From Bacteroidota bacterium (lineage in GTDB: Bacteria > Bacteroidota > Bacteroidia > Chitinophagales > Chitinophagaceae): DNA of 64,000 nt. The translations under genes were made by a program, and so were the position numbers. Every line of letters starts with the position of its first letter. The stretch's first letter is position 1. This document shows positions 1-64,000 of the stretch, piece after piece. The stretch covers positions 4,369 to 68,368 of the forward strand of contig JABDAP010000001.1 of the NCBI GenBank assembly GCA_013289065.1. The letters are read 5' to 3'. A model generated the notes under the pieces. It ran no database searches, was not told the origin of the DNA, and worked only from the letters and a program-made list of their open reading frames with translations.

Positions 1-921
1 GGTTGTACGCGAATAATCATCTGTTTGGTTGGCTACCCAGTCTGTAGACTGTACAAACTGTGCACCGATCTTGAAAGCAAATTTGTCGGATACTTTTTGT
101 CCCCAACGAAGGCTCCAGTCATTATAAGAAGAAATACCGCGCTGGTAATGGTCAATATCTTTTACGCCCTGTTTGACCTCGAAACTAAGCCCCTGGTATT
201 TAAAAGGGTTTTTAGTGGTGATCAGCACAGTACCATTCATACCACCTGAACCATAAAGCGCAGAAGATGCGCCCGGCAGGAGTTCCACATTATCAACATC
301 AAGCTGTGTTGGCCCGATGATGCTTCCCACGGCGAAATTAAGGCCGGGAGCCTGGTTATCCATACCGTCCACGAGTTGATTAAGACGGGTGTTGCCACTC
401 ACATTAAAACCGCGCGTACCCACACTGCGGAAGGTTAAGCTTGCCGATACAACATCCACACCTTTCAGGTTGGTGATCATATCATAATAATTGGTAGTAG
501 GTGAGTTACGGATAGCATTGCTGTTGAATCTTTCAATAGAAACCGGCGACTCGAGTATCCTTTCAGGAACCCTTGATGCAGCAACCACTACGTCGTTACC
601 TAAAGTAAAAGAGGCATCGATGTCAACATCAAAAACCTGGTTATTATCTTTTACGGTAACTTCTTTATTTGCATAGCCAACGGAAGAGAACACAAGCGTA
701 AAAGGAAGTTTTTGCACTGTGGTAAAGCGGAAATTACCCTTATCATCGGTAAATGTTCCTGCTGCAGCACCTTTTACAGTAACAGATACAGCTGAAATAG
801 CTTCTTTCGATTGGCTGTTCTTTACGCTACCGGAGACAGTGGTTGATTGCTGGGCCGAAGCAGTAATGCACATAATAGCAGTTACTGCCAGCAACCCATA
901 ACGGGTGATTAGTCTTCTCAT
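1..921 (-). CDS. TonB-dependent receptor, N-terminal part (runs off window start)
   Basis: Not in the ORF track. Manual translation from ATG at 921 gives MRRLITRYGLLAVTAIMCITASAQQ (signal peptide), a CarboxypepD_reg-like domain (TVSGSVKN...FSSVGY) and plug motifs (TRGFN...LVDGMDNQAPG, VELLPGASSALYGSGGMNG). The frame is open to position 1. Confidence 0.9.
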   Translation of the reverse strand, partial: MRRLITRYGLLAVTAIMCITASAQQSTTVSGSVKNSQSKEAISAVSVTVKGAAAGTFTDDKGNFRFTTVQKLPFTLVFSSVGYANKEVTVKDNNQVFDVDIDASFTLGNDVVVAASRVPERILESPVSIERFNSNAIRNSPTTNYYDMITNLKGVDVVSASLTFRSVGTRGFNVSGNTRLNQLVDGMDNQAPGLNFAVGSIIGPTQLDVDNVELLPGASSALYGSGGMNGTVLITTKNPFKYQGLSFEVKQGVKDIDHYQRGISSYNDWSLRWGQKVSDKFAFKIGAQFVQSTDWVANQTDDYSRTT

Positions 922-1057
922 TTTAGCAAGTTTTAATTGAATTGGTACTACAAAATAGCATTTGTTGGTTTGGTATTAAAATTTAATTTGTTCACAAATA
1001 ACGCTGCTTTGTTAAGAAAAATTATATCTGCTAACCCTTATTTATCAATGACCTATC

Positions 1058-1065
1058 TATTTTTG
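1058..1065 (+). promoter_or_regulatory. Bacteroidota sigma-A -7 element (TATTTTTG) of purC
   Basis: Matches the TAnnTTTG consensus, 4 nt before the ATG. Confidence 0.55.
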
Positions 1066-1069
1066 GGGC

Positions 1070-2005
1070 ATGTCATCCTTTCAATTTCCTTCGCTCACTA
1101 ATGTTTACCATGGTAAAGTAAGAGATGTTTACAGCATTCAAAGCAATTGGCTGGTGATGATCGCCAGCAACCGGATCTCTGCTTTCGACGTGATCCTTCC
1201 GCGGCAGATCCCGTATAAAGGGCAGGTGCTGAACCAGATCGCCGCATATATGCTGAAAGCCACGCGCGATATTTGTCCCAACTGGCTTGTTGATACCCCT
1301 GCACCAAATGTGTCCATCGGAAAACGTTGTGAGCCTTTTAAAATAGAAATGGTGGTAAGAGGAAATGTAGTTGGCCATGCATGGCGCACTTACAGCAGCG
1401 GCAAGAGAGAATTGTGTGGCGTTACCATGGCAGAAGGGTTGAAGGAAAATGATTTTTTCCCATCGCCTATCATCACACCATCAACCAAAGCAGCGGAAGG
1501 GCATGATGAAGATATTTCGAAAGAAGATATTATTGCGAAAGGGCTGGCAACAGAAACGGACTGGAAAATATTAGAAGACTACACATTGAAATTGTTTGCC
1601 CGCGGAAAAGAGATCGCGGCAAAACAGGGCTTGATACTTGCCGATACAAAATATGAGTTTGGAAAGATCGGCGACACTATTTACCTGATGGATGAAGTGC
1701 ATACGCCTGATTCATCAAGGTATTTTTATGCGGATGGATTTGAAGAAAGACAGGCAACCGGCGAAAAGCAAAAACAGTTAAGCAAAGAGTTCGTACGTGA
1801 ATGGCTGATCGCTAATAATTTTATGGGCAAAGAAGGACAAACAGTTCCCACGATGAGCGATGAATGGATCGATACGATCAGCAAAAGATATATTGAGTTG
1901 TTTGAAAAAGTAACGGGCAGTTCTTTTATTCCCGAAACTTTGGATGATAAAGTGATCGAAGAAAGAGTAAACAATGCGTTGGTTAGATTAGGTGCTGTTG
2001 AATGA
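1070..2005 (+). CDS. purC: Phosphoribosylaminoimidazole-succinocarboxamide (SAICAR) synthase
   Basis: [44 protein letters not shown] motifs. Confidence 0.97.
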
Positions 2006-2069
2006 TGAATGTTGAATGTTGAATGGGATTATCTTCAAATTCATCATTCATAATTCAACATTCATCATT
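1999..2069. repeat. Heptamer (AATGWTG) tandem repeats in inverted arrangement; probable bidirectional terminator
   Basis: gaatgatgaatgttgaatgttgaatg...ttcatcattcataattcaacattcatcatt between convergent genes. Confidence 0.8.
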
Positions 2070-2072
2070 TTT

Positions 2073-4436
2073 TCATTTAAACGTGTAGCTCAGGTTAATT
2101 CCCCCGTATAAAGACGATTTCGGGCCGGGTGTAAAATATCTCGGCAATACATTTCCAACCTGCACAAGATTGATCACCACAAACTGCGCGTAACGTGCAT
2201 TGAAAATATTATTGTTCCCGCCAAATATATCAAGGCTGAAATGTGATGTGCCTGCCTTTCCGAAATTCATGCGGTAACCGGCTTTTATATTTACAAGGTT
2301 ATATGAATCTGCAAACACCGTATTGTCTAATGTGATCGGCATTTTATCTGTGAACAGGTCGGTTAGATTTGCGTAGAACCCGTTGCCTGCTTCAATATCA
2401 AGGCCGGTGTTCAGAATATTTCTTGCAAGGCCGCTTACACGCAGGTTTGAATAATTTTTGGTGGCTGTATTATTATTGTTATCACTTTTCAGGTCAGAAT
2501 TTTTGCTGCCGTTATACGTGTACGAAAGAAACGGCCTGATCAGTTGAATAAGCCCTTTTTCTTTTGGGATCCATGCATAATTCGCCGCCAGCTCTGCACC
2601 GGTAAAGTTTACGGTACCTGCATTTACAAATGCGGTGTATGCGGGTTGTCCGCCTGTAGACGGGAAGTTTTGTGTAACGATCTTATCCGTTACATCCATA
2701 TTAAAGAATGCAAAATTCACATACATCGTTTCTTTAAAAAAACTGGCTTTGGTTCCTACTTCAAATGTGTTGCTGATCTCCGGTTTGATATCGTTATTTA
2801 CTTTATCCGTTTGTGAAATGACGAACTGGTTGGTACCCGGTTGCGCATATCCCATACTGTAATTGGAATATACAGATACGTTCTTACTTACCAGGTGATT
2901 CACTACCCACCGTGGCGTGATCAATGGTTTAAATACTTTAAAACCGGATTGATTTATATAACCTCCACCAGTTGCACGCAGATCTTCATTATCATACGTA
3001 ATAAAATTTGCGCTGCCGCTGAAAACCATCAGCGTATTCTTATCTATGTTCAGTTCAAGCATGCCGAATGCGTTCCACTGCATGGGTTTTATTTCCTGGT
3101 CGGTGCGCAATGTACCCAGCGCGCCGTTGTTGAGATTATATGTTTGCTGATAGATGATATTTTTATTTCCTTCCATTCCCAATGTGATCCTTGATGTAAC
3201 CGTTTTGCCTAATCTTGGCGTATAGATAAATGCAGTGCGGAAACCAAAACTCGTTTTATTTGTTTTGGTAAGAACGGCCGCAACGGATTGCCCTATTTCC
3301 TGCGTGCCCACAAAAAATGTGGTCTTGTTGCTGAATAATTTTGTGAACGCATATTCATGTGTTACACCCATGCGAACGCTTTCAAGTGCACTGTGCGAAT
3401 TATTTTTTACATAGTTGGTATCTGCACTTGCCGGAGAATAGATCAAACCGAGACTGTCTACCTGCCCGGATAACTGGTCATCCGATTTTGTGTAGTATGC
3501 ATAAAAACTGATCGTGGTCTTTGGGTTACTGTAGAAAAAAGCATTCAGGTTCCAGAAATCTTTTTTTGATTTGCTGTTCTCACGATAACCATCTGTTACC
3601 TGCTGGCCGTAATTAAATAAAATATTCGTCTTATCATTTCCTACGCCGGTAGAAGAAGTTGTTCTGCGCAAATTATTTGAGCCTGCTAAAAAATCCTGTT
3701 TCAGGCTAACGCCTTCCGCCGCTTTTTCCGATAAAAAACTTACCACGCCGCCAATACCGCTGCCATATACACTCGATACCGGCCCGCGGAAAACCTCTAC
3801 TCGTCCGAGTGTAGCAAAGTCAATGTCATCAAGGTTTGTGGTGCCATCGGCATCAGTTAAAGGAATATCGTTATAGTATGCTTTGTAACCGATGCCGTTA
3901 TTATTATTCTGGTTACCGTAACCGCGGAGAATAATTCTTGCACCGGTGTTGATATTACGGAACTCCATCCGTGCGCCGGGTAATAAATTAAAACTCTGCT
4001 GTAACTCTATCTCATCATTTCTTTCCAGATCCTTCTTAACAAGGGTTGCAATGGAACCGGGTGTGCGCAGTAAACTTTTTCCGTTATACAAACCCCTCAC
4101 CTGTATATTATTGGTTTCGAAGTTTATTGCATCGAGGAAAACAATATACTGTATGGGCGAGTTTCTTACCACCACGCTTTTTGATCCATAGCCTTTGGCT
4201 GTTACGGTAAGATCTGCGGTGATGCCTCTTCTTAATACCAGTTGCAGTTCGCCATTTTCATCGGCGTACATAGAATCTTTATTATTAACGATCACCAATG
4301 CACCGGGAATAGGTTGGGCGAGATAGAGGTCTTTCACCACACATTTCACACTGGGTGGTTGCACGGCAGGCGCCTGGGCCGATGCCTGTAAAACAAAAAT
4401 GTTACTCAATAATATTATGCCTGCTAATTTCTTCAT
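2073..4436 (-). CDS. TonB-dependent receptor
   Basis: Likely start MKKLAGIILL (signal peptide ending ASAQ); plug motifs ILRGYG and RVEVFRGPVSSVYGSGIGGV; C-terminal beta-strand GINLSYTF. Confidence 0.9.
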   Translation of the reverse strand: MKKLAGIILLSNIFVLQASAQAPAVQPPSVKCVVKDLYLAQPIPGALVIVNNKDSMYADENGELQLVLRRGITADLTVTAKGYGSKSVVVRNSPIQYIVFLDAINFETNNIQVRGLYNGKSLLRTPGSIATLVKKDLERNDEIELQQSFNLLPGARMEFRNINTGARIILRGYGNQNNNNGIGYKAYYNDIPLTDADGTTNLDDIDFATLGRVEVFRGPVSSVYGSGIGGVVSFLSEKAAEGVSLKQDFLAGSNNLRRTTSSTGVGNDKTNILFNYGQQVTDGYRENSKSKKDFWNLNAFFYSNPKTTISFYAYYTKSDDQLSGQVDSLGLIYSPASADTNYVKNNSHSALESVRMGVTHEYAFTKLFSNKTTFFVGTQEIGQSVAAVLTKTNKTSFGFRTAFIYTPRLGKTVTSRITLGMEGNKNIIYQQTYNLNNGALGTLRTDQEIKPMQWNAFGMLELNIDKNTLMVFSGSANFITYDNEDLRATGGGYINQSGFKVFKPLITPRWVVNHLVSKNVSVYSNYSMGYAQPGTNQFVISQTDKVNNDIKPEISNTFEVGTKASFFKETMYVNFAFFNMDVTDKIVTQNFPSTGGQPAYTAFVNAGTVNFTGAELAANYAWIPKEKGLIQLIRPFLSYTYNGSKNSDLKSDNNNNTATKNYSNLRVSGLARNILNTGLDIEAGNGFYANLTDLFTDKMPITLDNTVFADSYNLVNIKAGYRMNFGKAGTSHFSLDIFGGNNNIFNARYAQFVVINLVQVGNVLPRYFTPGPKSSLYGGINLSYTFK

Positions 4437-4491
4437 CAATATATCCTTGTTTCTTGGGTGAAAATACGGAAACGCTCTGTGCATGGTTGTT

Positions 4492-5535
4492 TCATCGGTT
4501 AACAGGCGATATCCGCGGGCGAAGCCTGGTCTTGCTTTTATTAAATATCTTCTGGCCGTTATCAACTCCCTTCCTTATCTGTTTCTGTCTTTCAACAGGC
4601 AGATGGATCGTGTCTTTACATTCTGCACTGCAACAATCATCAAATGCTGCGGCACATTCTTTACACTGAATAAATAAAAGATGACAACCATCGTTTTTAC
4701 AATTGGTATGGTCATCGCAAGGTTTTCCGCATTGATGGCATCGCGCGATCACATCATCGGTGATGCGTTCGCCGAGCCTGTCATCGAACACAAAATTTTT
4801 ACCGATGAACTTACTTTCAAGCGCTTCTTCTTTTGCCTGCTTTGCATAATTGATGATGCCGCCTTCGAGATGGAACACATGTTCAAAACCTTTGTACAGC
4901 ATATACGCACTCGCTTTCTCGCAACGTATACCACCGGTACAATACATAATGATGTTCCTGTTTTCCTTTCCTTTCATCATATCAACAGCCATCGGTAACT
5001 GCTCGCGAAAAGTATCGGACGGCACTTCGAGTGCATTTACAAAATGGCCCACTTCATATTCGTAATGGTTGCGCATGTCAACAACGATCGTATCGGGATC
5101 TTTCAGCAGTTCATTCATTTGTTGGGCATTCACATATTTTCCTTTTTTTTCCATGCTGAAATCAGCATCGGCAATTCCATCGGCAACAATTTTATCACGC
5201 ACTTTTATTTTGAGAACCCAGAAACTCTTACCGTCGTCATCTACAGCAGTGTTCAATCGCAAACCATTTAATGGTTCGATAGAAAACAGAAATGTCCTGA
5301 ACGCTTCCATTTTTTCCGCAGGCACACTTATCTGCGCATTAATGCCTTCTTTGGCAATATAGATCCTGCCAAAAACTTGTAGCACGTCGAGATTTTTGTA
5401 CAGGAAATCACGAAACTCTTTTGGATTCTGAATGGGGAAATAACAATAGAAGCTGATGGTAGTCCGCGGGAAGGTTTCTTCCATGAGCCGTTTTTTCAGC
5501 TCTTCGTTTGAAACGCGGTTATGTAGTACTGGCAT
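4492..5535 (-). CDS. trhO: Rhodanese-domain tRNA uridine(34) hydroxylase (YceA/TrhO)
   Basis: [57 protein letters not shown]-terminal Cys cluster. Confidence 0.93.
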
Positions 5536-5657
5536 ATATATTCATTTCAGACATCCATGCGATGAATGTTCCATTAATACTGGAGCCACTTGCAGGGTGG
5601 CCGAATTGCGGGGCGAAGGTAAGGATTTATTTATTGTTTGTGTTTGTAGAAATCTTA

Positions 5658-5794
5658 TAGAATCCCAGTTTGAAAATTCGAAAGACATCAAAACTGCGCC
5701 TCCGCGCCTTTGCGTGCTTTTTTTCACGCAAAGGCGCGGAGGCGCAGTAATTATATATAACGCTATACTAAAAAATTAAAACTAAAACACTACT
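5658..5794. mobile_element. MITE/REP-like element with 24-bp perfect internal hairpin
   Basis: ACTGCGCCTCCGCGCCTTTGCGTG (5693-5716) pairs with 5725-5748; the CAGTTTGAAAATTC flank and AAACACTACT end are shared with 40263-40355. Confidence 0.65.
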
Positions 5795-5800
5795 GGAAAT

Positions 5801-8248
5801 TTAAAAAAGCGGAACCGTTAACCTGAACCCACTCGGCCTGCCGCCGCCTGATTCGTAGCCTTGTACAAAATCAACACGGATCACTTTTAAAATGTTTTCG
5901 ATACCGAACAGGAGTTCATAATAATCTGCGCCTTTGTCTACATGCAATGCATTAACGCCTGTTACAAAGAACCAGTTCAATTTTTTATAGCCTGGAATTT
6001 TATTACTTAAAAAACCATTCAGGTGATATTCTGCATGTGCAGCAATATTGAATTTTGCCGTGTTACTGTATTTATAATAAGGTGCAAGTTGAAAACTATT
6101 CAGATCGCGCGATGCAAAAATAGTTTGGTTACCGAAGTAGTGTTGGTAATCGGGTGCATATGTTTTTGCCGCATCAAAGAAACCGCCGAAATCAATATTG
6201 TAATTGAATTGCCCTGCTAATTTTAAATTCAGTTCATCGCTGATGCCAACACGCCATTTTGTATAATCCACATCGCTTCCCAGAAATCCGTTGATGCCTT
6301 TTGTGATAGAAGCTGAAATAGTTGGCGCTTTTGAACCGATGCTCACTTTTCTGTCGGGGAACTCAATATAATCTGCGCCTGGATGCCAGGTAATATTTAC
6401 GGTTAACATACTTGCTTTGTTATTCGGCATACTCGCACTCATGATATCAGTTGGATAATTCGGTGTGAACACACGGCCTTTGATCGAGTTGTTCCAGCTT
6501 ACAGGATCAGCAAGGTTTTCGAGTGCGTGCCTGTTCTGGAACTGGAAGTTTGTGCTGATGTTTAAACCGTTCCCGATCGCTGCATTATATCCTGCGCGGA
6601 AAAAATCCGCCTCATATATTTTCATATAGTTGGCGTGGTATAATAAAGTGCTTAACGTGTTCAGGCGTTGCGATATCGGCCCTGCATTGTAGAACTGGAA
6701 AACATTTCTTCCACCGGAAATATTGAACGACTGGAAATATTTTTTCCCAAAATTATATCCTGCGCTGATAGATGGATTGAGATGCGTGTTCGTAATCCCA
6801 TAACGGATATCGGGGTTGATGAACAAACTGTGCCTGCCCTCAAAACGCCGGCGATAGCTGGGTGAAAAATTAATTACCGCACCTTCCACCGTATTATAAT
6901 TAAGTGTTGAAAGCACAGAAGCAAAACTGATATTCTCTTTTCTTTTTCTTACCGAGAATGACTGGCCGGAAAATAAAATACCGCTCAACCGAATTTTATT
7001 TCTTTTGGCATCCAGCGAATCAAGATAGTGCGGGTCTTTTCTTACCTGTTCCAGGCTGTCTTTCTTTTTATAATCGCGCGCTTCTTCCAATAACAACGGT
7101 AGCGGACGAACGCTGTCCCAGTAAGCCATCGGTTTTTTATTCGAGCTGTCATCAAATTTCAATACCGTATGATCAAAGAATTTTGGTTTGAATTTCGGAT
7201 CCATATCAAACTTATCATACACCTGTACAAAACTTCCGAAAAAATCAAAGCCCAGTATTTTTCCTGATGGATAGATCACCTGGTTCTTGATCACCCAACC
7301 GCTTGCAGTTGGCACATATAATTGTTGTATGCGTAATGTATCGAGGAACTGCAGCTGTTGCGCACGCACAAGCAAAAGATCTAAACTTTGTATGCGCCAT
7401 TCATCTTCAACGATATTGATATAACCGCTGAACAACGGTTCGTATGCGCGGCGAGGAATTACTTTGATCCTGCTTACTTCTTTTCCGTTCTCATAAAATG
7501 TTCCTTCAAATTTGTAGCGGTAATAATTCAAGGCGCCATTGGCGATGGGCGAAATAAAACCGCGCGGGTTAAGATCCTCGCCTGCTATGATCGTATTCTC
7601 ATAAAACGAAATGATCTGCGGATCGCTCAAACCAAAAGCGCCGCTGCGGCCGCTTACTTTGGTTGAGATCACTTCTACTTTATGTTTATTCGGTTCCTGC
7701 ACAGAATATTTGGCGATGGTTTCGGAGAGAAGGATCATTTTTCTTTTGCTGCTGTCGCCATCTTCAAAATCGATTTTTTTGCCGAGCAGCATTTTAGGGT
7801 AGTTGCGCAATTGCAATTGCCCTTTGATATAAACTTCGCATTCAAATTTTTTGATCTCTTTTAAATGCTCCTCTCTTTTTTCGATCGCTTTGCGGATGAT
7901 GGCATACGCAGGATCTTCGCCACCACTTGTCACTACCACATCTTTTAAATTATATTGCTGTTCTTCAAGTTCGAAATCGATTACCTGGTCGGACTTGCCA
8001 ACTTTAATTTTTTTCTCCACCGTTGCATGGCCGATGTATTGGCAAACCAATGTATAATCGCCTGCCTCCAACTGCAATGTGTAAGCGCCTTTTGCATTGG
8101 CAGAAACACCCTGTGTGGTTCCTTTTACCAGTATGGAAGAGAAAGGCAATACGCCGCCATTTTTTTCTTTGATAATACCACTGATGGTTGCGGAATAAAC
8201 GGAAAGGCTCACGAAAATTGTGATGGATAGAATAAACAGTTTTTTCAT
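5801..8248 (-). CDS. DUF5686 and carboxypeptidase-regulatory-like domain outer-membrane protein
   Basis: Signal peptide, ISGIIKEK..LPFSSILVKGT N-domain, EDPAYAIIRKAI, FISPIA...YYRYKFEG, YNTVEG, beta-barrel-like C-terminus. Confidence 0.85.
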   Translation of the reverse strand: MKKLFILSITIFVSLSVYSATISGIIKEKNGGVLPFSSILVKGTTQGVSANAKGAYTLQLEAGDYTLVCQYIGHATVEKKIKVGKSDQVIDFELEEQQYNLKDVVVTSGGEDPAYAIIRKAIEKREEHLKEIKKFECEVYIKGQLQLRNYPKMLLGKKIDFEDGDSSKRKMILLSETIAKYSVQEPNKHKVEVISTKVSGRSGAFGLSDPQIISFYENTIIAGEDLNPRGFISPIANGALNYYRYKFEGTFYENGKEVSRIKVIPRRAYEPLFSGYINIVEDEWRIQSLDLLLVRAQQLQFLDTLRIQQLYVPTASGWVIKNQVIYPSGKILGFDFFGSFVQVYDKFDMDPKFKPKFFDHTVLKFDDSSNKKPMAYWDSVRPLPLLLEEARDYKKKDSLEQVRKDPHYLDSLDAKRNKIRLSGILFSGQSFSVRKRKENISFASVLSTLNYNTVEGAVINFSPSYRRRFEGRHSLFINPDIRYGITNTHLNPSISAGYNFGKKYFQSFNISGGRNVFQFYNAGPISQRLNTLSTLLYHANYMKIYEADFFRAGYNAAIGNGLNISTNFQFQNRHALENLADPVSWNNSIKGRVFTPNYPTDIMSASMPNNKASMLTVNITWHPGADYIEFPDRKVSIGSKAPTISASITKGINGFLGSDVDYTKWRVGISDELNLKLAGQFNYNIDFGGFFDAAKTYAPDYQHYFGNQTIFASRDLNSFQLAPYYKYSNTAKFNIAAHAEYHLNGFLSNKIPGYKKLNWFFVTGVNALHVDKGADYYELLFGIENILKVIRVDFVQGYESGGGRPSGFRLTVPLF

Positions 8249-8352
8249 TGCGTTCAGGTTGCAACGAATTTAGACGGTTGAAACTGTGTTTTGTTACTAT
8301 GTGTTGGAAATTGGGTGAGGTTTAACGTATTCTTAATTGGGATGGAAAATTT

Positions 8353-8435
8353 TGAATGATGAATTATGAATGTTGAATGAAAATGGTTGCCACAGAATTC
8401 ACAGACGGGCACAGACAAATTTTCTGTTATCTGTT
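8353..8435. repeat. AATGWTG heptamer run followed by a partial CACAGA-family palindrome
   Basis: tgaatgatgaattatgaatgttgaatg, then gccacagaattcacaga, identical to the start of the 30281 copy. Confidence 0.7.
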
Positions 8436-8445
8436 CAGGTAAATT

Positions 8446-8790
8446 TTATTTCCGCAAATACGTTCCTGTCAATGCAGCAAGCCCACTAACTAATCCACCA
8501 ATAATACCGGTCAATAATATCAATACTAAATAAGAACCGCCCAAAGGCAATACCTGCGCTACTTTGGTGGCGAGTATGTGTTCGTTGGCGGCATCTTTTA
8601 TCAGCGCCATTCCTGCCCACAAAAGAAATACACCGGCAAACCCTGTAAGAAATGCTTTACCCGGGCGCTGATGTATGGCCACCGCAACGATCAACGAAGT
8701 GATCACAAAACTCCACCATGGCAGTGTGCCGTACACACCAACAACATACGCGAGAAAACCGGTTAATATGATCGCTGCAATTATTTTCAT
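8446..8790 (-). CDS. Hypothetical membrane protein
   Basis: 114 aa, 3-4 hydrophobic helices, 9 nt downstream of the penicillin acylase gene. Confidence 0.8.
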   Translation of the reverse strand: MKIIAAIILTGFLAYVVGVYGTLPWWSFVITSLIVAVAIHQRPGKAFLTGFAGVFLLWAGMALIKDAANEHILATKVAQVLPLGGSYLVLILLTGIIGGLVSGLAALTGTYLRK

Positions 8791-8799
8791 AAAAAAAAT

Positions 8800-11265
8800 T
8801 TAACTGTTAGTAAAACTCATGTGCCATTTGATGCGTTCATTTTTTTCGGCCGTGCCTTTTTGTAAAAACAAAATGCGGTAATATTTTCCTGCGGCCCAGC
8901 TGTCGATAAATGTGTCGTAATATTTACTGCCGGGGTTTCCGCTTTGTCCGCCGGGATATACGCCATACGCTTCTATCTCATCCGTTAAATGAACGATCAT
9001 GCGCCAGCTCGGGCCATGCACATCTTTGGTGGCATTGATCATATTTTCTCCGCCGCCGATCGGTAAATGCAGCCTGCTTAATGCAGGGATCTGTAATAAA
9101 TGTCTTACCTGCGTGTCTTTTAGCTTACCCCACTCAAGTTTATTTTCAGTCTCTAAATATTTCAAATTCTTACAGGCTTTCTGGCAGGCCAGTAACATTA
9201 TATCACGAAGTGTTTCTTTTTTATCTGGTGTATTGATATTATCTACAAACTTCCAGGCAGAATCGCGCAGTAAACTTTCCAGCAGTGTTGATGCATCGGG
9301 TTTTGGAAAGGGCAATTTACTTTTCTGCATTTCATCGCCCCATGTTCCCACTTCTAAACTGTCCCACATACATTTAAAAACGGTGGCGCCTTTTTCAGTA
9401 TAGTCTCCGCGAAGGTTCCAGCTTTTTAGTATATCAACATATTTTTTCTCATCGGTTGTCAATGCGCTTTCATCAAGGTATCTCAACATCAATGGCCGCG
9501 CCATTTCTGCAAACACATTGTAGTTCTCCATCTGCATATGCTGCATATCTTCTGCCGTAATATTATTCATCGCAGATAATTTCCGGTTGATGATGATACC
9601 GCGATACAATGGAAAACTATTTGCCGCGCCGAGATAATACGGATAGGTTGAATCGGTTGACATCTGGTTCGCACTGCTCACAAAACCGCGCACCGGATTT
9701 TTGATCATCGGGTTTTCATTTTCCGGTATCACGCCCTGCCACATATAACTGCTGTCGGCTCCGGGCATGATAAAATCGCCCTGGCGTTTCCATCGCGCAA
9801 TAAATGCACCCTGCTGTTTGATCGCAATATCACCCGATTTTGATGCGAATGCAAAATTCTGCCCGGGGCATGACCAGTTGGCGATCGCATTTAAGTAATC
9901 GTTATAATTCTTTGCCCTGTTCAATTGATAAAAAGTTTCTAAGCCTTTTCCTGCAATATGTGCTGTCCAGTGTATGGCGAGATATTTTCCTTCAGTGCTT
10001 GCATTTTTATAGGCGCGGTCGTACATAACGGGGCCAAACACAGTAACGGCAATGTTTTCAACCAGGTCGGGCTTGCCTTTTATTTTGATTATTTCCTGCC
10101 GGTGATCCGCTTTTGTCCACACACCTTTGAACATGTATTCCGATAAAGTAGAATCGCGGAACTGGATATTATAATAATCGATCACGTCTCTTCCGGCATT
10201 GGTAACACCCCATGCAATGCTGTCGTTAAAGCCAATGATCACTGCAGGCGAACCCGGAAAACTTGCACCGTATGTATTGTGCGATGGTGTATTGATCTGC
10301 ATTTCATACCAAAGCGATGGAAGGTTCAGGCCCAGATGCGGATCGTTGCATAAAATTGGCCGGCCGCTTTTTGTTTTGGTTCCTGATACTGCCCAGTTGT
10401 TACTGCCATTGTCTTTATCGGGGGCTTCGGGAAGCATAGCTGTTGTGGCGGTTGCTGTTGAATTGAGATAACCAGAATCTACATTCTTCGGCGCTTTCGG
10501 AACAATGGAAGGTTTACCGTAACGCGTTCCAATTGGAATGATCGGGTCGAGCGAATCTTCTACATTGGGATACAGTTTATCAAAATCTGCAAAGCCAAAA
10601 TAATTTTTTGCATTCGTCATCGACAGATCTGTTACCGCACCGCGCCCTGTAAGATCATAAGACATGTACATCAAAAACAAATAAGTTTTTAAGGGTGTCC
10701 ATGCTTCGGGTTTATAATCGAGCAGTTTATATTCGAAAGGGATCTCTTCGGGTTTTAAAGCGTTGATGTATGCGTTCACGCCATCACTATATGCCTGAAC
10801 CGTGGCTTTCATTTCAGGGTTCTTTTCCATGTTCGCCATCGTTTGTTCGGCGCCATATACCATGCCCAGCCTTCTGAACATACGGTCTATCGGTAATTTA
10901 TCTGCTCCCACAATTTCACTCAATCTTCCTGCCGCAACATGTGTTTGAAATTCCATCTGCCACAAACGGAATTTTGCATGCAGGTAACCTTGTATATAAT
11001 ATGCATCGAGATCATTATCGGCGTAAACATGCGGTACGAGCCTGTCATCGATATATACATCCGCTTTTCCTTTCAGCCCGGGGAGTTTCAGTTCGCCATT
11101 AAAACTGGTATTAACGGGTTCAGCATTTTGCCAGAAACCGGATTGCGGCGACAAAAAATAACCCAAACGCGGTGTTTTGCTAGGCCCTGCAGGCAACTGC
11201 ATATTCAGTACGGTTACCAGCCCGGCAGTAACCAATCCCGAAACAATAAACGGAACAACTCTCAT
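8800..11265 (-). CDS. Penicillin acylase family (Ntn hydrolase, peptidase S45)
   Basis: VPHVYA, RLWQME, catalytic GSNNWAV, NDPHLGLNLPSLWYE, GPSWRMIV, PGGQSGNPGS. Confidence 0.95.
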   Translation of the reverse strand: MRVVPFIVSGLVTAGLVTVLNMQLPAGPSKTPRLGYFLSPQSGFWQNAEPVNTSFNGELKLPGLKGKADVYIDDRLVPHVYADNDLDAYYIQGYLHAKFRLWQMEFQTHVAAGRLSEIVGADKLPIDRMFRRLGMVYGAEQTMANMEKNPEMKATVQAYSDGVNAYINALKPEEIPFEYKLLDYKPEAWTPLKTYLFLMYMSYDLTGRGAVTDLSMTNAKNYFGFADFDKLYPNVEDSLDPIIPIGTRYGKPSIVPKAPKNVDSGYLNSTATATTAMLPEAPDKDNGSNNWAVSGTKTKSGRPILCNDPHLGLNLPSLWYEMQINTPSHNTYGASFPGSPAVIIGFNDSIAWGVTNAGRDVIDYYNIQFRDSTLSEYMFKGVWTKADHRQEIIKIKGKPDLVENIAVTVFGPVMYDRAYKNASTEGKYLAIHWTAHIAGKGLETFYQLNRAKNYNDYLNAIANWSCPGQNFAFASKSGDIAIKQQGAFIARWKRQGDFIMPGADSSYMWQGVIPENENPMIKNPVRGFVSSANQMSTDSTYPYYLGAANSFPLYRGIIINRKLSAMNNITAEDMQHMQMENYNVFAEMARPLMLRYLDESALTTDEKKYVDILKSWNLRGDYTEKGATVFKCMWDSLEVGTWGDEMQKSKLPFPKPDASTLLESLLRDSAWKFVDNINTPDKKETLRDIMLLACQKACKNLKYLETENKLEWGKLKDTQVRHLLQIPALSRLHLPIGGGENMINATKDVHGPSWRMIVHLTDEIEAYGVYPGGQSGNPGSKYYDTFIDSWAAGKYYRILFLQKGTAEKNERIKWHMSFTNS

Positions 11266-11298
11266 AGCAAATGTTTAGGTAATGAATATACTGAATTT

Positions 11299-11400
11299 TA
11301 ATTAGTAATGAGTAGTTAGTAATTACTAATTAAAGATGCATGAGTAAAGGTTTTTATGTGCTTACTCAATTACTAACTACTAATTACTAATTACTAACTA
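11299..11400. repeat. TAATTAG/CTAATTA heptamer tandem repeats in inverted arrangement
   Basis: taattagtaatgagtagttagtaatt...aattactaactactaattactaattactaacta between divergent genes. Confidence 0.8.
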
Positions 11401-11406
11401 TTTTTG
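11399..11406 (+). promoter_or_regulatory. Bacteroidota -7 element (TATTTTTG) of ispH
   Basis: TAnnTTTG, 6 nt before ATG 11413. Confidence 0.55.
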
Positions 11407-11412
11407 CGCCTG

Positions 11413-12639
11413 ATGAAGCAATTCAGTGTTCCCAATATTTACCGCAGCCCGCTGATCAGCGCGGTTAAACAGCAACGCAGGCAGGATGATAAACTGAAAA
11501 AAGATTTCACACCTACCCTCCTCAACCTCGGCCCGCTACAGATCTATCTTGCGCGCCATTTTGGTTTTTGTTATGGCGTAGAGAATGCAATTGAAATTGC
11601 TTTTACCACCATCGATGAAAACCCGGGCAAGCGGATCTTTTTATTAAGTGAAATGATACACAACCCGCAGGTAAATGCAGACCTTGTTGAGCGCGGCGTA
11701 CAGTTTTTACAGGATACATACGGCAACCAGCTGATCCCGTTTGAAGAGATCACCAAAGAGGATGTAGTGATCATTCCTGCATTTGGCACTACGCTGGAAA
11801 TAGAAAAATTATTAAATGAAAAAGGGATCGCCACCGCAAAATATAATACCACCTGCCCGTTCGTAGAAAAAGTATGGAACCGAAGCGAACAGATCGCAGA
11901 AAAAGGTTACAGCATTGTAGTGCATGGCAAACCCAGGCACGAAGAAACACGCGCCACGTTCTCGCATGCATCATTACATACGCCAACGGTGGTGGTGAAT
12001 GATATGAAAGAAACTGTTGAACTTGCAAAATATATTACGGGCGAAAAACCGGCAGAAGAATTTTATCATGAATTCGGTGGGCGTTATTCAGAAGGTTTTG
12101 ATATCACAAAACATCTGCAAAAAATAGGCGTGGTAAACCAGACAACACAGCTGGCAAGTGATACGCAGGCCATTTCGGATTATTTAAAGAGTGTGATCAT
12201 CCGCCATTATAAATTAACTGCAGAAAACATCAGCGAACGTTTTGCGGATACGCGCGATACTTTGTGTTATGCAACAAATGATAACCAGAGTGCCGTAACC
12301 GGCATGCTGGAAACAGCAGCCGATCTTGCGATAGTGATCGGCGGGCATAACAGCAGCAACAGTTCGCACCTGGTAGAACTTTGCGAAAATAAACTGCCCA
12401 CTTATTTTATCGATTCGGCAGAAAGGCTTATCAGCAAAACGATCATTGAATCGCGCAACTGGCAAAGCAAAGAACTGGCCATTAAAGAAAATTATCTCCC
12501 CAACAGATCGCCATTAAAAATTCTGGTCACCAGCGGTGCAAGTTGCCCGGATGCAGTGGTAGAAAAAGTGATCCGCAAGCTTGCGGGGTTTTATGGTGTG
12601 GAAGAAAAAGTGGATGAGATAACGGAAGCGATTTTCTAG
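11413..12639 (+). CDS. ispH: 4-hydroxy-3-methylbut-2-enyl diphosphate reductase
   Basis: FGFCYGVENA, MIHNPQV, TTCPFV, VNQTT, DTLCYATNDNQ, GGHNSSNS, TSGASCPD. Confidence 0.96.
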   Translation: MKQFSVPNIYRSPLISAVKQQRRQDDKLKKDFTPTLLNLGPLQIYLARHFGFCYGVENAIEIAFTTIDENPGKRIFLLSEMIHNPQVNADLVERGVQFLQDTYGNQLIPFEEITKEDVVIIPAFGTTLEIEKLLNEKGIATAKYNTTCPFVEKVWNRSEQIAEKGYSIVVHGKPRHEETRATFSHASLHTPTVVVNDMKETVELAKYITGEKPAEEFYHEFGGRYSEGFDITKHLQKIGVVNQTTQLASDTQAISDYLKSVIIRHYKLTAENISERFADTRDTLCYATNDNQSAVTGMLETAADLAIVIGGHNSSNSSHLVELCENKLPTYFIDSAERLISKTIIESRNWQSKELAIKENYLPNRSPLKILVTSGASCPDAVVEKVIRKLAGFYGVEEKVDEITEAIF

Positions 12640-12693
12640 CCTGAGCAGATTTGTAATAATTTGTCACCCCCCCAAAGCGAAGAAAAATATAAA

Positions 12694-13425
12694 ATGTTCA
12701 GACACCAGGGTAAGACACGAACTTTAAACCATAATCTGAAAATAGCTTCGTTATTATCTTCTGTTGCAGGTATTGTAAACGTAGCAGGTTTTTTCGCTGT
12801 TCAACGACTGACGACCAACGTAACAGGGCACTTTGCATTTTTTGCAGATGAAATTTTTAAGCTCAACTTCTGGCAGGGGTTTGTTTATTTTCTTTACATA
12901 TTTTTCTTTTTCCTGGGCTCTTTTGTTTCCAGTTTTCTTATAGAGATCATTTCACGGAAAAACGATCATTATATTTATATAGTTCCAGCTTCAATCGAAT
13001 GCATTATTCTGTTTGTGATCGGTTTTTGGGGAAAGGGTTTAATTATAGGAAGCCCTGACACTATTGCTTTCAGTTTGCTTTTTGCAATGGGTCTGCAAAA
13101 CTCTCTGGTCACAACTATTTCAAGCGCAAGTGTGAGAACAACACATTTAACAGGGCTCTTTACCGACTTAGGGATTGAATTATCGCAGTTGTTCTTTTAC
13201 AAAGAAAAAGAACAAAAACACAAATTAAAATCATCAATAAAACTGCGCTTCACAATAATAAGTTTCTTTTTTATTGGTGGTATCGTTGGTGGAATATTAT
13301 ACGCAGGAGTTGGACTTCGTTCTTTAATTTTTGCAGCTGCCATATTGGCTTCCGGTTTAATTTACGATAACATAAAATTCAAGCTCATTTTCATTTTATT
13401 AAAACGAAAACGAAAAAACAGCTGA
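12694..13425 (+). CDS. YoaK/DUF1275 family membrane protein
   Basis: AGIVNVAGF, TTNVTGH, FAMGLQN, VRTTHLTGLFTDLG. Confidence 0.92.
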   Translation: MFRHQGKTRTLNHNLKIASLLSSVAGIVNVAGFFAVQRLTTNVTGHFAFFADEIFKLNFWQGFVYFLYIFFFFLGSFVSSFLIEIISRKNDHYIYIVPASIECIILFVIGFWGKGLIIGSPDTIAFSLLFAMGLQNSLVTTISSASVRTTHLTGLFTDLGIELSQLFFYKEKEQKHKLKSSIKLRFTIISFFFIGGIVGGILYAGVGLRSLIFAAAILASGLIYDNIKFKLIFILLKRKRKNS

Positions 13426-13454
13426 CAAAAAAACATACCAACACAGGGCTGTTA

Positions 13455-13608
13455 TTAATCATTCCCACCAAGCATAAAAACATCTTCCACAGCCTTATTG
13501 AATACTTTAGCTATCTTAAGCGCAAGCACTGTTGAGGGAACATATTTATTTGCTTCCATTGCATTGATCGTTTAAGCTTACAGACACTTTCTTTGCCAGA
13601 TCTTCCTG
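13455..13608 (-). pseudogene. Truncated, frameshifted XRE-family HTH regulator
   Basis: QEDLAKKVSVS, then a 2-nt deficit, then TINAMEANKYVPSTVLALKIAKVFNKAVEDVFMLGGND*; no N-terminus or start codon. Confidence 0.8.
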
Positions 13609-13640
13609 TACTCCACATGGAACAGAAATAAAAGCTACTC

Positions 13641-13674
13641 AAAACATCAACGCAGCTTTTGCATATTTATTCGG
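13641..13674 (+). repeat. Array junction motif, copy 1
   Basis: AAAACATCAACGCAGCTTTTGCATATTTATTCGG. Confidence 0.75.
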
Positions 13675-13808
13675 CCCAGGTGTCCGGAACTGTTTAAAGT
13701 TCTGGTGAGGCCTCTTTCTGAAAAATGATAAATGGTAACCATTGTTTTATCATGCCTGTATATTTTTATAACGGGATAAGGTCTTATGCTATTAAAATAC
13801 TCCGCGAG

Positions 13809-13920
13809 CCTCTGTGCGCATTCCTTTGCGTACTCTGTGGTTAATAGCTTCAATTACAACCACAGAGTACGCAAAGAAATGCGCACAGAGAGCACAAAGA
13901 GTGTTTGAGGTTTCGCAGAG
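13809..13920. repeat. Palindromic REP/MITE-like element (CACAGAG/CGCAAAG family)
   Basis: Long near-perfect hairpin; an inverted homologue with conserved loop lies at 47935-48033. Confidence 0.8.
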
Positions 13921-13960
13921 AAATTCATTGTATACAAATCACCATCAAAAATAACCGGCC

Positions 13961-14719
13961 ATGAAAACATGTATAACAGCAGCTTTAATTTTTTTATTTC
14001 TTACCTGCCAGCTTGCGGCACAAAAAAAAGACACTGTATTGTTCGTTCCGGGCGCTAACCAACTGCAATCGCTGCTGCTTTCCGATTACACAAATAAGTA
14101 TGATTTTTTTAGTGTGAAAGACGGAGCCGAAACATTAACCGGCAGCCTCGAAGATAATTTTACAACATATGGAACCGGCAAGAACAAACAGGCGCTGCGC
14201 ACCTGCAGGATCGTGTTTGGCACAAATACTATTTTAGACAGCGGCCTCTGCGAATTGAACGGATTAAAACCGGTTTACCACCGTTCCGTTCAGACAAAAA
14301 AAATACTGCATCTCGATTTCAGCAATAACATCGTTAGCGGTGATGTTGTATTGTTAAGTGATGATAATAAAAAAGAACAGATCCATTGCGAAACAGCGGT
14401 TCCGTTATTTGATTCTTATTACGAAGACATCATTGCCAAATCGCTGAAGTTTGAGCCCGGAACGGTGTTCAGGTTTCCTGAATATATTTATGAGCGAGGC
14501 GGAATTGTGTGGTCATGGGGCGAAATCACCGGCAGTGCAGAAATGAACGATGCAGGAAATAAAATAACTGCATGTACCATCAGATTCTATGAAACCAATC
14601 CAGCCAAAGAAATCATCAGAACAACTGTTTACCAGGTGAATGAGCAGAACCGTGAGATCATTTCGAGAGAATATGTTACTGCGAATGGGAGAACGGTGAT
14701 GAGGAAAAGGGTAGTGTAA
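13961..14719 (+). CDS. Secreted hypothetical protein
   Basis: 252-aa ORF with signal peptide ending LAAQ. Confidence 0.75.
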   Translation: MKTCITAALIFLFLTCQLAAQKKDTVLFVPGANQLQSLLLSDYTNKYDFFSVKDGAETLTGSLEDNFTTYGTGKNKQALRTCRIVFGTNTILDSGLCELNGLKPVYHRSVQTKKILHLDFSNNIVSGDVVLLSDDNKKEQIHCETAVPLFDSYYEDIIAKSLKFEPGTVFRFPEYIYERGGIVWSWGEITGSAEMNDAGNKITACTIRFYETNPAKEIIRTTVYQVNEQNREIISREYVTANGRTVMRKRVV

Positions 14720-14734
14720 TTAGGTATTTATAGA

Positions 14735-14767
14735 AAAACATCATTCACCTTTTGTATATTTATTCAG
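14735..14767 (+). repeat. Array junction motif, copy 2
   Basis: AAAACATCATTCACCTTTTGTATATTTATTCAG. Confidence 0.8.
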
Positions 14768-14798
14768 CGACAATGAAAATTGGATAAACCCAGGTAAA

Positions 14799-15368
14799 AT
14801 GACGACAGAACAAATCAAAGAGTTCATTCAGGGTGGAGAATGGAAAAGTATTGCCCCGGAAATTCGTCCGAGTGCAATTAAAAATGCTGACGGCAGCATC
14901 AAACCATTTTATCTGACACGAACTTTCAAATATTTTCCAGGCGACAAATTTGAACTGGCAATAGCAAACTCTGCTGATGCTTACGGAAAAATTCCGCTGG
15001 CAAAAATATTTATCAAAGGGCATATGAACTGGGGAGGCGAACACCCGATTGCAGACGGTGCACAAAAAGTTGACTTTGTTGCAGACGATGCATATGAAGT
15101 TACCCCAATGCTTCAGGGTTTTGCTGACGCGATGAACCAGTTCACAAAAGGTTTCAGCAAATGGGAAGTAAACCAGCCACAAAGTATTCTGCAAAAAGAG
15201 TTTACACCATTCGGGCTTGCAGAAGGAGAAATATTTTCAGAGTGCGATTTGATGTACATTTTCAACGGGCTAATGTTTTGGGGTGCGAGAAACATTGACG
15301 GAAGGGGATTTGACACAGAAAAAAACCGGCCGACCAATTTACAGATCCCATTGATAAGACATACATAA
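14799..15368 (+). CDS. Hypothetical protein, APCDD1-like beta-barrel
   Basis: WKSIAPEIRPS...FYLTRTF, EVTP, FWGARNIDG...RPTNLQIPL recall the APCDD1 domain pattern. Confidence 0.6.
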   Translation: MTTEQIKEFIQGGEWKSIAPEIRPSAIKNADGSIKPFYLTRTFKYFPGDKFELAIANSADAYGKIPLAKIFIKGHMNWGGEHPIADGAQKVDFVADDAYEVTPMLQGFADAMNQFTKGFSKWEVNQPQSILQKEFTPFGLAEGEIFSECDLMYIFNGLMFWGARNIDGRGFDTEKNRPTNLQIPLIRHT

Positions 15369-15394
15369 TTAAAAACACTGGGCGTGTTTCCAAA

Positions 15395-15408
15395 GTATAT
15401 TTATTCAG
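15395..15408 (+). repeat. Array junction motif, copy 3 (3' half only)
   Basis: GTATATTTATTCAG. Confidence 0.65.
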
Positions 15409-15438
15409 CCTTTGCTTTAGCTGCTTTAAATTCATTTT

Positions 15439-15570
15439 ATGAGAAGCCCTTTTTTATTATTTCCAATTGTCCTGTTAGCATCTAATTCATTTGGGCAGAA
15501 TAAAACAGGCAGTTTTACAATCAATACAGGCTTTCAGAAAGCTTCTAATCTATATACAATAGTTTTTTAA
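15439..15570 (+). pseudogene. Gene remnant or small ORF (43 aa) with signal peptide
   Basis: MRSPFLLFPIVLLASNSFGQNKTG...; in frame with the 15589 ORF but separated from it by TAA and TAG. Confidence 0.4.
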
Positions 15571-15588
15571 CCGCCATATTAGTTTATT

Positions 15589-16212
15589 ATGAATGAAAAA
15601 TTTGTAGCATCCGTAAACCGGAAATATAAAGCGCTTAAAAAAGATAATCCATACTATATCCGGGAGGAAATGGTAGAAAACATCCTGAGATATTATGTTA
15701 GAAAAGAATTTGAAGAAGTAACAGATTATCATATCGGCTTCTTCAGTTTATTTCAGGGTAATGCCAAACTCGACAAAATTTTAGCAACCCAATTAGAACT
15801 GTTATCAGATCAACGCTATTACCGGCATGATATAAGCGGCGGCGTTCAACCGATGACAAGAGAATTGCGGCTGCCGGAAGACCAGACATCTAAATGGCAA
15901 TTATTGTATGAGACAACAGTTTTCCCTACTGAACAATCGGGGCCGATACTGCATTTATATTTCGATGGCTGGGAACTAAAAAATTGTAAAATCTATTACT
16001 GGGACGAAATTGCCATAAATGATATCTCAGAAGATGATGAACTTGCCACAGCCAAAAATAAAATTGCAGCATTCGGGCTTCAATTAGATGATAACATCGG
16101 TGACGACGCAACTTTGCTGATCAAGAAACTTCTTGACAATCAATTTCCAAATGACGACAATAATATCGGGGGCCACAAATGGGATTTTGGAAATCCGGGT
16201 AGCGAAGATTGA
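15589..16212 (+). CDS. Hypothetical protein
   Basis: 207-aa ORF with no recognised motif. Confidence 0.6.
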   Translation: MNEKFVASVNRKYKALKKDNPYYIREEMVENILRYYVRKEFEEVTDYHIGFFSLFQGNAKLDKILATQLELLSDQRYYRHDISGGVQPMTRELRLPEDQTSKWQLLYETTVFPTEQSGPILHLYFDGWELKNCKIYYWDEIAINDISEDDELATAKNKIAAFGLQLDDNIGDDATLLIKKLLDNQFPNDDNNIGGHKWDFGNPGSED

Positions 16213-16257
16213 ACCTTGATCTATCTTTTGTACCGAAATTTCTGCAAACAAAATTCA

Positions 16258-16860
16258 ATGAGAACATTAAAATATATACTACCGTTTATCTTAATTCTGC
16301 CGGCCGCATGTTCTCAAAACAGCACAAACGATAAACCTGTTTCAACCGATCCAAACTGGCAGAAGGATAGCCTGGAAGTGATCAATTCCTTAAAACATGT
16401 TTACAGATGGCACGATTCTGCCGCTTCTACCCTGATAGATTTTAATGTACTGGTGGTTGATTCATTTCAAACCGGCCTCGATCTTCCGGCATTTGAAAAA
16501 GCTTGTAAAGCGCTTGAAGCATCGCATTTATTCTCAAACACATTTATCGCTAACTATAAAGAACTTGGCGGATTGATCAATAAAAAACTCACCACGGCTG
16601 ATCCGAAATATTTGAATGAGATCAATTTCGCCTACCAGGATGCAGATCCGTGGACATACTTTCAGGATGATGCAGGCCAATACTGGAACGATTTTAAAAT
16701 TTCGGATTTCGTATTGTCTTCTGACAGTGCTTCTCTTAAATGGTCGCTCCAGGAAAAACATTCAACCACTGGCAAATACCTGGTCAGGTTCAGTAAAGAA
16801 AACGGGAAATGGGTAGTTTCTTATTTAGATGGCTTTGATAAAAAAATGTATGTTCAATAG
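16258..16860 (+). CDS. Hypothetical lipoprotein
   Basis: MRTLKYILPFILILPAAC lipobox; C-terminal YLVRFSKENGKWVVSYLDGF (NTF2-like end). Confidence 0.75.
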   Translation: MRTLKYILPFILILPAACSQNSTNDKPVSTDPNWQKDSLEVINSLKHVYRWHDSAASTLIDFNVLVVDSFQTGLDLPAFEKACKALEASHLFSNTFIANYKELGGLINKKLTTADPKYLNEINFAYQDADPWTYFQDDAGQYWNDFKISDFVLSSDSASLKWSLQEKHSTTGKYLVRFSKENGKWVVSYLDGFDKKMYVQ

Positions 16861-16990
16861 CCCGGTGATCAAGCGTATCCGAACCGCTAAGGGCTATCGA
16901 GGTTAGTGGTAAGTATACAAAAACAGGAACATGAAACAAAGAACAAACAAAGGTTTGTTCAATTAGGCTGATGGAATTCTTAACGGCAGA

Positions 16991-17024
16991 AAAACATCAA
17001 CCCAGGTTTTGTATATTTATTCAG
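16991..17024 (+). repeat. Array junction motif, copy 4
   Basis: AAAACATCAACCCAGGTTTTGTATATTTATTCAG. Confidence 0.8.
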
Positions 17025-17046
17025 TCCTTTACTAAACAGATCATAC

Positions 17047-17451
17047 ATGGGAAAAGTAGCCGTAATTAAAACCAAACCAACTTCTTCCAATGTGGAAGAT
17101 TTCATTAATAGTATTGCGGATGAGCAAAAACGAAAAGACAGTTTCGTTATCCTTTCAATGATGGAGAAAGCCACGAAAGAAAAGCCGAAAATGTGGGGCA
17201 GTTCAATGATCGGTTTCGGGGATGTAAGATATAAGAGCCCTGCCAGCGGCAGAGAAGTGGATTGGTTCAGGATCGGGTTTTCACCACGTAAAGCCAATTT
17301 ATCATTACACCTGATCAACCTCGAGCGCCATGCTGATGCATTGGCCAAACTGGGCAAACACAAAACCGGTTTGGGTTGTCTTTACATCAATAAGCTCTCG
17401 GATGTTGATGTAAAGGTGTTGGAAAAAATGATTGTTGCAGCGGCGGAATAG
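17047..17451 (+). CDS. DUF1801 (YdhG-like) protein
   Basis: PKMWGSSMIGFG, IGFSPRKANLSL, LGKHKTGLGCLYINKLSDVD. Confidence 0.9.
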   Translation: MGKVAVIKTKPTSSNVEDFINSIADEQKRKDSFVILSMMEKATKEKPKMWGSSMIGFGDVRYKSPASGREVDWFRIGFSPRKANLSLHLINLERHADALAKLGKHKTGLGCLYINKLSDVDVKVLEKMIVAAAE

Positions 17452-17506
17452 AATGATTTATTTTATTCATTCAGCCGTTGGATAAGATCTTTTATAGCGA
17501 AAAATA

Positions 17507-17600
17507 GCACGCAGATGACGCGGATTAAGCAGATCTTTACGGATCAATAATTAAAAAATAAAATCAGCGCATATCCGCTTAATCCGCGTCATCTGCGTGC
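17507..17600. repeat. Palindromic REP-like element (9-bp-period GCAGAT family)
   Basis: GCACGCAGATGACGCGGATTAAGC, 24-bp perfect inverted repeat. Confidence 0.85.
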
Positions 17601-17683
17601 CATTTACACATCAATCAGCAAAACAGCTAACCCGTTTAACGGCGCAACACATTATACTCAAACATCACTAATAATCTCTTCCG

Positions 17684-17971
17684 ATGGATTTTCTTCAAAA
17701 CTGTATGATAGGCCTGGTATTTCTAAGCTTCCTGCTGCTGATGTATAAAATATATTTACAGGGCAAACTTGATAACCCCGACAGAAAAGGTTCATGGACA
17801 ACCCTGCTTATCATTACATTCAGCATCAAATATCTTACACCGGTCTTCAGAAATAATTATCACATCTCAGATGCTTCTATCATAAAAAGAGCCAACCTAT
17901 CCCTGAAATATTGCTGGTTAACTTTTGGGATGGCTGTCATGTTAGCTTTTATAAAAGAGTTTCTGCACTAA
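17684..17971 (+). CDS. Small hypothetical membrane protein
   Basis: 95 aa, three hydrophobic segments. Confidence 0.6.
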   Translation: MDFLQNCMIGLVFLSFLLLMYKIYLQGKLDNPDRKGSWTTLLIITFSIKYLTPVFRNNYHISDASIIKRANLSLKYCWLTFGMAVMLAFIKEFLH

Positions 17972-17982
17972 AACTTTTATCA

Positions 17983-18774
17983 ATGAAAGATCTATCCTCC
18001 GCCGGCCGTATTTTTTATGGCATTGCCATATTCGGTATCGGGTTCCTGACAGTTTATTATAATGATTTTCCTTATATGCTTATACCGCCAAAGCATCAAG
18101 GTATTCCCGGCATTGTAATTCTTGTTTCCGGCATCCTCCTTCTTTTGGCCGGTGCACTGATCATCTCTGCGCAAAAAGCCAGGTTAATTTCTCTGCTGTT
18201 GGGAACTGTGCTTCTATTGATATTTTGTTTTTATTTTATCCCGTATGAATTCATGGTTAGCCCAAACTATATGCATTTTGGCGATTGGGAAAACGCAGCA
18301 AAAGAACTGGCATTATCCGGCGGTGCATTTGTAATAGCTGGTTGTTTTCCGGAAAAAAATGAAAACACAATTACCCGGTTTTTAAAGAAACTGATTCCTC
18401 TCGGGACCATTCTCTTTTCGATTACGATCATCAGTTTTGGTATTGATCATTTTATATATGGCGAACAGGCGGCTGACTATGTTCCATCATGGATACCTTA
18501 TCATATTTTCTGGATCTATTTTGCCGGCGCAGCATTACTCGGTGCGGGCCTTGCAGTCGTTTTAAAGATCAGGCCGGTATTAGCTGCCACTCTTTTAGGC
18601 ATCATGATCTTTAGCTGGGTTATTATGCTACACATCCCCAGGATAGTGGTTTCACCGGCTGCTTATATGGGAAGCGAGGTCACCAGCGCCCTGATAGCGC
18701 TTGCTTATAGCGGAATTGCTTTTGTGATTGCCGGGGCCGCTAAAAAACAACAGGCCAAACAAATGTTACACTAA
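17983..18774 (+). CDS. DoxX-like multi-pass membrane protein
   Basis: Start MKDLSSAGR; internally duplicated halves; FGIDHF, VPSWIPYHIFWIYFAG, MLHIPR. Confidence 0.8.
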   Translation: MKDLSSAGRIFYGIAIFGIGFLTVYYNDFPYMLIPPKHQGIPGIVILVSGILLLLAGALIISAQKARLISLLLGTVLLLIFCFYFIPYEFMVSPNYMHFGDWENAAKELALSGGAFVIAGCFPEKNENTITRFLKKLIPLGTILFSITIISFGIDHFIYGEQAADYVPSWIPYHIFWIYFAGAALLGAGLAVVLKIRPVLAATLLGIMIFSWVIMLHIPRIVVSPAAYMGSEVTSALIALAYSGIAFVIAGAAKKQQAKQMLH

Positions 18775-18920
18775 CGACAGGTTGCAGGTTTTGATCTAAA
18801 AGTTATTGATGAGGAATGGAGAACCTGATTTTTTCAACGCAACCTTCGTTATTAAAATGCAGTTTACAGGATCCATACAGCCTTGCCGGCGAATCTGTTT
18901 GAAAAAACCTCATCCATACC

Positions 18921-18953
18921 AAAACATCAAAGCATTTTTGTACATTTAGTCAG
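18921..18953 (+). repeat. Array junction motif, copy 5
   Basis: AAAACATCAAAGCATTTTTGTACATTTAGTCAG. Confidence 0.75.
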
Positions 18954-18969
18954 CACCAAAAAATAAAGT

Positions 18970-19797
18970 ATGACAAACGAAATTTATCCCTGCTTATGGT
19001 TTGATATGAATGCAAAAGAAGCGGCAGAATTTTACGGTTCCGTTTTCAGCAATTCGAAAATAACAGTTAATACACCAATGGTTGTTATGTTCGAGCTGAA
19101 CGGAAAGAAGATCATGGGCCTGAATGGCGGGCCGATGTTCAAAATGAATCCGTCAATTTCCATGTTCGTTCATTGTACTTCGGCTGACGAGTGCACAAGG
19201 ATCTGGAACGGATTATCCGGAGGAGCTACTGTTTTAATGCAATTGGATAAATATCCCTGGAGCGAGCAATATGGCTGGCTGCAGGATAAGTTTGGTTTTA
19301 CCTGGCAAATAATGAAAGGTGAAACAGATAATATGCTGCCTTCTTTATTGTTTACAGGCAGCCAGCTGGGAAAGGCGCAGGAAGCAATGGATTTTTATAC
19401 GGCCGTTTTTGAGAATTCTGCAGTTAGCAAAAAAAATTATTATCCTGATGATACACCTTTCGGAGGAAAAATTTCTTATGCGGAATTCGATCTGAACCAA
19501 TATCCGTTGGTTGCTATGGATGGGCCGGGCGAACACAAGTTTACTTTTTCAGAAGGCGTTTCTTTTGTAGTGAATTGCGGCTCGCAGAAAGAAATAGACC
19601 ACTACTGGAATAAATTTACAGCTGATGGCGGTGAGGAAAGTATGTGCGGATGGTGCAAAGATAAGTTTGGTGTTTTCTGGCAAATTGTTCCTGCAAATAT
19701 TGGCCAGTTAATAGGCAACCCCAATAACGGCCAAAGAGCGATGCAGGCATTATTGAAGATGAAAAAATTAGATATCGCTGCTTTGGAAAATGCATAA
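18970..19797 (+). CDS. VOC family protein (tandem PhnB/3-demethylubiquinone-methyltransferase-like domains)
   Basis: IYPCLWF, LNGGP, YGWLQDKFGFTWQI, CGWCKDKFGVFWQIVP, MKKLDI. Confidence 0.92.
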   Translation: MTNEIYPCLWFDMNAKEAAEFYGSVFSNSKITVNTPMVVMFELNGKKIMGLNGGPMFKMNPSISMFVHCTSADECTRIWNGLSGGATVLMQLDKYPWSEQYGWLQDKFGFTWQIMKGETDNMLPSLLFTGSQLGKAQEAMDFYTAVFENSAVSKKNYYPDDTPFGGKISYAEFDLNQYPLVAMDGPGEHKFTFSEGVSFVVNCGSQKEIDHYWNKFTADGGEESMCGWCKDKFGVFWQIVPANIGQLIGNPNNGQRAMQALLKMKKLDIAALENA

Positions 19798-19808
19798 CAC
19801 AATAGCAT

Positions 19809-20189
19809 ATGGATCTTACTGAACAAATCAAAGACTGTTATAAAACAGCTTCGAACTATCCCGACCTTGCCAAACGTTTACATCAAACCGGCGTAGGATC
19901 ATATACGGTGGATGTTTCAAGCAGCATAATATTGTATAGATTTATGGAAGGTGAAAATATTCTGCACCAGGGGAATATTACAGCAAGATCAATCACAGAA
20001 ATTTTTGATGAGCAAAAAACGATCCAGGCTATCAGGAACAATCAACAGGGAAAAACCGATTATCCTTCATTCATGAATGAAATTGCAGAAGCAGGTGTAC
20101 GTTTTTATGAAGCAACATTAACGGGTTCAAATAAAAGGGTAACGTATATCGGAACAGGCGGTTATTACGAAGAAACCATTCCATGGTAA
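19809..20189 (+). CDS. DUF1398 family protein
   Basis: YPDLAKRL..GV.SYTVDV; QQGKTDYPSFM..IAEAGV. Confidence 0.8.
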   Translation: MDLTEQIKDCYKTASNYPDLAKRLHQTGVGSYTVDVSSSIILYRFMEGENILHQGNITARSITEIFDEQKTIQAIRNNQQGKTDYPSFMNEIAEAGVRFYEATLTGSNKRVTYIGTGGYYEETIPW

Positions 20190-20228
20190 AAGCTTACACA
20201 CATAGTACCTTAATCAAACTAAAAAAAT

Positions 20229-20798
20229 ATGACACCAGGATCAATGTTTCAAAACAGCAGGCTGCTGTTTGCAAATAAAGCCAGTAAAATAGTTTCGTTA
20301 GTTTTTATTTTTATTCTTTTCATGCAGGCGTTTCTTTTTTCTCAGGCAAAGCCGGGCGTAATGGCCAAAGCTGTACAGGATGCATCAAAAGAAATAACTA
20401 TTCACCACGAAGTAAACTTTACGGTAAGCCCGCAGAAACTTTACCAGGCTTTGCTCAGTTCAAAAGAGTTTAGTGCAAGCACTAAAAAATCTTTTCCTGT
20501 TTTCACTGAAAGCTCAGCTATTATTGATCCTAAAGCAGGTGGTACTTTTTCTTTATTTGACGGGCATATCATCGGCAGGATCTTAGAACTGGTTCCCAAC
20601 CAGCGGATCGTGGAAGCATGGCGTGTGGTGGATTGGCCCGCCGGCGTATATTCCATTGCAAGATTTGAACTTACTCCGAAAGGTTCCGGAACACACCTGG
20701 TATTTGACCACATTGGATTTCCCGCAGGCTTGAAAAAACATTTGTCAGACGGCTGGCAGGAGCATTACTGGGATGCGCTCAATAAATATTTTAAGTAA
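20229..20798 (+). CDS. SRPBCC/AHSA1 domain protein
   Basis: GGTFSLFDGHIIGRILELVPNQRIVEAWR, GWQEHYW. Confidence 0.88.
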   Translation: MTPGSMFQNSRLLFANKASKIVSLVFIFILFMQAFLFSQAKPGVMAKAVQDASKEITIHHEVNFTVSPQKLYQALLSSKEFSASTKKSFPVFTESSAIIDPKAGGTFSLFDGHIIGRILELVPNQRIVEAWRVVDWPAGVYSIARFELTPKGSGTHLVFDHIGFPAGLKKHLSDGWQEHYWDALNKYFK

Positions 20799-20822
20799 TG
20801 ACCGAAATGAATGTAATCAGCT

Positions 20823-21218
20823 ATGAACAACATACATAAAACTCATTTCGCACCGCAACTTTATATAAAGAACGGGACAACAGATATCAGCTTCTACGAA
20901 AAAGCATTTGGCGCAACCGAGCAATTGAAATTTACCAATGATGACGGCAGCATTCATGTAGCCGAATTATCGATCGATGGCGCCATATTTCATCTGCATG
21001 AAGAAACTGCGAACACTGCCCATTTTAATCCGCAGAAACATAATGGAACCACCGTGCTGATCGGGTTATTTGTACCGGATGTAGATACCGTTATGAATAA
21101 AGCGATCGCAGCAGGAGCCACAGTTTTATCGCCCGCACAAAGCTACGATTACGGATATCGCCAGGGTGAAATTAAAGATCCGTTTGGGCATATATGGTTG
21201 ATTGAAATGAAAATATAA
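20823..21218 (+). CDS. VOC/glyoxalase (PhnB-like) protein
   Basis: FYEKAFGA, HVAELSI, YGYRQGEIKDPFGHIWLI. Confidence 0.9.
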   Translation: MNNIHKTHFAPQLYIKNGTTDISFYEKAFGATEQLKFTNDDGSIHVAELSIDGAIFHLHEETANTAHFNPQKHNGTTVLIGLFVPDVDTVMNKAIAAGATVLSPAQSYDYGYRQGEIKDPFGHIWLIEMKI

Positions 21219-21378
21219 AGGCTGCAACCAATAAATCATGGCTTGGTAGAAGCTGACGCTAGAAGCGCATCAAATTAACTTTGTATATTTATTCAGTCAC
21301 GAGCTTTCGTAATCTCAAGTTAGGCATTTGATTAACTTCTTCATTATAGAAAACTATGAACGTTAGCAGTATGCTTTC
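21219..21378 (+). repeat. Decayed attC-like junction element containing motif copy 6 (21265-21296)
   Basis: Degenerate inverted ends (AAGGCTGCAACCAATAAATCATGG / CTATGAACGTTAGCAGTATGCTTT) around GCATCAAATTAACTTTGTATATTTATTCAG. Confidence 0.55.
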
Positions 21379-21462
21379 AAGAAACTATTACTCAAACAAT
21401 TAATTACGTTCCCCTCAAGTTTTATTTTTATTTTTGTTTAAAAATTAAACCCAATTATTACA

Positions 21463-22629
21463 ATGCCAGAGCCAAGTCTACAAGAAGATGTTAATGATCC
21501 TGAAATAGAACTAGAAGAAGGAAATGAAGATATCTCTTCAGAAATACCATTTAATCCAAATGATATAAGTATCAATATAGTTCCAAGAAATATTGGTCAA
21601 CTAGTTGAAATGATGGAATATGATGAAATCTTAATACCAAAATTCCAAAGATTACCAAATTTGTGGAGCATCAAAAAGAAAAGTCGTTTTATCGAATCTT
21701 TAATGCTCAATTTACCTATTCCACTATTTTATTTTGATGAAGGTGACGATAAAAAATGGCGTGTTATTGATGGTCTCCAAAGAATAAGCACTTTGGAACA
21801 TTTTATTTTATTGGATAAGAAAAAAAAAGTGAACCTAAGTGGAAATACAGAACCCTTTAGGTTGCAAGATTTAGAATTTAGAACAGAATTTAATGGAAGG
21901 TTATGGAATGAATTACCAAAAGATATCCAAAGAAGAATCTCTACAAATCAAGTAACCATTAATTTAATAGGTAAAGGCACGCCAGAGCAAGTAAAATATA
22001 ATATTTTTAGCAGAATTAACCAAGGTGGTATAGAACTGGATGCTCAAGAAATAAGAACTGCATTATTTCAAGGATATTGGATTGATTTTTTGGAAGAATT
22101 GGTTTCAAGTTTAACGTTAGAAGGTAAGAGTTTTTTAAAGGCAACTGATAATTCAATCCCTTCAAGGCGTCAGCAAGATTTAGATTTTGTTACCAGATTT
22201 ATTACATTCTATTTATTTGACTACAAGGAATACCAGCCAGATATGGACTCCTTTCTCACAAAGGGAACAAAAGCAATACCGTCAAACTTAAAAGCTCAAA
22301 AACAAATAAAATTAGATTTCAAAAACTCTATGGATCTGGCATATGAAATCTTTGACAATGATGCTTTTAGGAAAAGGCTTAGCAATTTTGATAAGAGAAA
22401 GCCGATAAACAAGTCATTATTTGAAATAATAAGTACAATTTTCTCTAAATTAAATGAATCACAAAGAAATAAATTATGTAAAAACAAAGAATTATTTCTA
22501 GAAGAATTTAGAATACTACAAAATTCAAAAAAGTTTTTAGAATCAATTTCTACGAGTACAGCGTCCAAGGAAAAAGTACGTCAGAGACAAGAAGATTTTC
22601 AAGCATTGGTTAATAAATATTCAAAATGA
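21463..22629 (+). CDS. DUF262 (ParB-like) protein, Menshen NsnA-like
   Basis: IPKFQR..LW, SRFIESLMLNLPIP, VIDGLQRISTL, IFSRINQGG..L..QEIR; AT-rich. Confidence 0.9.
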   Translation: MPEPSLQEDVNDPEIELEEGNEDISSEIPFNPNDISINIVPRNIGQLVEMMEYDEILIPKFQRLPNLWSIKKKSRFIESLMLNLPIPLFYFDEGDDKKWRVIDGLQRISTLEHFILLDKKKKVNLSGNTEPFRLQDLEFRTEFNGRLWNELPKDIQRRISTNQVTINLIGKGTPEQVKYNIFSRINQGGIELDAQEIRTALFQGYWIDFLEELVSSLTLEGKSFLKATDNSIPSRRQQDLDFVTRFITFYLFDYKEYQPDMDSFLTKGTKAIPSNLKAQKQIKLDFKNSMDLAYEIFDNDAFRKRLSNFDKRKPINKSLFEIISTIFSKLNESQRNKLCKNKELFLEEFRILQNSKKFLESISTSTASKEKVRQRQEDFQALVNKYSK

Positions 22630-23774
22630 TTAGATATTTAAGACTTAAAAATTTTAAATCGCATAAAGACACAGTTCTGGAGATATCGAACCTGACGGTT
22701 CTTTGTGGAGCTAATGCGGTAGGCAAATCATCAGCCATTCAAGCTCTCTTACTTTTAAGAGAATCATTTCTAGCAAACTCCAATTTTGATTATTTAGATT
22801 TAAAAAGCAACCCAATAAATATAGGTACTGCTCAGGATGCAATATATCAGTTTGCAGAAAAAAACGAAGTAGGTTTTGAGATTAAAACCGACGATCTTGA
22901 ATTAGCATATTCATTTGAATCTAAAGATTCTGAACTATCCAAAACTTTAATGAATAGACCCGAAAATGTTATTCATTACTCTAACAAAGAGGTTCTCAAA
23001 AAAGAAAATCTTTTTAATAAATATTGTCAATTCATTAGTGCAGCCCGATTAGGGCCTCAACCTTACTACCCAAAAGATGATGTTGTTGTCGATATATATA
23101 ATCAAATCTCAGTTTTAGAGGGTAAAGCTGAGCATTTCATTCATTTTCTAATGCAACACAAAGATCTAATAGTCTCGAAAGACTTGGTTAATCCGAATAT
23201 AGAAGCAAATGATTTATTTTATCAAACAACTGCTTGGGAAAGGGAAATAAGTAATGGAGTCAACATTTTAGTTGAGGATTTAGGTACTCTTGGATACGAA
23301 TTGAAATATCAATTTAACACAGGATCAAAAGAAGGCAAAACTGGTTCTTATAAATCAAACAACGTGGGATTCGGCCTTTCTTATATTATGCCTATGATAG
23401 TTGCAATTTTATCTTCTCCTCCCCACATGGGTTTATTATTACTCGAGAATCCTGAAGCACACATACATCCAAACGGTCAAGGAAAAATCGCTGAGTTAAT
23501 TTGCCTAGCAGCTCAATCTGGAGTTCAAATAATTGTTGAAACACATAGCGATCACATAATTAATGGTATTTTAGTTCAAGCTAAAAGATTTGAAGAAACT
23601 GGAAAAGGCATTTCAAAAGACAATATCGCTATGTATCACTTTGCTAGAAACATAAAACAACATTCTAGCGAAGCCATAAGAATTAATATCGAAGATGGAG
23701 GGAGAATAAGATATACACCTAATGGCTTTTTTGATCAATTTTCAATAGACAGAAAATTTTTAATGGGTTTCTAA
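22626..23774 (+). CDS. ABC/AAA ATPase with DUF3696-like C-terminus, Menshen NsnB-like
   Basis: LKNFKS, Walker A GANAVGKS, signature NVGFGLS, Walker B LLENPEAHIHP, VETHSDH, terminal PNGFFDQ; ATGA overlap with upstream gene. Confidence 0.9.
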   Translation: MIRYLRLKNFKSHKDTVLEISNLTVLCGANAVGKSSAIQALLLLRESFLANSNFDYLDLKSNPINIGTAQDAIYQFAEKNEVGFEIKTDDLELAYSFESKDSELSKTLMNRPENVIHYSNKEVLKKENLFNKYCQFISAARLGPQPYYPKDDVVVDIYNQISVLEGKAEHFIHFLMQHKDLIVSKDLVNPNIEANDLFYQTTAWEREISNGVNILVEDLGTLGYELKYQFNTGSKEGKTGSYKSNNVGFGLSYIMPMIVAILSSPPHMGLLLLENPEAHIHPNGQGKIAELICLAAQSGVQIIVETHSDHIINGILVQAKRFEETGKGISKDNIAMYHFARNIKQHSSEAIRINIEDGGRIRYTPNGFFDQFSIDRKFLMGF

Positions 23775-24550
23775 TGTTACAAAGTCTCGATATATATATC
23801 GATTTTCAATGGGATGACTATGCAAATAATCCGCTGAACTATTTTTACAGCTTAAATAGTGTAATAACTTTAGCATACCAACATCATCTGAATGTTTATT
23901 ATTCTCCAACGCAATTAGATGATTTTAAAAATAATTGCAATGACTGGGAAGAAAATTTTATAGTTTCAAAATCAAATTTTATAGCATCCATTTTAGAAGA
24001 TGCATTACCGGTAAACCCATCATCCTATTTTTTTACTGTAGTATTTAGTGAACTTAATACTACAATAATTCCAGATGTAAATCCAATAATTAACGCATTT
24101 AAAAAAAATACAAACAATTCTTTAATCTCAATTTTTGAAAACCAAGGTCAGAAAACACTATTAAAGGTCAACTCTGCGAATGATTTTGAAAAAGTAATTT
24201 ATACTCTCGTAACTACCCCACAAGAGATACTTAATTGGATATGGCAAAACGGAGAGGTTCGCAATTTTAATCTTTCACCAAAACACGGTGAAAATGGCAT
24301 AGGCCATTGGACAGGAGAATCTTCATTGTTATGCAATAGAGAACGGGCACAAGAACTATTAAATATATCTATACCTGATTTTAGAGAAAAGAATAGACTT
24401 TTCGTGTTTGATGAGCGTTTTAATACATTTCTTGAATTTTTTTTTGAAGGCGATAATCCTCAGAAACAATGGCATGGATTTCATCTTGAAGAAAAAGATT
24501 GGCAACAAAGAGTTCCAAAAAGTATTAGAACTTTTTATGGGAAGAACTAA
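23774..24550 (+). CDS. Putative defence effector (NsnC position), possible C-terminal nuclease
   Basis: TAATG overlap; C-terminal SPKHGENG...AQELL...FD...EF...WHGFH pattern. Confidence 0.65.
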   Translation: MLQSLDIYIDFQWDDYANNPLNYFYSLNSVITLAYQHHLNVYYSPTQLDDFKNNCNDWEENFIVSKSNFIASILEDALPVNPSSYFFTVVFSELNTTIIPDVNPIINAFKKNTNNSLISIFENQGQKTLLKVNSANDFEKVIYTLVTTPQEILNWIWQNGEVRNFNLSPKHGENGIGHWTGESSLLCNRERAQELLNISIPDFREKNRLFVFDERFNTFLEFFFEGDNPQKQWHGFHLEEKDWQQRVPKSIRTFYGKN

Positions 24551-24745
24551 TAATAAATTGGTTCAATTGGGAGGACAGTTGCAATGTAAGCTTTCGTCCT
24601 CCACTCTATCAGTTGCTGTTAAACAATACAAAAGCTTTTCCAGCCTAATAATTTTCTTCTCACAATCGCATGTGATCAAAAAAAATATTTCATCAAAGCA
24701 ACCTTTCCTCTAAAATCCCGTTCAGTGTGAGTATAAATTATTTCA

Positions 24746-25156
24746 ATGAAAAAATATGCTATTCTCACTGTTTTGGTTCTGGCCATCATGGTAACTGTAA
24801 CATCGTGCACAAAAAGTTCATCATCCCCGGTTGTATATCCTGAAAGAACATTCAGGTTCGTTCTTCACACGGAAAAGGATTTTTCAGGCAATACCGAAAA
24901 CATTGTCTTTTCGCTGTTCATTCGTAAGGCAAATACAGCAAATACAGTGATCTTCGATTCAACATTGTCGCCAATGCAGATCAAAGACATTCCAAATGCT
25001 TCTAAAGAACTGGTGTTTGAAAAAAAGATCGCTGATGATGGTTCAGACCTGACTGCAGGCTTCCTGTATGCTATCCAAAATGTAGGTAACTCCTGGTACA
25101 TAGATACCTGTAAAAGCGGCGTATCGTTGAAAGTTATTGACTATTCTTTTCAATAA
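24746..25156 (+). CDS. Hypothetical lipoprotein
   Basis: MKKYAILTVLVLAIMVTVTSC lipobox. Confidence 0.78.
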   Translation: MKKYAILTVLVLAIMVTVTSCTKSSSSPVVYPERTFRFVLHTEKDFSGNTENIVFSLFIRKANTANTVIFDSTLSPMQIKDIPNASKELVFEKKIADDGSDLTAGFLYAIQNVGNSWYIDTCKSGVSLKVIDYSFQ

Positions 25157-25290
25157 CCAGATAGCAGCAGTTTTGGTTTTACACAGCTGATACTTCGCAG
25201 CAAAATATCATCTCAACTTTTGTACATTTATTGAAGCATTGACCTTTGTCAATGCTTCAGTTGTTTAAAGCATTTATCATAGCTGCAATT
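25157..25290 (+). repeat. Decayed junction element with motif copy 7 (25202-25235) and a 12-bp hairpin
   Basis: AAAATATCATCTCAACTTTTGTACATTTATTGAAG; TGAAGCATTGAC-CTTT-GTCAATGCTTCA; right end CATAGCTGCAAT. Confidence 0.55.
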
Positions 25291-25313
25291 TATTGAACAT
25301 TAAAACCATAATT

Positions 25314-25472
25314 ATGGGAGATTTATTTGCGCCCCGGCATTTATTGTTTTTTCTGTTAATTCCTGTAGGAATGCTGATCCTGTTTTATTGGCTTGGAAAA
25401 AGATCCGGTTATAAGCAAGGCCAGTTAGACATGTATAAAAAAATGGAAGAAGAACGCAGAAATAAAATTTAG
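25314..25472 (+). CDS. Small single-pass membrane protein (52 aa), absent from ORF track
   Basis: MGDLFAPRHLLFFLLIPVGMLILFYWLGKRSGYKQGQLDMYKKMEEERRNKI*; A-rich TAAAACCATAATT leader; fills the gap before the next gene. Confidence 0.7.
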   Translation: MGDLFAPRHLLFFLLIPVGMLILFYWLGKRSGYKQGQLDMYKKMEEERRNKI

Positions 25473-25489
25473 CATTAACCAGTTCACAC

Positions 25490-26056
25490 ATGAGAAACCT
25501 GATCCTGATCGCCCACACTTCGCTCGATGGTTTTGTTGCAGCGCCCAACGGAGAACTCAGCGGGTTTGTTGCCAGTGATGAAAACCTGGAATTTGTATGG
25601 AGGTTAACGGATACTGCCGATGCCGCTATGTTTGGCCGCAAGTCTTATCAATTGCTGGAAAGTTATTGGCCAACCGCTGCCGGCCGCTCCAATGCAACGA
25701 AAGCTGAGATCGGTTATTCCAACTGGTATAATGCCGCTGAAAAAATTGTTTTATCGAAAACAATGGAGAAAACGAATTCGTCAAACATCAGGATCATCAG
25801 CGATAATGTTGCCGATGAGATCGGCAGGGTCAAACAACTGCCTGGCAAGGATATACTGATCTTCGGTAGCCCCGCTGCTTTTCAAACAGTATTTGAAGCC
25901 GGTTTGGTAAACAGTTACTGGATCTTTATCAACCCGGTAATTTTTGGGGAAGGCATTCCTTTATTCAAAGCATCAAAAACCAAAGTAAATCTCAAACTCG
26001 CTGCCATCAAACAATTCGCAAATGGCGAGTTGGCGCTTCACTATATCTCAGGCTGA
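25490..26056 (+). CDS. Dihydrofolate reductase-like (RibD C-terminal) protein
   Basis: SLDGFVA, FGRKSY, GKDILIFGS, INPVIFGEGIPLF. Confidence 0.92.
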   Translation: MRNLILIAHTSLDGFVAAPNGELSGFVASDENLEFVWRLTDTADAAMFGRKSYQLLESYWPTAAGRSNATKAEIGYSNWYNAAEKIVLSKTMEKTNSSNIRIISDNVADEIGRVKQLPGKDILIFGSPAAFQTVFEAGLVNSYWIFINPVIFGEGIPLFKASKTKVNLKLAAIKQFANGELALHYISG

Positions 26057-26141
26057 AATGACCAGGATTTCGCAAAGAATTAATTTAAATTAAGCAGCAT
26101 TACCCGTTGTTTTTTGTAATTTCAAAACAAAACAATTGTGT

Positions 26142-26555
26142 ATGCGCACAGTAACCTTCCTTTCGCTGTTGCTGATCTGCTTCGCTTTCAGCAGCATGAA
26201 AAATAAAGAAACGGCCGATGGCGAATTGAACGGCAGGTGGATCCCTGTTAAACAGGAAATGGCCGGAAAGACCGTTCCTGTTGGCGCTTATGAAAAACAA
26301 GTGCTCATCATCAATGATAACAAGTATACCGTTATTGCCGAGTCAGTTGATAAAGGCGAACTTACTTACAGCAGCGGCAAAATGGATATCTATGGGAAAG
26401 AAGGCGTTAACAGTGGTAAACATTATACAGCTATTTATAAATATGATAACAGCCTGCTCACCATTTGCTACAATTTAGCAGGCACCGCTTACCCGGAAGC
26501 ATTTGAAACAAAAGGCAAACCATTGTTCTTTCTTTCTGTATTCAGAAAAGAATAG
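26142..26555 (+). CDS. TIGR03067-domain secreted protein
   Basis: LNGRWIPV..EMAG, MDIYGKEG, AIYK...LTICYNL....PEAF. Confidence 0.8.
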   Translation: MRTVTFLSLLLICFAFSSMKNKETADGELNGRWIPVKQEMAGKTVPVGAYEKQVLIINDNKYTVIAESVDKGELTYSSGKMDIYGKEGVNSGKHYTAIYKYDNSLLTICYNLAGTAYPEAFETKGKPLFFLSVFRKE

Positions 26556-26561
26556 TTTTTT

Positions 26562-27119
26562 ATGAAATCAGTTTACACCATATTCTTTCTGGCAGTAACA
26601 TTTTTTTCTTATGGGCAAATGTCTGCAAAACCGGGCCAAACTTTAAATTTAGATTCCTTCAATAAAGAAGAAGCAAAAAAAGTAACGGGAACACCTTTCC
26701 CGCATTTTATTGCAACAGATGGAGAAACAACGGTATCAAACAAAAGTTTACAAGGCAAAGTAGTGCTGATCAATTTTTGGTTTGAAGCATGCAAGCCGTG
26801 TGTTGCCGAATTTGGTGCATTGAACGAACTGTATGAAATATTAAAAGACAGAAAGGAATTTGTATTTATTTCTTTTACGCCCGATGATGCGCAGACCATC
26901 AAAAGGGTAAAAGAAAATTATCAACTCCCGTACAGAATATTTCATGTTAGCCAGGAAGAATGTTACAGGCTTAATCAGGGTGCCGGGTTCCCGCTCAGTA
27001 TCATACTTGGCAAAGATGGCAGGATCCGGTATTTCCATGGTGGCGGCCAGGCAACCAAAGAAAAAGCAAAGGAATTTGTGATGGATCAAATGCTTCCTAA
27101 GATCAAAGCTGAATTGTAA
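26562..27119 (+). CDS. TlpA-family thiol-disulfide oxidoreductase
   Basis: LQGKVVLINFWFEACKPC (CxxC), GFP cis-Pro loop, signal peptide. Confidence 0.9.
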   Translation: MKSVYTIFFLAVTFFSYGQMSAKPGQTLNLDSFNKEEAKKVTGTPFPHFIATDGETTVSNKSLQGKVVLINFWFEACKPCVAEFGALNELYEILKDRKEFVFISFTPDDAQTIKRVKENYQLPYRIFHVSQEECYRLNQGAGFPLSIILGKDGRIRYFHGGGQATKEKAKEFVMDQMLPKIKAEL

Positions 27120-27123
27120 GGTC

Positions 27124-28011
27124 ATGAAATATTTACTATTGTTTCCCTGTTTCTTTTTTTCTTTCGCCTCGTCATTTGCACAATCAAACAAACCTGTAGA
27201 TAAAATTCCCGTCCTTATCCGTTGCGATGATATTGGTATGTGCCATGCGGTGAATGTTGCCGCGAAAGAAGTTTTGGAAACAGGAATGCCTGTATCGATG
27301 TCTGTGATGGTTGCCTGCCCCTGGTTTACAGAAGCTGTAGAATTGCTGAAAAAATATTCAAACGTTTCTGTCGGTGTTCATCTTACCTTAAATGCAGAAT
27401 GGAAACAGTACCGCTGGGGGCCGGTAGCAGGTTCGCAGGCCGTACCATCGCTGGTTGATTCGTTTGGAAATTTTTTTCCGTCACGCGCACTACTTTTCGG
27501 CAACAACCCGAAACTAAGCGAGATCGAAACAGAGTTACGGGCACAGATCGAAAAAGCATTGCATACAGGATTGAAGATCGATTATATCGACTACCATATG
27601 GGCGCTCCTGTTCAAACATTGGAAACAAGGGCCATCATTGAAAAACTTGCCGCACAATACAAGCTTGCTGTGTCGAGATATTATGATGAGGTTGATGTGG
27701 AAGGCTGGTACTTCACTCCGCCCGCTGAGAAAAAAGATTCGATGCTCACAAAACTTCGTGCATTGAAACCGGGCGGAACAAAATTATTTGTTATCCATGT
27801 TGGGCTGGATACGCCGGAAATGAATGCACTCGAAGATCTCAATCCCTTCGGGCCAAAAGAAATGAGTAAACACCGCAATGCAGAATTCCGCTCGCTTGTT
27901 TCGCCGCAGTTCCAGCAACTTCTTCACGATCCAAAATACCGCCTCGTTACTTATCATATGCTGAATGAAGAAAAAGGGCTGAATACGATGAGAAGGCCTG
28001 TTTTGAATTGA
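27124..28011 (+). CDS. ChbG/HpnK (YdjC) family carbohydrate deacetylase
   Basis: RCDDIG, VGVHLTLNAEW, ELRAQI, IDYHMG, IHVG. Confidence 0.9.
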   Translation: MKYLLLFPCFFFSFASSFAQSNKPVDKIPVLIRCDDIGMCHAVNVAAKEVLETGMPVSMSVMVACPWFTEAVELLKKYSNVSVGVHLTLNAEWKQYRWGPVAGSQAVPSLVDSFGNFFPSRALLFGNNPKLSEIETELRAQIEKALHTGLKIDYIDYHMGAPVQTLETRAIIEKLAAQYKLAVSRYYDEVDVEGWYFTPPAEKKDSMLTKLRALKPGGTKLFVIHVGLDTPEMNALEDLNPFGPKEMSKHRNAEFRSLVSPQFQQLLHDPKYRLVTYHMLNEEKGLNTMRRPVLN

Positions 28012-28195
28012 GATTGTGTATAGTTTAAAATTTTTGCCTTTAGCCCTGAGCCTTTGACCTTGGTTATTGCTTTTTGTAATATCAAAGATGTAAATAACAA
28101 AAGTTGATCTCTCTGCAAAAAACATTATTCCTCCTGCGAAGGTTTTTATGCCTTGCATGCGTCTAACCGGTTTTAAACACTTAATACCAACGGCC

Positions 28196-28993
28196 ATGCT
28201 TAAAAGAAACTTCCTGGCGCTGCGAATACCAGTAGTTGCAGTGATTGCTTCATTGCTCTTTATTAACTGCAGCAAAAGCAGCGATACCGGAACCACAACC
28301 ACTACTACCACCACAGTTACTGCCGGCAGTGTAGATATCACTTCGGTGGTGCAATCAAAATTCTTAACCAGTTATGTAACCATCACCACCAATGGCGGCA
28401 ACATCATATTAAAAAGCGATGGCAGGCCCAATAACCACAAATCGCCGTATTGGGGTGTGGGGAATGCATTGTATGAACCGTTTCCTGCCGGACATTCAAC
28501 CAATCCGAACGGAACCATTGGTGTGCAGAATTATACGATGACAATTCCTGCTGCGCCAAATGGAGCAGGCACACACGAAGCAACGGATCTTGGCCCGATA
28601 GGCATGGCGTTAAATGGCGTAGCTATTTTTAATAACAATGAAGCGGGTGGCGTGCCTATTGATGCAGGTATCATTTCATCGCTCGATGGCGCCGGTGCAC
28701 ATCCTGCACAACAGGCGAACTATCATTATCATATTACCGGAACCTATACAACCCTGGATGATGCAAACCTCGTTGGGTTTTTAAGAGATGGTTTTCCAAT
28801 CTATGGAAGAAGAGATAAAGACGGCACTTACCCAACCAATCTTGATGCATACAACGGGCATGTTTCAGCAACAACTGAATTTCCGGCAGGCATTTATCAT
28901 TACCATACCAGGAATGAAAACTATCTGAACACCGGTTATTATATTTTAAAATCCGGCAGTTACTACGGAACAAAGGGAACATTTGTTTATTAA
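28196..28993 (+). CDS. YHYH-domain lipoprotein
   Basis: Lipobox FINC, poly-Thr linker, GPIGMALNGV, AH..YHYH, GFLRDGFPIYG, LDAYNGH...YHYH. Confidence 0.92.
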   Translation: MLKRNFLALRIPVVAVIASLLFINCSKSSDTGTTTTTTTTVTAGSVDITSVVQSKFLTSYVTITTNGGNIILKSDGRPNNHKSPYWGVGNALYEPFPAGHSTNPNGTIGVQNYTMTIPAAPNGAGTHEATDLGPIGMALNGVAIFNNNEAGGVPIDAGIISSLDGAGAHPAQQANYHYHITGTYTTLDDANLVGFLRDGFPIYGRRDKDGTYPTNLDAYNGHVSATTEFPAGIYHYHTRNENYLNTGYYILKSGSYYGTKGTFVY

Positions 28994-29003
28994 CCATTGT
29001 GTG

Positions 29004-29639
29004 ATGCACAAGAGCAGAAATTTTTATACACTCATTGCAAAGTTGATCTGCGCTGTTGTCTTTTTCAACAGTTGCCGGAATGAGTATGCGGATATAAAAC
29101 CCGTTATCACACACAAAGATCTTTGGGTGGATACAAGTGTGATACCGAAAGATACCGTGGCAGCCGATGTTATATATGAGAACGGCAACGGAATCTTTAT
29201 GCTGGGCGATAAAAAATTTTCAGGTTATATCAAAACAGTTTATCCCGATAAAAAAATAAACAGCTGCACATCGGTATACGATGGAATGATGCATGGTATC
29301 TATCGCAGTTATTATGAAAACGGGCAGCTGCATGAAATACGCCAGTATAAAGAAAACCTCAGCACCGGCCGCCATTATGGTTTTTGGAAAAACGGGAACA
29401 AACAATTCGATTACCTCTATTACCGCGATAAAAAAGTTGGTTTCATGAACCGCTGGTATGAAGATGGTAAACCATACATGTTCCTGAATTATGCGGATGA
29501 TAAAGAAGAAGGCGTACAACGCGGATGGCGTACAAATGGAAAATTATTTATCAATTATATAGCGAAAGACGGTTTCAAATACGGGTTACAGGAAACCATG
29601 CTTTGCTATAAACTCGATGCCGGTAAAATCGTAAACTGA
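29004..29639 (+). CDS. MORN-variant repeat (YwqK-like) lipoprotein
   Basis: Lipobox FNSC; repeats YYENGQL, FWKNGNK, WYEDGKP, WRTNGKL. Confidence 0.82.
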   Translation: MHKSRNFYTLIAKLICAVVFFNSCRNEYADIKPVITHKDLWVDTSVIPKDTVAADVIYENGNGIFMLGDKKFSGYIKTVYPDKKINSCTSVYDGMMHGIYRSYYENGQLHEIRQYKENLSTGRHYGFWKNGNKQFDYLYYRDKKVGFMNRWYEDGKPYMFLNYADDKEEGVQRGWRTNGKLFINYIAKDGFKYGLQETMLCYKLDAGKIVN

Positions 29640-30262
29640 TGAAACAATTATGCACCTTATTCATGGCAATTGTTTTTCTCGTTTCCTGCAAACAGGAAGC
29701 AAGAAAACTTCCGTATTACAATACCGCCAGCTTTACGCCACAGTTTTTAAATAAGGTGCCGGCCGGCTATCACCAGATCAAATCGTTTGCCTTAACAACA
29801 CAGGCCAACAGCATATTCACAGAAAAAAATATGGATGGCAAGATCAGTGTGGTGAATTTTTTCTTTACTTCCTGCCCCGGTATCTGCCCTCGCATGGCCA
29901 TTAATATGAAAGCATTGCAGGACACGTTTATCAACGACAATACCATCCGGCTTTTATCACACAGTGTGATGCCTGAAAAAGATAATGTGGAAGCGTTGGT
30001 AAAATATGCCGCTGCAAAAAAAGTAGACAGCCGCCGCTGGTTCTTACTCACCGGCAATAAAGCAGAGATCTATAACCTTGGCCGCAGGTACTATTTTGCA
30101 GAAGAAGACCTTGGCCAGAACCGCGATACATCAGAATTCCTGCATACTGAAAATTTTGTCCTGGTAGACAAACAGCGCCACCTGCGTGGTATTTACAATG
30201 GTTTGAATGTTGCGTCTGTAAACGACCTGATCAAAGATATACGCGAGCTGGAAAAAGAATAA
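29639..30262 (+). CDS. SCO1/SenC copper chaperone lipoprotein
   Basis: FFFTSCPGICP (CxxxC), WFLLTG, FLHTENFVLVD, RGIYNG. Confidence 0.93.
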   Translation: MKQLCTLFMAIVFLVSCKQEARKLPYYNTASFTPQFLNKVPAGYHQIKSFALTTQANSIFTEKNMDGKISVVNFFFTSCPGICPRMAINMKALQDTFINDNTIRLLSHSVMPEKDNVEALVKYAAAKKVDSRRWFLLTGNKAEIYNLGRRYYFAEEDLGQNRDTSEFLHTENFVLVDKQRHLRGIYNGLNVASVNDLIKDIRELEKE

Positions 30263-30280
30263 ATATTTTTGTATCAATTC

Positions 30281-30340
30281 TGCCACAGAATTCACAGAAT
30301 AGCACAGAAAAATCTGTGCCTGTCTGTGAATTCTGTGGCA
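30281..30340. repeat. Palindromic REP-like element (CACAGA family)
   Basis: TGCCACAGAATTCACAGA...TCTGTGAATTCTGTGGCA. Confidence 0.85.
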
Positions 30341-30465
30341 AATCATTTTCCATTTATTTAAATTGATACAATAACAAATAAATTATCTTTCATAGAAGCA
30401 TCTCGGTTTTGTAATTTTATTCGCACAGTTTATTCCTGCCGGGTATTTTTTAAGAACAACGCAAA

Positions 30466-30825
30466 ATGAAACCAAAAGAGATCGTCGAAAAATGGGTTGC
30501 TGCATTTAATCAGGCTGATATAGAAGCTTTAGCAGGCCTCTATACTGATGATGCGGTCAATCACCAGGTAAATACAGACCCGCTTGAAGGGAAACAGGCA
30601 ATTAAAAAAATGTTTACCGATGAATTCGCCCATGCTGAAATGGTTTGCCTCATCGAAAATATTTTTGAAGACGGCGACTGGGCCATACTGGAATGGAAAG
30701 ACCCTAAAGGTTTAAGAGGATGCGGTTTTTTTCATATCGTAAATGATAAGATCCGCTTTCAGCGTGGGTATTGGGATCGGCTGTCTTTTTTACGGCAACA
30801 GGGGCTGCCCTTACCTACTGAATAA
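30466..30825 (+). CDS. NTF2/SnoaL-like protein
   Basis: WVAAFN..D, LYTDDAVNHQ, WAILEWKDP.GLRGCGFF, QRGYWD. Confidence 0.9.
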   Translation: MKPKEIVEKWVAAFNQADIEALAGLYTDDAVNHQVNTDPLEGKQAIKKMFTDEFAHAEMVCLIENIFEDGDWAILEWKDPKGLRGCGFFHIVNDKIRFQRGYWDRLSFLRQQGLPLPTE

Positions 30826-30841
30826 AATAATTCGCGGCATA

Positions 30842-30869
30842 TGTCCGTTTTCATTTAACTCATTTGTTA
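30842..30869 (+). promoter_or_regulatory. Possible ECF42-type promoter
   Basis: TGTCCG-N16-TTGTTA upstream of the YciI/ECF pair resembles the TGTCGA..CGTC ECF42 consensus. Confidence 0.3.
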
Positions 30870-30914
30870 TTGAGTAGTAAAACAATAATTCAATAACAAT
30901 TAAAACCTGACACA

Positions 30915-31268
30915 ATGGATGAATTCGTATTACTCATGAGACACATGGATGGCTCGAAGATCGCATCGCCTGAACAAATGCAGGCATGGATGAAACAGAC
31001 CATGGACTGGATCGGCGGCATTGCTGCGCAAAACAAATTTGTAACCGGCACAGGCCTGCCTTTTGATGATGCAAGGGTGGTAAACTCAGACAAAGTTGTA
31101 ACCAACGGCCCTTTTGGAGAGATAAAAGAAACGATCGGCGGTTACATAATTGTAAAAGCCGATTCCGTTGAAGAAGCGGTTGAATTTGCAAAAGGTTGCC
31201 CCGTTTTGCAGGGCGAAGGCAATACCGTAGAAGTAAGAAAAGTTGCCAAAAAAGATGGCGTTCATTAA
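30915..31268 (+). CDS. YciI/DGPF family protein
   Basis: VTNGPFGEIKETIGGY, AKGCP, VEVR. Confidence 0.92.
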   Translation: MDEFVLLMRHMDGSKIASPEQMQAWMKQTMDWIGGIAAQNKFVTGTGLPFDDARVVNSDKVVTNGPFGEIKETIGGYIIVKADSVEEAVEFAKGCPVLQGEGNTVEVRKVAKKDGVH

Positions 31269-31307
31269 AGATGGCAAAGCTCCGTATATTTCTACGGAGC
31301 TTTTTAT

Positions 31308-32549
31308 ATGGAACAACCCGAACTGATACCGCATCTATTCAGAACAGAGTTCAGAAAAATAGCCGCTGTTCTCTGTAAAACTTTTGGTATCGGCCATATC
31401 GAAACCGCTGAAGATATTGCCGGTGATACTTTTTTGGCAGCCATTGAAACATGGAGCTACAAAGGTTTGCCTGAAAATCCAACTGCCTGGCTTTATCTGG
31501 TGGCAAAAAATAAAGCAAGAAATTATCTGACACGCAACTCCATTTTTGCAGAAAAGATTTTTCCGCAATTAAATCAACGGGCGCCGGAGTTTGAAGAGAC
31601 CGATATCGACCTTTCTGAACAAAACATCACAGACAGCCAGCTGCAAATGCTGTTTGCCATTTGTCATCCATCTATTTCAACAGAGTCGCAGGTAGGCCTC
31701 GCATTGAGAATTCTCTGCGGGTTTGGGATCGATGAGATCGCAAATGCTTTTTTATCCAATAAAGAAACGATCGCAAAAAGATTATCGAGGGCAAAAGAAA
31801 AACTGCGGAATGAAAAAGTAAACATTGAATTTCCCCGTGAAACCGAGATCAGTAAAAGGCTGGAAGCAGTTATGGTTACTTTGTATTTGCTGTTCAGTGA
31901 AGGATATTACTCAGAGAGCCGCGATACGATACTGCGCGAGGATCTTTGTTTTGAAGCCATGCGTTTAACCCATCTGCTGATAGATAATGAACGAACCGAT
32001 CAGCCAATTGTGAATGCATTGCTTTCTTTAATGTGTTTTCATTCTTCCCGTTTCGCAGCGCGGAAAAATGAAAACGGAGAAATTATTTTATACGATGACC
32101 AGGACGAAACGCTTTGGGATCAGGAGCTGATCGCAAAAGGTGCATACTATTTAAGGCGTGCCTCGCAGGGAAATACTGTTTCGAAATATCATATTGAAGC
32201 CGGCATTGCTTACTGGCATACGGTCAAAACCGACACAAAAGAAAAATGGGAAAATATATTACAGCTGCATAATCAATTATTACAGATAGAATATTCACCT
32301 ATCGCGGCGCTTAACAGAACATTTGCATTGTCAAAAGCAAATGGCAAACCTGCGGCCATAGCGGAAGCGGAGAAATTGAATTTAGCCAACAACCATTTTT
32401 ATTTTACTTTACTTGGCGAATTATATAATGGCATCGATAATGACAAAGCAAAAGCAAATCTTGCAAAAGCATTACGCCTCGCAAAAACAAATACAGACAG
32501 GCAGACCATTCAGCAAAAGATCGATAGCTTATCTTCAAAAAAGGATTGA
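31308..32549 (+). CDS. ECF sigma factor with C-terminal TPR-like extension (ECF42-type)
   Basis: AEDI..DTF, PENPTAWL, QMLFAICHP, LALRILCGF..EIA.AF, YLLFSEGY, QDETLWD; adjacent to a DGPF gene. Confidence 0.9.
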   Translation: MEQPELIPHLFRTEFRKIAAVLCKTFGIGHIETAEDIAGDTFLAAIETWSYKGLPENPTAWLYLVAKNKARNYLTRNSIFAEKIFPQLNQRAPEFEETDIDLSEQNITDSQLQMLFAICHPSISTESQVGLALRILCGFGIDEIANAFLSNKETIAKRLSRAKEKLRNEKVNIEFPRETEISKRLEAVMVTLYLLFSEGYYSESRDTILREDLCFEAMRLTHLLIDNERTDQPIVNALLSLMCFHSSRFAARKNENGEIILYDDQDETLWDQELIAKGAYYLRRASQGNTVSKYHIEAGIAYWHTVKTDTKEKWENILQLHNQLLQIEYSPIAALNRTFALSKANGKPAAIAEAEKLNLANNHFYFTLLGELYNGIDNDKAKANLAKALRLAKTNTDRQTIQQKIDSLSSKKD

Positions 32550-32576
32550 CGGGCGATGTTCCTTAAAAAATATTTT

Positions 32577-33536
32577 ATGAAACGGTATTTATTTCTTCTT
32601 GTATCCATTCCTGTATTTTCTTTTTCGCAGACAGCTGCAATCAAAAAAGTTGATCTCGATAAAGCTGCCTATAAAATATTGCATGTTGGCATAAAACCCG
32701 ATTTTATAACAACAGATGGCGATGATGCATGGGTGATCGATGATCACCAGAACCGCATTCTTAAAATATCTTTCAAAAGCGGCCTGCCCTTGCTGGCTGT
32801 TGCTATCCCTGAAGCCGGCACTGCGCCGGTTGTTGCGTTTAACAGTGTATGGGTAATGAGCTGTACTGAAAAAAAATTATACAGGGTTGATCATACCACC
32901 GGAAAGATCATTGCAAAGATCCCGACAGGCATGGCCGATACGAATGGCGAAATGAGCCTGGCCGCAGGCGATGGTTCCATATGGCTGCTTTCAGACAGTA
33001 CCGGTGTGTTGATGCGTATTGATCCGGCAAACAATTCGATACAAAAAAAGATCGCGGTAAAACCGCATTCGTATTGTGCAGCATTTGGGTATGATGCGAT
33101 ATGGATAACCAATTATGCAACTAACAGCGTACAAAGAATTGATCCGAAAACAAACACGGTAACAGCGACTATACCTGTTGGAAAAAAACCTCGCTTTTTA
33201 ACTGTTGGCGCGAAAGCCGTGTAGACATTGAACCAGGGCGATGGAACTGTTTCAAAGATCGATGTGGTAAACAATGCAATGATTGCAACCATTGACGTGA
33301 AAGCAGTTGGCAGCGGCGGTGATATCTGCGCCGGTACAGGAAAAGTATGGGTTGTATCAACCAATATTGAAAGGCCGGTGCAAACGATCAATGCATCATC
33401 GAATAAAATAGAGGCGGTCTTTCTGCAGCACGCAACCCAGCAACCGTTTAAAGTGGATGGAGGTGCGCGGTCATCTGCCGGCTATACCTGGATCAGCGGC
33501 TATCACAGCAAAACCGTGTGGGTGATGAAGAATTGA
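32577..33536 (+). pseudogene. Secreted beta-propeller protein (YncE/Vgb-like) interrupted by an in-frame TAG
   Basis: ORFs 32556-33224 and 33228-33536 are in one frame: ...VGAKAV*TLNQGDGTVSKID; sister repeats have W at this position (SVWV, SIWL, AIWI, KVWV). Confidence 0.8.
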
Positions 33537-33603
33537 ATGACGCGGTATGCTGTTGCATTTTAATTTTTGTTTTTGTAGTTTCGGCAGCATTAACATACAT
33601 CTT

Positions 33604-33975
33604 ATGGCAACAACAAAAACAATCAACGCTATTCCTGCGGAAAAGCTTGAGTGGTATGAAAAACTTGTGGCAACCAATCCAAAGATTGAGCGCAAAGGTG
33701 CAACGGTACCGTACACTTCCTGCAATGGCCATATGTTCTCGTATCTTGAAAAAGACGGGTCGCTGGGCCTTCGGCTTCCTGAAGAAACAAAAGAAGCGTT
33801 TTTAAAAAAATACAAGACCACTTTATTTGTTTCATACGGGATCATCAAAAAGGAATATGTGCTGGTGCCCGACAAGCTTTTCAGGAATACAAAAGAATTA
33901 AAACCCTATTTCGATATCAGCTTCGCATACGTACAAACGCTGAAACCTGTGCCATCAAAGAAAAAAGCAAAATAA
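33604..33975 (+). CDS. Hypothetical protein, TfoX-N/YjbR-like
   Basis: PYTSCNGHMFS, LGLRLP, KEYVLVP. Confidence 0.7.
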   Translation: MATTKTINAIPAEKLEWYEKLVATNPKIERKGATVPYTSCNGHMFSYLEKDGSLGLRLPEETKEAFLKKYKTTLFVSYGIIKKEYVLVPDKLFRNTKELKPYFDISFAYVQTLKPVPSKKKAK

Positions 33976-34087
33976 AACGTAGCTGAAAAAAATTGCAACA
34001 GCCTTTTATGTTTTGTACGAACCGTTGAACATATATTACGCAATACAGGGTTTCAAAAATTCTTATTTTTGAATAACCCGAATAAAC

Positions 34088-34540
34088 ATGAAGAAAAGTT
34101 TACTACACAAAGAAGCGGCAGACGAAATCATTGCAAGAGTTAAAAAGCTGCAGCCCGATACCGCCAACCACTGGGGCAAAATGAATGCAACTGAAATGCT
34201 CCTGCATTGTAATATCAGCAACAAACATATTTTAGAAGATGAGATCGCTTACGAAAAGCCGGGTATCATAAAAAAAATACTCGCTTTTGTTGCGGTTAAT
34301 ATACTTCCGCAATTTCCCAAAAATAATAAAGGGCCCGCAAGAACACATACCAAGGGGTTGATCGATACCGGTAAATTTGAAGAGCAACGGCAACAATTCA
34401 TTGATCAGGTTAACGCATTTCCTGTACGCACAAAACCATTTACTTCACTGCATCCTGCTATGGGTTTTCTGAAAACAAAAGACTGGGGCGTTATTACATG
34501 GATGCATATGGATCATCATTTAAGACAGTTTGGTGTGTAA
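34088..34540 (+). CDS. DUF1569 (DinB-like) protein
   Basis: WGKMNATEMLLHC, HPAMG, HMDHHLRQFGV. Confidence 0.9.
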   Translation: MKKSLLHKEAADEIIARVKKLQPDTANHWGKMNATEMLLHCNISNKHILEDEIAYEKPGIIKKILAFVAVNILPQFPKNNKGPARTHTKGLIDTGKFEEQRQQFIDQVNAFPVRTKPFTSLHPAMGFLKTKDWGVITWMHMDHHLRQFGV

Positions 34541-34567
34541 AAAACATTTCGGTAAAATTTATACGAT

Positions 34568-35035
34568 ATGAAAGAACATCAGTACAGCACAACCGTTAAC
34601 TGGACAGGCAACACAGGAAACGGTACAAGCGATTATAAAGGATACGAAAGAAACCATACCATACAAAGCGCCGGCAAAGCGGTTATTGACGGCTCTTCCG
34701 ACCCATCTTTTCGTGGCGATAGAACCAGATACAATCCTGAAGAATTGCTGGTTGCTTCTTTATCTACCTGCCACATGCTCTGGTATCTGCATGTTTGTTC
34801 CGAAGCCGGTGTAGTGGTGGTTGCGTATACCGATCATGCAAAAGGCACTATGATAGAAACAGCCAACGGCGGCGGCCATTTTGCTGAAGTAACTTTATAT
34901 CCTTCGGTTACAGTTGCAGATGCATCGATGATCGAAAAGGCGAATGAATTACATCACAAAGCAAACAGATTTTGTTTTATTGCGAATTCCTGTAATTTTC
35001 CGGTACATCATCAGCCAACATGCAGGGTTGCATAA
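34568..35035 (+). CDS. OsmC family protein
   Basis: WTGN, DPSFRGD, NPEELLVASLSTCHMLWYL, CFIANS. Confidence 0.93.
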   Translation: MKEHQYSTTVNWTGNTGNGTSDYKGYERNHTIQSAGKAVIDGSSDPSFRGDRTRYNPEELLVASLSTCHMLWYLHVCSEAGVVVVAYTDHAKGTMIETANGGGHFAEVTLYPSVTVADASMIEKANELHHKANRFCFIANSCNFPVHHQPTCRVA

Positions 35036-35091
35036 ACTTTGCCTGCCAGGTTTGTATCAGCAAGATATCCAACAATATAAAATATCAAATC

Positions 35092-35655
35092 ATGAGAAAG
35101 CTGAAATTACAGGTACAGATGTCCATTGACGGATTTATCGCCGGCCCAAACGGTGAAATGGATTGGATGGCCTGGAACTGGGACGATGCATTGAAAAATT
35201 ACGTAAGCGAACTGACCGCATCGATGGACACGATCCTTTTGGGAAGAAAAATGGCTGGTGGTTTTATCGGGCATTGGTCCAACACGGTCAGCAATACGGA
35301 AGACCCGAGTTATGCATTTGGCAAGATCATGATGGATACACCAAAAGTTGTGTTTACCCAAACGCTCGACAGATCGGAATGGCCAAATACGGTACTCGCC
35401 AAAGGCGGCCTGGCGGAAGAAGTGAAGAAATTAAAAAACCAGGAAGGCAAAGATATCATCGTGTATGGCGGCGCTTCATTTGATGCATCGTTGATCAAAG
35501 AAGGTTTGATAGATGAGTTTCATTTGTTCATCAATCCATCGATCATTGGGAACGGGCTGTCCATTTTTAAAGAAGTTACCGACAAACAAAACCTGAAACT
35601 CGTTAAATCGATTGCATTTGATTGCGGTATTGTGGTGCTGCATTATACGTTGTAA
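35092..35655 (+). CDS. Dihydrofolate reductase-like (RibD C-terminal) protein
   Basis: MSIDGFIAGPNGEMDW, LLGRK, GKDIIVYGG, LIDEFHLFINP. Confidence 0.92.
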   Translation: MRKLKLQVQMSIDGFIAGPNGEMDWMAWNWDDALKNYVSELTASMDTILLGRKMAGGFIGHWSNTVSNTEDPSYAFGKIMMDTPKVVFTQTLDRSEWPNTVLAKGGLAEEVKKLKNQEGKDIIVYGGASFDASLIKEGLIDEFHLFINPSIIGNGLSIFKEVTDKQNLKLVKSIAFDCGIVVLHYTL

Positions 35656-35670
35656 AATTGAGCCTTGTTA

Positions 35671-35732
35671 TAAGCCGCAGATTCGCAGATTACATTGATT
35701 TTACTGGAACCAATCTGCGAATCTGCGGCTTA
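35671..35732. repeat. Palindromic REP-like element (GCAGATTC family)
   Basis: TAAGCCGCAGATTCGCAGATT, 21-bp perfect inverted repeat, arms identical to 49687-49730. Confidence 0.88.
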
Positions 35733-35844
35733 ACTTTTTCTTCCAGACGCCTATAGTGACAACGCAAAATATTTTAGCGACAATTTCTTAATCTACCTTA
35801 ACTTTTTTTCGCCGGATTATTTTTTCTTTTGCAAAAAAAAAATC

Positions 35845-36207
35845 ATGCTGATACTTATTGCCGGCCCGTATAGAAGCGGCACGAATGACGATCCAAAACT
35901 GATGCAGCAAAATCTGAACAAACTTGAATCCGCTGCATTGCCATTATTTCGAAAAGGGCATGTTCCAATGATCGGGGAATGGGTGGCTTTGCCGCTGTTG
36001 CATCTTGCCGGCTCAACAAAGCCGGGCGATGAAGCTTATGAAGAGATCCTCTACCCTGTTGCTCACCGTTTGCTTGACAAATGCGATGCAGTACTGCGTT
36101 TGGAAGGCGCTTCCAAAGGAGCAGACGAAGATGTACGGATCGCAAAAGAAAGAGGGTTGCCCGTATATTATAACCTGGAAGATGTGCCTGATATGTTAAC
36201 TGAATAA
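35845..36207 (+). CDS. DUF4406 / nucleoside 2-deoxyribosyltransferase-like protein
   Basis: ILIAGPYRSG, CDAVLRL.GASKGAD. Confidence 0.8.
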   Translation: MLILIAGPYRSGTNDDPKLMQQNLNKLESAALPLFRKGHVPMIGEWVALPLLHLAGSTKPGDEAYEEILYPVAHRLLDKCDAVLRLEGASKGADEDVRIAKERGLPVYYNLEDVPDMLTE

Positions 36208-36209
36208 TA

Positions 36210-38357
36210 TCAGTGTACAACAGCATTGCGCGCGGTTTCAACATCTTTGGCAACATCGCTGCGTAATTTTTCCCAATGAAAACGGAGCGCTTCGTTTTGT
36301 TCTTTTGTATTTCCTTTCTGTTCTGTAAAATGAACAAGCGGCATATCATTATAAATGGGCCGTGTTATGGCGATCACTTTATCCCAGAATGCCAGCGCCT
36401 TTTCCAAATGCTGTATGGCATCCTGTTTATTTTGTGCGCCGCCTTTGGTACGGTATAACTGCAGGCTTACCGCACCTTTTAATTTTTCTGAAAAATATAA
36501 TCCAAGATCTGCCCATGTTTGTATATCTGCCACTTCATACATCAGTGCATTGTTGTTAACAGCATGGATATCTTTTACCAATTCCAAAGCTTTCAGGCAA
36601 TCTTTTTCAAGCATGGCTGATAAAACAGGCGGCGTAACCTTACCGGCCGCAAATGATCCGCCTGAAGAAATGGTTTTGATATAATCTGCAACCGAAACAT
36701 AATCCGGATCAGTTGGCGGCTGATCGATCTGCCTGTCAACCGTAATATAATCAACGGTCTTATCATGCAGCGACATAAAGCCTTCGCTGTATAATGAAAA
36801 GTCCCAGGTAAAATCAAATGAAGAAGCCAGGCGTAAAGGAGTTTTACCAGCAAGTGAATTTGCTTCCAGTAAATTTTCTCCCTGTTTTCCGTAACGCCTT
36901 GTAAACTCTGCACGGAACAATGCATCCGGCGTTGCGGGATCGTATAATAATCTTCCCCATAATTTATAGAAGAGCCATTGCCGTTCAAATGCGTATTTCC
37001 AGTTAACAGTAATCCCTGTTTTTGTAAAATAATCTTTAGCGGGAATATATGTTTCGGATCCTAAACAATAACCGCCTACATAAGATTGATTATTTGTTGC
37101 TATATGCGCGCGGATAAAATCAGGTACGCCCCAACGCAAACAAAAAAAATCTTCATTACGCGCCGTCCAGGTGATCTTGTAGTTCTGTGGTTCGGGTTTA
37201 AAATACGTATCAAATAATTTACCGCCATGCACTTTAACCAATGTTGGCGTTGAATGTGCATGCGACCAGTTATATTTCAGGTCGGCCCAGATGGGTTTTT
37301 CCAGAAAATCCATTTTGCCTTCTTCATCAATTGCTTTGCGCGTTAATATTTCCGTCTCAATACTGGTTGGCCCAAGCGATCCGAGATTGCTTGAAAATGG
37401 TATGCGGTGGATCAGTTTTGATTTACGGTTTGCGAGCCGCATCCCTTCAATGATCGTTTCTTTCATCCAGTCCTCACGCTGTTGCGGATCCATGCCACCC
37501 ATGCCTTCGCCAAGTGTTAACCCAAAACCGGTAAGCTCGGGGTATTCCTGCAACACCTGTGTTACACTTTCGCGCGTGTATCTTTTAATGATGGAAGAAG
37601 TGTCGCCATTCACAAAAAAATTATGTTCCAGGTTATCCATCGCTACATGGTGCGCTTTGGCAAACGACGGGCTCACAAATATGTTGAATGGAACGAGATA
37701 AGTATCGATGCTGCGTTCTTTTGCCATTGCCATGATCGAATGAAATAATTTTTTCCATTCGTTCAGTTCTTTATCCGTAAAAGGAGAAGCTTCAGGATAA
37801 TTTTTTGCTTTGATCAGATACACATAAGGATGCAGGTTCCATAATGTAAGCGCATTAAAACGGTTCTCCGCCATCATATCAAGAAACGCTTCCCAGAAAT
37901 GAACATCCTTGCAGGTTTCCGAATGAAGGTCAAGTGCATAACTGTGGCGGTAAGTGTCCCAGGGCAGGTCAAATTTTATCGCACGGAAAGGAAGATGCGG
38001 TTGTTCATTTTCGGTTTTTATTTTCTGTAAACCGGTTCCGTTCCTGATCGATTCTGCAAGTGATAGGCTGCCATAGATCACTCCCCTCTCATCACCGCCG
38101 GTAATGGTAATCGTTTTGCCGGTTGGCAAAATGGAATACGCTTCATTTACCGCTTTGCCAGGATCAACAGTAAGAACAATCGTGTAATCAGTTTGTATTT
38201 CTTTTATTGAATATCCTTTCAGCAACAACGCTTTCCTGATCATCCGTGCTGCATATGATTGCTGTGGTGATGTGCCTGCGTATTGAATGTGCACGCTTTG
38301 CGCAAAAACAGCCCCGCAGAAAACAATGCAACAGGAAAGAAAAAATATTTTTTTCAT
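36210..38357 (-). CDS. Secreted glycoside-hydrolase-like protein (GH20/GH67-type N-domain plus probable TIM barrel)
   Basis: Signal peptide, EAYSI...ITITGGDERGVIYG, W..FLDMMAENRFNALTLW. Confidence 0.7.
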   Translation of the reverse strand: MKKIFFLSCCIVFCGAVFAQSVHIQYAGTSPQQSYAARMIRKALLLKGYSIKEIQTDYTIVLTVDPGKAVNEAYSILPTGKTITITGGDERGVIYGSLSLAESIRNGTGLQKIKTENEQPHLPFRAIKFDLPWDTYRHSYALDLHSETCKDVHFWEAFLDMMAENRFNALTLWNLHPYVYLIKAKNYPEASPFTDKELNEWKKLFHSIMAMAKERSIDTYLVPFNIFVSPSFAKAHHVAMDNLEHNFFVNGDTSSIIKRYTRESVTQVLQEYPELTGFGLTLGEGMGGMDPQQREDWMKETIIEGMRLANRKSKLIHRIPFSSNLGSLGPTSIETEILTRKAIDEEGKMDFLEKPIWADLKYNWSHAHSTPTLVKVHGGKLFDTYFKPEPQNYKITWTARNEDFFCLRWGVPDFIRAHIATNNQSYVGGYCLGSETYIPAKDYFTKTGITVNWKYAFERQWLFYKLWGRLLYDPATPDALFRAEFTRRYGKQGENLLEANSLAGKTPLRLASSFDFTWDFSLYSEGFMSLHDKTVDYITVDRQIDQPPTDPDYVSVADYIKTISSGGSFAAGKVTPPVLSAMLEKDCLKALELVKDIHAVNNNALMYEVADIQTWADLGLYFSEKLKGAVSLQLYRTKGGAQNKQDAIQHLEKALAFWDKVIAITRPIYNDMPLVHFTEQKGNTKEQNEALRFHWEKLRSDVAKDVETARNAVVH

Positions 38358-38452
38358 TGTATGATTGATGGGAGTTACCTATTCCATGCTTATAAAGATA
38401 ATATGGCTCATCTGATACAATGTAAAAAAATTCAAACTATACACCTGTTGAG

Positions 38453-38510
38453 CTCCGTGCCTCTGCGTCTCTGCGGTAAAAAATTACCCCGGAGTCGCAG
38501 AGCCGCAGAG
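38453..38510. repeat. Degenerate palindromic REP-like element (8-bp period CTCTGCG)
   Basis: ctccgtgcctctgcgtctctgcggtaa...ttaccccggagtcgcagagccgcagag. Confidence 0.7.
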
Positions 38511-38547
38511 AAATTCATTTAACTTGTTGAAAAATCAATTACCCATC

Positions 38548-38961
38548 ATGAACGGATGGAATAAATTCAGGCTGCACAAAACGTATTTATTACTAACCCT
38601 GTTGCTGTTTGTAACAGAAGTAATTATTGCCGTTTATGTACACGACAGCATCATCCGCCCTTATGGCGGCGATTTTTTAGTAGTGATCTTTATTTATTGT
38701 TTTATCAGAAGTTTCATCGATCTGCCTGTCTGGGTAACCGCCATCGCTGTTTTATTGTTTTCTTATACGATCGAGATCTTACAATATTTCAACCTGGTAA
38801 AAATGCTTGGGCTCCAGGATTCAAGGCTGGCAAGGATCGTACTGGGCACTTCGTTTGCGTGGACAGACCTCGTAGCTTATACATTGGGAATTATTCTGGT
38901 GCTATGGGCCGAAAAAATGATTGCTGCAAAACAACATGCCAAAACAATGGATGCTGAATGA
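38548..38961 (+). CDS. DUF2809 membrane protein
   Basis: IRPYGGDFLVV, IEILQY, VLGTSFAWTDL.AY. Confidence 0.9.
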   Translation: MNGWNKFRLHKTYLLLTLLLFVTEVIIAVYVHDSIIRPYGGDFLVVIFIYCFIRSFIDLPVWVTAIAVLLFSYTIEILQYFNLVKMLGLQDSRLARIVLGTSFAWTDLVAYTLGIILVLWAEKMIAAKQHAKTMDAE

Positions 38962-39368
38962 AGCAGGATGCAATAAAAATAAAATCTCTCGTCCAGCTAT
39001 TCGAATTGCTCCCGGAAAATGAGCGCATCATTGTGGATGTACTGAGACAGATCATTCTGGAAAATTTACCAGAGCGCTGCAAAGAAAAAATATCCTATAA
39101 CGTTCCTTTCTTTTATGGCAACAAAAGCATTTGTTTGATCTGGCCGTCAACCGTTCCGCGCGGCGGGATCAAAAAAGGGGTGATGCTGGCATTCTGGTAT
39201 GGCAACAGGCTCAGGGATGTTGATCAGTACCTTACCCACGGAAACAACAAACAGATCTTTTATAAAATATTTTTCACTCCCGAAGAAATTGATGAAACCG
39301 GTATAGTAAAAATATTGAAAGAAGCTTTGCGGATTGACAACCTTTTTACAGGGAACAAAAAGAAATAA
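38958..39368 (+). CDS. DUF1801 family protein
   Basis: LRQIIL, EKISYNVPFF, ICLIWP, F.YGNRL.D. Confidence 0.8.
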   Translation: MKQDAIKIKSLVQLFELLPENERIIVDVLRQIILENLPERCKEKISYNVPFFYGNKSICLIWPSTVPRGGIKKGVMLAFWYGNRLRDVDQYLTHGNNKQIFYKIFFTPEEIDETGIVKILKEALRIDNLFTGNKKK

Positions 39369-39453
39369 TCGCGCTGAGGGGATGTAATAAAAAACAGCGG
39401 TTTCAGTAACTTTACTATACTTCTTAAAAATCATTTTCTAAAATCTTTATTTT

Positions 39454-39885
39454 ATGAGTGACGGGCCTTTTATTATTGAGCGTATATTTAACGCACCGGT
39501 ATCAACCGTATGGAAAGCCATAACAGATAATGCGGAAATGAAAAAATGGTATTTCAACATTGCGGATTTTAAACCGGAAATCGGTTTTGAATTCAATTTT
39601 GCAGCCGGCGACAGCAAAAAAACCTATGTACATCTTTGCAAAGTGACCGGAGCGATCCCCGAAAAAAAATTAAGTTATACCTGGCGCTACGAAGGCTACG
39701 AAGGAAATTCAGAAGTAATATTTGAATTATTTCCTGAGGGCGATAAAACAAAGCTGGTACTTACGCATGCCGGGCTGGAAACTTTTCCATCGGATCCTTC
39801 TTTTGCAAAAGAAAATTTCGCGAAAGGCTGGGCACATATTATTGGCGCTTCATTGAAAAATTTTGTTGAAGGTGTGAATGCGTAA
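39454..39885 (+). CDS. SRPBCC/AHSA1 domain protein
   Basis: FNAPVSTVWKAIT..EMKKWYF, LSYTWRY, LTHAGLETF, GW. Confidence 0.92.
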   Translation: MSDGPFIIERIFNAPVSTVWKAITDNAEMKKWYFNIADFKPEIGFEFNFAAGDSKKTYVHLCKVTGAIPEKKLSYTWRYEGYEGNSEVIFELFPEGDKTKLVLTHAGLETFPSDPSFAKENFAKGWAHIIGASLKNFVEGVNA

Positions 39886-40041
39886 ACGTGATCGTTGTTT
39901 TGTTATACGGTTTTCTTATATTTAATTGACCATAAGTCCATGGACCATGGTCTATGAACAATCAATGGAAACGGAGTAACTAAATTGACACAGAAAATTG
40001 ATTTATTGAAAGAAGAAACAATCAATGCAGCCATTAGAAAT

Positions 40042-40251
40042 ATGGTAGAGATTTTTAAAACCAATGTCCAACAACCCGACGAATCAAAAATGATCGTGGA
40101 GAAATTGCTGGTACATTATCCTGCAAACAAGATCAATTTCGACCTCTCCGATTGCGACAGGATCCTGCGCGTGGAAGGAGAGGCTATATGCCCTGAAACA
40201 ATTGTAGCGCTTGTAACGGCAAAAGGCTTCCATTGCGAAGTTTTGTTCTGA
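40042..40251 (+). CDS. Small ferredoxin/HMA-like fold hypothetical protein
   Basis: MVEIFKTNV...NFDLSDCDRILRV...GFHCEVL. Confidence 0.75.
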   Translation: MVEIFKTNVQQPDESKMIVEKLLVHYPANKINFDLSDCDRILRVEGEAICPETIVALVTAKGFHCEVLF

Positions 40252-40262
40252 TGTAGCTTAAT

Positions 40263-40355
40263 CACTGCGCCCCGCGCCTTGCGTGCATTTTTTTCATGCC
40301 AAGGCGCAGAGGCGCAGTGTTGATTTGTTTTGAATTTTCAAACTGAAACACTACT
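40263..40355. mobile_element. MITE/REP-like element, inverted homologue of 5658-5794
   Basis: Hairpin plus GAATTTTCAAACTGAAACACTACT flank. Confidence 0.65.
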
Positions 40356-40461
40356 AAAAATCCCTCTATTGGTGATTTTGTTTTCAGGTAATTTATTGCG
40401 CAGGCTTTAGTAACTTTAACCCTACTCAATTATTATGATACCTGTATTCAAACTCATTCCT

Positions 40462-42117
40462 ATGCACTTACTCAGAAAATTATTGTTTGCCGCACCGGTT
40501 GTATGTATTGTTTCATGCAGCCAGAATAATTCAACCATCGACCGGGAAGACGGGCTCGCTGCTTTCAGCGCAGACAGTTTAAAAGCGCATGTAGCCATGC
40601 TTGCTTCCGATTCTTTTATGGGCCGTAAACCTTTTACAGCAGGAGAAACAAAGACCATCGATTATCTGCAAAAACAATTTGCCGCCGCAGGGCTTGAGCC
40701 CGGAAACGGCAACAGTTATTTGCAGGAAGTTCCGATGGTAAATATTTTAACCACTGCTGCACCTTCTATGCAGGTAACATCGCCTAAGGGAAATTTTACT
40801 TTGAAAGCGTTTGATGATTATATTATCTGGACAGATAAAACCGATCCTGACATTACTTTGAAAGATGCCGATCTTGTATTTGCAGGATATGGCGTGGTTG
40901 CGCCGGAATATAACTGGAACGACTATGCAGGCATTGACGTAAAAGGAAAAGTGGTGATGGTAATGGTGAATGACCCGGGCTTCTGGGCAGGCGATTCAAC
41001 TTTGTTCAAAGGAAAAACAATGACCTACTATGGCCGCTGGACCTATAAGTTTGAGGAAGCCGCCAGACAGGGTGCAAAAGGATGTTTGATCATACATAAT
41101 ACTGCAGCAGCAAGTTACCCGTTTGCAATACCGCAGAATAATTTCAATACATCAAGGCTTCAATTGGATAACAGGGGAAAGGATATTAAAAACTGTGATG
41201 TGGTTGGATGGCTACCCGAGCCTATCGCGAAAAAATTATTGCTTGCTGCCGATCTCGATACCAATCTTATCGCGAAAGCAAATATTCGCGGCGCGAAAGC
41301 GGTGGATATGAATTTGAAATTATCTACTACCATGAAAGTACAGGCCACTTATAATAAATCATATAATGTTATCGGAAAGATCACCGGCACGAAACACCCG
41401 GATGAAGTGATCGTCTATACTTCGCACTGGGATCATTTAGGGATCGGCAAACCGGATGCAAGAGGCGATTCCATTTATAATGGCGCATACGATAATGCCA
41501 GTGGTACAGCGGGTTTGCTTGAACTTGCCCGCGCATTCAAAAGCATGAAAACAAAACCGGAGAGGACGATCATTATCTTATCTGTAACGGCTGAAGAACA
41601 GGGGCTGCAGGGCTCGGCATATTATGCACAAAACCCCATTTATCCAGCCGCAAAAACTTTGGCGAATATGAATGTGGATGAACTCAACCGTTTTGATAAA
41701 ACAAAAGATATTGTAGTGGTTGGCGAGGGGCAATCGGAACTTGAAGACATTCTTAAAGAAGAAGCGGAAAAAATGGGCCGGTATATTTCTTATGAAACAC
41801 ATCCGGAAGCCGGCCATTATTACCGTTCCGATCATTTCAATTTTGCAAAAGCGGGTATTCCTGCATTATACATTAATAATGGTATTGATGTGGAAGGAAA
41901 AGGAAAAGCATATGGACAGAAAATAGATGATGATTACAATACAAATGATTACCATCGCCCGTCAGATTCGTTTGATGCAAAAACATGGAGCATGGCCGGC
42001 GGTATTGATGACCTGAAACTATTGTTCCAGGTTGGAAAACGTTTGGCAGCTGCAGGTAAATTTCCTGAATGGAAAGCGGGCTCGGAATTTAAAGCGGCAA
42101 GAGACGCTCAGAAATAA
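40462..42117 (+). CDS. M28 family metallopeptidase lipoprotein with PA domain
   Basis: Lipobox IVSC, SHWDHLG, NGAYDNASG, AEEQGL, YRSDHF, YHRPSD. Confidence 0.95.
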   Translation: MHLLRKLLFAAPVVCIVSCSQNNSTIDREDGLAAFSADSLKAHVAMLASDSFMGRKPFTAGETKTIDYLQKQFAAAGLEPGNGNSYLQEVPMVNILTTAAPSMQVTSPKGNFTLKAFDDYIIWTDKTDPDITLKDADLVFAGYGVVAPEYNWNDYAGIDVKGKVVMVMVNDPGFWAGDSTLFKGKTMTYYGRWTYKFEEAARQGAKGCLIIHNTAAASYPFAIPQNNFNTSRLQLDNRGKDIKNCDVVGWLPEPIAKKLLLAADLDTNLIAKANIRGAKAVDMNLKLSTTMKVQATYNKSYNVIGKITGTKHPDEVIVYTSHWDHLGIGKPDARGDSIYNGAYDNASGTAGLLELARAFKSMKTKPERTIIILSVTAEEQGLQGSAYYAQNPIYPAAKTLANMNVDELNRFDKTKDIVVVGEGQSELEDILKEEAEKMGRYISYETHPEAGHYYRSDHFNFAKAGIPALYINNGIDVEGKGKAYGQKIDDDYNTNDYHRPSDSFDAKTWSMAGGIDDLKLLFQVGKRLAAAGKFPEWKAGSEFKAARDAQK

Positions 42118-42151
42118 GACATCGTTTTTAGCAGTGGGTGAACGTTTGTTT

Positions 42152-42236
42152 ATTTTGGAATTTTGAGATTGGGAAATTTTGGAATTGAAAACCAAAAAAC
42201 CAATTCCAAAATTTCCCAATCTCAAAATTCCAAAAT
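42152..42236. repeat. 36-bp perfect inverted repeat built of ~8-bp units
   Basis: ATTTTGGAATTTTGAGATTGGGAAATTTTGGAATTG, 13-nt loop, exact reverse complement. Confidence 0.9.
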
Positions 42237-42328
42237 TGACACCTGCTGTTGAGCTACAACGTTTTCGCAAAAAAGCGTCAATTAAAAATAACAGAAGGTT
42301 AATTTGTAACAACGAAAAAATAATTGCC

Positions 42329-43465
42329 ATGAAAGAATTCTTTTCCAATCGTAGAAAGTTTATCAGGAACACCGCTACCACTGCAACAGGTATGATGTTG
42401 CTGTCATCTTTACCTAAAAGAGCCATTGCCGGTTTTACTCCAGAACCGAAGATCCGTTTCTCCGTCATCAACATTAACCACGGCCATATCAGCGGCATGG
42501 TGAATGCGGTAGCGAGAGGCGGCGGCCAGCTCGTTTCTGTGTATGCCAAAGAACCTGACCTGCTGGCTGCATTTACCAAACAATTCCCGCAGGTAAAAGT
42601 AGCTGCAAGCGAAAAAGAAATTTTAGAAGATAGTACGATACAGCTCATCATGAGTTCCGGTATTCCGGATGAGCGCGCACCGCTTGGTATCCGCGTGATG
42701 CAGCATGGAAAAGATTATCTCGTTGATAAACCAGGTATCATCACACTCGAACAACTTGCAGAAGTCCGTAAAGTGCAGAAAGAAACCAAACGCATTTATT
42801 CCATCATGTACAGTGAACGTTTTGAAAACAAAGCCACTGTTAAAGCAGGTGAACTGGTAAAAGCAGGCGCCATCGGCAAAGTGATACAGACCGTGATACT
42901 TGCACCACACAGGATCTCGCCAAAAACGAGGCCTGACTGGTTCTGGGATAAAAAAAGATTTGGCGGCATTATCTGCGACATCGGCTCACACCAGTTCGAT
43001 CAGTTTTTATATTTCACAGGATCCACACATGCAGATGTAATTGCATCGCAGATCGGAAATGTGAATCATCCCGACTATCCAAAGTTTGAAGATTTCGGCG
43101 ATGTGATGCTGCGCGGAAATAACGGCAGCGGTTATATCCGTATCGACTGGTTCACACCCGATGGATTGAATACCTGGGGCGATGGGCGCTTAACCATACT
43201 GGGAACCGATGGTTATATTGAAGTACGCAAGAACACTGATATCGCAACCGATCATAAAGGCGGCAATCATTTGTACATCGTTAATCAGAAAGAAACAAAA
43301 TATATCGACTGTAACCAGGAGCCGTTACCATTTGGCGCAGCATTGGTGGATGATATATTGAACCGCACTGAAACGGCCATGCCGCAGGAACATTGTTTCC
43401 TCGCAACAGAGCTCGCATTAAAAGCGCAGAAGAATGCACAATGGATCACCAATATTCCTAAATAA
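42329..43465 (+). CDS. Gfo/Idh/MocA oxidoreductase with Tat signal
   Basis: NRRKFIR Tat motif, HGHI, VDKPG, GGIICDIGSHQ. Confidence 0.92.
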   Translation: MKEFFSNRRKFIRNTATTATGMMLLSSLPKRAIAGFTPEPKIRFSVININHGHISGMVNAVARGGGQLVSVYAKEPDLLAAFTKQFPQVKVAASEKEILEDSTIQLIMSSGIPDERAPLGIRVMQHGKDYLVDKPGIITLEQLAEVRKVQKETKRIYSIMYSERFENKATVKAGELVKAGAIGKVIQTVILAPHRISPKTRPDWFWDKKRFGGIICDIGSHQFDQFLYFTGSTHADVIASQIGNVNHPDYPKFEDFGDVMLRGNNGSGYIRIDWFTPDGLNTWGDGRLTILGTDGYIEVRKNTDIATDHKGGNHLYIVNQKETKYIDCNQEPLPFGAALVDDILNRTETAMPQEHCFLATELALKAQKNAQWITNIPK

Positions 43466-43468
43466 ATA

Positions 43469-44569
43469 ATGGCTGTTACGATTGTTCTCACCATATTGAT
43501 CCTGTTAGTGATTGCCGTATATCTTTTTATGCGGCAATCTTCATTTGGCAAACTGCCATCGGGAGTGCGGCTGGAAAAAATAAAAAGATCGCCGCATTAC
43601 AAAGAAAAAAGTTTTCAGAACTTAAGCCTCACACCCAATCTCGCAGAAGGCGTGAGCTATACTAAAGTGATGCGGGAATTTTTCTTCAATAAGAACAAAC
43701 GCCAAAAACCTGCACAAACATTGCCCGGCAAAAAAACGGATCTCCTTTCCCTTCCTGCCGATAAAAATATTCTTGTATGGTTTGGCCACTCCTCTTATTT
43801 TATACAGGTGGATGGAAAAAAAATATTGGTTGACCCTGTTTTCAGCGGCAACGCATCGCCGATAAGATCTACTACCAAAAGCTTTCCCGGTTCTGACAGG
43901 TATACGCCGGAAGATATGCCGGAGATCGATTATCTGTTTATTTCGCATGATCACTGGGATCATTTGGATTATCCAACCATGATCGCATTGCGGCCAAAAA
44001 TTAAAAAAATAATTACCGGTTTAGGAACGGCCGCACATCTGGAACGTTGGCAATACAATACCGACATCATCATTGAAAAAGACTGGAACGAAAAAGCCGA
44101 ACTGGATCAAGGGTTTACTGTTCATATATTACCGGCAAGACACTTTTCAGGCCGTGGTTTTACACGAAATAAAACATTGTGGGTATCATTTGCTTTGATC
44201 ACGCCAACGATGAAACTATATCTGGGCGGCGATTCCGGCTATGATACGCATTTTGCAGAGATCGGAAAAACATTCGGCCCGTTTAACCTGGCGATACTTG
44301 AATGCGGCCAGTACAATCCTTACTGGAAATACATTCACATGATGCCTGAAGAAGTGGTGCAGGCCGCGATCGACCTGAAGGCAAAAAAATTACTGCCCGT
44401 GCATTGGGCAAAATTTTCACTCTCATTGCATTCATGGGATGAACCGATCTTAAGAGTAACAAAAGAAAGCGAATTAAAACACATGCCCATCATTCACCCG
44501 ATGATCGGGGAAGAAGTAGATCTGAATGCTGATACCGTTTTTACAAACTGGTGGGAAACGATCGAATAA
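43469..44569 (+). CDS. MBL-fold metallo-hydrolase (RomA/NAPE-PLD-like)
   Basis: WFGHSS, ISHDHWDHLD, PARHFSGR, GGDSGY, HMMPEE, PVHW. Confidence 0.93.
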   Translation: MAVTIVLTILILLVIAVYLFMRQSSFGKLPSGVRLEKIKRSPHYKEKSFQNLSLTPNLAEGVSYTKVMREFFFNKNKRQKPAQTLPGKKTDLLSLPADKNILVWFGHSSYFIQVDGKKILVDPVFSGNASPIRSTTKSFPGSDRYTPEDMPEIDYLFISHDHWDHLDYPTMIALRPKIKKIITGLGTAAHLERWQYNTDIIIEKDWNEKAELDQGFTVHILPARHFSGRGFTRNKTLWVSFALITPTMKLYLGGDSGYDTHFAEIGKTFGPFNLAILECGQYNPYWKYIHMMPEEVVQAAIDLKAKKLLPVHWAKFSLSLHSWDEPILRVTKESELKHMPIIHPMIGEEVDLNADTVFTNWWETIE

Positions 44570-44573
44570 AAAT

Positions 44574-44642
44574 CTCAGCCACTCTCTGTGTTCTCTGTGT
44601 GTATTCCTTTGTGCACAAAGTTTTACACAGAGGCCCGCAAAG
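44574..44642. repeat. Degenerate REP-like element (CTCTGTG family)
   Basis: ctctctgtgttctctgtgtgtattcctttgtg...cacagaggcccgcaaag, similar to the 13809 element. Confidence 0.6.
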
Positions 44643-44718
44643 TATTTCAATAGCACAACACATATACCGTCAACAATCCGGCATACTTTATTTATATTTA
44701 GTTACCTAAAAACTGTTT

Positions 44719-45735
44719 ATGCAAAAAATACTTTTTGTAGTTGGCCTATGTTTCATCATTATGCAACCAGCCAGATCGCAACAGGCTGTAACTGCTGCCA
44801 ACCAGTTTATCCATACACTTACTGACGACCAGAAAACAGAAACGCTTTTTCCATTCGATATCGACGAGCGTTATAATTTTCATTTCATACCAAGGGAAAG
44901 AAAAGGCATCACATTCAATGAAATGAATGAAGCGCAGAAAAAAACAGCGATCGCTTTAATGAAAACCTGTTTGAGTGAACAGGCTTTTCAAAAAACACAG
45001 GATATCATGTCGCTCGATATCGTTTTAAAAGAACTGGAAAAAAGAAAACCCGACGATCATTTCCGCGATCCGGGCAATTATCATATCAGTATTTTTGGCA
45101 TCCCGTCTGCTACTACCATCTGGGGCTGGCGTTTTGAAGGGCATCATATCTCATTTAATTTTTCCATCGATAAACAAAAACTGGTATCGGGCACACCCGG
45201 CTTCCTGGGAAGCAACCCCGCCATCGTATTGGACGGCCCGCAAAAAGGAAAACAGGTATTGAAAGATGAAACCGATATGGGTTTTGCTTTATTGCATTCA
45301 CTCGATAAAAGACAAATACAGAAAGCAATCTATGATACGGGTGCACCAAAAGATATTATCACTTTCAACAACCGCAGTGCCGTGATGGAAAATAAAGACG
45401 GCATCCGTTACAATGAATTAACGCCTGCACAACAACAACTGATGCTGCAGCTGATCAATTTATATATTCACCGCTTCACCAAACTATTTGCTGACAACAT
45501 GCTGAAAGAGATACAACAGGCAGGCATGGAAAACCTGCGTTTCGCCTGGCTCGGCCATACCGAACCCGGTGTGGGCAATCCGCATTATTACCGTTTGCAG
45601 GGCCCAACATTTATTATTGAATATGATAACACGCAGAACAATGCCAATCATGTACATTCAGTGATACGCGACCTCAAACATGATTTTGGCGGGGATGAAT
45701 TACTCGAGCATTATAAAACATCGCATACAAATTAA
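44719..45735 (+). CDS. DUF3500 secreted protein
   Basis: WGWRFEGHH, PGFLGSNP, HYYRLQGP.FIIEYDN, NHVHSVIRD...DFG. Confidence 0.92.
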   Translation: MQKILFVVGLCFIIMQPARSQQAVTAANQFIHTLTDDQKTETLFPFDIDERYNFHFIPRERKGITFNEMNEAQKKTAIALMKTCLSEQAFQKTQDIMSLDIVLKELEKRKPDDHFRDPGNYHISIFGIPSATTIWGWRFEGHHISFNFSIDKQKLVSGTPGFLGSNPAIVLDGPQKGKQVLKDETDMGFALLHSLDKRQIQKAIYDTGAPKDIITFNNRSAVMENKDGIRYNELTPAQQQLMLQLINLYIHRFTKLFADNMLKEIQQAGMENLRFAWLGHTEPGVGNPHYYRLQGPTFIIEYDNTQNNANHVHSVIRDLKHDFGGDELLEHYKTSHTN

Positions 45736-45862
45736 GCTTTGAGCCATCAGCCATCAGCTTTCAGGAAATATTTTATGTCGTATTTGATTGCTGATACTGA
45801 TGCAGACAGTTCATTGCTTATAGCTCATGGCTGACGGCTGTAAGCTGACAGCTGATAGTTGA
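45736..45862. repeat. AGCYWTC heptamer repeats in inverted arrangement
   Basis: gctttgagccatcagccatcagctttc...gcttatagctcatggctgacggctgtaagctgacagctgatag. Confidence 0.75.
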
Positions 45863-45902
45863 TAAAAAATGCTTATTTTGGTTTAGTTTAAAAACCCGTA
45901 TC

Positions 45903-46496
45903 ATGTTTCGAAGAAGTTTCCTGGTTTGTTTTGCATTAGGAGTGCTTTTATCCCGATCAAATGGCCAGGCGCTTACTATGGATAGTTATGCCAACCAGCT
46001 TCTCTTTAATATTTTCAAAGATAGTCCTGATACGGCTATCCGGCCCTTTTTAAGATCATACACACCTTCCCTGCTCGATAAAAAAACAGGAGATGCGGTT
46101 ATTTCCGCAGGTGAAAAAAAAGAGAGAAATAATTTTGAGATCCATTCTTTTGTTTTTACGAGGCATCCTTATTTTACACCGATTTTTGCAAGCGGGAAAA
46201 TGGAATTCTTTTGCGAACACTTCAGCGATGCCAAAGGTGTGCAGGTATACGATGTAAGGCTATGGTTTGATTTTGATACACAGGAAGACGCCGAACTGGC
46301 TTTTTCAAAACTGGTTGAAATGTTTATGCCTATCGCCACCAAACAACGTTTCAGCAGCCCTAATGGTTCACGAAAAGCGGAATTCTCCGACACAAAAAGC
46401 CCGAAAGGTTTTAATAAGATACAATTCCGCCTGACTGCGGATAATCTCGACCATCACAAGTTTAAAATACTTTTCGAAACATTGAACGATCTCTGA
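45903..46496 (+). CDS. Secreted hypothetical protein
   Basis: 197 aa, signal peptide ending SNGQ. Confidence 0.75.
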   Translation: MFRRSFLVCFALGVLLSRSNGQALTMDSYANQLLFNIFKDSPDTAIRPFLRSYTPSLLDKKTGDAVISAGEKKERNNFEIHSFVFTRHPYFTPIFASGKMEFFCEHFSDAKGVQVYDVRLWFDFDTQEDAELAFSKLVEMFMPIATKQRFSSPNGSRKAEFSDTKSPKGFNKIQFRLTADNLDHHKFKILFETLNDL

Positions 46497-46498
46497 TC

Positions 46499-47176
46499 TT
46501 ACGCCATTTTTTCCCTGGCCCATTCAAGTGCGATAGAAAGTTGTTCTTCTTTTGTCATATTAGAGTTATCAAGTTCTACTGCATCTTTTGCTTTGCGCAA
46601 TGGGCTGAATTCGCGGTTGCTGTCGATATAGTCGCGCATCTCAAGATTATCCTGCACTTCTTTGATCGTGATGTTTGGATTTTTCTGAAAAAGTTCTTTA
46701 AACCTTCGCTCAACACGCACTGCAGGATCAGCGGTTACAAATATCTTGAGTTCTGCTTCCGGAAAAACTGTGGTGCCGATATCCCTCCCATCCATTACGA
46801 TCCCTTTCATCTTTCCCATCTGCTGCTGCTGGGCAACGCCAAATTCACGCACTTCTTTTAATGCCGATATTTCACTAACACGTTCACTCACCAGCATATC
46901 GCGGATCAATGCCTCCACATTTTCATCATTTAAAAACATATCGCTCTGGCCTGTTGCCTCATTATATTGAAAATCCAGCGAGATCTCGCCGAGCGCTTTA
47001 TGAATTTTTTTTGCGTCACTCCAGTCAACATGCTGCCGCAGAAAATACAAAGTAATTGCGCGATACATGGCACCACTGTCGATAAACACATAATTCAGTT
47101 CATTGGCCAGTTGTCTTGCCAGCGTACTTTTTCCGCAGGATGAATAGCCGTCGAGGGTGATGATTATTTTTTTCAT
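46499..47176 (-). CDS. cmk: Cytidylate kinase
   Basis: DGYSSCGKST, IDSGAMYRA, MDGRDIGTTVFP, RD..DSNR..SPL. Confidence 0.97.
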   Translation of the reverse strand: MKKIIITLDGYSSCGKSTLARQLANELNYVFIDSGAMYRAITLYFLRQHVDWSDAKKIHKALGEISLDFQYNEATGQSDMFLNDENVEALIRDMLVSERVSEISALKEVREFGVAQQQQMGKMKGIVMDGRDIGTTVFPEAELKIFVTADPAVRVERRFKELFQKNPNITIKEVQDNLEMRDYIDSNREFSPLRKAKDAVELDNSNMTKEEQLSIALEWAREKMA

Positions 47177-47206
47177 TCGTATTCGCGTTCAGCTGCGAAG
47201 TTATGC

Positions 47207-47237
47207 AAAATAAAAAGCCGGTGCTCAAACACCGGCT
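47207..47237 (-). terminator. Rho-independent terminator after the fasciclin gene
   Basis: AGCCGGTG/CACCGGCT stem followed by a T-tract on the minus strand. Confidence 0.7.
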
Positions 47238-47257
47238 CAACACTGCTGTATAAAAAA

Positions 47258-47800
47258 CTAAGAAGGTAATAACACCGTATCTACCACATGTATCACACCA
47301 TTGCTCTGGTAAACATCTTTGATGCTTACTGTTGACATACCGCCTTTCTCATCGGTCAATACCAGTTTACCGCCTTTCATGCTTGCTTTTAAAATACCGC
47401 CTGAAACCGTTTTGATAACAGCTGTACCGTTACCATCCTTGATCATTTTGGCAATTGCTTTCGAATCCCATTTGCCGGCAACCACATGATAAGTAAGGAT
47501 CTTGGTAAGCGTTGCTTTGTTCTCCGGTTTTACCAATGATTCAACGGTTCCTTTGGGTAGTTTACCAAACGCTTCATTGGTTGGTGCAAATACAGTGAAT
47601 GGCCCGGCGCTTTGCAAAGTTTCTACGAGGCCCGCAGCTTTTACAGCAGCCACCAATGTTGTATGGTCATTGGAATTTACTGCATTCTCAATAATGTTCT
47701 TCATAGGATACATAGGCGCACCGCCTACTTCCACTGTTTTTTGTGCCATAGATGCATTGATAACAAATGCAGACATCAGCATTAACGCGATCTTTTTCAT
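47258..47800 (-). CDS. Fasciclin (FAS1) domain protein
   Basis: TTLVAAVKAAGLV, GPFTVFAPTNEAF, ILTYHVV, SNGVIHVVDTVL. Confidence 0.95.
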   Translation of the reverse strand: MKKIALMLMSAFVINASMAQKTVEVGGAPMYPMKNIIENAVNSNDHTTLVAAVKAAGLVETLQSAGPFTVFAPTNEAFGKLPKGTVESLVKPENKATLTKILTYHVVAGKWDSKAIAKMIKDGNGTAVIKTVSGGILKASMKGGKLVLTDEKGGMSTVSIKDVYQSNGVIHVVDTVLLPS

Positions 47801-47934
47801 AATTCTCTGTTGTAATAAGTTTTGTAAAATTTGTTTACAGGAATACTTACGGAGATAGAAAAGGATCGGATTTATATAAGCGAAATTTTTTCTGAAAAAA
47901 AATTATTCATAAAAACTATACTTTTAAAAATACT

Positions 47935-48033
47935 CAGCGAAACCTCTGCGCAAAACTTTGCGTGCTCTGCGGTTATAATAGAGGCTATTAACCGCAGAGT
48001 ACGCAAAGGAATACACGCGAAGAACACTCAGAG
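47935..48033. repeat. Palindromic REP/MITE-like element, inverted homologue of 13809-13920
   Basis: Shares CTC.GCGAAACCTC and CTTTGCGT.CTCTG.GGTT.TAAT.GA.GCTATTAACC.CAGAGTACGCAAAGGAAT. Confidence 0.8.
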
Positions 48034-48070
48034 AAATGCATTTAACTTATTGGAATAATGGCTAACGCAT

Positions 48071-48970
48071 TTAAAGCCCTGCAAACAGATCGGGAAAATC
48101 AGAGATCACTCCATTAACGCCCATCTTTTTTAATTCTTTTATTTTTGCAAGGTCATCAACCGTCCACGGAATAAGGCTGATACCCACATCCCTGCACTGT
48201 TTCACGAGAAGCGGCGTAACCAGGGAATAATCGGGGCTGTAGATGGTAGGAATAAAACCAAGATCTTTTAACTGAAGTGCAAATGTTTTTTTATCAAACG
48301 CTTCGACCAGTAAAGCGGTTTTAAATTCGGGATAATGTTCGTGGAGATATTGTAATGTGCGGATATCAAAAGACTGGATGATAACACGGCTCACAATTTT
48401 CTTTTCCTTTACAACGGCAACCAGCAATTCAACAAACTCAGCAGGTTTTGGATGGTATTGGTCATCGGTTGCGGGCTGGCTTTTGGTTTCAATATTATAT
48501 TGCGGTAAAGGTTTGTGATTGGCGATACAATATTGTTCCACTGCATCGATCATATCAGACAGCAGGGGTTTAACCGCCGCCATCTTTTGCTGTTTGGGAA
48601 AACGCGGATGCGGGCGAAGGCCTACATCAAACTTTTTTACCTCATCATAATCCATATGGTAAATGTTGAGGCCCTTCTCTTCTTTTTCCGTTATCAATGA
48701 GCCATCAGGTTTGGTAGCGATCTCATGGTTGAAAAAAGGTTCATGGCTCAGCATTACTTTTTTGTCTTTGGTGATCACCGCATCCGTTTCAAGTGTGTTC
48801 ACACCCAGGTCGATGGCTTTTAGCATGGCGGGTATCGTGTTCTCAGGCATTAATCCCCTGCAGCCACGATGGCCCTCTTTATCAAAATTCTTTACTTCCA
48901 ATTTGGTTTGTTTGGCGCTGAAACAGCCTGCTGCTGCAATGAACAGGGAAACGGCGATTATTTTTTTCAT
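48071..48970 (-). CDS. Glycerophosphodiester phosphodiesterase
   Basis: GHRGCRGLMPENT, LETD, NIETK, IQSFD, PWTVD, GVISDFP. Confidence 0.95.
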   Translation of the reverse strand: MKKIIAVSLFIAAAGCFSAKQTKLEVKNFDKEGHRGCRGLMPENTIPAMLKAIDLGVNTLETDAVITKDKKVMLSHEPFFNHEIATKPDGSLITEKEEKGLNIYHMDYDEVKKFDVGLRPHPRFPKQQKMAAVKPLLSDMIDAVEQYCIANHKPLPQYNIETKSQPATDDQYHPKPAEFVELLVAVVKEKKIVSRVIIQSFDIRTLQYLHEHYPEFKTALLVEAFDKKTFALQLKDLGFIPTIYSPDYSLVTPLLVKQCRDVGISLIPWTVDDLAKIKELKKMGVNGVISDFPDLFAGL

Positions 48971-49599
48971 GCGGGGAAAAATTGATCTTTTCGTTTCTGC
49001 ATTTCTTTTGCGATAGCCTGTGCATCTGCATTACTGTTCTGCAATTTTTCAATGATGTTCTCAAAACTTTTCTGCTCGCGGTTCTGGCTCAGTTTAAAAA
49101 CATGTTCGATAGAAGTAATTTTTACTTCAATGCCGATGATCGCTTTCTTTAAGCGTGAAATATATTCTTCCGGCAAATTTTTATATAAGGAAGGTGAGGC
49201 TGGGTCGTTTTCAAAATGCGTAGTAAGGTCGTCGAGCAAGTGCAGCAAGCCTTCTTCAGGCATAAAAGAAATGTCTCCTTTGGCCTGAACCGTCATATAG
49301 TTCCAGGTTCCGCCCTGTAATTTATTTTCATACCAGCTCGCACTTACAAAAGTACTCGGGCCGGTAAACAGCGCCATTACATTAGGGTTGGATTCAAAAG
49401 CTTTGTGGTGATCGTTGCCTTTCATGATATGGCCGCGCAGGTATAAGTGGCCATCTTTTTCAGCAAATAAGACCGGGATCTGTGTGGCAACAGGTTTTTG
49501 TTCAGCATCAACGCCCATCAATGTGGTGAATGGATGTTCTTTCATATACTCAACGATAACGGCGTGGTCTTTTTCTTTGTAATGTGGTAAATTATACAT
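48967..49599 (-). CDS. FMN-binding negative transcriptional regulator family (PaiB-like)
   Basis: MYNLPHY, VSASWY, TWNY..V, KLSQNR. Confidence 0.9.
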   Translation of the reverse strand: MYNLPHYKEKDHAVIVEYMKEHPFTTLMGVDAEQKPVATQIPVLFAEKDGHLYLRGHIMKGNDHHKAFESNPNVMALFTGPSTFVSASWYENKLQGGTWNYMTVQAKGDISFMPEEGLLHLLDDLTTHFENDPASPSLYKNLPEEYISRLKKAIIGIEVKITSIEHVFKLSQNREQKSFENIIEKLQNSNADAQAIAKEMQKRKDQFFPA

Positions 49600-49686
49600 G
49601 TACCGAAGGTAATAAAAGAAAAAGTTTTCTTTTATTGCAATATGACCAATGGCTGTGGATTGATATTAAGTGTTCGAAGAAAAAAT

Positions 49687-49730
49687 TAAGCCGCAGATTC
49701 GCAGATTGTAATCTGCGAATCTGCGGCTTA
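49687..49730. repeat. Palindromic REP-like element (GCAGATTC family)
   Basis: 21-bp perfect arms, 2-nt loop. Confidence 0.88.
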
Positions 49731-49794
49731 TAAAATTTTAATGGAAAATTTGCCCCAGTATCATACTGATACATTTATTTGCTGAAGAATTTCC

Positions 49795-50889
49795 CTATAC
49801 AGTTACTTCAACAGGTTTGGTAACAGCCACGCTCGCATTCCTGATCGCAATATTTCTTACGGCTGCCGAAACAAAATTTCTGAATGCCTGCTGGCTCAAA
49901 GGGTCATTGCCGATCATTGCAGGAATACCATTATCACCGCCTTCGCGGATACTTTGTACCAATGGTATCTGCCCAAGGAACGGAAGGTCATACTCATCCG
50001 CTAACCGTTTACCACCTTCTTTTCCGAAGAGATAATATTTATTATCCGGTAATTCTGCCGGCGTAAAATATGCCATGTTCTCAACCAAACCGATAACAGG
50101 TACATTGATCTGCGCCTGTCCGAACATCGCAATCGCTTTCTTCGCATCGGCCAGCGCTACATTTTGCGGGGTGGTAACAACGATCACGCCGGTAACAGGC
50201 ACGGTTTGCATCAGCGTTAAATGAATATCGCCGGTGCCGGGTGGCATATCGATTACGAGGTAATCCAGTTCGCCCCAGTCAACATCTGTAATGAACTGGC
50301 GGATGGCGCTGCTTGCCATCGGGCCGCGCCAGACCACCGCATTCTTTTCATCCACCAATAAACCGATACTGATCAAACTGATCCCATATTTATGTAACGG
50401 TACGATCATTCCTTTTCCATTCACATCTTTCATCATCGGCCGCTCGCCGCGTACACCAAACATGATGGGTACGCTCGGCCCATAAATATCTGCATCCATC
50501 AAACCCACTTTTGCGCCACCTTCGGCAAGCGCCAATGCAAGATTAGCAGATACAGTGCTTTTCCCTACCCCGCCTTTGCCACTCACAACTGCAATAATAT
50601 TTTTTACACCCGCCAGCACCTGCTGGTTGTCTTTACGGGTACTCGATGTATTGGCCGTAAAGTTTACCTGTACCACCGCTTCTTTATTAACTAATATTTT
50701 AACGGCATTCTCACTTGCGGTCCGCATCATATCCTTCATCGGGCACGCCGGTGTGGTTAATACGATCGTAAAACTTACTTCATTGCCATTGATGGCTATA
50801 TCTTTTACCATGTTTAGTGTTACCAGGTCCTTGCCCAGGTCGGGCTCCTGCACATTGCTTAGCGCCTTGAGAATATCAGCTTCGGTCAT
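49795..50889 (-). CDS. mrp: Mrp/NBP35 Fe-S cluster carrier ATPase
   Basis: DUF59 N-domain (EPDLGKDLV, TTPACP), SGKGGVGKST, DADIYGPS, WRGPM, DMPPGTGD. Confidence 0.95.
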   Translation of the reverse strand: MTEADILKALSNVQEPDLGKDLVTLNMVKDIAINGNEVSFTIVLTTPACPMKDMMRTASENAVKILVNKEAVVQVNFTANTSSTRKDNQQVLAGVKNIIAVVSGKGGVGKSTVSANLALALAEGGAKVGLMDADIYGPSVPIMFGVRGERPMMKDVNGKGMIVPLHKYGISLISIGLLVDEKNAVVWRGPMASSAIRQFITDVDWGELDYLVIDMPPGTGDIHLTLMQTVPVTGVIVVTTPQNVALADAKKAIAMFGQAQINVPVIGLVENMAYFTPAELPDNKYYLFGKEGGKRLADEYDLPFLGQIPLVQSIREGGDNGIPAMIGNDPLSQQAFRNFVSAAVRNIAIRNASVAVTKPVEVTV

Positions 50890-51030
50890 CACGAAAGTTT
50901 TTGTTAAAAAATAATCCAGACTGCAAAGTTAACCGCTGGCAGCCTTACTTTGTTGCAAATAAAGGACTTTCACAAAAGGAAAAGTGGCGGTATGAATTTT
51001 GTGTGCAAAGCCTTTGTATTTTTGAGCCGG

Positions 51031-51678
51031 ATGAATAAACTGCTACGATACCTTTTATTGACGATTGCACTGGTTACGCTTCAAAAAAGCTGGTCCCAAC
51101 AGATTAGTCCTTATCGTGACTCTGTGGTTCAGTTATATGGCGTAGTGATGACGGCTGACAGCCTTCAGGGCGTTCCTTCCTGTAGTGTGATCGTAGATGG
51201 AAAAGGGCGCGGAACCATTACCAGTTATGACGGCGTGTTTTCGATCGCAGTATTAAAAGGCGACATGATCACTTTTTCAAGCGTTGGCTTTAAGAACCGT
51301 ACCATACAAATACCCCGCGACCTGGTTGGAAACCAATACAGCGTTATCCAGTTGTTGGTGAGTGATACTGCCTATCTTCCGGCCACCATACTTAAACCCA
51401 GGCCCACACGCGAACAGTTTGAGCGCGACTTCCTCAACAATAAAGTACCAGACGATCTTTATGAAACGGCCCGTAAAAATACGGATGAAGCCACCAGGAG
51501 ATTACTGCTTGCCAGTTTACCTGCTGATGGAAGGGAAGCCGTAAATTACCAGCTGCGCCAGCAGGCCACCAAAGCCTATTATGCCGGCCAGGTACCACCC
51601 ATGAATATCCTGAACCCCGCGGCCTGGGCAGATTTTATACAGGCATGGAAAAGGGGTGATTTCAAAAATAAAAATTGA
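51031..51678 (+). CDS. Carboxypeptidase-regulatory-like domain protein
   Basis: Signal peptide, VQLYGVV, RGTITSYDGVFSI, FSSVGFK. Confidence 0.85.
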   Translation: MNKLLRYLLLTIALVTLQKSWSQQISPYRDSVVQLYGVVMTADSLQGVPSCSVIVDGKGRGTITSYDGVFSIAVLKGDMITFSSVGFKNRTIQIPRDLVGNQYSVIQLLVSDTAYLPATILKPRPTREQFERDFLNNKVPDDLYETARKNTDEATRRLLLASLPADGREAVNYQLRQQATKAYYAGQVPPMNILNPAAWADFIQAWKRGDFKNKN

Positions 51679-51785
51679 TCCTGAACCAGATTTTGGTTGA
51701 TTGCCGGGATTAGATGGAAATCTGTTCCCGATAATTCGTGATACCCTTTACATTTGCCGGGTACATTGCAGTAAAAAATAAGAAC

Positions 51786-52682
51786 ATGTCTGTAGAAAGA
51801 ATAACCGTGATCGGTGCGGGAACCATGGGTAATGGCATCGCACATGTATTTGCGCAAAATGGTTTTAGCGTAACGCTTGTTGATGTTAATGCAGCACAAC
51901 TTGAAAAAGCTGTACAAACCATTGAAAAAAATCTGGAACGGCAGGTAACAAAAGGTGCATTAACCGCTGAACAAAAACAACAGGCGCTTGCAAATCTCAG
52001 CGCCCAAACAGATATTGCTGCAGGCGTTAAAGAAGCCGACCTTGTTGTAGAAGCCGCAACCGAAAACACAGACCTCAAACTAACTATTTTTAAACAGCTG
52101 GATGCAGCTGCGAAGCCCGGAGCTATTTTAGCAAGTAATACATCCTCTATTTCTATTACAAAAATTGCGGCTGTTACCAAAAGGCCTGATCATGTTATCG
52201 GTATGCATTTTATGAATCCGGTTCCGGTAATGAAATTAGTAGAGATCATTAATGGCTATGCAACAAAAGCTGAAGTAACAGAAACTATCGTTGCATTAAG
52301 CAAACAATTGGGCAAAGTGCCCTGCGTAGTAAACGATTACCCCGGATTCATCGCCAACCGGATTTTAATGCCGATGATCAATGAAGCGGTTTATAGTTTG
52401 TATGAAGGCATTGCCGGTGTGGAAGAGATCGATACCATCATGAAACTTGGAATGGCGCACCCGATGGGGCCATTGCAGCTGGCTGATTTTATTGGACTGG
52501 ATGTTTGCCTGAGCATACTGAATGTTTTATACAATGGCTTTGGAAATACAAAATATGCACCTTGTCCGTTATTGGTAAACATGGTGATGGCAGGAAAACT
52601 GGGTGTGAAAACAGGCGAAGGATTTTATCGATACACAACGGGAAGCAAAGAAATGATGGTGAGTGAGCGTTTTAAAAAATAA
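51786..52682 (+). CDS. hbd: 3-hydroxybutyryl-CoA dehydrogenase
   Basis: VIGAGTMGNGIA, ASNTSSISIT, GMHFMNPVP, PGFIANR, HPMGPL.LAD.IGLD. Confidence 0.95.
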   Translation: MSVERITVIGAGTMGNGIAHVFAQNGFSVTLVDVNAAQLEKAVQTIEKNLERQVTKGALTAEQKQQALANLSAQTDIAAGVKEADLVVEAATENTDLKLTIFKQLDAAAKPGAILASNTSSISITKIAAVTKRPDHVIGMHFMNPVPVMKLVEIINGYATKAEVTETIVALSKQLGKVPCVVNDYPGFIANRILMPMINEAVYSLYEGIAGVEEIDTIMKLGMAHPMGPLQLADFIGLDVCLSILNVLYNGFGNTKYAPCPLLVNMVMAGKLGVKTGEGFYRYTTGSKEMMVSERFKK

Positions 52683-52734
52683 GCGCTGATGTTTTTAGAT
52701 ATTGTACCACTTTAATCAAAAATGGAAAGTGTCA

Positions 52735-52789
52735 GCCACCGATTCACAGATTTTCACTGATCATCTGTATCAATCTGCGAATTTGTGGC
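52735..52789. repeat. Degenerate palindromic REP-like element
   Basis: gccaccgattcacagatt...aatctgcgaatttgtggc. Confidence 0.7.
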
Positions 52790-52808
52790 GAGATAATATT
52801 TACTGCTT

Positions 52809-53567
52809 ATGTTTTTTGTCCTGTCAAAAATATTGTTCTTCCTGCTGATGCCTGTCTGGTGGATCGCTGTTTTATTGATATGGAGCTGGCTCACTAAAAA
52901 ACCAATTGTAAAAAAACGCCTGCGCATCATTGTGATCGTTATCGTTGTGGTGTTTACCAATCCATACCTGTATCGCTCCCTGGTTGCTGCATGGCAAACG
53001 AAAGCCACTATACTTCCTGTAAATAAAACATTCGAAGCCGGTATTGTTTTGGGAGGTTTCTCCGGCTATGATAAAAACAACCAGGGCCATTTCGGAAGCA
53101 ATGTTGATCGTTTTATCCAGACCGCCAATCTTTATCATGAAGGCATCATTAAAAAGATCATTATCAGCGGAGGTAATGGTTTACTCTCACAGGATGGCCC
53201 GCCTGAAGCAATCTTTGCGAGAACCCAATTTATTTTAAATGGGGTGAGAGATGCAGATATCGTTATGGAAAGCAGGTCGAGAAATACTTTTGAAAATGCG
53301 GCGTATTCAAAGCACATTACAGATTCGCTGCAATTACATCCACCGTTTATATTGATCACTTCGGCTATTCATATGCGGCGTTCATTAAGTGTGTTTAAAA
53401 GGTCGGGATTTGATTGCATACCATATCCCTGCGATTACAAAGTTGTACCCGAAAAGTTAGATCCTTATAATACGATCATTCCAAATGTTACACTGTTGAA
53501 TGAATGGCCTCAGTTTCTTAAGGAAGTAATAGGATTGTATGTATATAAACTTACCGGCAAAGCGTAA
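52809..53567 (+). CDS. YdcF/ElyC (DUF218) family protein
   Basis: IVLGG, ISGG, ESRSRNTFENA, ITSAIHMRRS, KEVIG. Confidence 0.92.
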   Translation: MFFVLSKILFFLLMPVWWIAVLLIWSWLTKKPIVKKRLRIIVIVIVVVFTNPYLYRSLVAAWQTKATILPVNKTFEAGIVLGGFSGYDKNNQGHFGSNVDRFIQTANLYHEGIIKKIIISGGNGLLSQDGPPEAIFARTQFILNGVRDADIVMESRSRNTFENAAYSKHITDSLQLHPPFILITSAIHMRRSLSVFKRSGFDCIPYPCDYKVVPEKLDPYNTIIPNVTLLNEWPQFLKEVIGLYVYKLTGKA

Positions 53568-53589
53568 TGAAAGAGGGCAACTGTTTTTT

Positions 53590-54201
53590 TCAATTCTCGC
53601 TCTGCTTTACTTCTATCGTGTGCAGCTGTTTTAGTTTGTATAACACTTCTTCTCTTTTTGCTTTGGGAACGCCGATCTTCAGTAAACAAAATAACTGTAC
53701 TTCCTGCAACGCAACGCTGCACCCTGTTTGTTTGATGACCATCATCACTTCATTCATCAATGTATAATCAAAATGCAGTTCATACATTATTTCGATTGGT
53801 TTTTGAATTGCGGGAACCAGTTGTAAAACCATTGCTGTGGCCGACCGGTACGCCTGTATCAATCCCGGCACGCCTAATAAAGTGCCGCCAAAATAACGCA
53901 CCACGATCACAATGATATTAGTCAGCTGCTTGCTGTCTATCTGCCCCAGTATGGGTTTACCGGCAGTTCCGGATGGTTCGCCGTCATCACTCACCCTGAA
54001 TACATTTCCATCCCACCCTATGCGGTAAGCAAAACAATGATGTACCGCTTTGGGATGTTCTTTTTTTAGTTGCTGCAGATATTGTTTGCAGTTATCAACT
54101 GTTTGAACAGGATATGCATAGGCAATAAATTTACTGCCCCTGTCTTTATATTCAGCGAATGCATTTTTTTCTATGGTTTGATAATGGTCGGGGCCTGTCA
54201 T
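53590..54201 (-). CDS. yigZ: YigZ/IMPACT family protein
   Basis: GSKFIA, HHCFAYR, DDGEPSGTAGKPIL, VVRYFGGTLLGVPGL. Confidence 0.93.
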   Translation of the reverse strand: MTGPDHYQTIEKNAFAEYKDRGSKFIAYAYPVQTVDNCKQYLQQLKKEHPKAVHHCFAYRIGWDGNVFRVSDDGEPSGTAGKPILGQIDSKQLTNIIVIVVRYFGGTLLGVPGLIQAYRSATAMVLQLVPAIQKPIEIMYELHFDYTLMNEVMMVIKQTGCSVALQEVQLFCLLKIGVPKAKREEVLYKLKQLHTIEVKQSEN

Positions 54202-55088
54202 AATGTATCGCCAAAAGCAATCAGGTAAATAGCTGCAAGTGATAAAGCGATACCCATCCAGTTGATCTTTGATAAACGTTCTTTAAACAGCAGCCACGCA
54301 ACTACTGAACTGAATAATACAATACCCATATTATTTACAGGAATACTCGCACTGCTCTGCCATGGGCTCACTTTTAAAAAACGAACGAGGCACCAGATAG
54401 AAAAATAATTCGGGACACCGATAATAATACCGGCAAGCAAATGCTTTACAGCAAATTTTTGTTTGCCGGTTATATATTGCATCAACAACAATACCGAGCC
54501 GATAATAGCCGCCGATAAAAACCCGCTGATGAGATACGCATTTTTATTTTCTTCCGTTACATATAGTTTCTGCACATGGTTGATCAATGCATCGAGCAAA
54601 CCGCTGCCGACAAATAAAATAAAGGGTAAAAAATATTCCCATTTTTTAATAGCCGCTTCTTTACCTGCTTCCTGTTCTTTGTTTTGATAACAGGTAAGAA
54701 CCACGGCCAGCAAAGCAAGTATCACACCCGCAAGTTTCCAGCCCTGTACCGTTTCTCCATATAAATAAACGGATAACACAACCGGGATGATCAATGATAA
54801 TTTATTAGCCACCGATGCAACAGCTACGCTGATCTTTTGCGCTGTTAAACCAACCACGTTAAAAATAGAAACAAACAATACACCCATTACACAGGCCCAT
54901 TTAAACCAGGGTGTTTGTACAGTTGCGGCATTTACGGGAAATGACCCGTTTACAACAGAACCTGTGACAACGCATGTGATATAATTAAAAACGATCGCCT
55001 GGAAAATGCTTACGTTATATTTTTTGCAAACTTTGAATGCAAGCGTGAGATAGCTGGTTAAGATGATACTTCCGATGAGATATAGCAT
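54198..55088 (-). CDS. EamA/DMT family transporter
   Basis: About 10 TM helices in two repeats; LFKERLS. Confidence 0.85.
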   Translation of the reverse strand: MLYLIGSIILTSYLTLAFKVCKKYNVSIFQAIVFNYITCVVTGSVVNGSFPVNAATVQTPWFKWACVMGVLFVSIFNVVGLTAQKISVAVASVANKLSLIIPVVLSVYLYGETVQGWKLAGVILALLAVVLTCYQNKEQEAGKEAAIKKWEYFLPFILFVGSGLLDALINHVQKLYVTEENKNAYLISGFLSAAIIGSVLLLMQYITGKQKFAVKHLLAGIIIGVPNYFSIWCLVRFLKVSPWQSSASIPVNNMGIVLFSSVVAWLLFKERLSKINWMGIALSLAAIYLIAFGDTL

Positions 55089-55156
55089 TATTGGTTTATT
55101 GGTTTACTAGTTTATTGGTTTATTAGTTTATTGGTTTATTAGTTTACTGGTTTATT
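55088..55156. repeat. Octamer tandem repeat (TTTAYTRG) x~8 overlapping the ribD stop
   Basis: ttattggtttattggtttactagtttattggtttattagtttattggtttattagtttactggtttatt. Confidence 0.88.
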
Positions 55157-56188
55157 TGTGTAATAAAAAATGGTGTCAGATACTAATTTTTCGTTTCTTT
55201 CCGGTTGGCGACCGGGCGAAGGTGCGTTTAATCCGTTAGTAATCGTCAATTCTTCATTACAAATTATTCTGGCTTCATCCCAAACACCTGCATCGATAAA
55301 AGATCGCAGCAGTTGTGCGCCGCCTTCTACCAGTATACTTTGCAGGCCCAACCGGTAAGATGCATCCCGTATTTGCTGAATGATATTTTCCTGTCTGTTT
55401 ATTTTGTGATAAATGATATTTGTATTTTCCTCCTGTTTGATAAAATTGAAAACAATTGTTTTTTGCAGCCGGTCAAATAGTTTTAAATGCAGGGGTAACC
55501 GGAGTTCTTTATCCAACACCATTCTTACCGGATCATTCCCTTTCCACAAACGATTGGTTAAGGAAGGATCATCCAGCAAAGCAGTATTTGTACCGATCAG
55601 TATCGCCGCTTCTTCACTTCTCCATTGATGCACAAGCCGGTTAGCATATTCATTGCTGATCAATAAGCGTTCATTTGTATTACCCGCTATTTTTCCATCT
55701 GCCGTTTGCGCCCATTTTAAAATGATATACGGCCGTTGCTGTGTATGAAAAACAAAAAAACGTTTATTCAGTTCAATACATTCGTTTTCGAGTACGCCAT
55801 TCATAACTTCAATACCGGCATTTTTCAGTTTCTCTATTCCTTTACCATTTACTTCTGTGAACGGATCGCGGCTGCCGATCACCACTTTGTGGATTTTATT
55901 TTTTATGATCAGGTCTGCACATGGCGGTGTTTTGCCAAAATGCGCACAGGGTTCGAGCGATACATACAAGGTTGATCCTGCGATAAGCGGTATATCGGTT
56001 TCGCTAACACTATCCAGGCAATTTACTTCCGCATGCGGGCCGCCGTATTTTTTGTGCCAGCCTTCGCCGATGATCCTGTTCTCATAAACCAGAACCGCCC
56101 CTACCATTGGGTTTGGCGCAACATTGCCCGAGCCCAGGAGAGCCAGCTCTATACAGCGCTGCATATATATTTCGTTCGTGTTCAGCAT
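55139..56188 (-). CDS. ribD: Riboflavin biosynthesis deaminase/reductase
   Basis: PNPMVGAV, HAEV, LEPCAHFGKTPPC, LKWAQTADG, VEGGA. Confidence 0.96.
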   Translation of the reverse strand: MLNTNEIYMQRCIELALLGSGNVAPNPMVGAVLVYENRIIGEGWHKKYGGPHAEVNCLDSVSETDIPLIAGSTLYVSLEPCAHFGKTPPCADLIIKNKIHKVVIGSRDPFTEVNGKGIEKLKNAGIEVMNGVLENECIELNKRFFVFHTQQRPYIILKWAQTADGKIAGNTNERLLISNEYANRLVHQWRSEEAAILIGTNTALLDDPSLTNRLWKGNDPVRMVLDKELRLPLHLKLFDRLQKTIVFNFIKQEENTNIIYHKINRQENIIQQIRDASYRLGLQSILVEGGAQLLRSFIDAGVWDEARIICNEELTITNGLNAPSPGRQPERNEKLVSDTIFYYTNKPVN

Positions 56189-56220
56189 AAGAGAATTGAC
56201 AAAAATAACCAAATGCTGCT

Positions 56221-56228
56221 TAACATTG
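56221..56228 (+). promoter_or_regulatory. -7-like element (TAACATTG) of prmC
   Basis: One mismatch to TAnnTTTG, 4 nt before the ATG. Confidence 0.45.
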
Positions 56229-56232
56229 CAGC

Positions 56233-57117
56233 ATGACCCTGGAATCAGCACAACAGCAACTGCAGCTACAACTAAAAAATTTGTACGCCGAACGCGAAGC
56301 GGCCAATATTACCGATTGGGTAATGGAACATGTTACCGGCAAAAAAAAGATAGAACGTTTATTGGATAAACATATGTTATTGCCTGAAAACGTACAGGCG
56401 CAGTTACAGCAAATAACAAAAGAATTACGCACACACAGGCCGGTTCAGTATGTACTGGGTGAAACCTGGTTTTGCGGGATGAAATTTTTTGTAAACGAAC
56501 ATGTTTTGATACCGAGGCCCGAGACGGAAGAGTTGGTTGATTGGGTTGTGGAAGAAAGTGAAGAGTTAAAAGTGAAAAGTGAAAAGTTATTGGATGTGGG
56601 AACCGGAAGCGGTTGTATTCCCATTGCATTAAAAAAGAAACTGGGCAGCAGTGCATCCATTACTTCTGTTGATGTTAGCAAAGATGCTTTACAGGTTGCA
56701 CAAAAAAATGCTGATGCATTGGGCGCAGATGTATCGTTTCTGCATATCGATTTTTTAAATGAAGATGGCTGGGAAGGGTTGCCTGTATTTGATTGTATCG
56801 TAAGCAACCCGCCGTATATCAAACGGTCGGAAGAAAAGGATATGGGTAAGAATGTGCTCGATTTTGAGCCGGGTATTGCTTTATTTGTCCCGGATGAAGA
56901 TGCCTTATTATTTTACAGAAAGATCGCATTGTTTGCAAAAGAACATCTTGCCAAAAATGGGTTTATCTTTTTAGAGATCAATGAAGCATTGGGAAAAGGA
57001 GTAACTGAATTGTACAACAGTTTTGGATATGTTGTTGAATTGAGAAAAGATCTTCAGGGAAAGGACAGGATGATGAAGGTCAATTTGATCCCGAGTACTC
57101 AGGAGAAAATTTGCTAA
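56233..57117 (+). CDS. prmC: Release factor glutamine methyltransferase
   Basis: PVQYVLG, VLIPRPETEELV, LDVGTGSGCI, SNPPY, FEP..ALF. Confidence 0.96.
   Translation: MTLESAQQQLQLQLKNLYAEREAANITDWVMEHVTGKKKIERLLDKHMLLPENVQAQLQQITKELRTHRPVQYVLGETWFCGMKFFVNEHVLIPRPETEELVDWVVEESEELKVKSEKLLDVGTGSGCIPIALKKKLGSSASITSVDVSKDALQVAQKNADALGADVSFLHIDFLNEDGWEGLPVFDCIVSNPPYIKRSEEKDMGKNVLDFEPGIALFVPDEDALLFYRKIALFAKEHLAKNGFIFLEINEALGKGVTELYNSFGYVVELRKDLQGKDRMMKVNLIPSTQEKIC
56554..56588 (+). repeat. Five AAAAGTG-type heptamers inside prmC
   Basis: GAAAGTG AAGAGTT AAAAGTG AAAAGTG AAAAGTT. Confidence 0.75.
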
Positions 57118-57138
57118 TTTAAAAATGCTTTTGCTTTC

Positions 57139-57172
57139 ATTTTCAAATTTTCAAATTACCATATTTTCAAAT
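57139..57172. repeat. ATTTTCAA octamer repeats between convergent prmC and exbD
   Basis: attttcaaattttcaaattaccatattttcaaatt. Confidence 0.65.
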
Positions 57173-57577
57173 TTACTTCAGCCCGTTACTATTCACCGCC
57201 ATCACCGGAGTAGCTCCTAATTTTTTAATGACCTGCATTACACGGATGGCCGTACCGAGGTGTGCGGTGCTGTCGCCATTAATTACAACGGATGGCTTAT
57301 CGGTTTCTTTGGCGAGATAGGTTTTGAGTTCCGTTTCCAACTGGTCGATGGAAATTTTCTTTTGTGCAAAATACAGGTTCTGGTCTTTATCAACAGTGAT
57401 CACAACCGTCTGTTTTGATTTGGTATCGCTTTTTGCTTTGGGGTTAGATACCTTGATCACATTGGGATTGGCGAGTGTTGACACGATCAGAAAAAACAAT
57501 AACAGGATGAATAAAATATCATTCAATGCACCGGTGTGCACTTCGGGGTGAGATTTTAGTCGTTTCCTGATGTTCAT
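57173..57577 (-). CDS. exbD: Biopolymer transporter ExbD
   Basis: LNDILFILLLFFLI TM segment, VVINGD. Confidence 0.92.
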   Translation of the reverse strand: MNIRKRLKSHPEVHTGALNDILFILLLFFLIVSTLANPNVIKVSNPKAKSDTKSKQTVVITVDKDQNLYFAQKKISIDQLETELKTYLAKETDKPSVVINGDSTAHLGTAIRVMQVIKKLGATPVMAVNSNGLK

Positions 57578-57578
57578 T

Positions 57579-57733
57579 GTTAATTAATAATTAGTAATTA
57601 ATAGTTAATAATTAAATGCGGTTGTTTGCCTGTTGAGTAATGGTAAGAACGTACAAGTGTGCGACGCAAGGGTGTTTAATTTATATTCTATAGCTTGGTC
57701 AATTCCTGTTTTCATAATTATTAATTACTAATT
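57579..57733. repeat. TAATTA(G/A) heptamer arms flanking a ~100-bp core
   Basis: gttaattaataattagtaattaatagttaataatt...cataattattaattactaatt. Confidence 0.65.
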
Positions 57734-57739
57734 CGCGCG

Positions 57740-58423
57740 TCAGCGCGTGGGTTCTTGTAACACATCAATAAACTCCGCGCTTGCTGCTTCCATTTTGTTG
57801 GCGGTTTTATCTATTTGTGTTGTTAGTGCATTGTGGCCGATATATGCAAGCAAACCGATGATCAGGCCTGTTCCTGATGTGATCATCTTTACATAGATAC
57901 CGCCTGCAATATCATTCAGTGTAAATTGTCCCGAGCTGGCAATACCGTAAAACAATTGTATCATACCCACAATGGTTCCCAAAAAACCGAACATCGGCGC
58001 GATACCGGCGATAAGTGAAAGGATGGAAAGGTTTTTTTCCATTGTGTACATTTCCAGCTTGCCCACGTTCTCCATACTTTTTTCTATCGCATCGATGGGT
58101 TTGCCGATCCTTTGTAAACCTTTATCGATCATTCTTGCAACGGGATTATTCGTATTCTTTGCGAGGTTGCGTGCGGCTGTTACATTTCCGCTGATGATAT
58201 TGTCGCGGATGATGTTCATAAAATTCGGATCGATACGCGATGCTTTGCGGATGGCGAGTAAGCGTTCGATAAATACAAAGATCGCAGCCACCAATAAAAA
58301 ATAAAGCGGGTACATGATCCATCCGCCTTTTTCCAGTAAGCTCCACAACGATATTTTTTCAGGGGCAGCGGGTATTGCGGCCGCTACTTTTTGCATGGTA
58401 TCAATCTGCAGGAGATCAAACAT
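57740..58423 (-). CDS. exbB: MotA/TolQ/ExbB proton channel protein
   Basis: GGWIM, IAPMFGFLGTIVGMI, GGIYVKMITS. Confidence 0.92.
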   Translation of the reverse strand: MFDLLQIDTMQKVAAAIPAAPEKISLWSLLEKGGWIMYPLYFLLVAAIFVFIERLLAIRKASRIDPNFMNIIRDNIISGNVTAARNLAKNTNNPVARMIDKGLQRIGKPIDAIEKSMENVGKLEMYTMEKNLSILSLIAGIAPMFGFLGTIVGMIQLFYGIASSGQFTLNDIAGGIYVKMITSGTGLIIGLLAYIGHNALTTQIDKTANKMEAASAEFIDVLQEPTR

Positions 58424-58597
58424 CTCGTATAAATTTAGGTGACACTAAAATTAGATGCTTCTACAAAAGAACAGTACAGTTGTGAATAAAATTACGCTGG
58501 CCCGGTTTTTTATGAAAGCTTTTACACATATGGTTATTCCGGTTTGTATAACTACAGCTGAGAATTATGTTCTAACTTGTCTTAACAATTCATTTTT

Positions 58598-61114
58598 ATG
58601 GAACTGACATCTTTCTGGCAATACGATTCAAAAGAAGTAATGAATGAGCTCAAAACCACTGATAACGGGCTCTCAGCAACGGAAGCTGCTAAACGTGTGG
58701 CAGCAAATACAGAAAAGAAAAAAACAAAGAACCCGGTTGTACAGGATGTATTGTTGTTTCTATCACAGTTTAAAAGCCCGTTAACACTTTTATTGGTAGC
58801 CGCAGTAGTATTGTCTGCTTTGCTTGGCGAAACATCAGATGTATACATCATTTTATTCATTCTGCTGGCAACGGGCATCATGAGTTTTATACAGGAAAGG
58901 AACGCTGGGGCAGCGGTAGAAAAATTAAGATCCATTATCCGCACCAAAGTAAAAGTGATACGCGATGGCAAAGAAACCAGTGTATTTACAGAAGAGGTAG
59001 CGCAGGGAGATATATTGAATTTTTCTGCGGGTGATATCATTCCTGCCGATTGCTTATTGTTTGAGGAAAAGGATCTTCATGTTAATGAAGCAACACTTAC
59101 CGGTGAAACATATCCTGCCGAAAAAGCGGTTGGCGTTGTACCCGCCGAAACAGGCATATCAAAAAGAACCAACACATTATTTGAAGGAACCAGTGTTGTA
59201 AGCGGCTCCGGAAAAGGCGTTGCGGTGCTGACAGGAAAAGACACCGTGTTCGGGAATATTTCTGCGAGCCTGTCGAAACCCGCAGAAGAAACAGCATTTG
59301 AAGCAGGTATCCGGAAATTTGGTTATCTCTTAATGCAGATAACGATCGTGCTTGCCGTGATCATTCTGGCTGTTAATATTTATTTCGGCAAGCCATTGAT
59401 CGATTCATTGTTATTTGGATTGGCGCTGGCAGTGGGTATGGCACCGGAACTGTTGCCTGCTATTATGACGATCGCCATGTCGGCCGGTGCAAAAAGAATG
59501 GCTGCACAGAAAGTGATCGTAAAAAAATTATCATCGATACAGAACCTGGGCGAGGTAAATCTTTTTTGTTCTGATAAAACAGGAACATTGACAGAAGGCG
59601 TATTAAAGGTTTCATCGATCGTTGGGATCGATGGAAAAGACAATGCATCTGTAAAAGAAATGGCTTTCTTAAATGCCAGTTTCGAAACCGGATTCTCCAA
59701 CCCGATGGATGATGCATTACGCGCGCTCACAGATGTTTCAACAGAGGGTTATACCAAAACAGATGAGATACCTTATGATTTTTCGCGTAAATGTTTGAGT
59801 GTATCGGTTTGTAAAGCGGATCAATGCCGCATCATTACCAAGGGTGCGTTAAATAATATCATCGCCAAATGCACACAGGTTTTGCAGGCTGATGGGTCAA
59901 CCACACCGATCGATAATGAAAAAGAAAAGATCAACCAGTTATATCAGCAATACAGCAACCAGGGTTTCAGAACAATTGGTGTTTGTTATAAAATGATCGA
60001 TAAAGAAAAAGAAATATCGCCTGAAGATGAGCAACAGATGGTATTTGCAGGGTTTGTCCTGTTATTCGACCCGCCAAAAGAAGGCGTGGTAGACGTGATA
60101 AACGAATTAAAAAAGAACGGCGTTACACTCAAGATCATTACGGGTGATAATAAATTAGTAGCCACATTTATTGCAGATAAAATGGGCCTGAAGAATTGTA
60201 TTGTTATATCGGGCGACGAGATCAATAAAATGAGCCCGGAAGCCCTGGTGCAAAAAGTACAGGAAGCCAATGTGTTTGCAGAGATCGAACCGCAGCAGAA
60301 AGAGAACATCATCAAAGCATTCCGCAAAGCAGGAAATACGGTGGCTTATATGGGCGACGGGATCAATGATGTGGCCGCCATCAATGCAGCCGACGTAGGT
60401 ATTTCAACCAACAATGCAGTGGATGTTGCCAAAGAAGCAGCCGATGTGGTGTTACTTGAAAAAGATCTTGCCGTTTTAAATGCCGGCATTCTCGAAGGAA
60501 GAAGAACTTTTTTAAACACGCTGAAATATATCTACACCAATACCAGCGCCACTTTTGGAAACATGTTCAGCATGGCAGGCGCTTCATTGATATTGCCATT
60601 CTTGCCCATGTTGCCGCAACAGATCCTGATGACAAACTTTTTAACAGATTTCCCATACATGGCCGTTGCCGCAGATAATGTGGATGAAGATCAACTGATG
60701 GTTCCGCAAAAATGGAATATCAAACAGTTAAAGAATTTCATGATCGTATTCGGGCTGCACAGTTCGGTGTTCGACTACCTTACTTTTTATGCGCTCTATA
60801 AATTATTCAAAGCAGATGCCGATATGTTTCATACCGGCTGGTTCATAGAATCTATCTGCACAGAATTGCTGATCTTATTCGTGGTACGCACACATAAATC
60901 ATTATTAAAAAGTATGCCGGGCAAATTATTGATCGCGCTGAGCGCTCTCGGGTTGGTGATCACACTTGCACTTCCTTTTATGCCATTTGCTGCAAGCCTT
61001 GGTTTTGTAGTACCGCCTTTTAAACTGATGGGCATTATCGCGGGAATACTGGCACTGTATGTAATTACAGCAGATATGATCAAAGTAATATTTTTCAAAA
61101 AAACTTATATATAG
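58598..61114 (+). CDS. mgtA: Magnesium-translocating P-type ATPase
   Basis: TGET, AVGMAPELLP, DKTGTLT, TKGA, DPPK, TGDN, MGDGIND, TFGNMFS. Confidence 0.93.
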   Translation: MELTSFWQYDSKEVMNELKTTDNGLSATEAAKRVAANTEKKKTKNPVVQDVLLFLSQFKSPLTLLLVAAVVLSALLGETSDVYIILFILLATGIMSFIQERNAGAAVEKLRSIIRTKVKVIRDGKETSVFTEEVAQGDILNFSAGDIIPADCLLFEEKDLHVNEATLTGETYPAEKAVGVVPAETGISKRTNTLFEGTSVVSGSGKGVAVLTGKDTVFGNISASLSKPAEETAFEAGIRKFGYLLMQITIVLAVIILAVNIYFGKPLIDSLLFGLALAVGMAPELLPAIMTIAMSAGAKRMAAQKVIVKKLSSIQNLGEVNLFCSDKTGTLTEGVLKVSSIVGIDGKDNASVKEMAFLNASFETGFSNPMDDALRALTDVSTEGYTKTDEIPYDFSRKCLSVSVCKADQCRIITKGALNNIIAKCTQVLQADGSTTPIDNEKEKINQLYQQYSNQGFRTIGVCYKMIDKEKEISPEDEQQMVFAGFVLLFDPPKEGVVDVINELKKNGVTLKIITGDNKLVATFIADKMGLKNCIVISGDEINKMSPEALVQKVQEANVFAEIEPQQKENIIKAFRKAGNTVAYMGDGINDVAAINAADVGISTNNAVDVAKEAADVVLLEKDLAVLNAGILEGRRTFLNTLKYIYTNTSATFGNMFSMAGASLILPFLPMLPQQILMTNFLTDFPYMAVAADNVDEDQLMVPQKWNIKQLKNFMIVFGLHSSVFDYLTFYALYKLFKADADMFHTGWFIESICTELLILFVVRTHKSLLKSMPGKLLIALSALGLVITLALPFMPFAASLGFVVPPFKLMGIIAGILALYVITADMIKVIFFKKTYI

Positions 61115-61204
61115 AATCCTGTATTAAAAATTGGTAGGATTTGTGCAGCTTTTGTAAATGCTTTTTTGTCTTAAGGTTCCCGTTGCAACCTTAAGATCAA
61201 AAAA

Positions 61205-62110
61205 ATGAAAAGATCGCTCCTGCTCTTTGTTTGCAGCTTTACTATTCTGTTAGCGCAAGCCAAACCTGTTCACGCAAAAAATTTTGAAGACTCTATTTCC
61301 ATCAGAACAACCAAACTGGAAGGCAACCTGTATTTTATTGATTGTGTAAATGGTTTCGGCGGAGGTAATGTAACTGCATCCATTGGTGAAGACGGGATAC
61401 TTCTCGCAGACGATATGTATGCAATGATGTCGGGCAAACTAAAAGCTGCTTTACACAATATTTCAGACAAACCGATCAGGATCATCCTCAATTCACATTT
61501 TCACGGCGATCATATCCAGGGCAACAAAGAGTTTCAGAATTCTTCTATCATCATTGCGCATGAAAATGTAAGCAAACGGTTACTCCTGAATAATAAACCA
61601 ACCGCTCCTACTATGGGGATGATGCCGTTTGTTACATTCCGTGACAGCCTTACAATACATTTCAATGGCGAAGATATTCAGATGATCCATTTCCCCAACA
61701 GCCATACTGATGGCGATGCGATGATCTACTTTACAAAATCAAAACTGATCCATTTGGGTGATATGTTCTTTTTTGGCATGTTCCCCGCGGTATATACGGA
61801 AGGCGGTGGAAATATCAAACAACTCATCGTTTCTATAGAACAGATCTTACAAAGAATTCCCGCAGATGTACGCGTGATCCCCGGCCATGGCGAAGTAGCC
61901 ACTATGCATGATCTTTCCGAGTATGTAACTATGCTGAAAGAAACAGTTCATATTGTTGAGACGAATATGAATAATGGTAAAACATTGCAACAAATGCAAC
62001 AGGAGAAAGTATTGTCCAAATACAATGCCCTCGGCGATGGCGGCGCACAAACAACCGATCAATACCTTGCTATGCTATATAAATTGTTATCAGTTGAAAA
62101 GAAGAGTTAA
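61205..62110 (+). CDS. Secreted MBL-fold hydrolase (cyclase-like)
   Basis: NSHFHGDH, SHTDGD, HLGD, IPGHG. Confidence 0.9.
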   Translation: MKRSLLLFVCSFTILLAQAKPVHAKNFEDSISIRTTKLEGNLYFIDCVNGFGGGNVTASIGEDGILLADDMYAMMSGKLKAALHNISDKPIRIILNSHFHGDHIQGNKEFQNSSIIIAHENVSKRLLLNNKPTAPTMGMMPFVTFRDSLTIHFNGEDIQMIHFPNSHTDGDAMIYFTKSKLIHLGDMFFFGMFPAVYTEGGGNIKQLIVSIEQILQRIPADVRVIPGHGEVATMHDLSEYVTMLKETVHIVETNMNNGKTLQQMQQEKVLSKYNALGDGGAQTTDQYLAMLYKLLSVEKKS

Positions 62111-62174
62111 CTTATTGTATCGCCACAGATTCACAGATCTTCACTGATTAATACCAGATAGTTTAATCGCAAAG

Positions 62175-62212
62175 CAAAGCCGCAAAGGATATTCTTTGCG
62201 GCTTTGTTTTTT
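62175..62212. terminator. Probable bidirectional Rho-independent terminator
   Basis: CAAAGCCGCAAAG/CTTTGCGGCTTTG stem with T-tract between convergent genes; flanked by a CACAGAT repeat (62121-62150) and an octamer repeat (62221-62258). Confidence 0.75.
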
Positions 62213-62259
62213 ATCTGAATAAATTCCAAAATTTCCCAATTATACTTTCCAAAATTTCT

Positions 62260-63195
62260 CTAAGTTGTCTTCTGCATTTCCTTCATCTTCACCATCGCCA
62301 TGATCTGCCGCATATTATTTTCCATGCCTTCGGGGCTTCCATCCAAGAAAATAATGTTGCCCTTACCTACTTCAGCAAAATTTTTAATCGCTTCTGTCCA
62401 CATACTGAATAAGATCACATTGGTATCGAGATTGGCCTGTTTCATTTGTTCAGCCGCCTGGCTCATGCCCTTGGCCACTTCTTCGCGGAAGAGCGCCACA
62501 CCTTGTCCGCGTAACCGCGCCGCTTCTTTTTCTGCATTCGCTGAGATCTTTATCGCATTACCTTCTGCTTCTGCCGCTTTTGTTTTGGTGATGAGCAATG
62601 CCTGCCCTTCATTTTCTGCAGCGGCTTTTAAATTATTGCTTGCCACTACCCTGCTCATACTTTCCATGATCACCTGGTCGAAAGTGATATCATTGATCTG
62701 CAGATCCTGCAAATGATAACCCCATCCTTCTAATGAAATATCGATCTGTTGTTTCACAAATTCAACGATCTCTCTGCGCAATAATAAGATCTCCGCCTGT
62801 TTTTTTGTTGCCACAAACCCGCGTATGCTTCCTTCCACTGTGCGGATCAGTGCCTGCATCAGATCTTTATCACTGATAAATTTGAACGCCACATTCTTGA
62901 TCGATTCCTCATCCTGGTTAATAACGGAATAAAGCAGCATACTTTTAAAATACACATTGGCCTGGTCGAGCGTAACGGCCTGGAACTCCAGTTCAACCGA
63001 GCGGTTCTGTATGCTGACCGTTTTAAAAACCTGTTCGAGTATAGGAATTTTAAAATTCAAACCGGGCCGTAAAATGCGCCTGTATTTTCCAAACATAGTT
63101 ACTACGGCAATGGTTCCCTGGTTAACTGTAACGAGTCCGCTGAAAAGAATAAAGAGGGCAACGAGTACCCACCAATATTGTGCAAGCAAATTCAT
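62260..63195 (-). CDS. SPFH/band 7 domain protein
   Basis: N-terminal TM, FGKY..ILRPGLNFKIP, LQINDI, AAENEG coiled coil. Confidence 0.93.
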   Translation of the reverse strand: MNLLAQYWWVLVALFILFSGLVTVNQGTIAVVTMFGKYRRILRPGLNFKIPILEQVFKTVSIQNRSVELEFQAVTLDQANVYFKSMLLYSVINQDEESIKNVAFKFISDKDLMQALIRTVEGSIRGFVATKKQAEILLLRREIVEFVKQQIDISLEGWGYHLQDLQINDITFDQVIMESMSRVVASNNLKAAAENEGQALLITKTKAAEAEGNAIKISANAEKEAARLRGQGVALFREEVAKGMSQAAEQMKQANLDTNVILFSMWTEAIKNFAEVGKGNIIFLDGSPEGMENNMRQIMAMVKMKEMQKTT

Positions 63196-63255
63196 GATGT
63201 TGATTTTTATCTAAGTTACAATGTTAGTAGTGAAAAGGGTTAGTTTATTACAGCC

Positions 63256-63332
63256 GTGAGTCGTCAGTCGTAAGACGTCAGTAAAAAAAACTCACGATTC
63301 ATACTCACGACTCACGTCTCACGCCTCACGAC
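63256..63332. repeat. GTSAGWC heptamer repeats in inverted arrangement
   Basis: gtgagtcgtcagtcgtaagacgtcagt...ctcacgattcatactcacgactcacgtctcacgcctcacgact. Confidence 0.8.
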
Positions 63333-64000
63333 TATGCGTTTTCTTCCCAAACCTGCACCAACATCACCAGCATTTCAACCGCTTTCTCCATATCGCGTAC
63401 GCCTATCCATTCATGTTTACTGTGAATGGCCTGCATACCGGTGAATAAATTCGGACAGGGCAAGCCCATAAAACTCAATCTGCTTCCATCCGTACCGCCG
63501 CGAATAGGTTCTTTGACCACGGTTAAACCAATACGCCTGTAGGCTTCTTCTGCATGTTTGGTTACTTGCGGATGCCGGTCAAGTATCTCTTTCATGTTAC
63601 GATACTGTTCATGCACATCAAACTCCATCGAAGCGCTTGGATATTCTGACAGAACAGTTTGTGCAATATTTCTTAAACGGTTTTCATGAACTGCCAGTTG
63701 TTTTGTATCAAAATCACGAACGATACATTCGAGTGTTGCTTTTTCTGCCGATCCTTCCATCCGCAATGGATGAACAAATCCCTGTTTGGCATCCGTTGTT
63801 TCAGGCGACCATTCCTGTTTCGGCAAGGCTGTTAAAATTTCTCCCGCAACTTTCAACGCATTCACCATTTTATTTTTCGCATAACCCGGATGTGATATTA
63901 CACCATGGATCGTGATCACAACACCATCGGCGCTGAATGTTTCATCTTCAAGTGTTCCAAGTTCGCCGCCATCTAATGTATACGCATAATCGGCGCCAAG
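63332..64000 (-). CDS. pepT: Peptidase T, C-terminal part (starts beyond window end)
   Basis: AYTLDGG..G.LEDETFSA, HPGYAK..MVNA, QYRNM, PIRGGTDGSRLSFMGLPCPNLFTG. Confidence 0.95.
   Translation of the reverse strand, partial: LGADYAYTLDGGELGTLEDETFSADGVVITIHGVISHPGYAKNKMVNALKVAGEILTALPKQEWSPETTDAKQGFVHPLRMEGSAEKATLECIVRDFDTKQLAVHENRLRNIAQTVLSEYPSASMEFDVHEQYRNMKEILDRHPQVTKHAEEAYRRIGLTVVKEPIRGGTDGSRLSFMGLPCPNLFTGMQAIHSKHEWIGVRDMEKAVEMLVMLVQVWEENA

Follow-up and report, generated by a model that had tools for sequence, protein, structure and literature searches.

The window, that is, the whole stretch of DNA analysed here, comprises 64,000 nt of the Chitinophagaceae assembly GCA_013289065.1, which is labelled G000 in our genome comparisons. 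Between the core genes ispH and cmk it carries about 44 mostly small ORFs on the + strand, as counted from mechanical ORF calls and Pfam, close to the approximately 42 that a reading made from the sequence alone (the sequence-only reading) had claimed. In total, 44 of the 45 intact genes of the interval are found on the + strand, the sole intact gene on the − strand being GH20b-like (36210–38357); a single gene remnant is also on that strand. The principal features are the following.

11404–12639, + strand: ispH (LytB), the left core-gene boundary (Pfam LYTB, 5e-68), with orthologues 65–87% identical across the genus
12661–13425, + strand: AT-rich DUF1275 (YoaK-like) gene (Pfam DUF1275, 7e-37; GC 0.30–0.41), the first genome-specific gene
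~13467–13640, − strand: probable remnant of a small XRE-type HTH gene, disrupted by a frameshift (recognised by eye)
21463–24550, + strand: Menshen anti-phage system, three AT-rich genes (PADLOC: NsnA 5e-119, NsnB 6e-94, NsnC 2e-52; GC 0.30–0.34)
30915–32549, + strand: YCII protein and ECF42-type sigma factor (Sigma70_r2 and DUF6596 by Pfam), with their own TGTCC...CATTTG promoter
39454–46496, + strand: AHSA1, an 88-aa ORF, M28 peptidase, GFO/IDH/MocA, MBL-fold, DUF3500 and a 197-aa ORF, the older part, common to relatives
46499–47176, − strand: cmk, the right core-gene boundary (Pfam Cytidylate_kin, 4e-63)

The observations described for this interval were borne out. The families said to recur are each detected twice by Pfam, namely VOC (18970 and 20823), AHSA1/SRPBCC (20229 and 39454), RibD_C, previously called DHFR-like (25490 and 35020), and DUF1801 (17047 and 38958). 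The abrupt shift in composition is real, with a GC content of 0.30–0.34 across 21–25 kb compared to ~0.40–0.43 in the surroundings, and with a second AT-rich stretch at the DUF1275 gene. The XRE-type sequence agrees with the claim that gene remnants are present. Neighbouring genes often overlap or are separated by no more than 40 nt, and they are therefore organised as operons rather than as one-gene units.

Five long palindromes occur in the interval (13810–13890, 17502–17605, 30281–30340, 35671–35732 and 42147–42241). As candidate attC sites they were rejected, as four of the five directly follow stop codons and resemble terminators, and as they have neither a common sequence nor AAC/GTT ends. 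Neither the window nor four related loci gave a match to a known RNA family at the gathering score.

The history of the interval could be followed across the genus. In 16 congeners ispH and cmk are adjacent, and in five others the gap measures 4, 4, 8, 10 and 11 kb, compared to 34 kb here. The block at 39454–46496 is found, with 61–84% identity and in the same order, in the closest relative G057 (by tblastn), and is partly common to G022, G051 and G047. The 12.6–32.6 kb block is present as a unit in none of 140 congeners, and congener homologues of the DUF1275 gene are located at other loci. These comparisons support the view that the ispH-cmk gap, flanked by core genes on both sides, is a genuine hot spot where genes have accumulated. 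As the cmk-proximal ~7 kb is common to relatives while the 27 kb on the ispH side is unique, the data also fit the age gradient that had been postulated.

A co-oriented junction motif had been reported to recur over 13.6–25.3 kb, and it proved to be well defined. Six strong copies of a 37-nt motif, all on the + strand, score 36–44 bits, and the next-best match in the window, a right half at 15395, reaches only 13.8 bits. In the list below, a degenerate sequence is included that was read by eye and is weak.

13641–13677, + strand: motif copy 1, core only, with the box CATATTTA (42.2 bits)
14734–14770, + strand: motif copy 2, core only (42 bits)
15395–15410, + strand: half copy, right half of the core (13.8 bits, model positions 24–39), ahead of a short signal-peptide-like ORF remnant
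16969–17027, + strand: motif copy 3, core at 16991, with extra repeat interior (44.2 bits)
18921–18957, + strand: motif copy 4, core only (36.7 bits)
21263–21299, + strand: motif copy 5, core only, where the GC content falls (36.4 bits)
25202–25238, + strand: motif copy 6, core only (37.7 bits)
30392–30425, + strand: degenerate, core-like, spacer shortened, ahead of a SnoaL gene (only 4.4 bits)

The units between motif copies consist of one to four genes each. The 5' part of the XRE-type remnant stops at the start of motif copy 1, from which the next ATG is 283 nt distant, with a hairpin of 33-nt arms (13810–13890) in between. Copy 4 precedes an operon of PhnB-VOC, DUF1398, AHSA1 and glyoxalase genes, while copy 6 is followed by a 52-aa membrane-type ORF at 25314 and then by RibD_C at 25490. 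The Menshen island sits between copy 5 and the gene at 24746; its right edge, at ~24.65 kb in a fine-scale GC profile, is away from any motif. A 9-nt direct repeat, AGCTTTCGT, found at both edges of this island was dismissed as compatible with chance.

The rest of the 2.4-Mb assembly contributes just four more copies (one on contig C4 and three, all in the same orientation, on C86), so that six copies in the window represent a clustering far beyond chance. Every one of these 10 copies lies upstream of a co-oriented gene. The motif contains ~46 bits of information over 43 positions; its flanks are not conserved and its variation is confined to fixed columns, a pattern indicative of selection rather than of recent copying. 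The same consensus is found in another species at ~87% protein identity. An exact-pattern scan of 185,579 species genomes returned a single real match, the G057 record, in addition to chance singletons.

One might take the motif for a REP- or MITE-like intergenic repeat of the ordinary kind, or for a recurrence by chance, that plays no part in the gain or expression of genes, as the interval does contain other intergenic palindromic repeats. The gulf in score between the copies and the next-best match speaks against this, as do the restriction to one strand, the absence of palindromic copies, the unconserved flanks, the consensus shared with another species and the location of the motif, in congeners, inside the structured recombination site described below; by scores, consensus and site this explanation is effectively refuted. 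Likenesses to dif/Xer sites and to the LexA box of E. coli were also set aside, as the motif lacks dyad symmetry and the genes do not resemble an SOS set.

In at least five genomes of the same genus, the motif is the conserved centre of a repeat of ~197 nt (the median length) that separates single small genes in long arrays, ordered gene-repeat-gene. There are 13 and 8 repeats in the arrays of G313, 14 in G318, 15 in G276 and 8 in G057. The outer arms of the repeat pair and have the ends ..YAAC and GTTR.., the arm helix has compensatory changes at 9 of its 11 pairs, and the core is located within the unpaired centre of the folded site. The R' of one repeat and the R'' of the next are complementary at 10–12 of 13 nt, while the controls give 7.3 (R' and R'' of a single repeat) and 6.8 (random pairs). 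Each repeat thus ends in the reverse complement of the sequence with which its successor begins, which is the footprint of cassettes with a G|TT crossover. The 80 cassette ORFs of these arrays have a median length of ~150 aa and are largely unrelated to each other (7 related pairs out of 3160).

In G313, G318, G276 and a 5.2-Mb contig from ENA, the array is headed by a 385-aa Xer-like tyrosine recombinase, encoded directly upstream on the same strand. This protein matches PF00589 in one unbroken stretch. Its match to TIGR02249 scores 188.8 bits, below the cut-off of 265, and is split into two segments that leave out the IntI-specific insertion. Its closest solved relatives are XerC-like and XerA. 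The enzyme of the congener arrays is not an IntI.

The congener arrays thus resemble sedentary chromosomal integrons and CALINs (as defined in PMC9024848) in having co-oriented genes that are small and unrelated, in the structured site with ..AAC and GTT.. ends that comes after each of these genes, in the cassette-specific complementarity of these ends with crossover at G|TT, and in the tyrosine recombinase at the array head, which is missing from the arrays of some genomes. They differ from IntI integrons in the lack of the IntI-specific insertion and in the orientation of the recombinase gene, which has the same direction as the cassettes. Usual attC sites measure ~57–141 nt, whereas the sites in the congeners extend over ~197 nt and possess a sequence-conserved centre with a promoter-like box. 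Like integrons, of which the Vibrio superintegron is an example, the window itself has small, unrelated and co-oriented genes at a fixed chromosomal locus, with a defence system among them and with gene remnants; it differs in having several genes per unit and in lacking arms, footprint and recombinase.

BLAST matches of the window junctions are restricted to columns 201–244 of a 39-copy repeat alignment, and conversely a model built from the G000 copies matches position 15317 of contig C17 in G057, inside a full-length repeat (L039:7204-7443). Judged from these alignments, the window motif is shown to be homologous to the centre of the attC-like cassette site of an integron-like system of the same genus. 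Copy 3 alone keeps ~22 nt of the full-repeat interior to the left of its core; it aligns to positions 92–151 of the full-repeat profile (nhmmer, E 1.5e-4), and its local alignment score of 67 compares with a maximum of 61 in 200 flank shuffles. As no other copy retains any of the repeat outside the core, the remaining five would look the same whether they descend from a full site or arose by spread of the core alone.

Arms and cassette-end complementarity are missing from the window. Arm profiles did not match at the expected places of the window junctions, and the full-repeat profile found nothing longer than ~44 nt in the whole assembly. There is no enrichment of the pattern RYYYAAC...GTTRRRY (2 in 34 kb versus 2 in 30 kb), and the six junctions do not share an ssDNA fold (z from +0.4 to −2.8). 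Inverted repeats between unit ends in the window reach at best 9 matches in an 11-mer, the same as in shuffles. For these four reasons together (pattern count, folds, arm profiles and unit-end repeats) we reject a reading of the window junctions as classical attC sites. CALINs have at least two recognisable attC sites; in the window, just the 37-nt centre survives. Six centres, one of them with 22 nt more, in the absence of arms are, at the sequence level, consistent with a relic.

That no tyrosine recombinase is encoded in the window had been noted before, and this extends to the assembly, where neither a PF00589 protein nor a tblastn match to the 385-aa recombinase of the congeners was found; the assembly is, however, a MAG that is 53% complete, and repeat arrays and recombinases are typical assembly casualties. 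The closest relative, G057, which is 100% complete, has no homologue of the array recombinase either.

This incompleteness is one argument for considering the window a still-active, CALIN-like array, with the recombinase acting in trans from the unassembled half of the genome and with the 37-nt motif as its minimal site. The Menshen island starts at a motif copy, and there is one instance where a unit of core and gene, encoding an ankyrin protein, was gained or lost between the close relatives G057 and G311. But in this sole unit indel the breakpoints are 15–20 nt outside the motif, have no GTT/AAC ends, and leave two flanking copies that are not chimeric, contrary to the prediction that breakpoints should coincide with the junction elements. 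When the absence of dyad symmetry, of a common fold, of pattern enrichment, of inverted repeats above shuffles and of the recombinase, even from the complete genome of the closest relative, is also considered, we regard current activity as quite improbable. From the lack of arms, footprint and recombinase, together with the multi-gene units, we conclude that the window is either left over from such a system or has borrowed from one, and that it is no longer an array capturing genes. The proposal of gene capture one unit at a time by site-specific recombination thus stands in part: the fixed hot spot and the homology of the motif to an attC-like centre favour it, but arms, footprint and fold are missing and the units are of one to four genes.

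What the surviving centre may do is suggested by a box at its core. Sigma-A promoters of Bacteroidota, as established in Bacteroides and Flavobacterium, have a −33 TTTG and a −7 TAnnTTTG element, the latter at about 20–45 nt from the start codon. A −7-type box is present in all six copies of the window, as TAyATTTA in five and as the variant listed above in copy 1. The box starts 29–44 nt before an ATG in three copies (44 nt ahead of the ATG at 14799 for TATATTTA of copy 2, 35 nt ahead of that at 17047 for copy 3, and 29 nt for copy 4) and 91 nt ahead of a small ORF in a fourth, while three copies are 163–283 nt away from the next long ORF. Throughout this genome, TAnnTTTG and TAnnTTTA are each enriched 4–7 fold at −40 to −10 of ATGs. 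The motif resembles sigma-A promoters in its core box and, in three copies, in the distance to the start codon. It differs from them in that the motif alignment has no −33 TTTG at the expected spacing, 19–21 nt upstream of the box; what is conserved 12 nt ahead of the −7-type box is AAAACATCAA, and a TTTTG adjoins the −7-type box. Moreover, ~35 nt are conserved, far above an ordinary promoter. From one box and its position, we consider the motif core a putative promoter for the downstream gene.

Two other assignments were rejected. The motif is not a general promoter of this genome, as its 18-nt right half is found only 8 times at up to 2 mismatches. Nor does the motif belong to the ECF42 sigma factor, a type linked to YCII proteins (PMC8999054): across 10 genomes, the YCII-sigma pairs have an unlike promoter of their own, of the type TGTCC-N16-18-CG(A/T)TTG, and most of the 13 loci from these genomes have it conserved ahead of YCII.

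The same evidence can be read in the opposite direction, with the motif as a host regulatory element, a specialised promoter with an activator or operator box upstream of it, serving a lineage-specific accessory regulon for stress, detoxification and hydrolase functions. The repeats of the congeners would have taken it up, and the window, never a cassette array, would have grown by ordinary insertions at a permissive convergent junction. The constant position upstream of co-oriented genes, with a −7 box, is as expected for such an element, as are the multi-gene operons of the window, the five copies that have no repeat sequence beyond the core, and the core-only copies at scattered loci in ~9 of 140 congeners. 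A PhoD orthologue (87% aa identity) has the motif upstream in G057 while it is absent in G000, so the core can appear or disappear without cassette arms. However, the ~46 bits of the motif are in our judgement more than expected for the site of a single factor, and the copies form co-oriented runs in regions of accretion rather than being dispersed over the loci of a regulon. The repeat interior kept at 16991 also speaks against a regulon, as does one locus in G057 that holds full, partial and core-only junctions. No candidate regulator tracks the motif; the ECF42 sigma factor, apart from its different promoter, occurs in G022, a genome without strong motif copies. On balance we consider a host element rather unlikely.

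We favour, with modest confidence, an explanation where the window contains a worn-down integron-like region with surviving promoter-like cores, placed in a long-lived insertion hot spot. According to this, the youngest 27 kb would be the remains of a cassette region of the type found in the genus. In the working system every site would carry a promoter for the next cassette; upon loss of the recombinase the arms would decay, with selection keeping only the promoter core, which would now serve the units of one to four genes in the window. The junction forms at the mixed G057 locus look like a decay series, and we infer that the direction of change has been decay and not an independent origin. 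More tentatively, and with somewhat less than even confidence, we propose that the long attC-like sites of the Chitinophagaceae integron-like system carry a built-in outward promoter, that after recombinase loss arms erode while cores persist, and that the window represents a late stage of domestication, with G057 as an intermediate.

In the window, small genes for stress and detoxification that form a block of ordinary appearance are tied to a system of the same genus that captures genes in an integron-like way. Integrons are regarded as nearly absent from Bacteroidota, and here an integron-like system occurs in a genus of the Chitinophagaceae. Sites of ~200 nt are close to the default attC size limit of IntegronFinder; with sites of this length and an enzyme that lacks the IntI hallmark insertion, the system would likely escape the standard detector. 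The survey with IntegronFinder 2.0 found, for Bacteroidota, In0 elements and one complete integron, in Salinibacter, only (PMC9024848). The convergent ispH|cmk junction, which ranges from 0 to 34 kb within one genus, offers a clean natural series on the filling of a hot spot.

Classical cassettes depend on a single Pc promoter. If the centre of the site is a promoter, the system avoids the resulting limit on expression, by which only cassettes near Pc are read, and it makes visible how mobile cassettes can become fixed in the chromosome. Each cassette would then be transcribed wherever it is placed in the array, and a mobile store of genes may in this way turn into a permanent chromosomal block of expressed accessory operons.

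The interval between ispH and cmk is a true hot spot. In 16 of 40 sampled congeners the two genes are convergent neighbours lying tens of bases apart. Others have them separated, by about 4 kb in both G050 and G013, 8 kb in G051, 10 kb in G057 and 11 kb in G022, against 34 kb here, and three further congeners have ispH and cmk far apart. Outside the interval the flanks are conserved: ispH follows a penicillin amidase gene, and fasciclin and GDPD genes come after cmk. G057 is the closest relative found (ispH and cmk each 87% identical) and carries, in the same order, AHSA1, an 88-aa ORF, M28, GFO, MBL, DUF3500 and a 197-aa ORF. The segment at 39.4–46.5 kb is therefore old, and 12.66–39.4 kb is specific to this genome, in support of the age gradient proposed for the interval from sequence alone. 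The 12.6–32.6 kb block was found as a unit in none of 140 congeners, and its single genes have DNA matches of about 65–75% identity at scattered congener loci.

Mechanical ORF calls combined with Pfam scans bore out the gene inventory of the sequence-only reading. About 44 plus-strand ORFs lie between the two core genes, and some 12 of the interval's ORFs have no family match. The plus-strand families are DUF1275, DUF3108, DUF1801 (twice), PhnB-type VOC, glyoxalase, AHSA1/SRPBCC (twice), RibD_C (twice), AhpC/TSA, YdjC, YHYH, MORN, SCO1, SnoaL, a YCII protein with an ECF sigma bearing DUF6596, OsmC, DUF1569, DUF2809, an M28 peptidase, a GFO/IDH/MocA oxidoreductase, an MBL-fold protein and DUF3500. 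Other features are as follows.

Features of the ispH-cmk interval and its borders
11404-12639, plus strand: ispH (Pfam)
about 13467-13640, minus strand: XRE-HTH remnant, YozG-like, frameshifted
13641, 14734, 16991, 18921, 21263 and 25202, plus strand: copies 1 to 6 of the 37-nt junction motif (36-44 bits)
21463-24550: complete Menshen anti-phage system (NsnA, NsnB, NsnC)
36210-38357, minus strand: GH20b-like gene, the sole intact minus-strand gene of the interval
46499-47176, minus strand: cmk (Pfam)

The AT-rich block at 21.4–24.6 kb (GC 0.30–0.34) is the Menshen system (NsnA 5e-119, NsnB 6e-94, NsnC 2e-52). It starts right after motif copy 5, and its right edge, at about 24.65 kb, is away from any motif; a 9-nt direct repeat, AGCTTTCGT, occurs near the block at 21302 and 24589, possibly by chance. 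The YHYH, MORN-variant and SCO1/SenC genes are tightly linked at 28148–30262 and, with an AhpC/TSA thioredoxin-like gene 1 kb upstream, may form a copper-handling module. Long near-perfect palindromes occur at 13810–13890, 17502–17605, 30281–30340, 35671–35732 and 42147–42241, with 21–41-nt arms that are 94–100% complementary and are composed of short reiterated words, CACAGA and GCAGAT among them; all but one of the five lie directly 3' of stop codons, their sequences are unlike one another, and they are probably terminator or REP-like elements.

The recurring junction motif between co-oriented small genes, as first noticed from sequence alone, was confirmed. Its consensus is AAAACATCAAyTCAACTTTTGTATATTTATTCAGC, and the next best match in the 64-kb window scores only 13.8 bits. 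The window spans positions 4369–68368 of contig C1; elsewhere in the assembly, a MAG of 2.4 Mb in 129 contigs that is 53% complete, there are four copies, three of them co-oriented within 1.4 kb on contig C86 and one on C4. The flanks on either side of the copies are unrelated and variable positions are confined to fixed columns, which speaks for selection on the motif sequence and against recent duplication. The XRE-HTH remnant has lost its N-terminal part exactly where copy 1 starts, which may be an old insertion scar.

An exact-pattern scan of the species genomes returned a single perfect match, from the MAG record of a Bacteroidota bacterium (G057, entered also as G254), where co-oriented copies cluster on three contigs. 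By model scan, eight more of 140 congeners have one or two weaker copies; among 150 other genera in the family the only hits were weak single ones in five, none above 23 bits. Every copy inspected sits upstream of co-oriented genes. The intergenic regions of the G057 array are mutually homologous over about 200–230 nt, and a profile built from them, run on the congeners, detected two arrays at separate loci in G313 (13 and 8 repeats), one of 14 repeats in G318, three on different contigs of G276 (8, 4 and 3) and one of 8 in G057 itself, always in the order gene-repeat-gene with the gap filled by the repeat. The window motif is the centre of this repeat (profile positions about 92–151, alignment columns 201–244). 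A separate dispersed family, an element of about 100 nt at L040:4816–4917 in G057 that overlaps a called 97-aa ORF, has at least 15 copies in G311 and several in G318 and G297, at 79–87% identity.

The repeats of the congeners are attC-like cassette sites. In an alignment of 39 copies (A3), they end in ..GCnnnYAAC on the left and CGTTRnnnGC.. on the right, with a median span of 197 nt between these end elements, R'' and R'. RNAalifold pairs the left arm (columns 110–124) with the right arm (280–294), with compensatory double changes in 9 of 11 pairs, and a single site folded as DNA forms a stem of some 30 bp whose unpaired centre holds the core. The decisive result is the complementarity of cassette ends: wherever two repeats are truly adjacent, the 13 nt from GTT of one and the 13 nt ending in AAC of the next are reverse complements at 10–12 positions, where the two ends of a single repeat match at 7.3 and pairs drawn at random at 6.8. 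It is thus the genes, and not the repeats, that the inverted repeats enclose, which is the footprint left by circular cassettes that recombine at G|TT. Among the 80 ORFs of these arrays the median length is about 150 aa, and only 7 of 3160 pairs are related. One two-gene cassette (72–78 aa plus 111 aa; 87–92% protein identity) is common to G276 (L066:3429–3972) and G318 (L069:11942–12503) amid differing neighbours, which is direct evidence of cassette exchange.

In G313, G318 and G276 the arrays are immediately preceded, on the same strand, by the gene for a tyrosine recombinase of about 385 aa (Phage_int_SAM_4 plus Phage_integrase), and the arrangement recurs on an ENA 5.2-Mb contig. There (L072:7069–21158) HTH_17, primase, MobC and relaxase genes precede the recombinase, six full repeats follow, and the array contains IS elements; the integron-like element may be present here in a mobilisable form. 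The enzyme matches PF00589 without a break, and among solved structures the nearest to it are XerC-like, XerA and then IntI4. Judged by the defining insertion it is not an IntI: it scores 188.8 bits against TIGR02249, below the integron-integrase cut-off of 265, in two stretches that skip that insertion. Chitinophagaceae MAGs contain thousands of homologues, annotated as no more than site-specific integrase or XerD.

The proposal of an integron-like cassette array between ispH and cmk is partly supported. Searches of the whole assembly (53% complete) gave no full-repeat match longer than about 44 nt, no PF00589 protein and no tblastn match to the recombinase; separate arm profiles found nothing where arms are expected at the window junctions, and inverted repeats between unit ends did not exceed shuffled controls. 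Dyad symmetry is absent from the motif, no ssDNA fold is common to the six junctions (z-scores +0.4 to −2.8), and the RYYYAAC...GTTRRRY pattern is no more frequent in the interval than in the remainder of the window. The window is not an active cassette array.

TAnnTTTG, the Bacteroidota −7 box, is enriched about 4–7 fold at −40 to −10 of start codons in this genome, as is TAnnTTTA to an equal degree. Of the six window copies, five have TATATTTA or TACATTTA in the core and one has CATATTTA. This box starts 44, 35 and 29 nt before ATG in three copies, and in a fourth the distance is 91 nt, to a 52-aa ORF; on C86 and C4 the motif ends 17–45 nt before ATG. No TTTG occurs at the usual −33 spacing, its place being taken by a conserved AAAACATCAA box 12 nt upstream. 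We infer a putative promoter, with a candidate helper factor possibly binding the left box; such a function would explain why the core is the sole sequence-conserved part of the site and the sole part to outlive the arms. The local ECF42-type sigma was rejected as the factor behind the motif, its operon having a promoter of its own. That YCII-sigma pair (30826–32549; for the ECF42/YCII link see PMC8999054) has a candidate autoregulated promoter, TGTCC-N16-18-CG(A/T)TTG, about 60–90 nt upstream of YCII, a type kept at most of 13 such loci in 10 genomes (L046, L053–L063).

Many neighbouring genes overlap or lie at most 40 nt apart and so form operons over much of the interval. The window might be a set of operons using a promoter that cassette sites also use. 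We consider this less likely, and read the window best as the fossil of an integron-like array. Copy 16991 alone extends beyond the core, with 22 nt of repeat interior on its left side; it scores 67, and the best of 200 flank shuffles 61. G057, at 100% completeness, has no recombinase homologue. At a second hot spot there (L039/L040, C17), compared with G297:C11 and G318:C1:2651212–2669312, the bounding genes are conserved in G297, G318, G313 and G276 and the content differs (5.7, 18 and 29 kb in three genomes); in G057 eight full repeats are followed by partial repeats and then core-only copies. On the extended copy and this series rests the suggested direction of change, decay as against independent spread of the core. 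The prediction that indels would break at junction elements held only once, and loosely, for an indel between G057 and G311 (87–91% DNA identity): a 1004-nt unit of core copy plus ankyrin-repeat gene (L041:11598–12600, absent from L049) sits immediately 5' of the orthologous resident core. It breaks 15–20 nt outside the motif, with non-chimeric cores and neither microhomology nor GTT/AAC ends, and a nearby 420-nt indel is unrelated to any motif.

By IntegronFinder 2.0, Bacteroidetes hold only In0 elements and one complete integron, in Salinibacter (PMC9024848); Bacteroidota are counted as an integron-bearing phylum in a review (PMC8618304). The integron-like system of Chitinophagaceae congeners combines sites about 200 nt long with the G|TT footprint and a Xer-like enzyme. 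New here are the identity of the window's 37-mer with the centre of a cassette site, the −7 box within that centre, and the probable relic state of the ispH-cmk locus.
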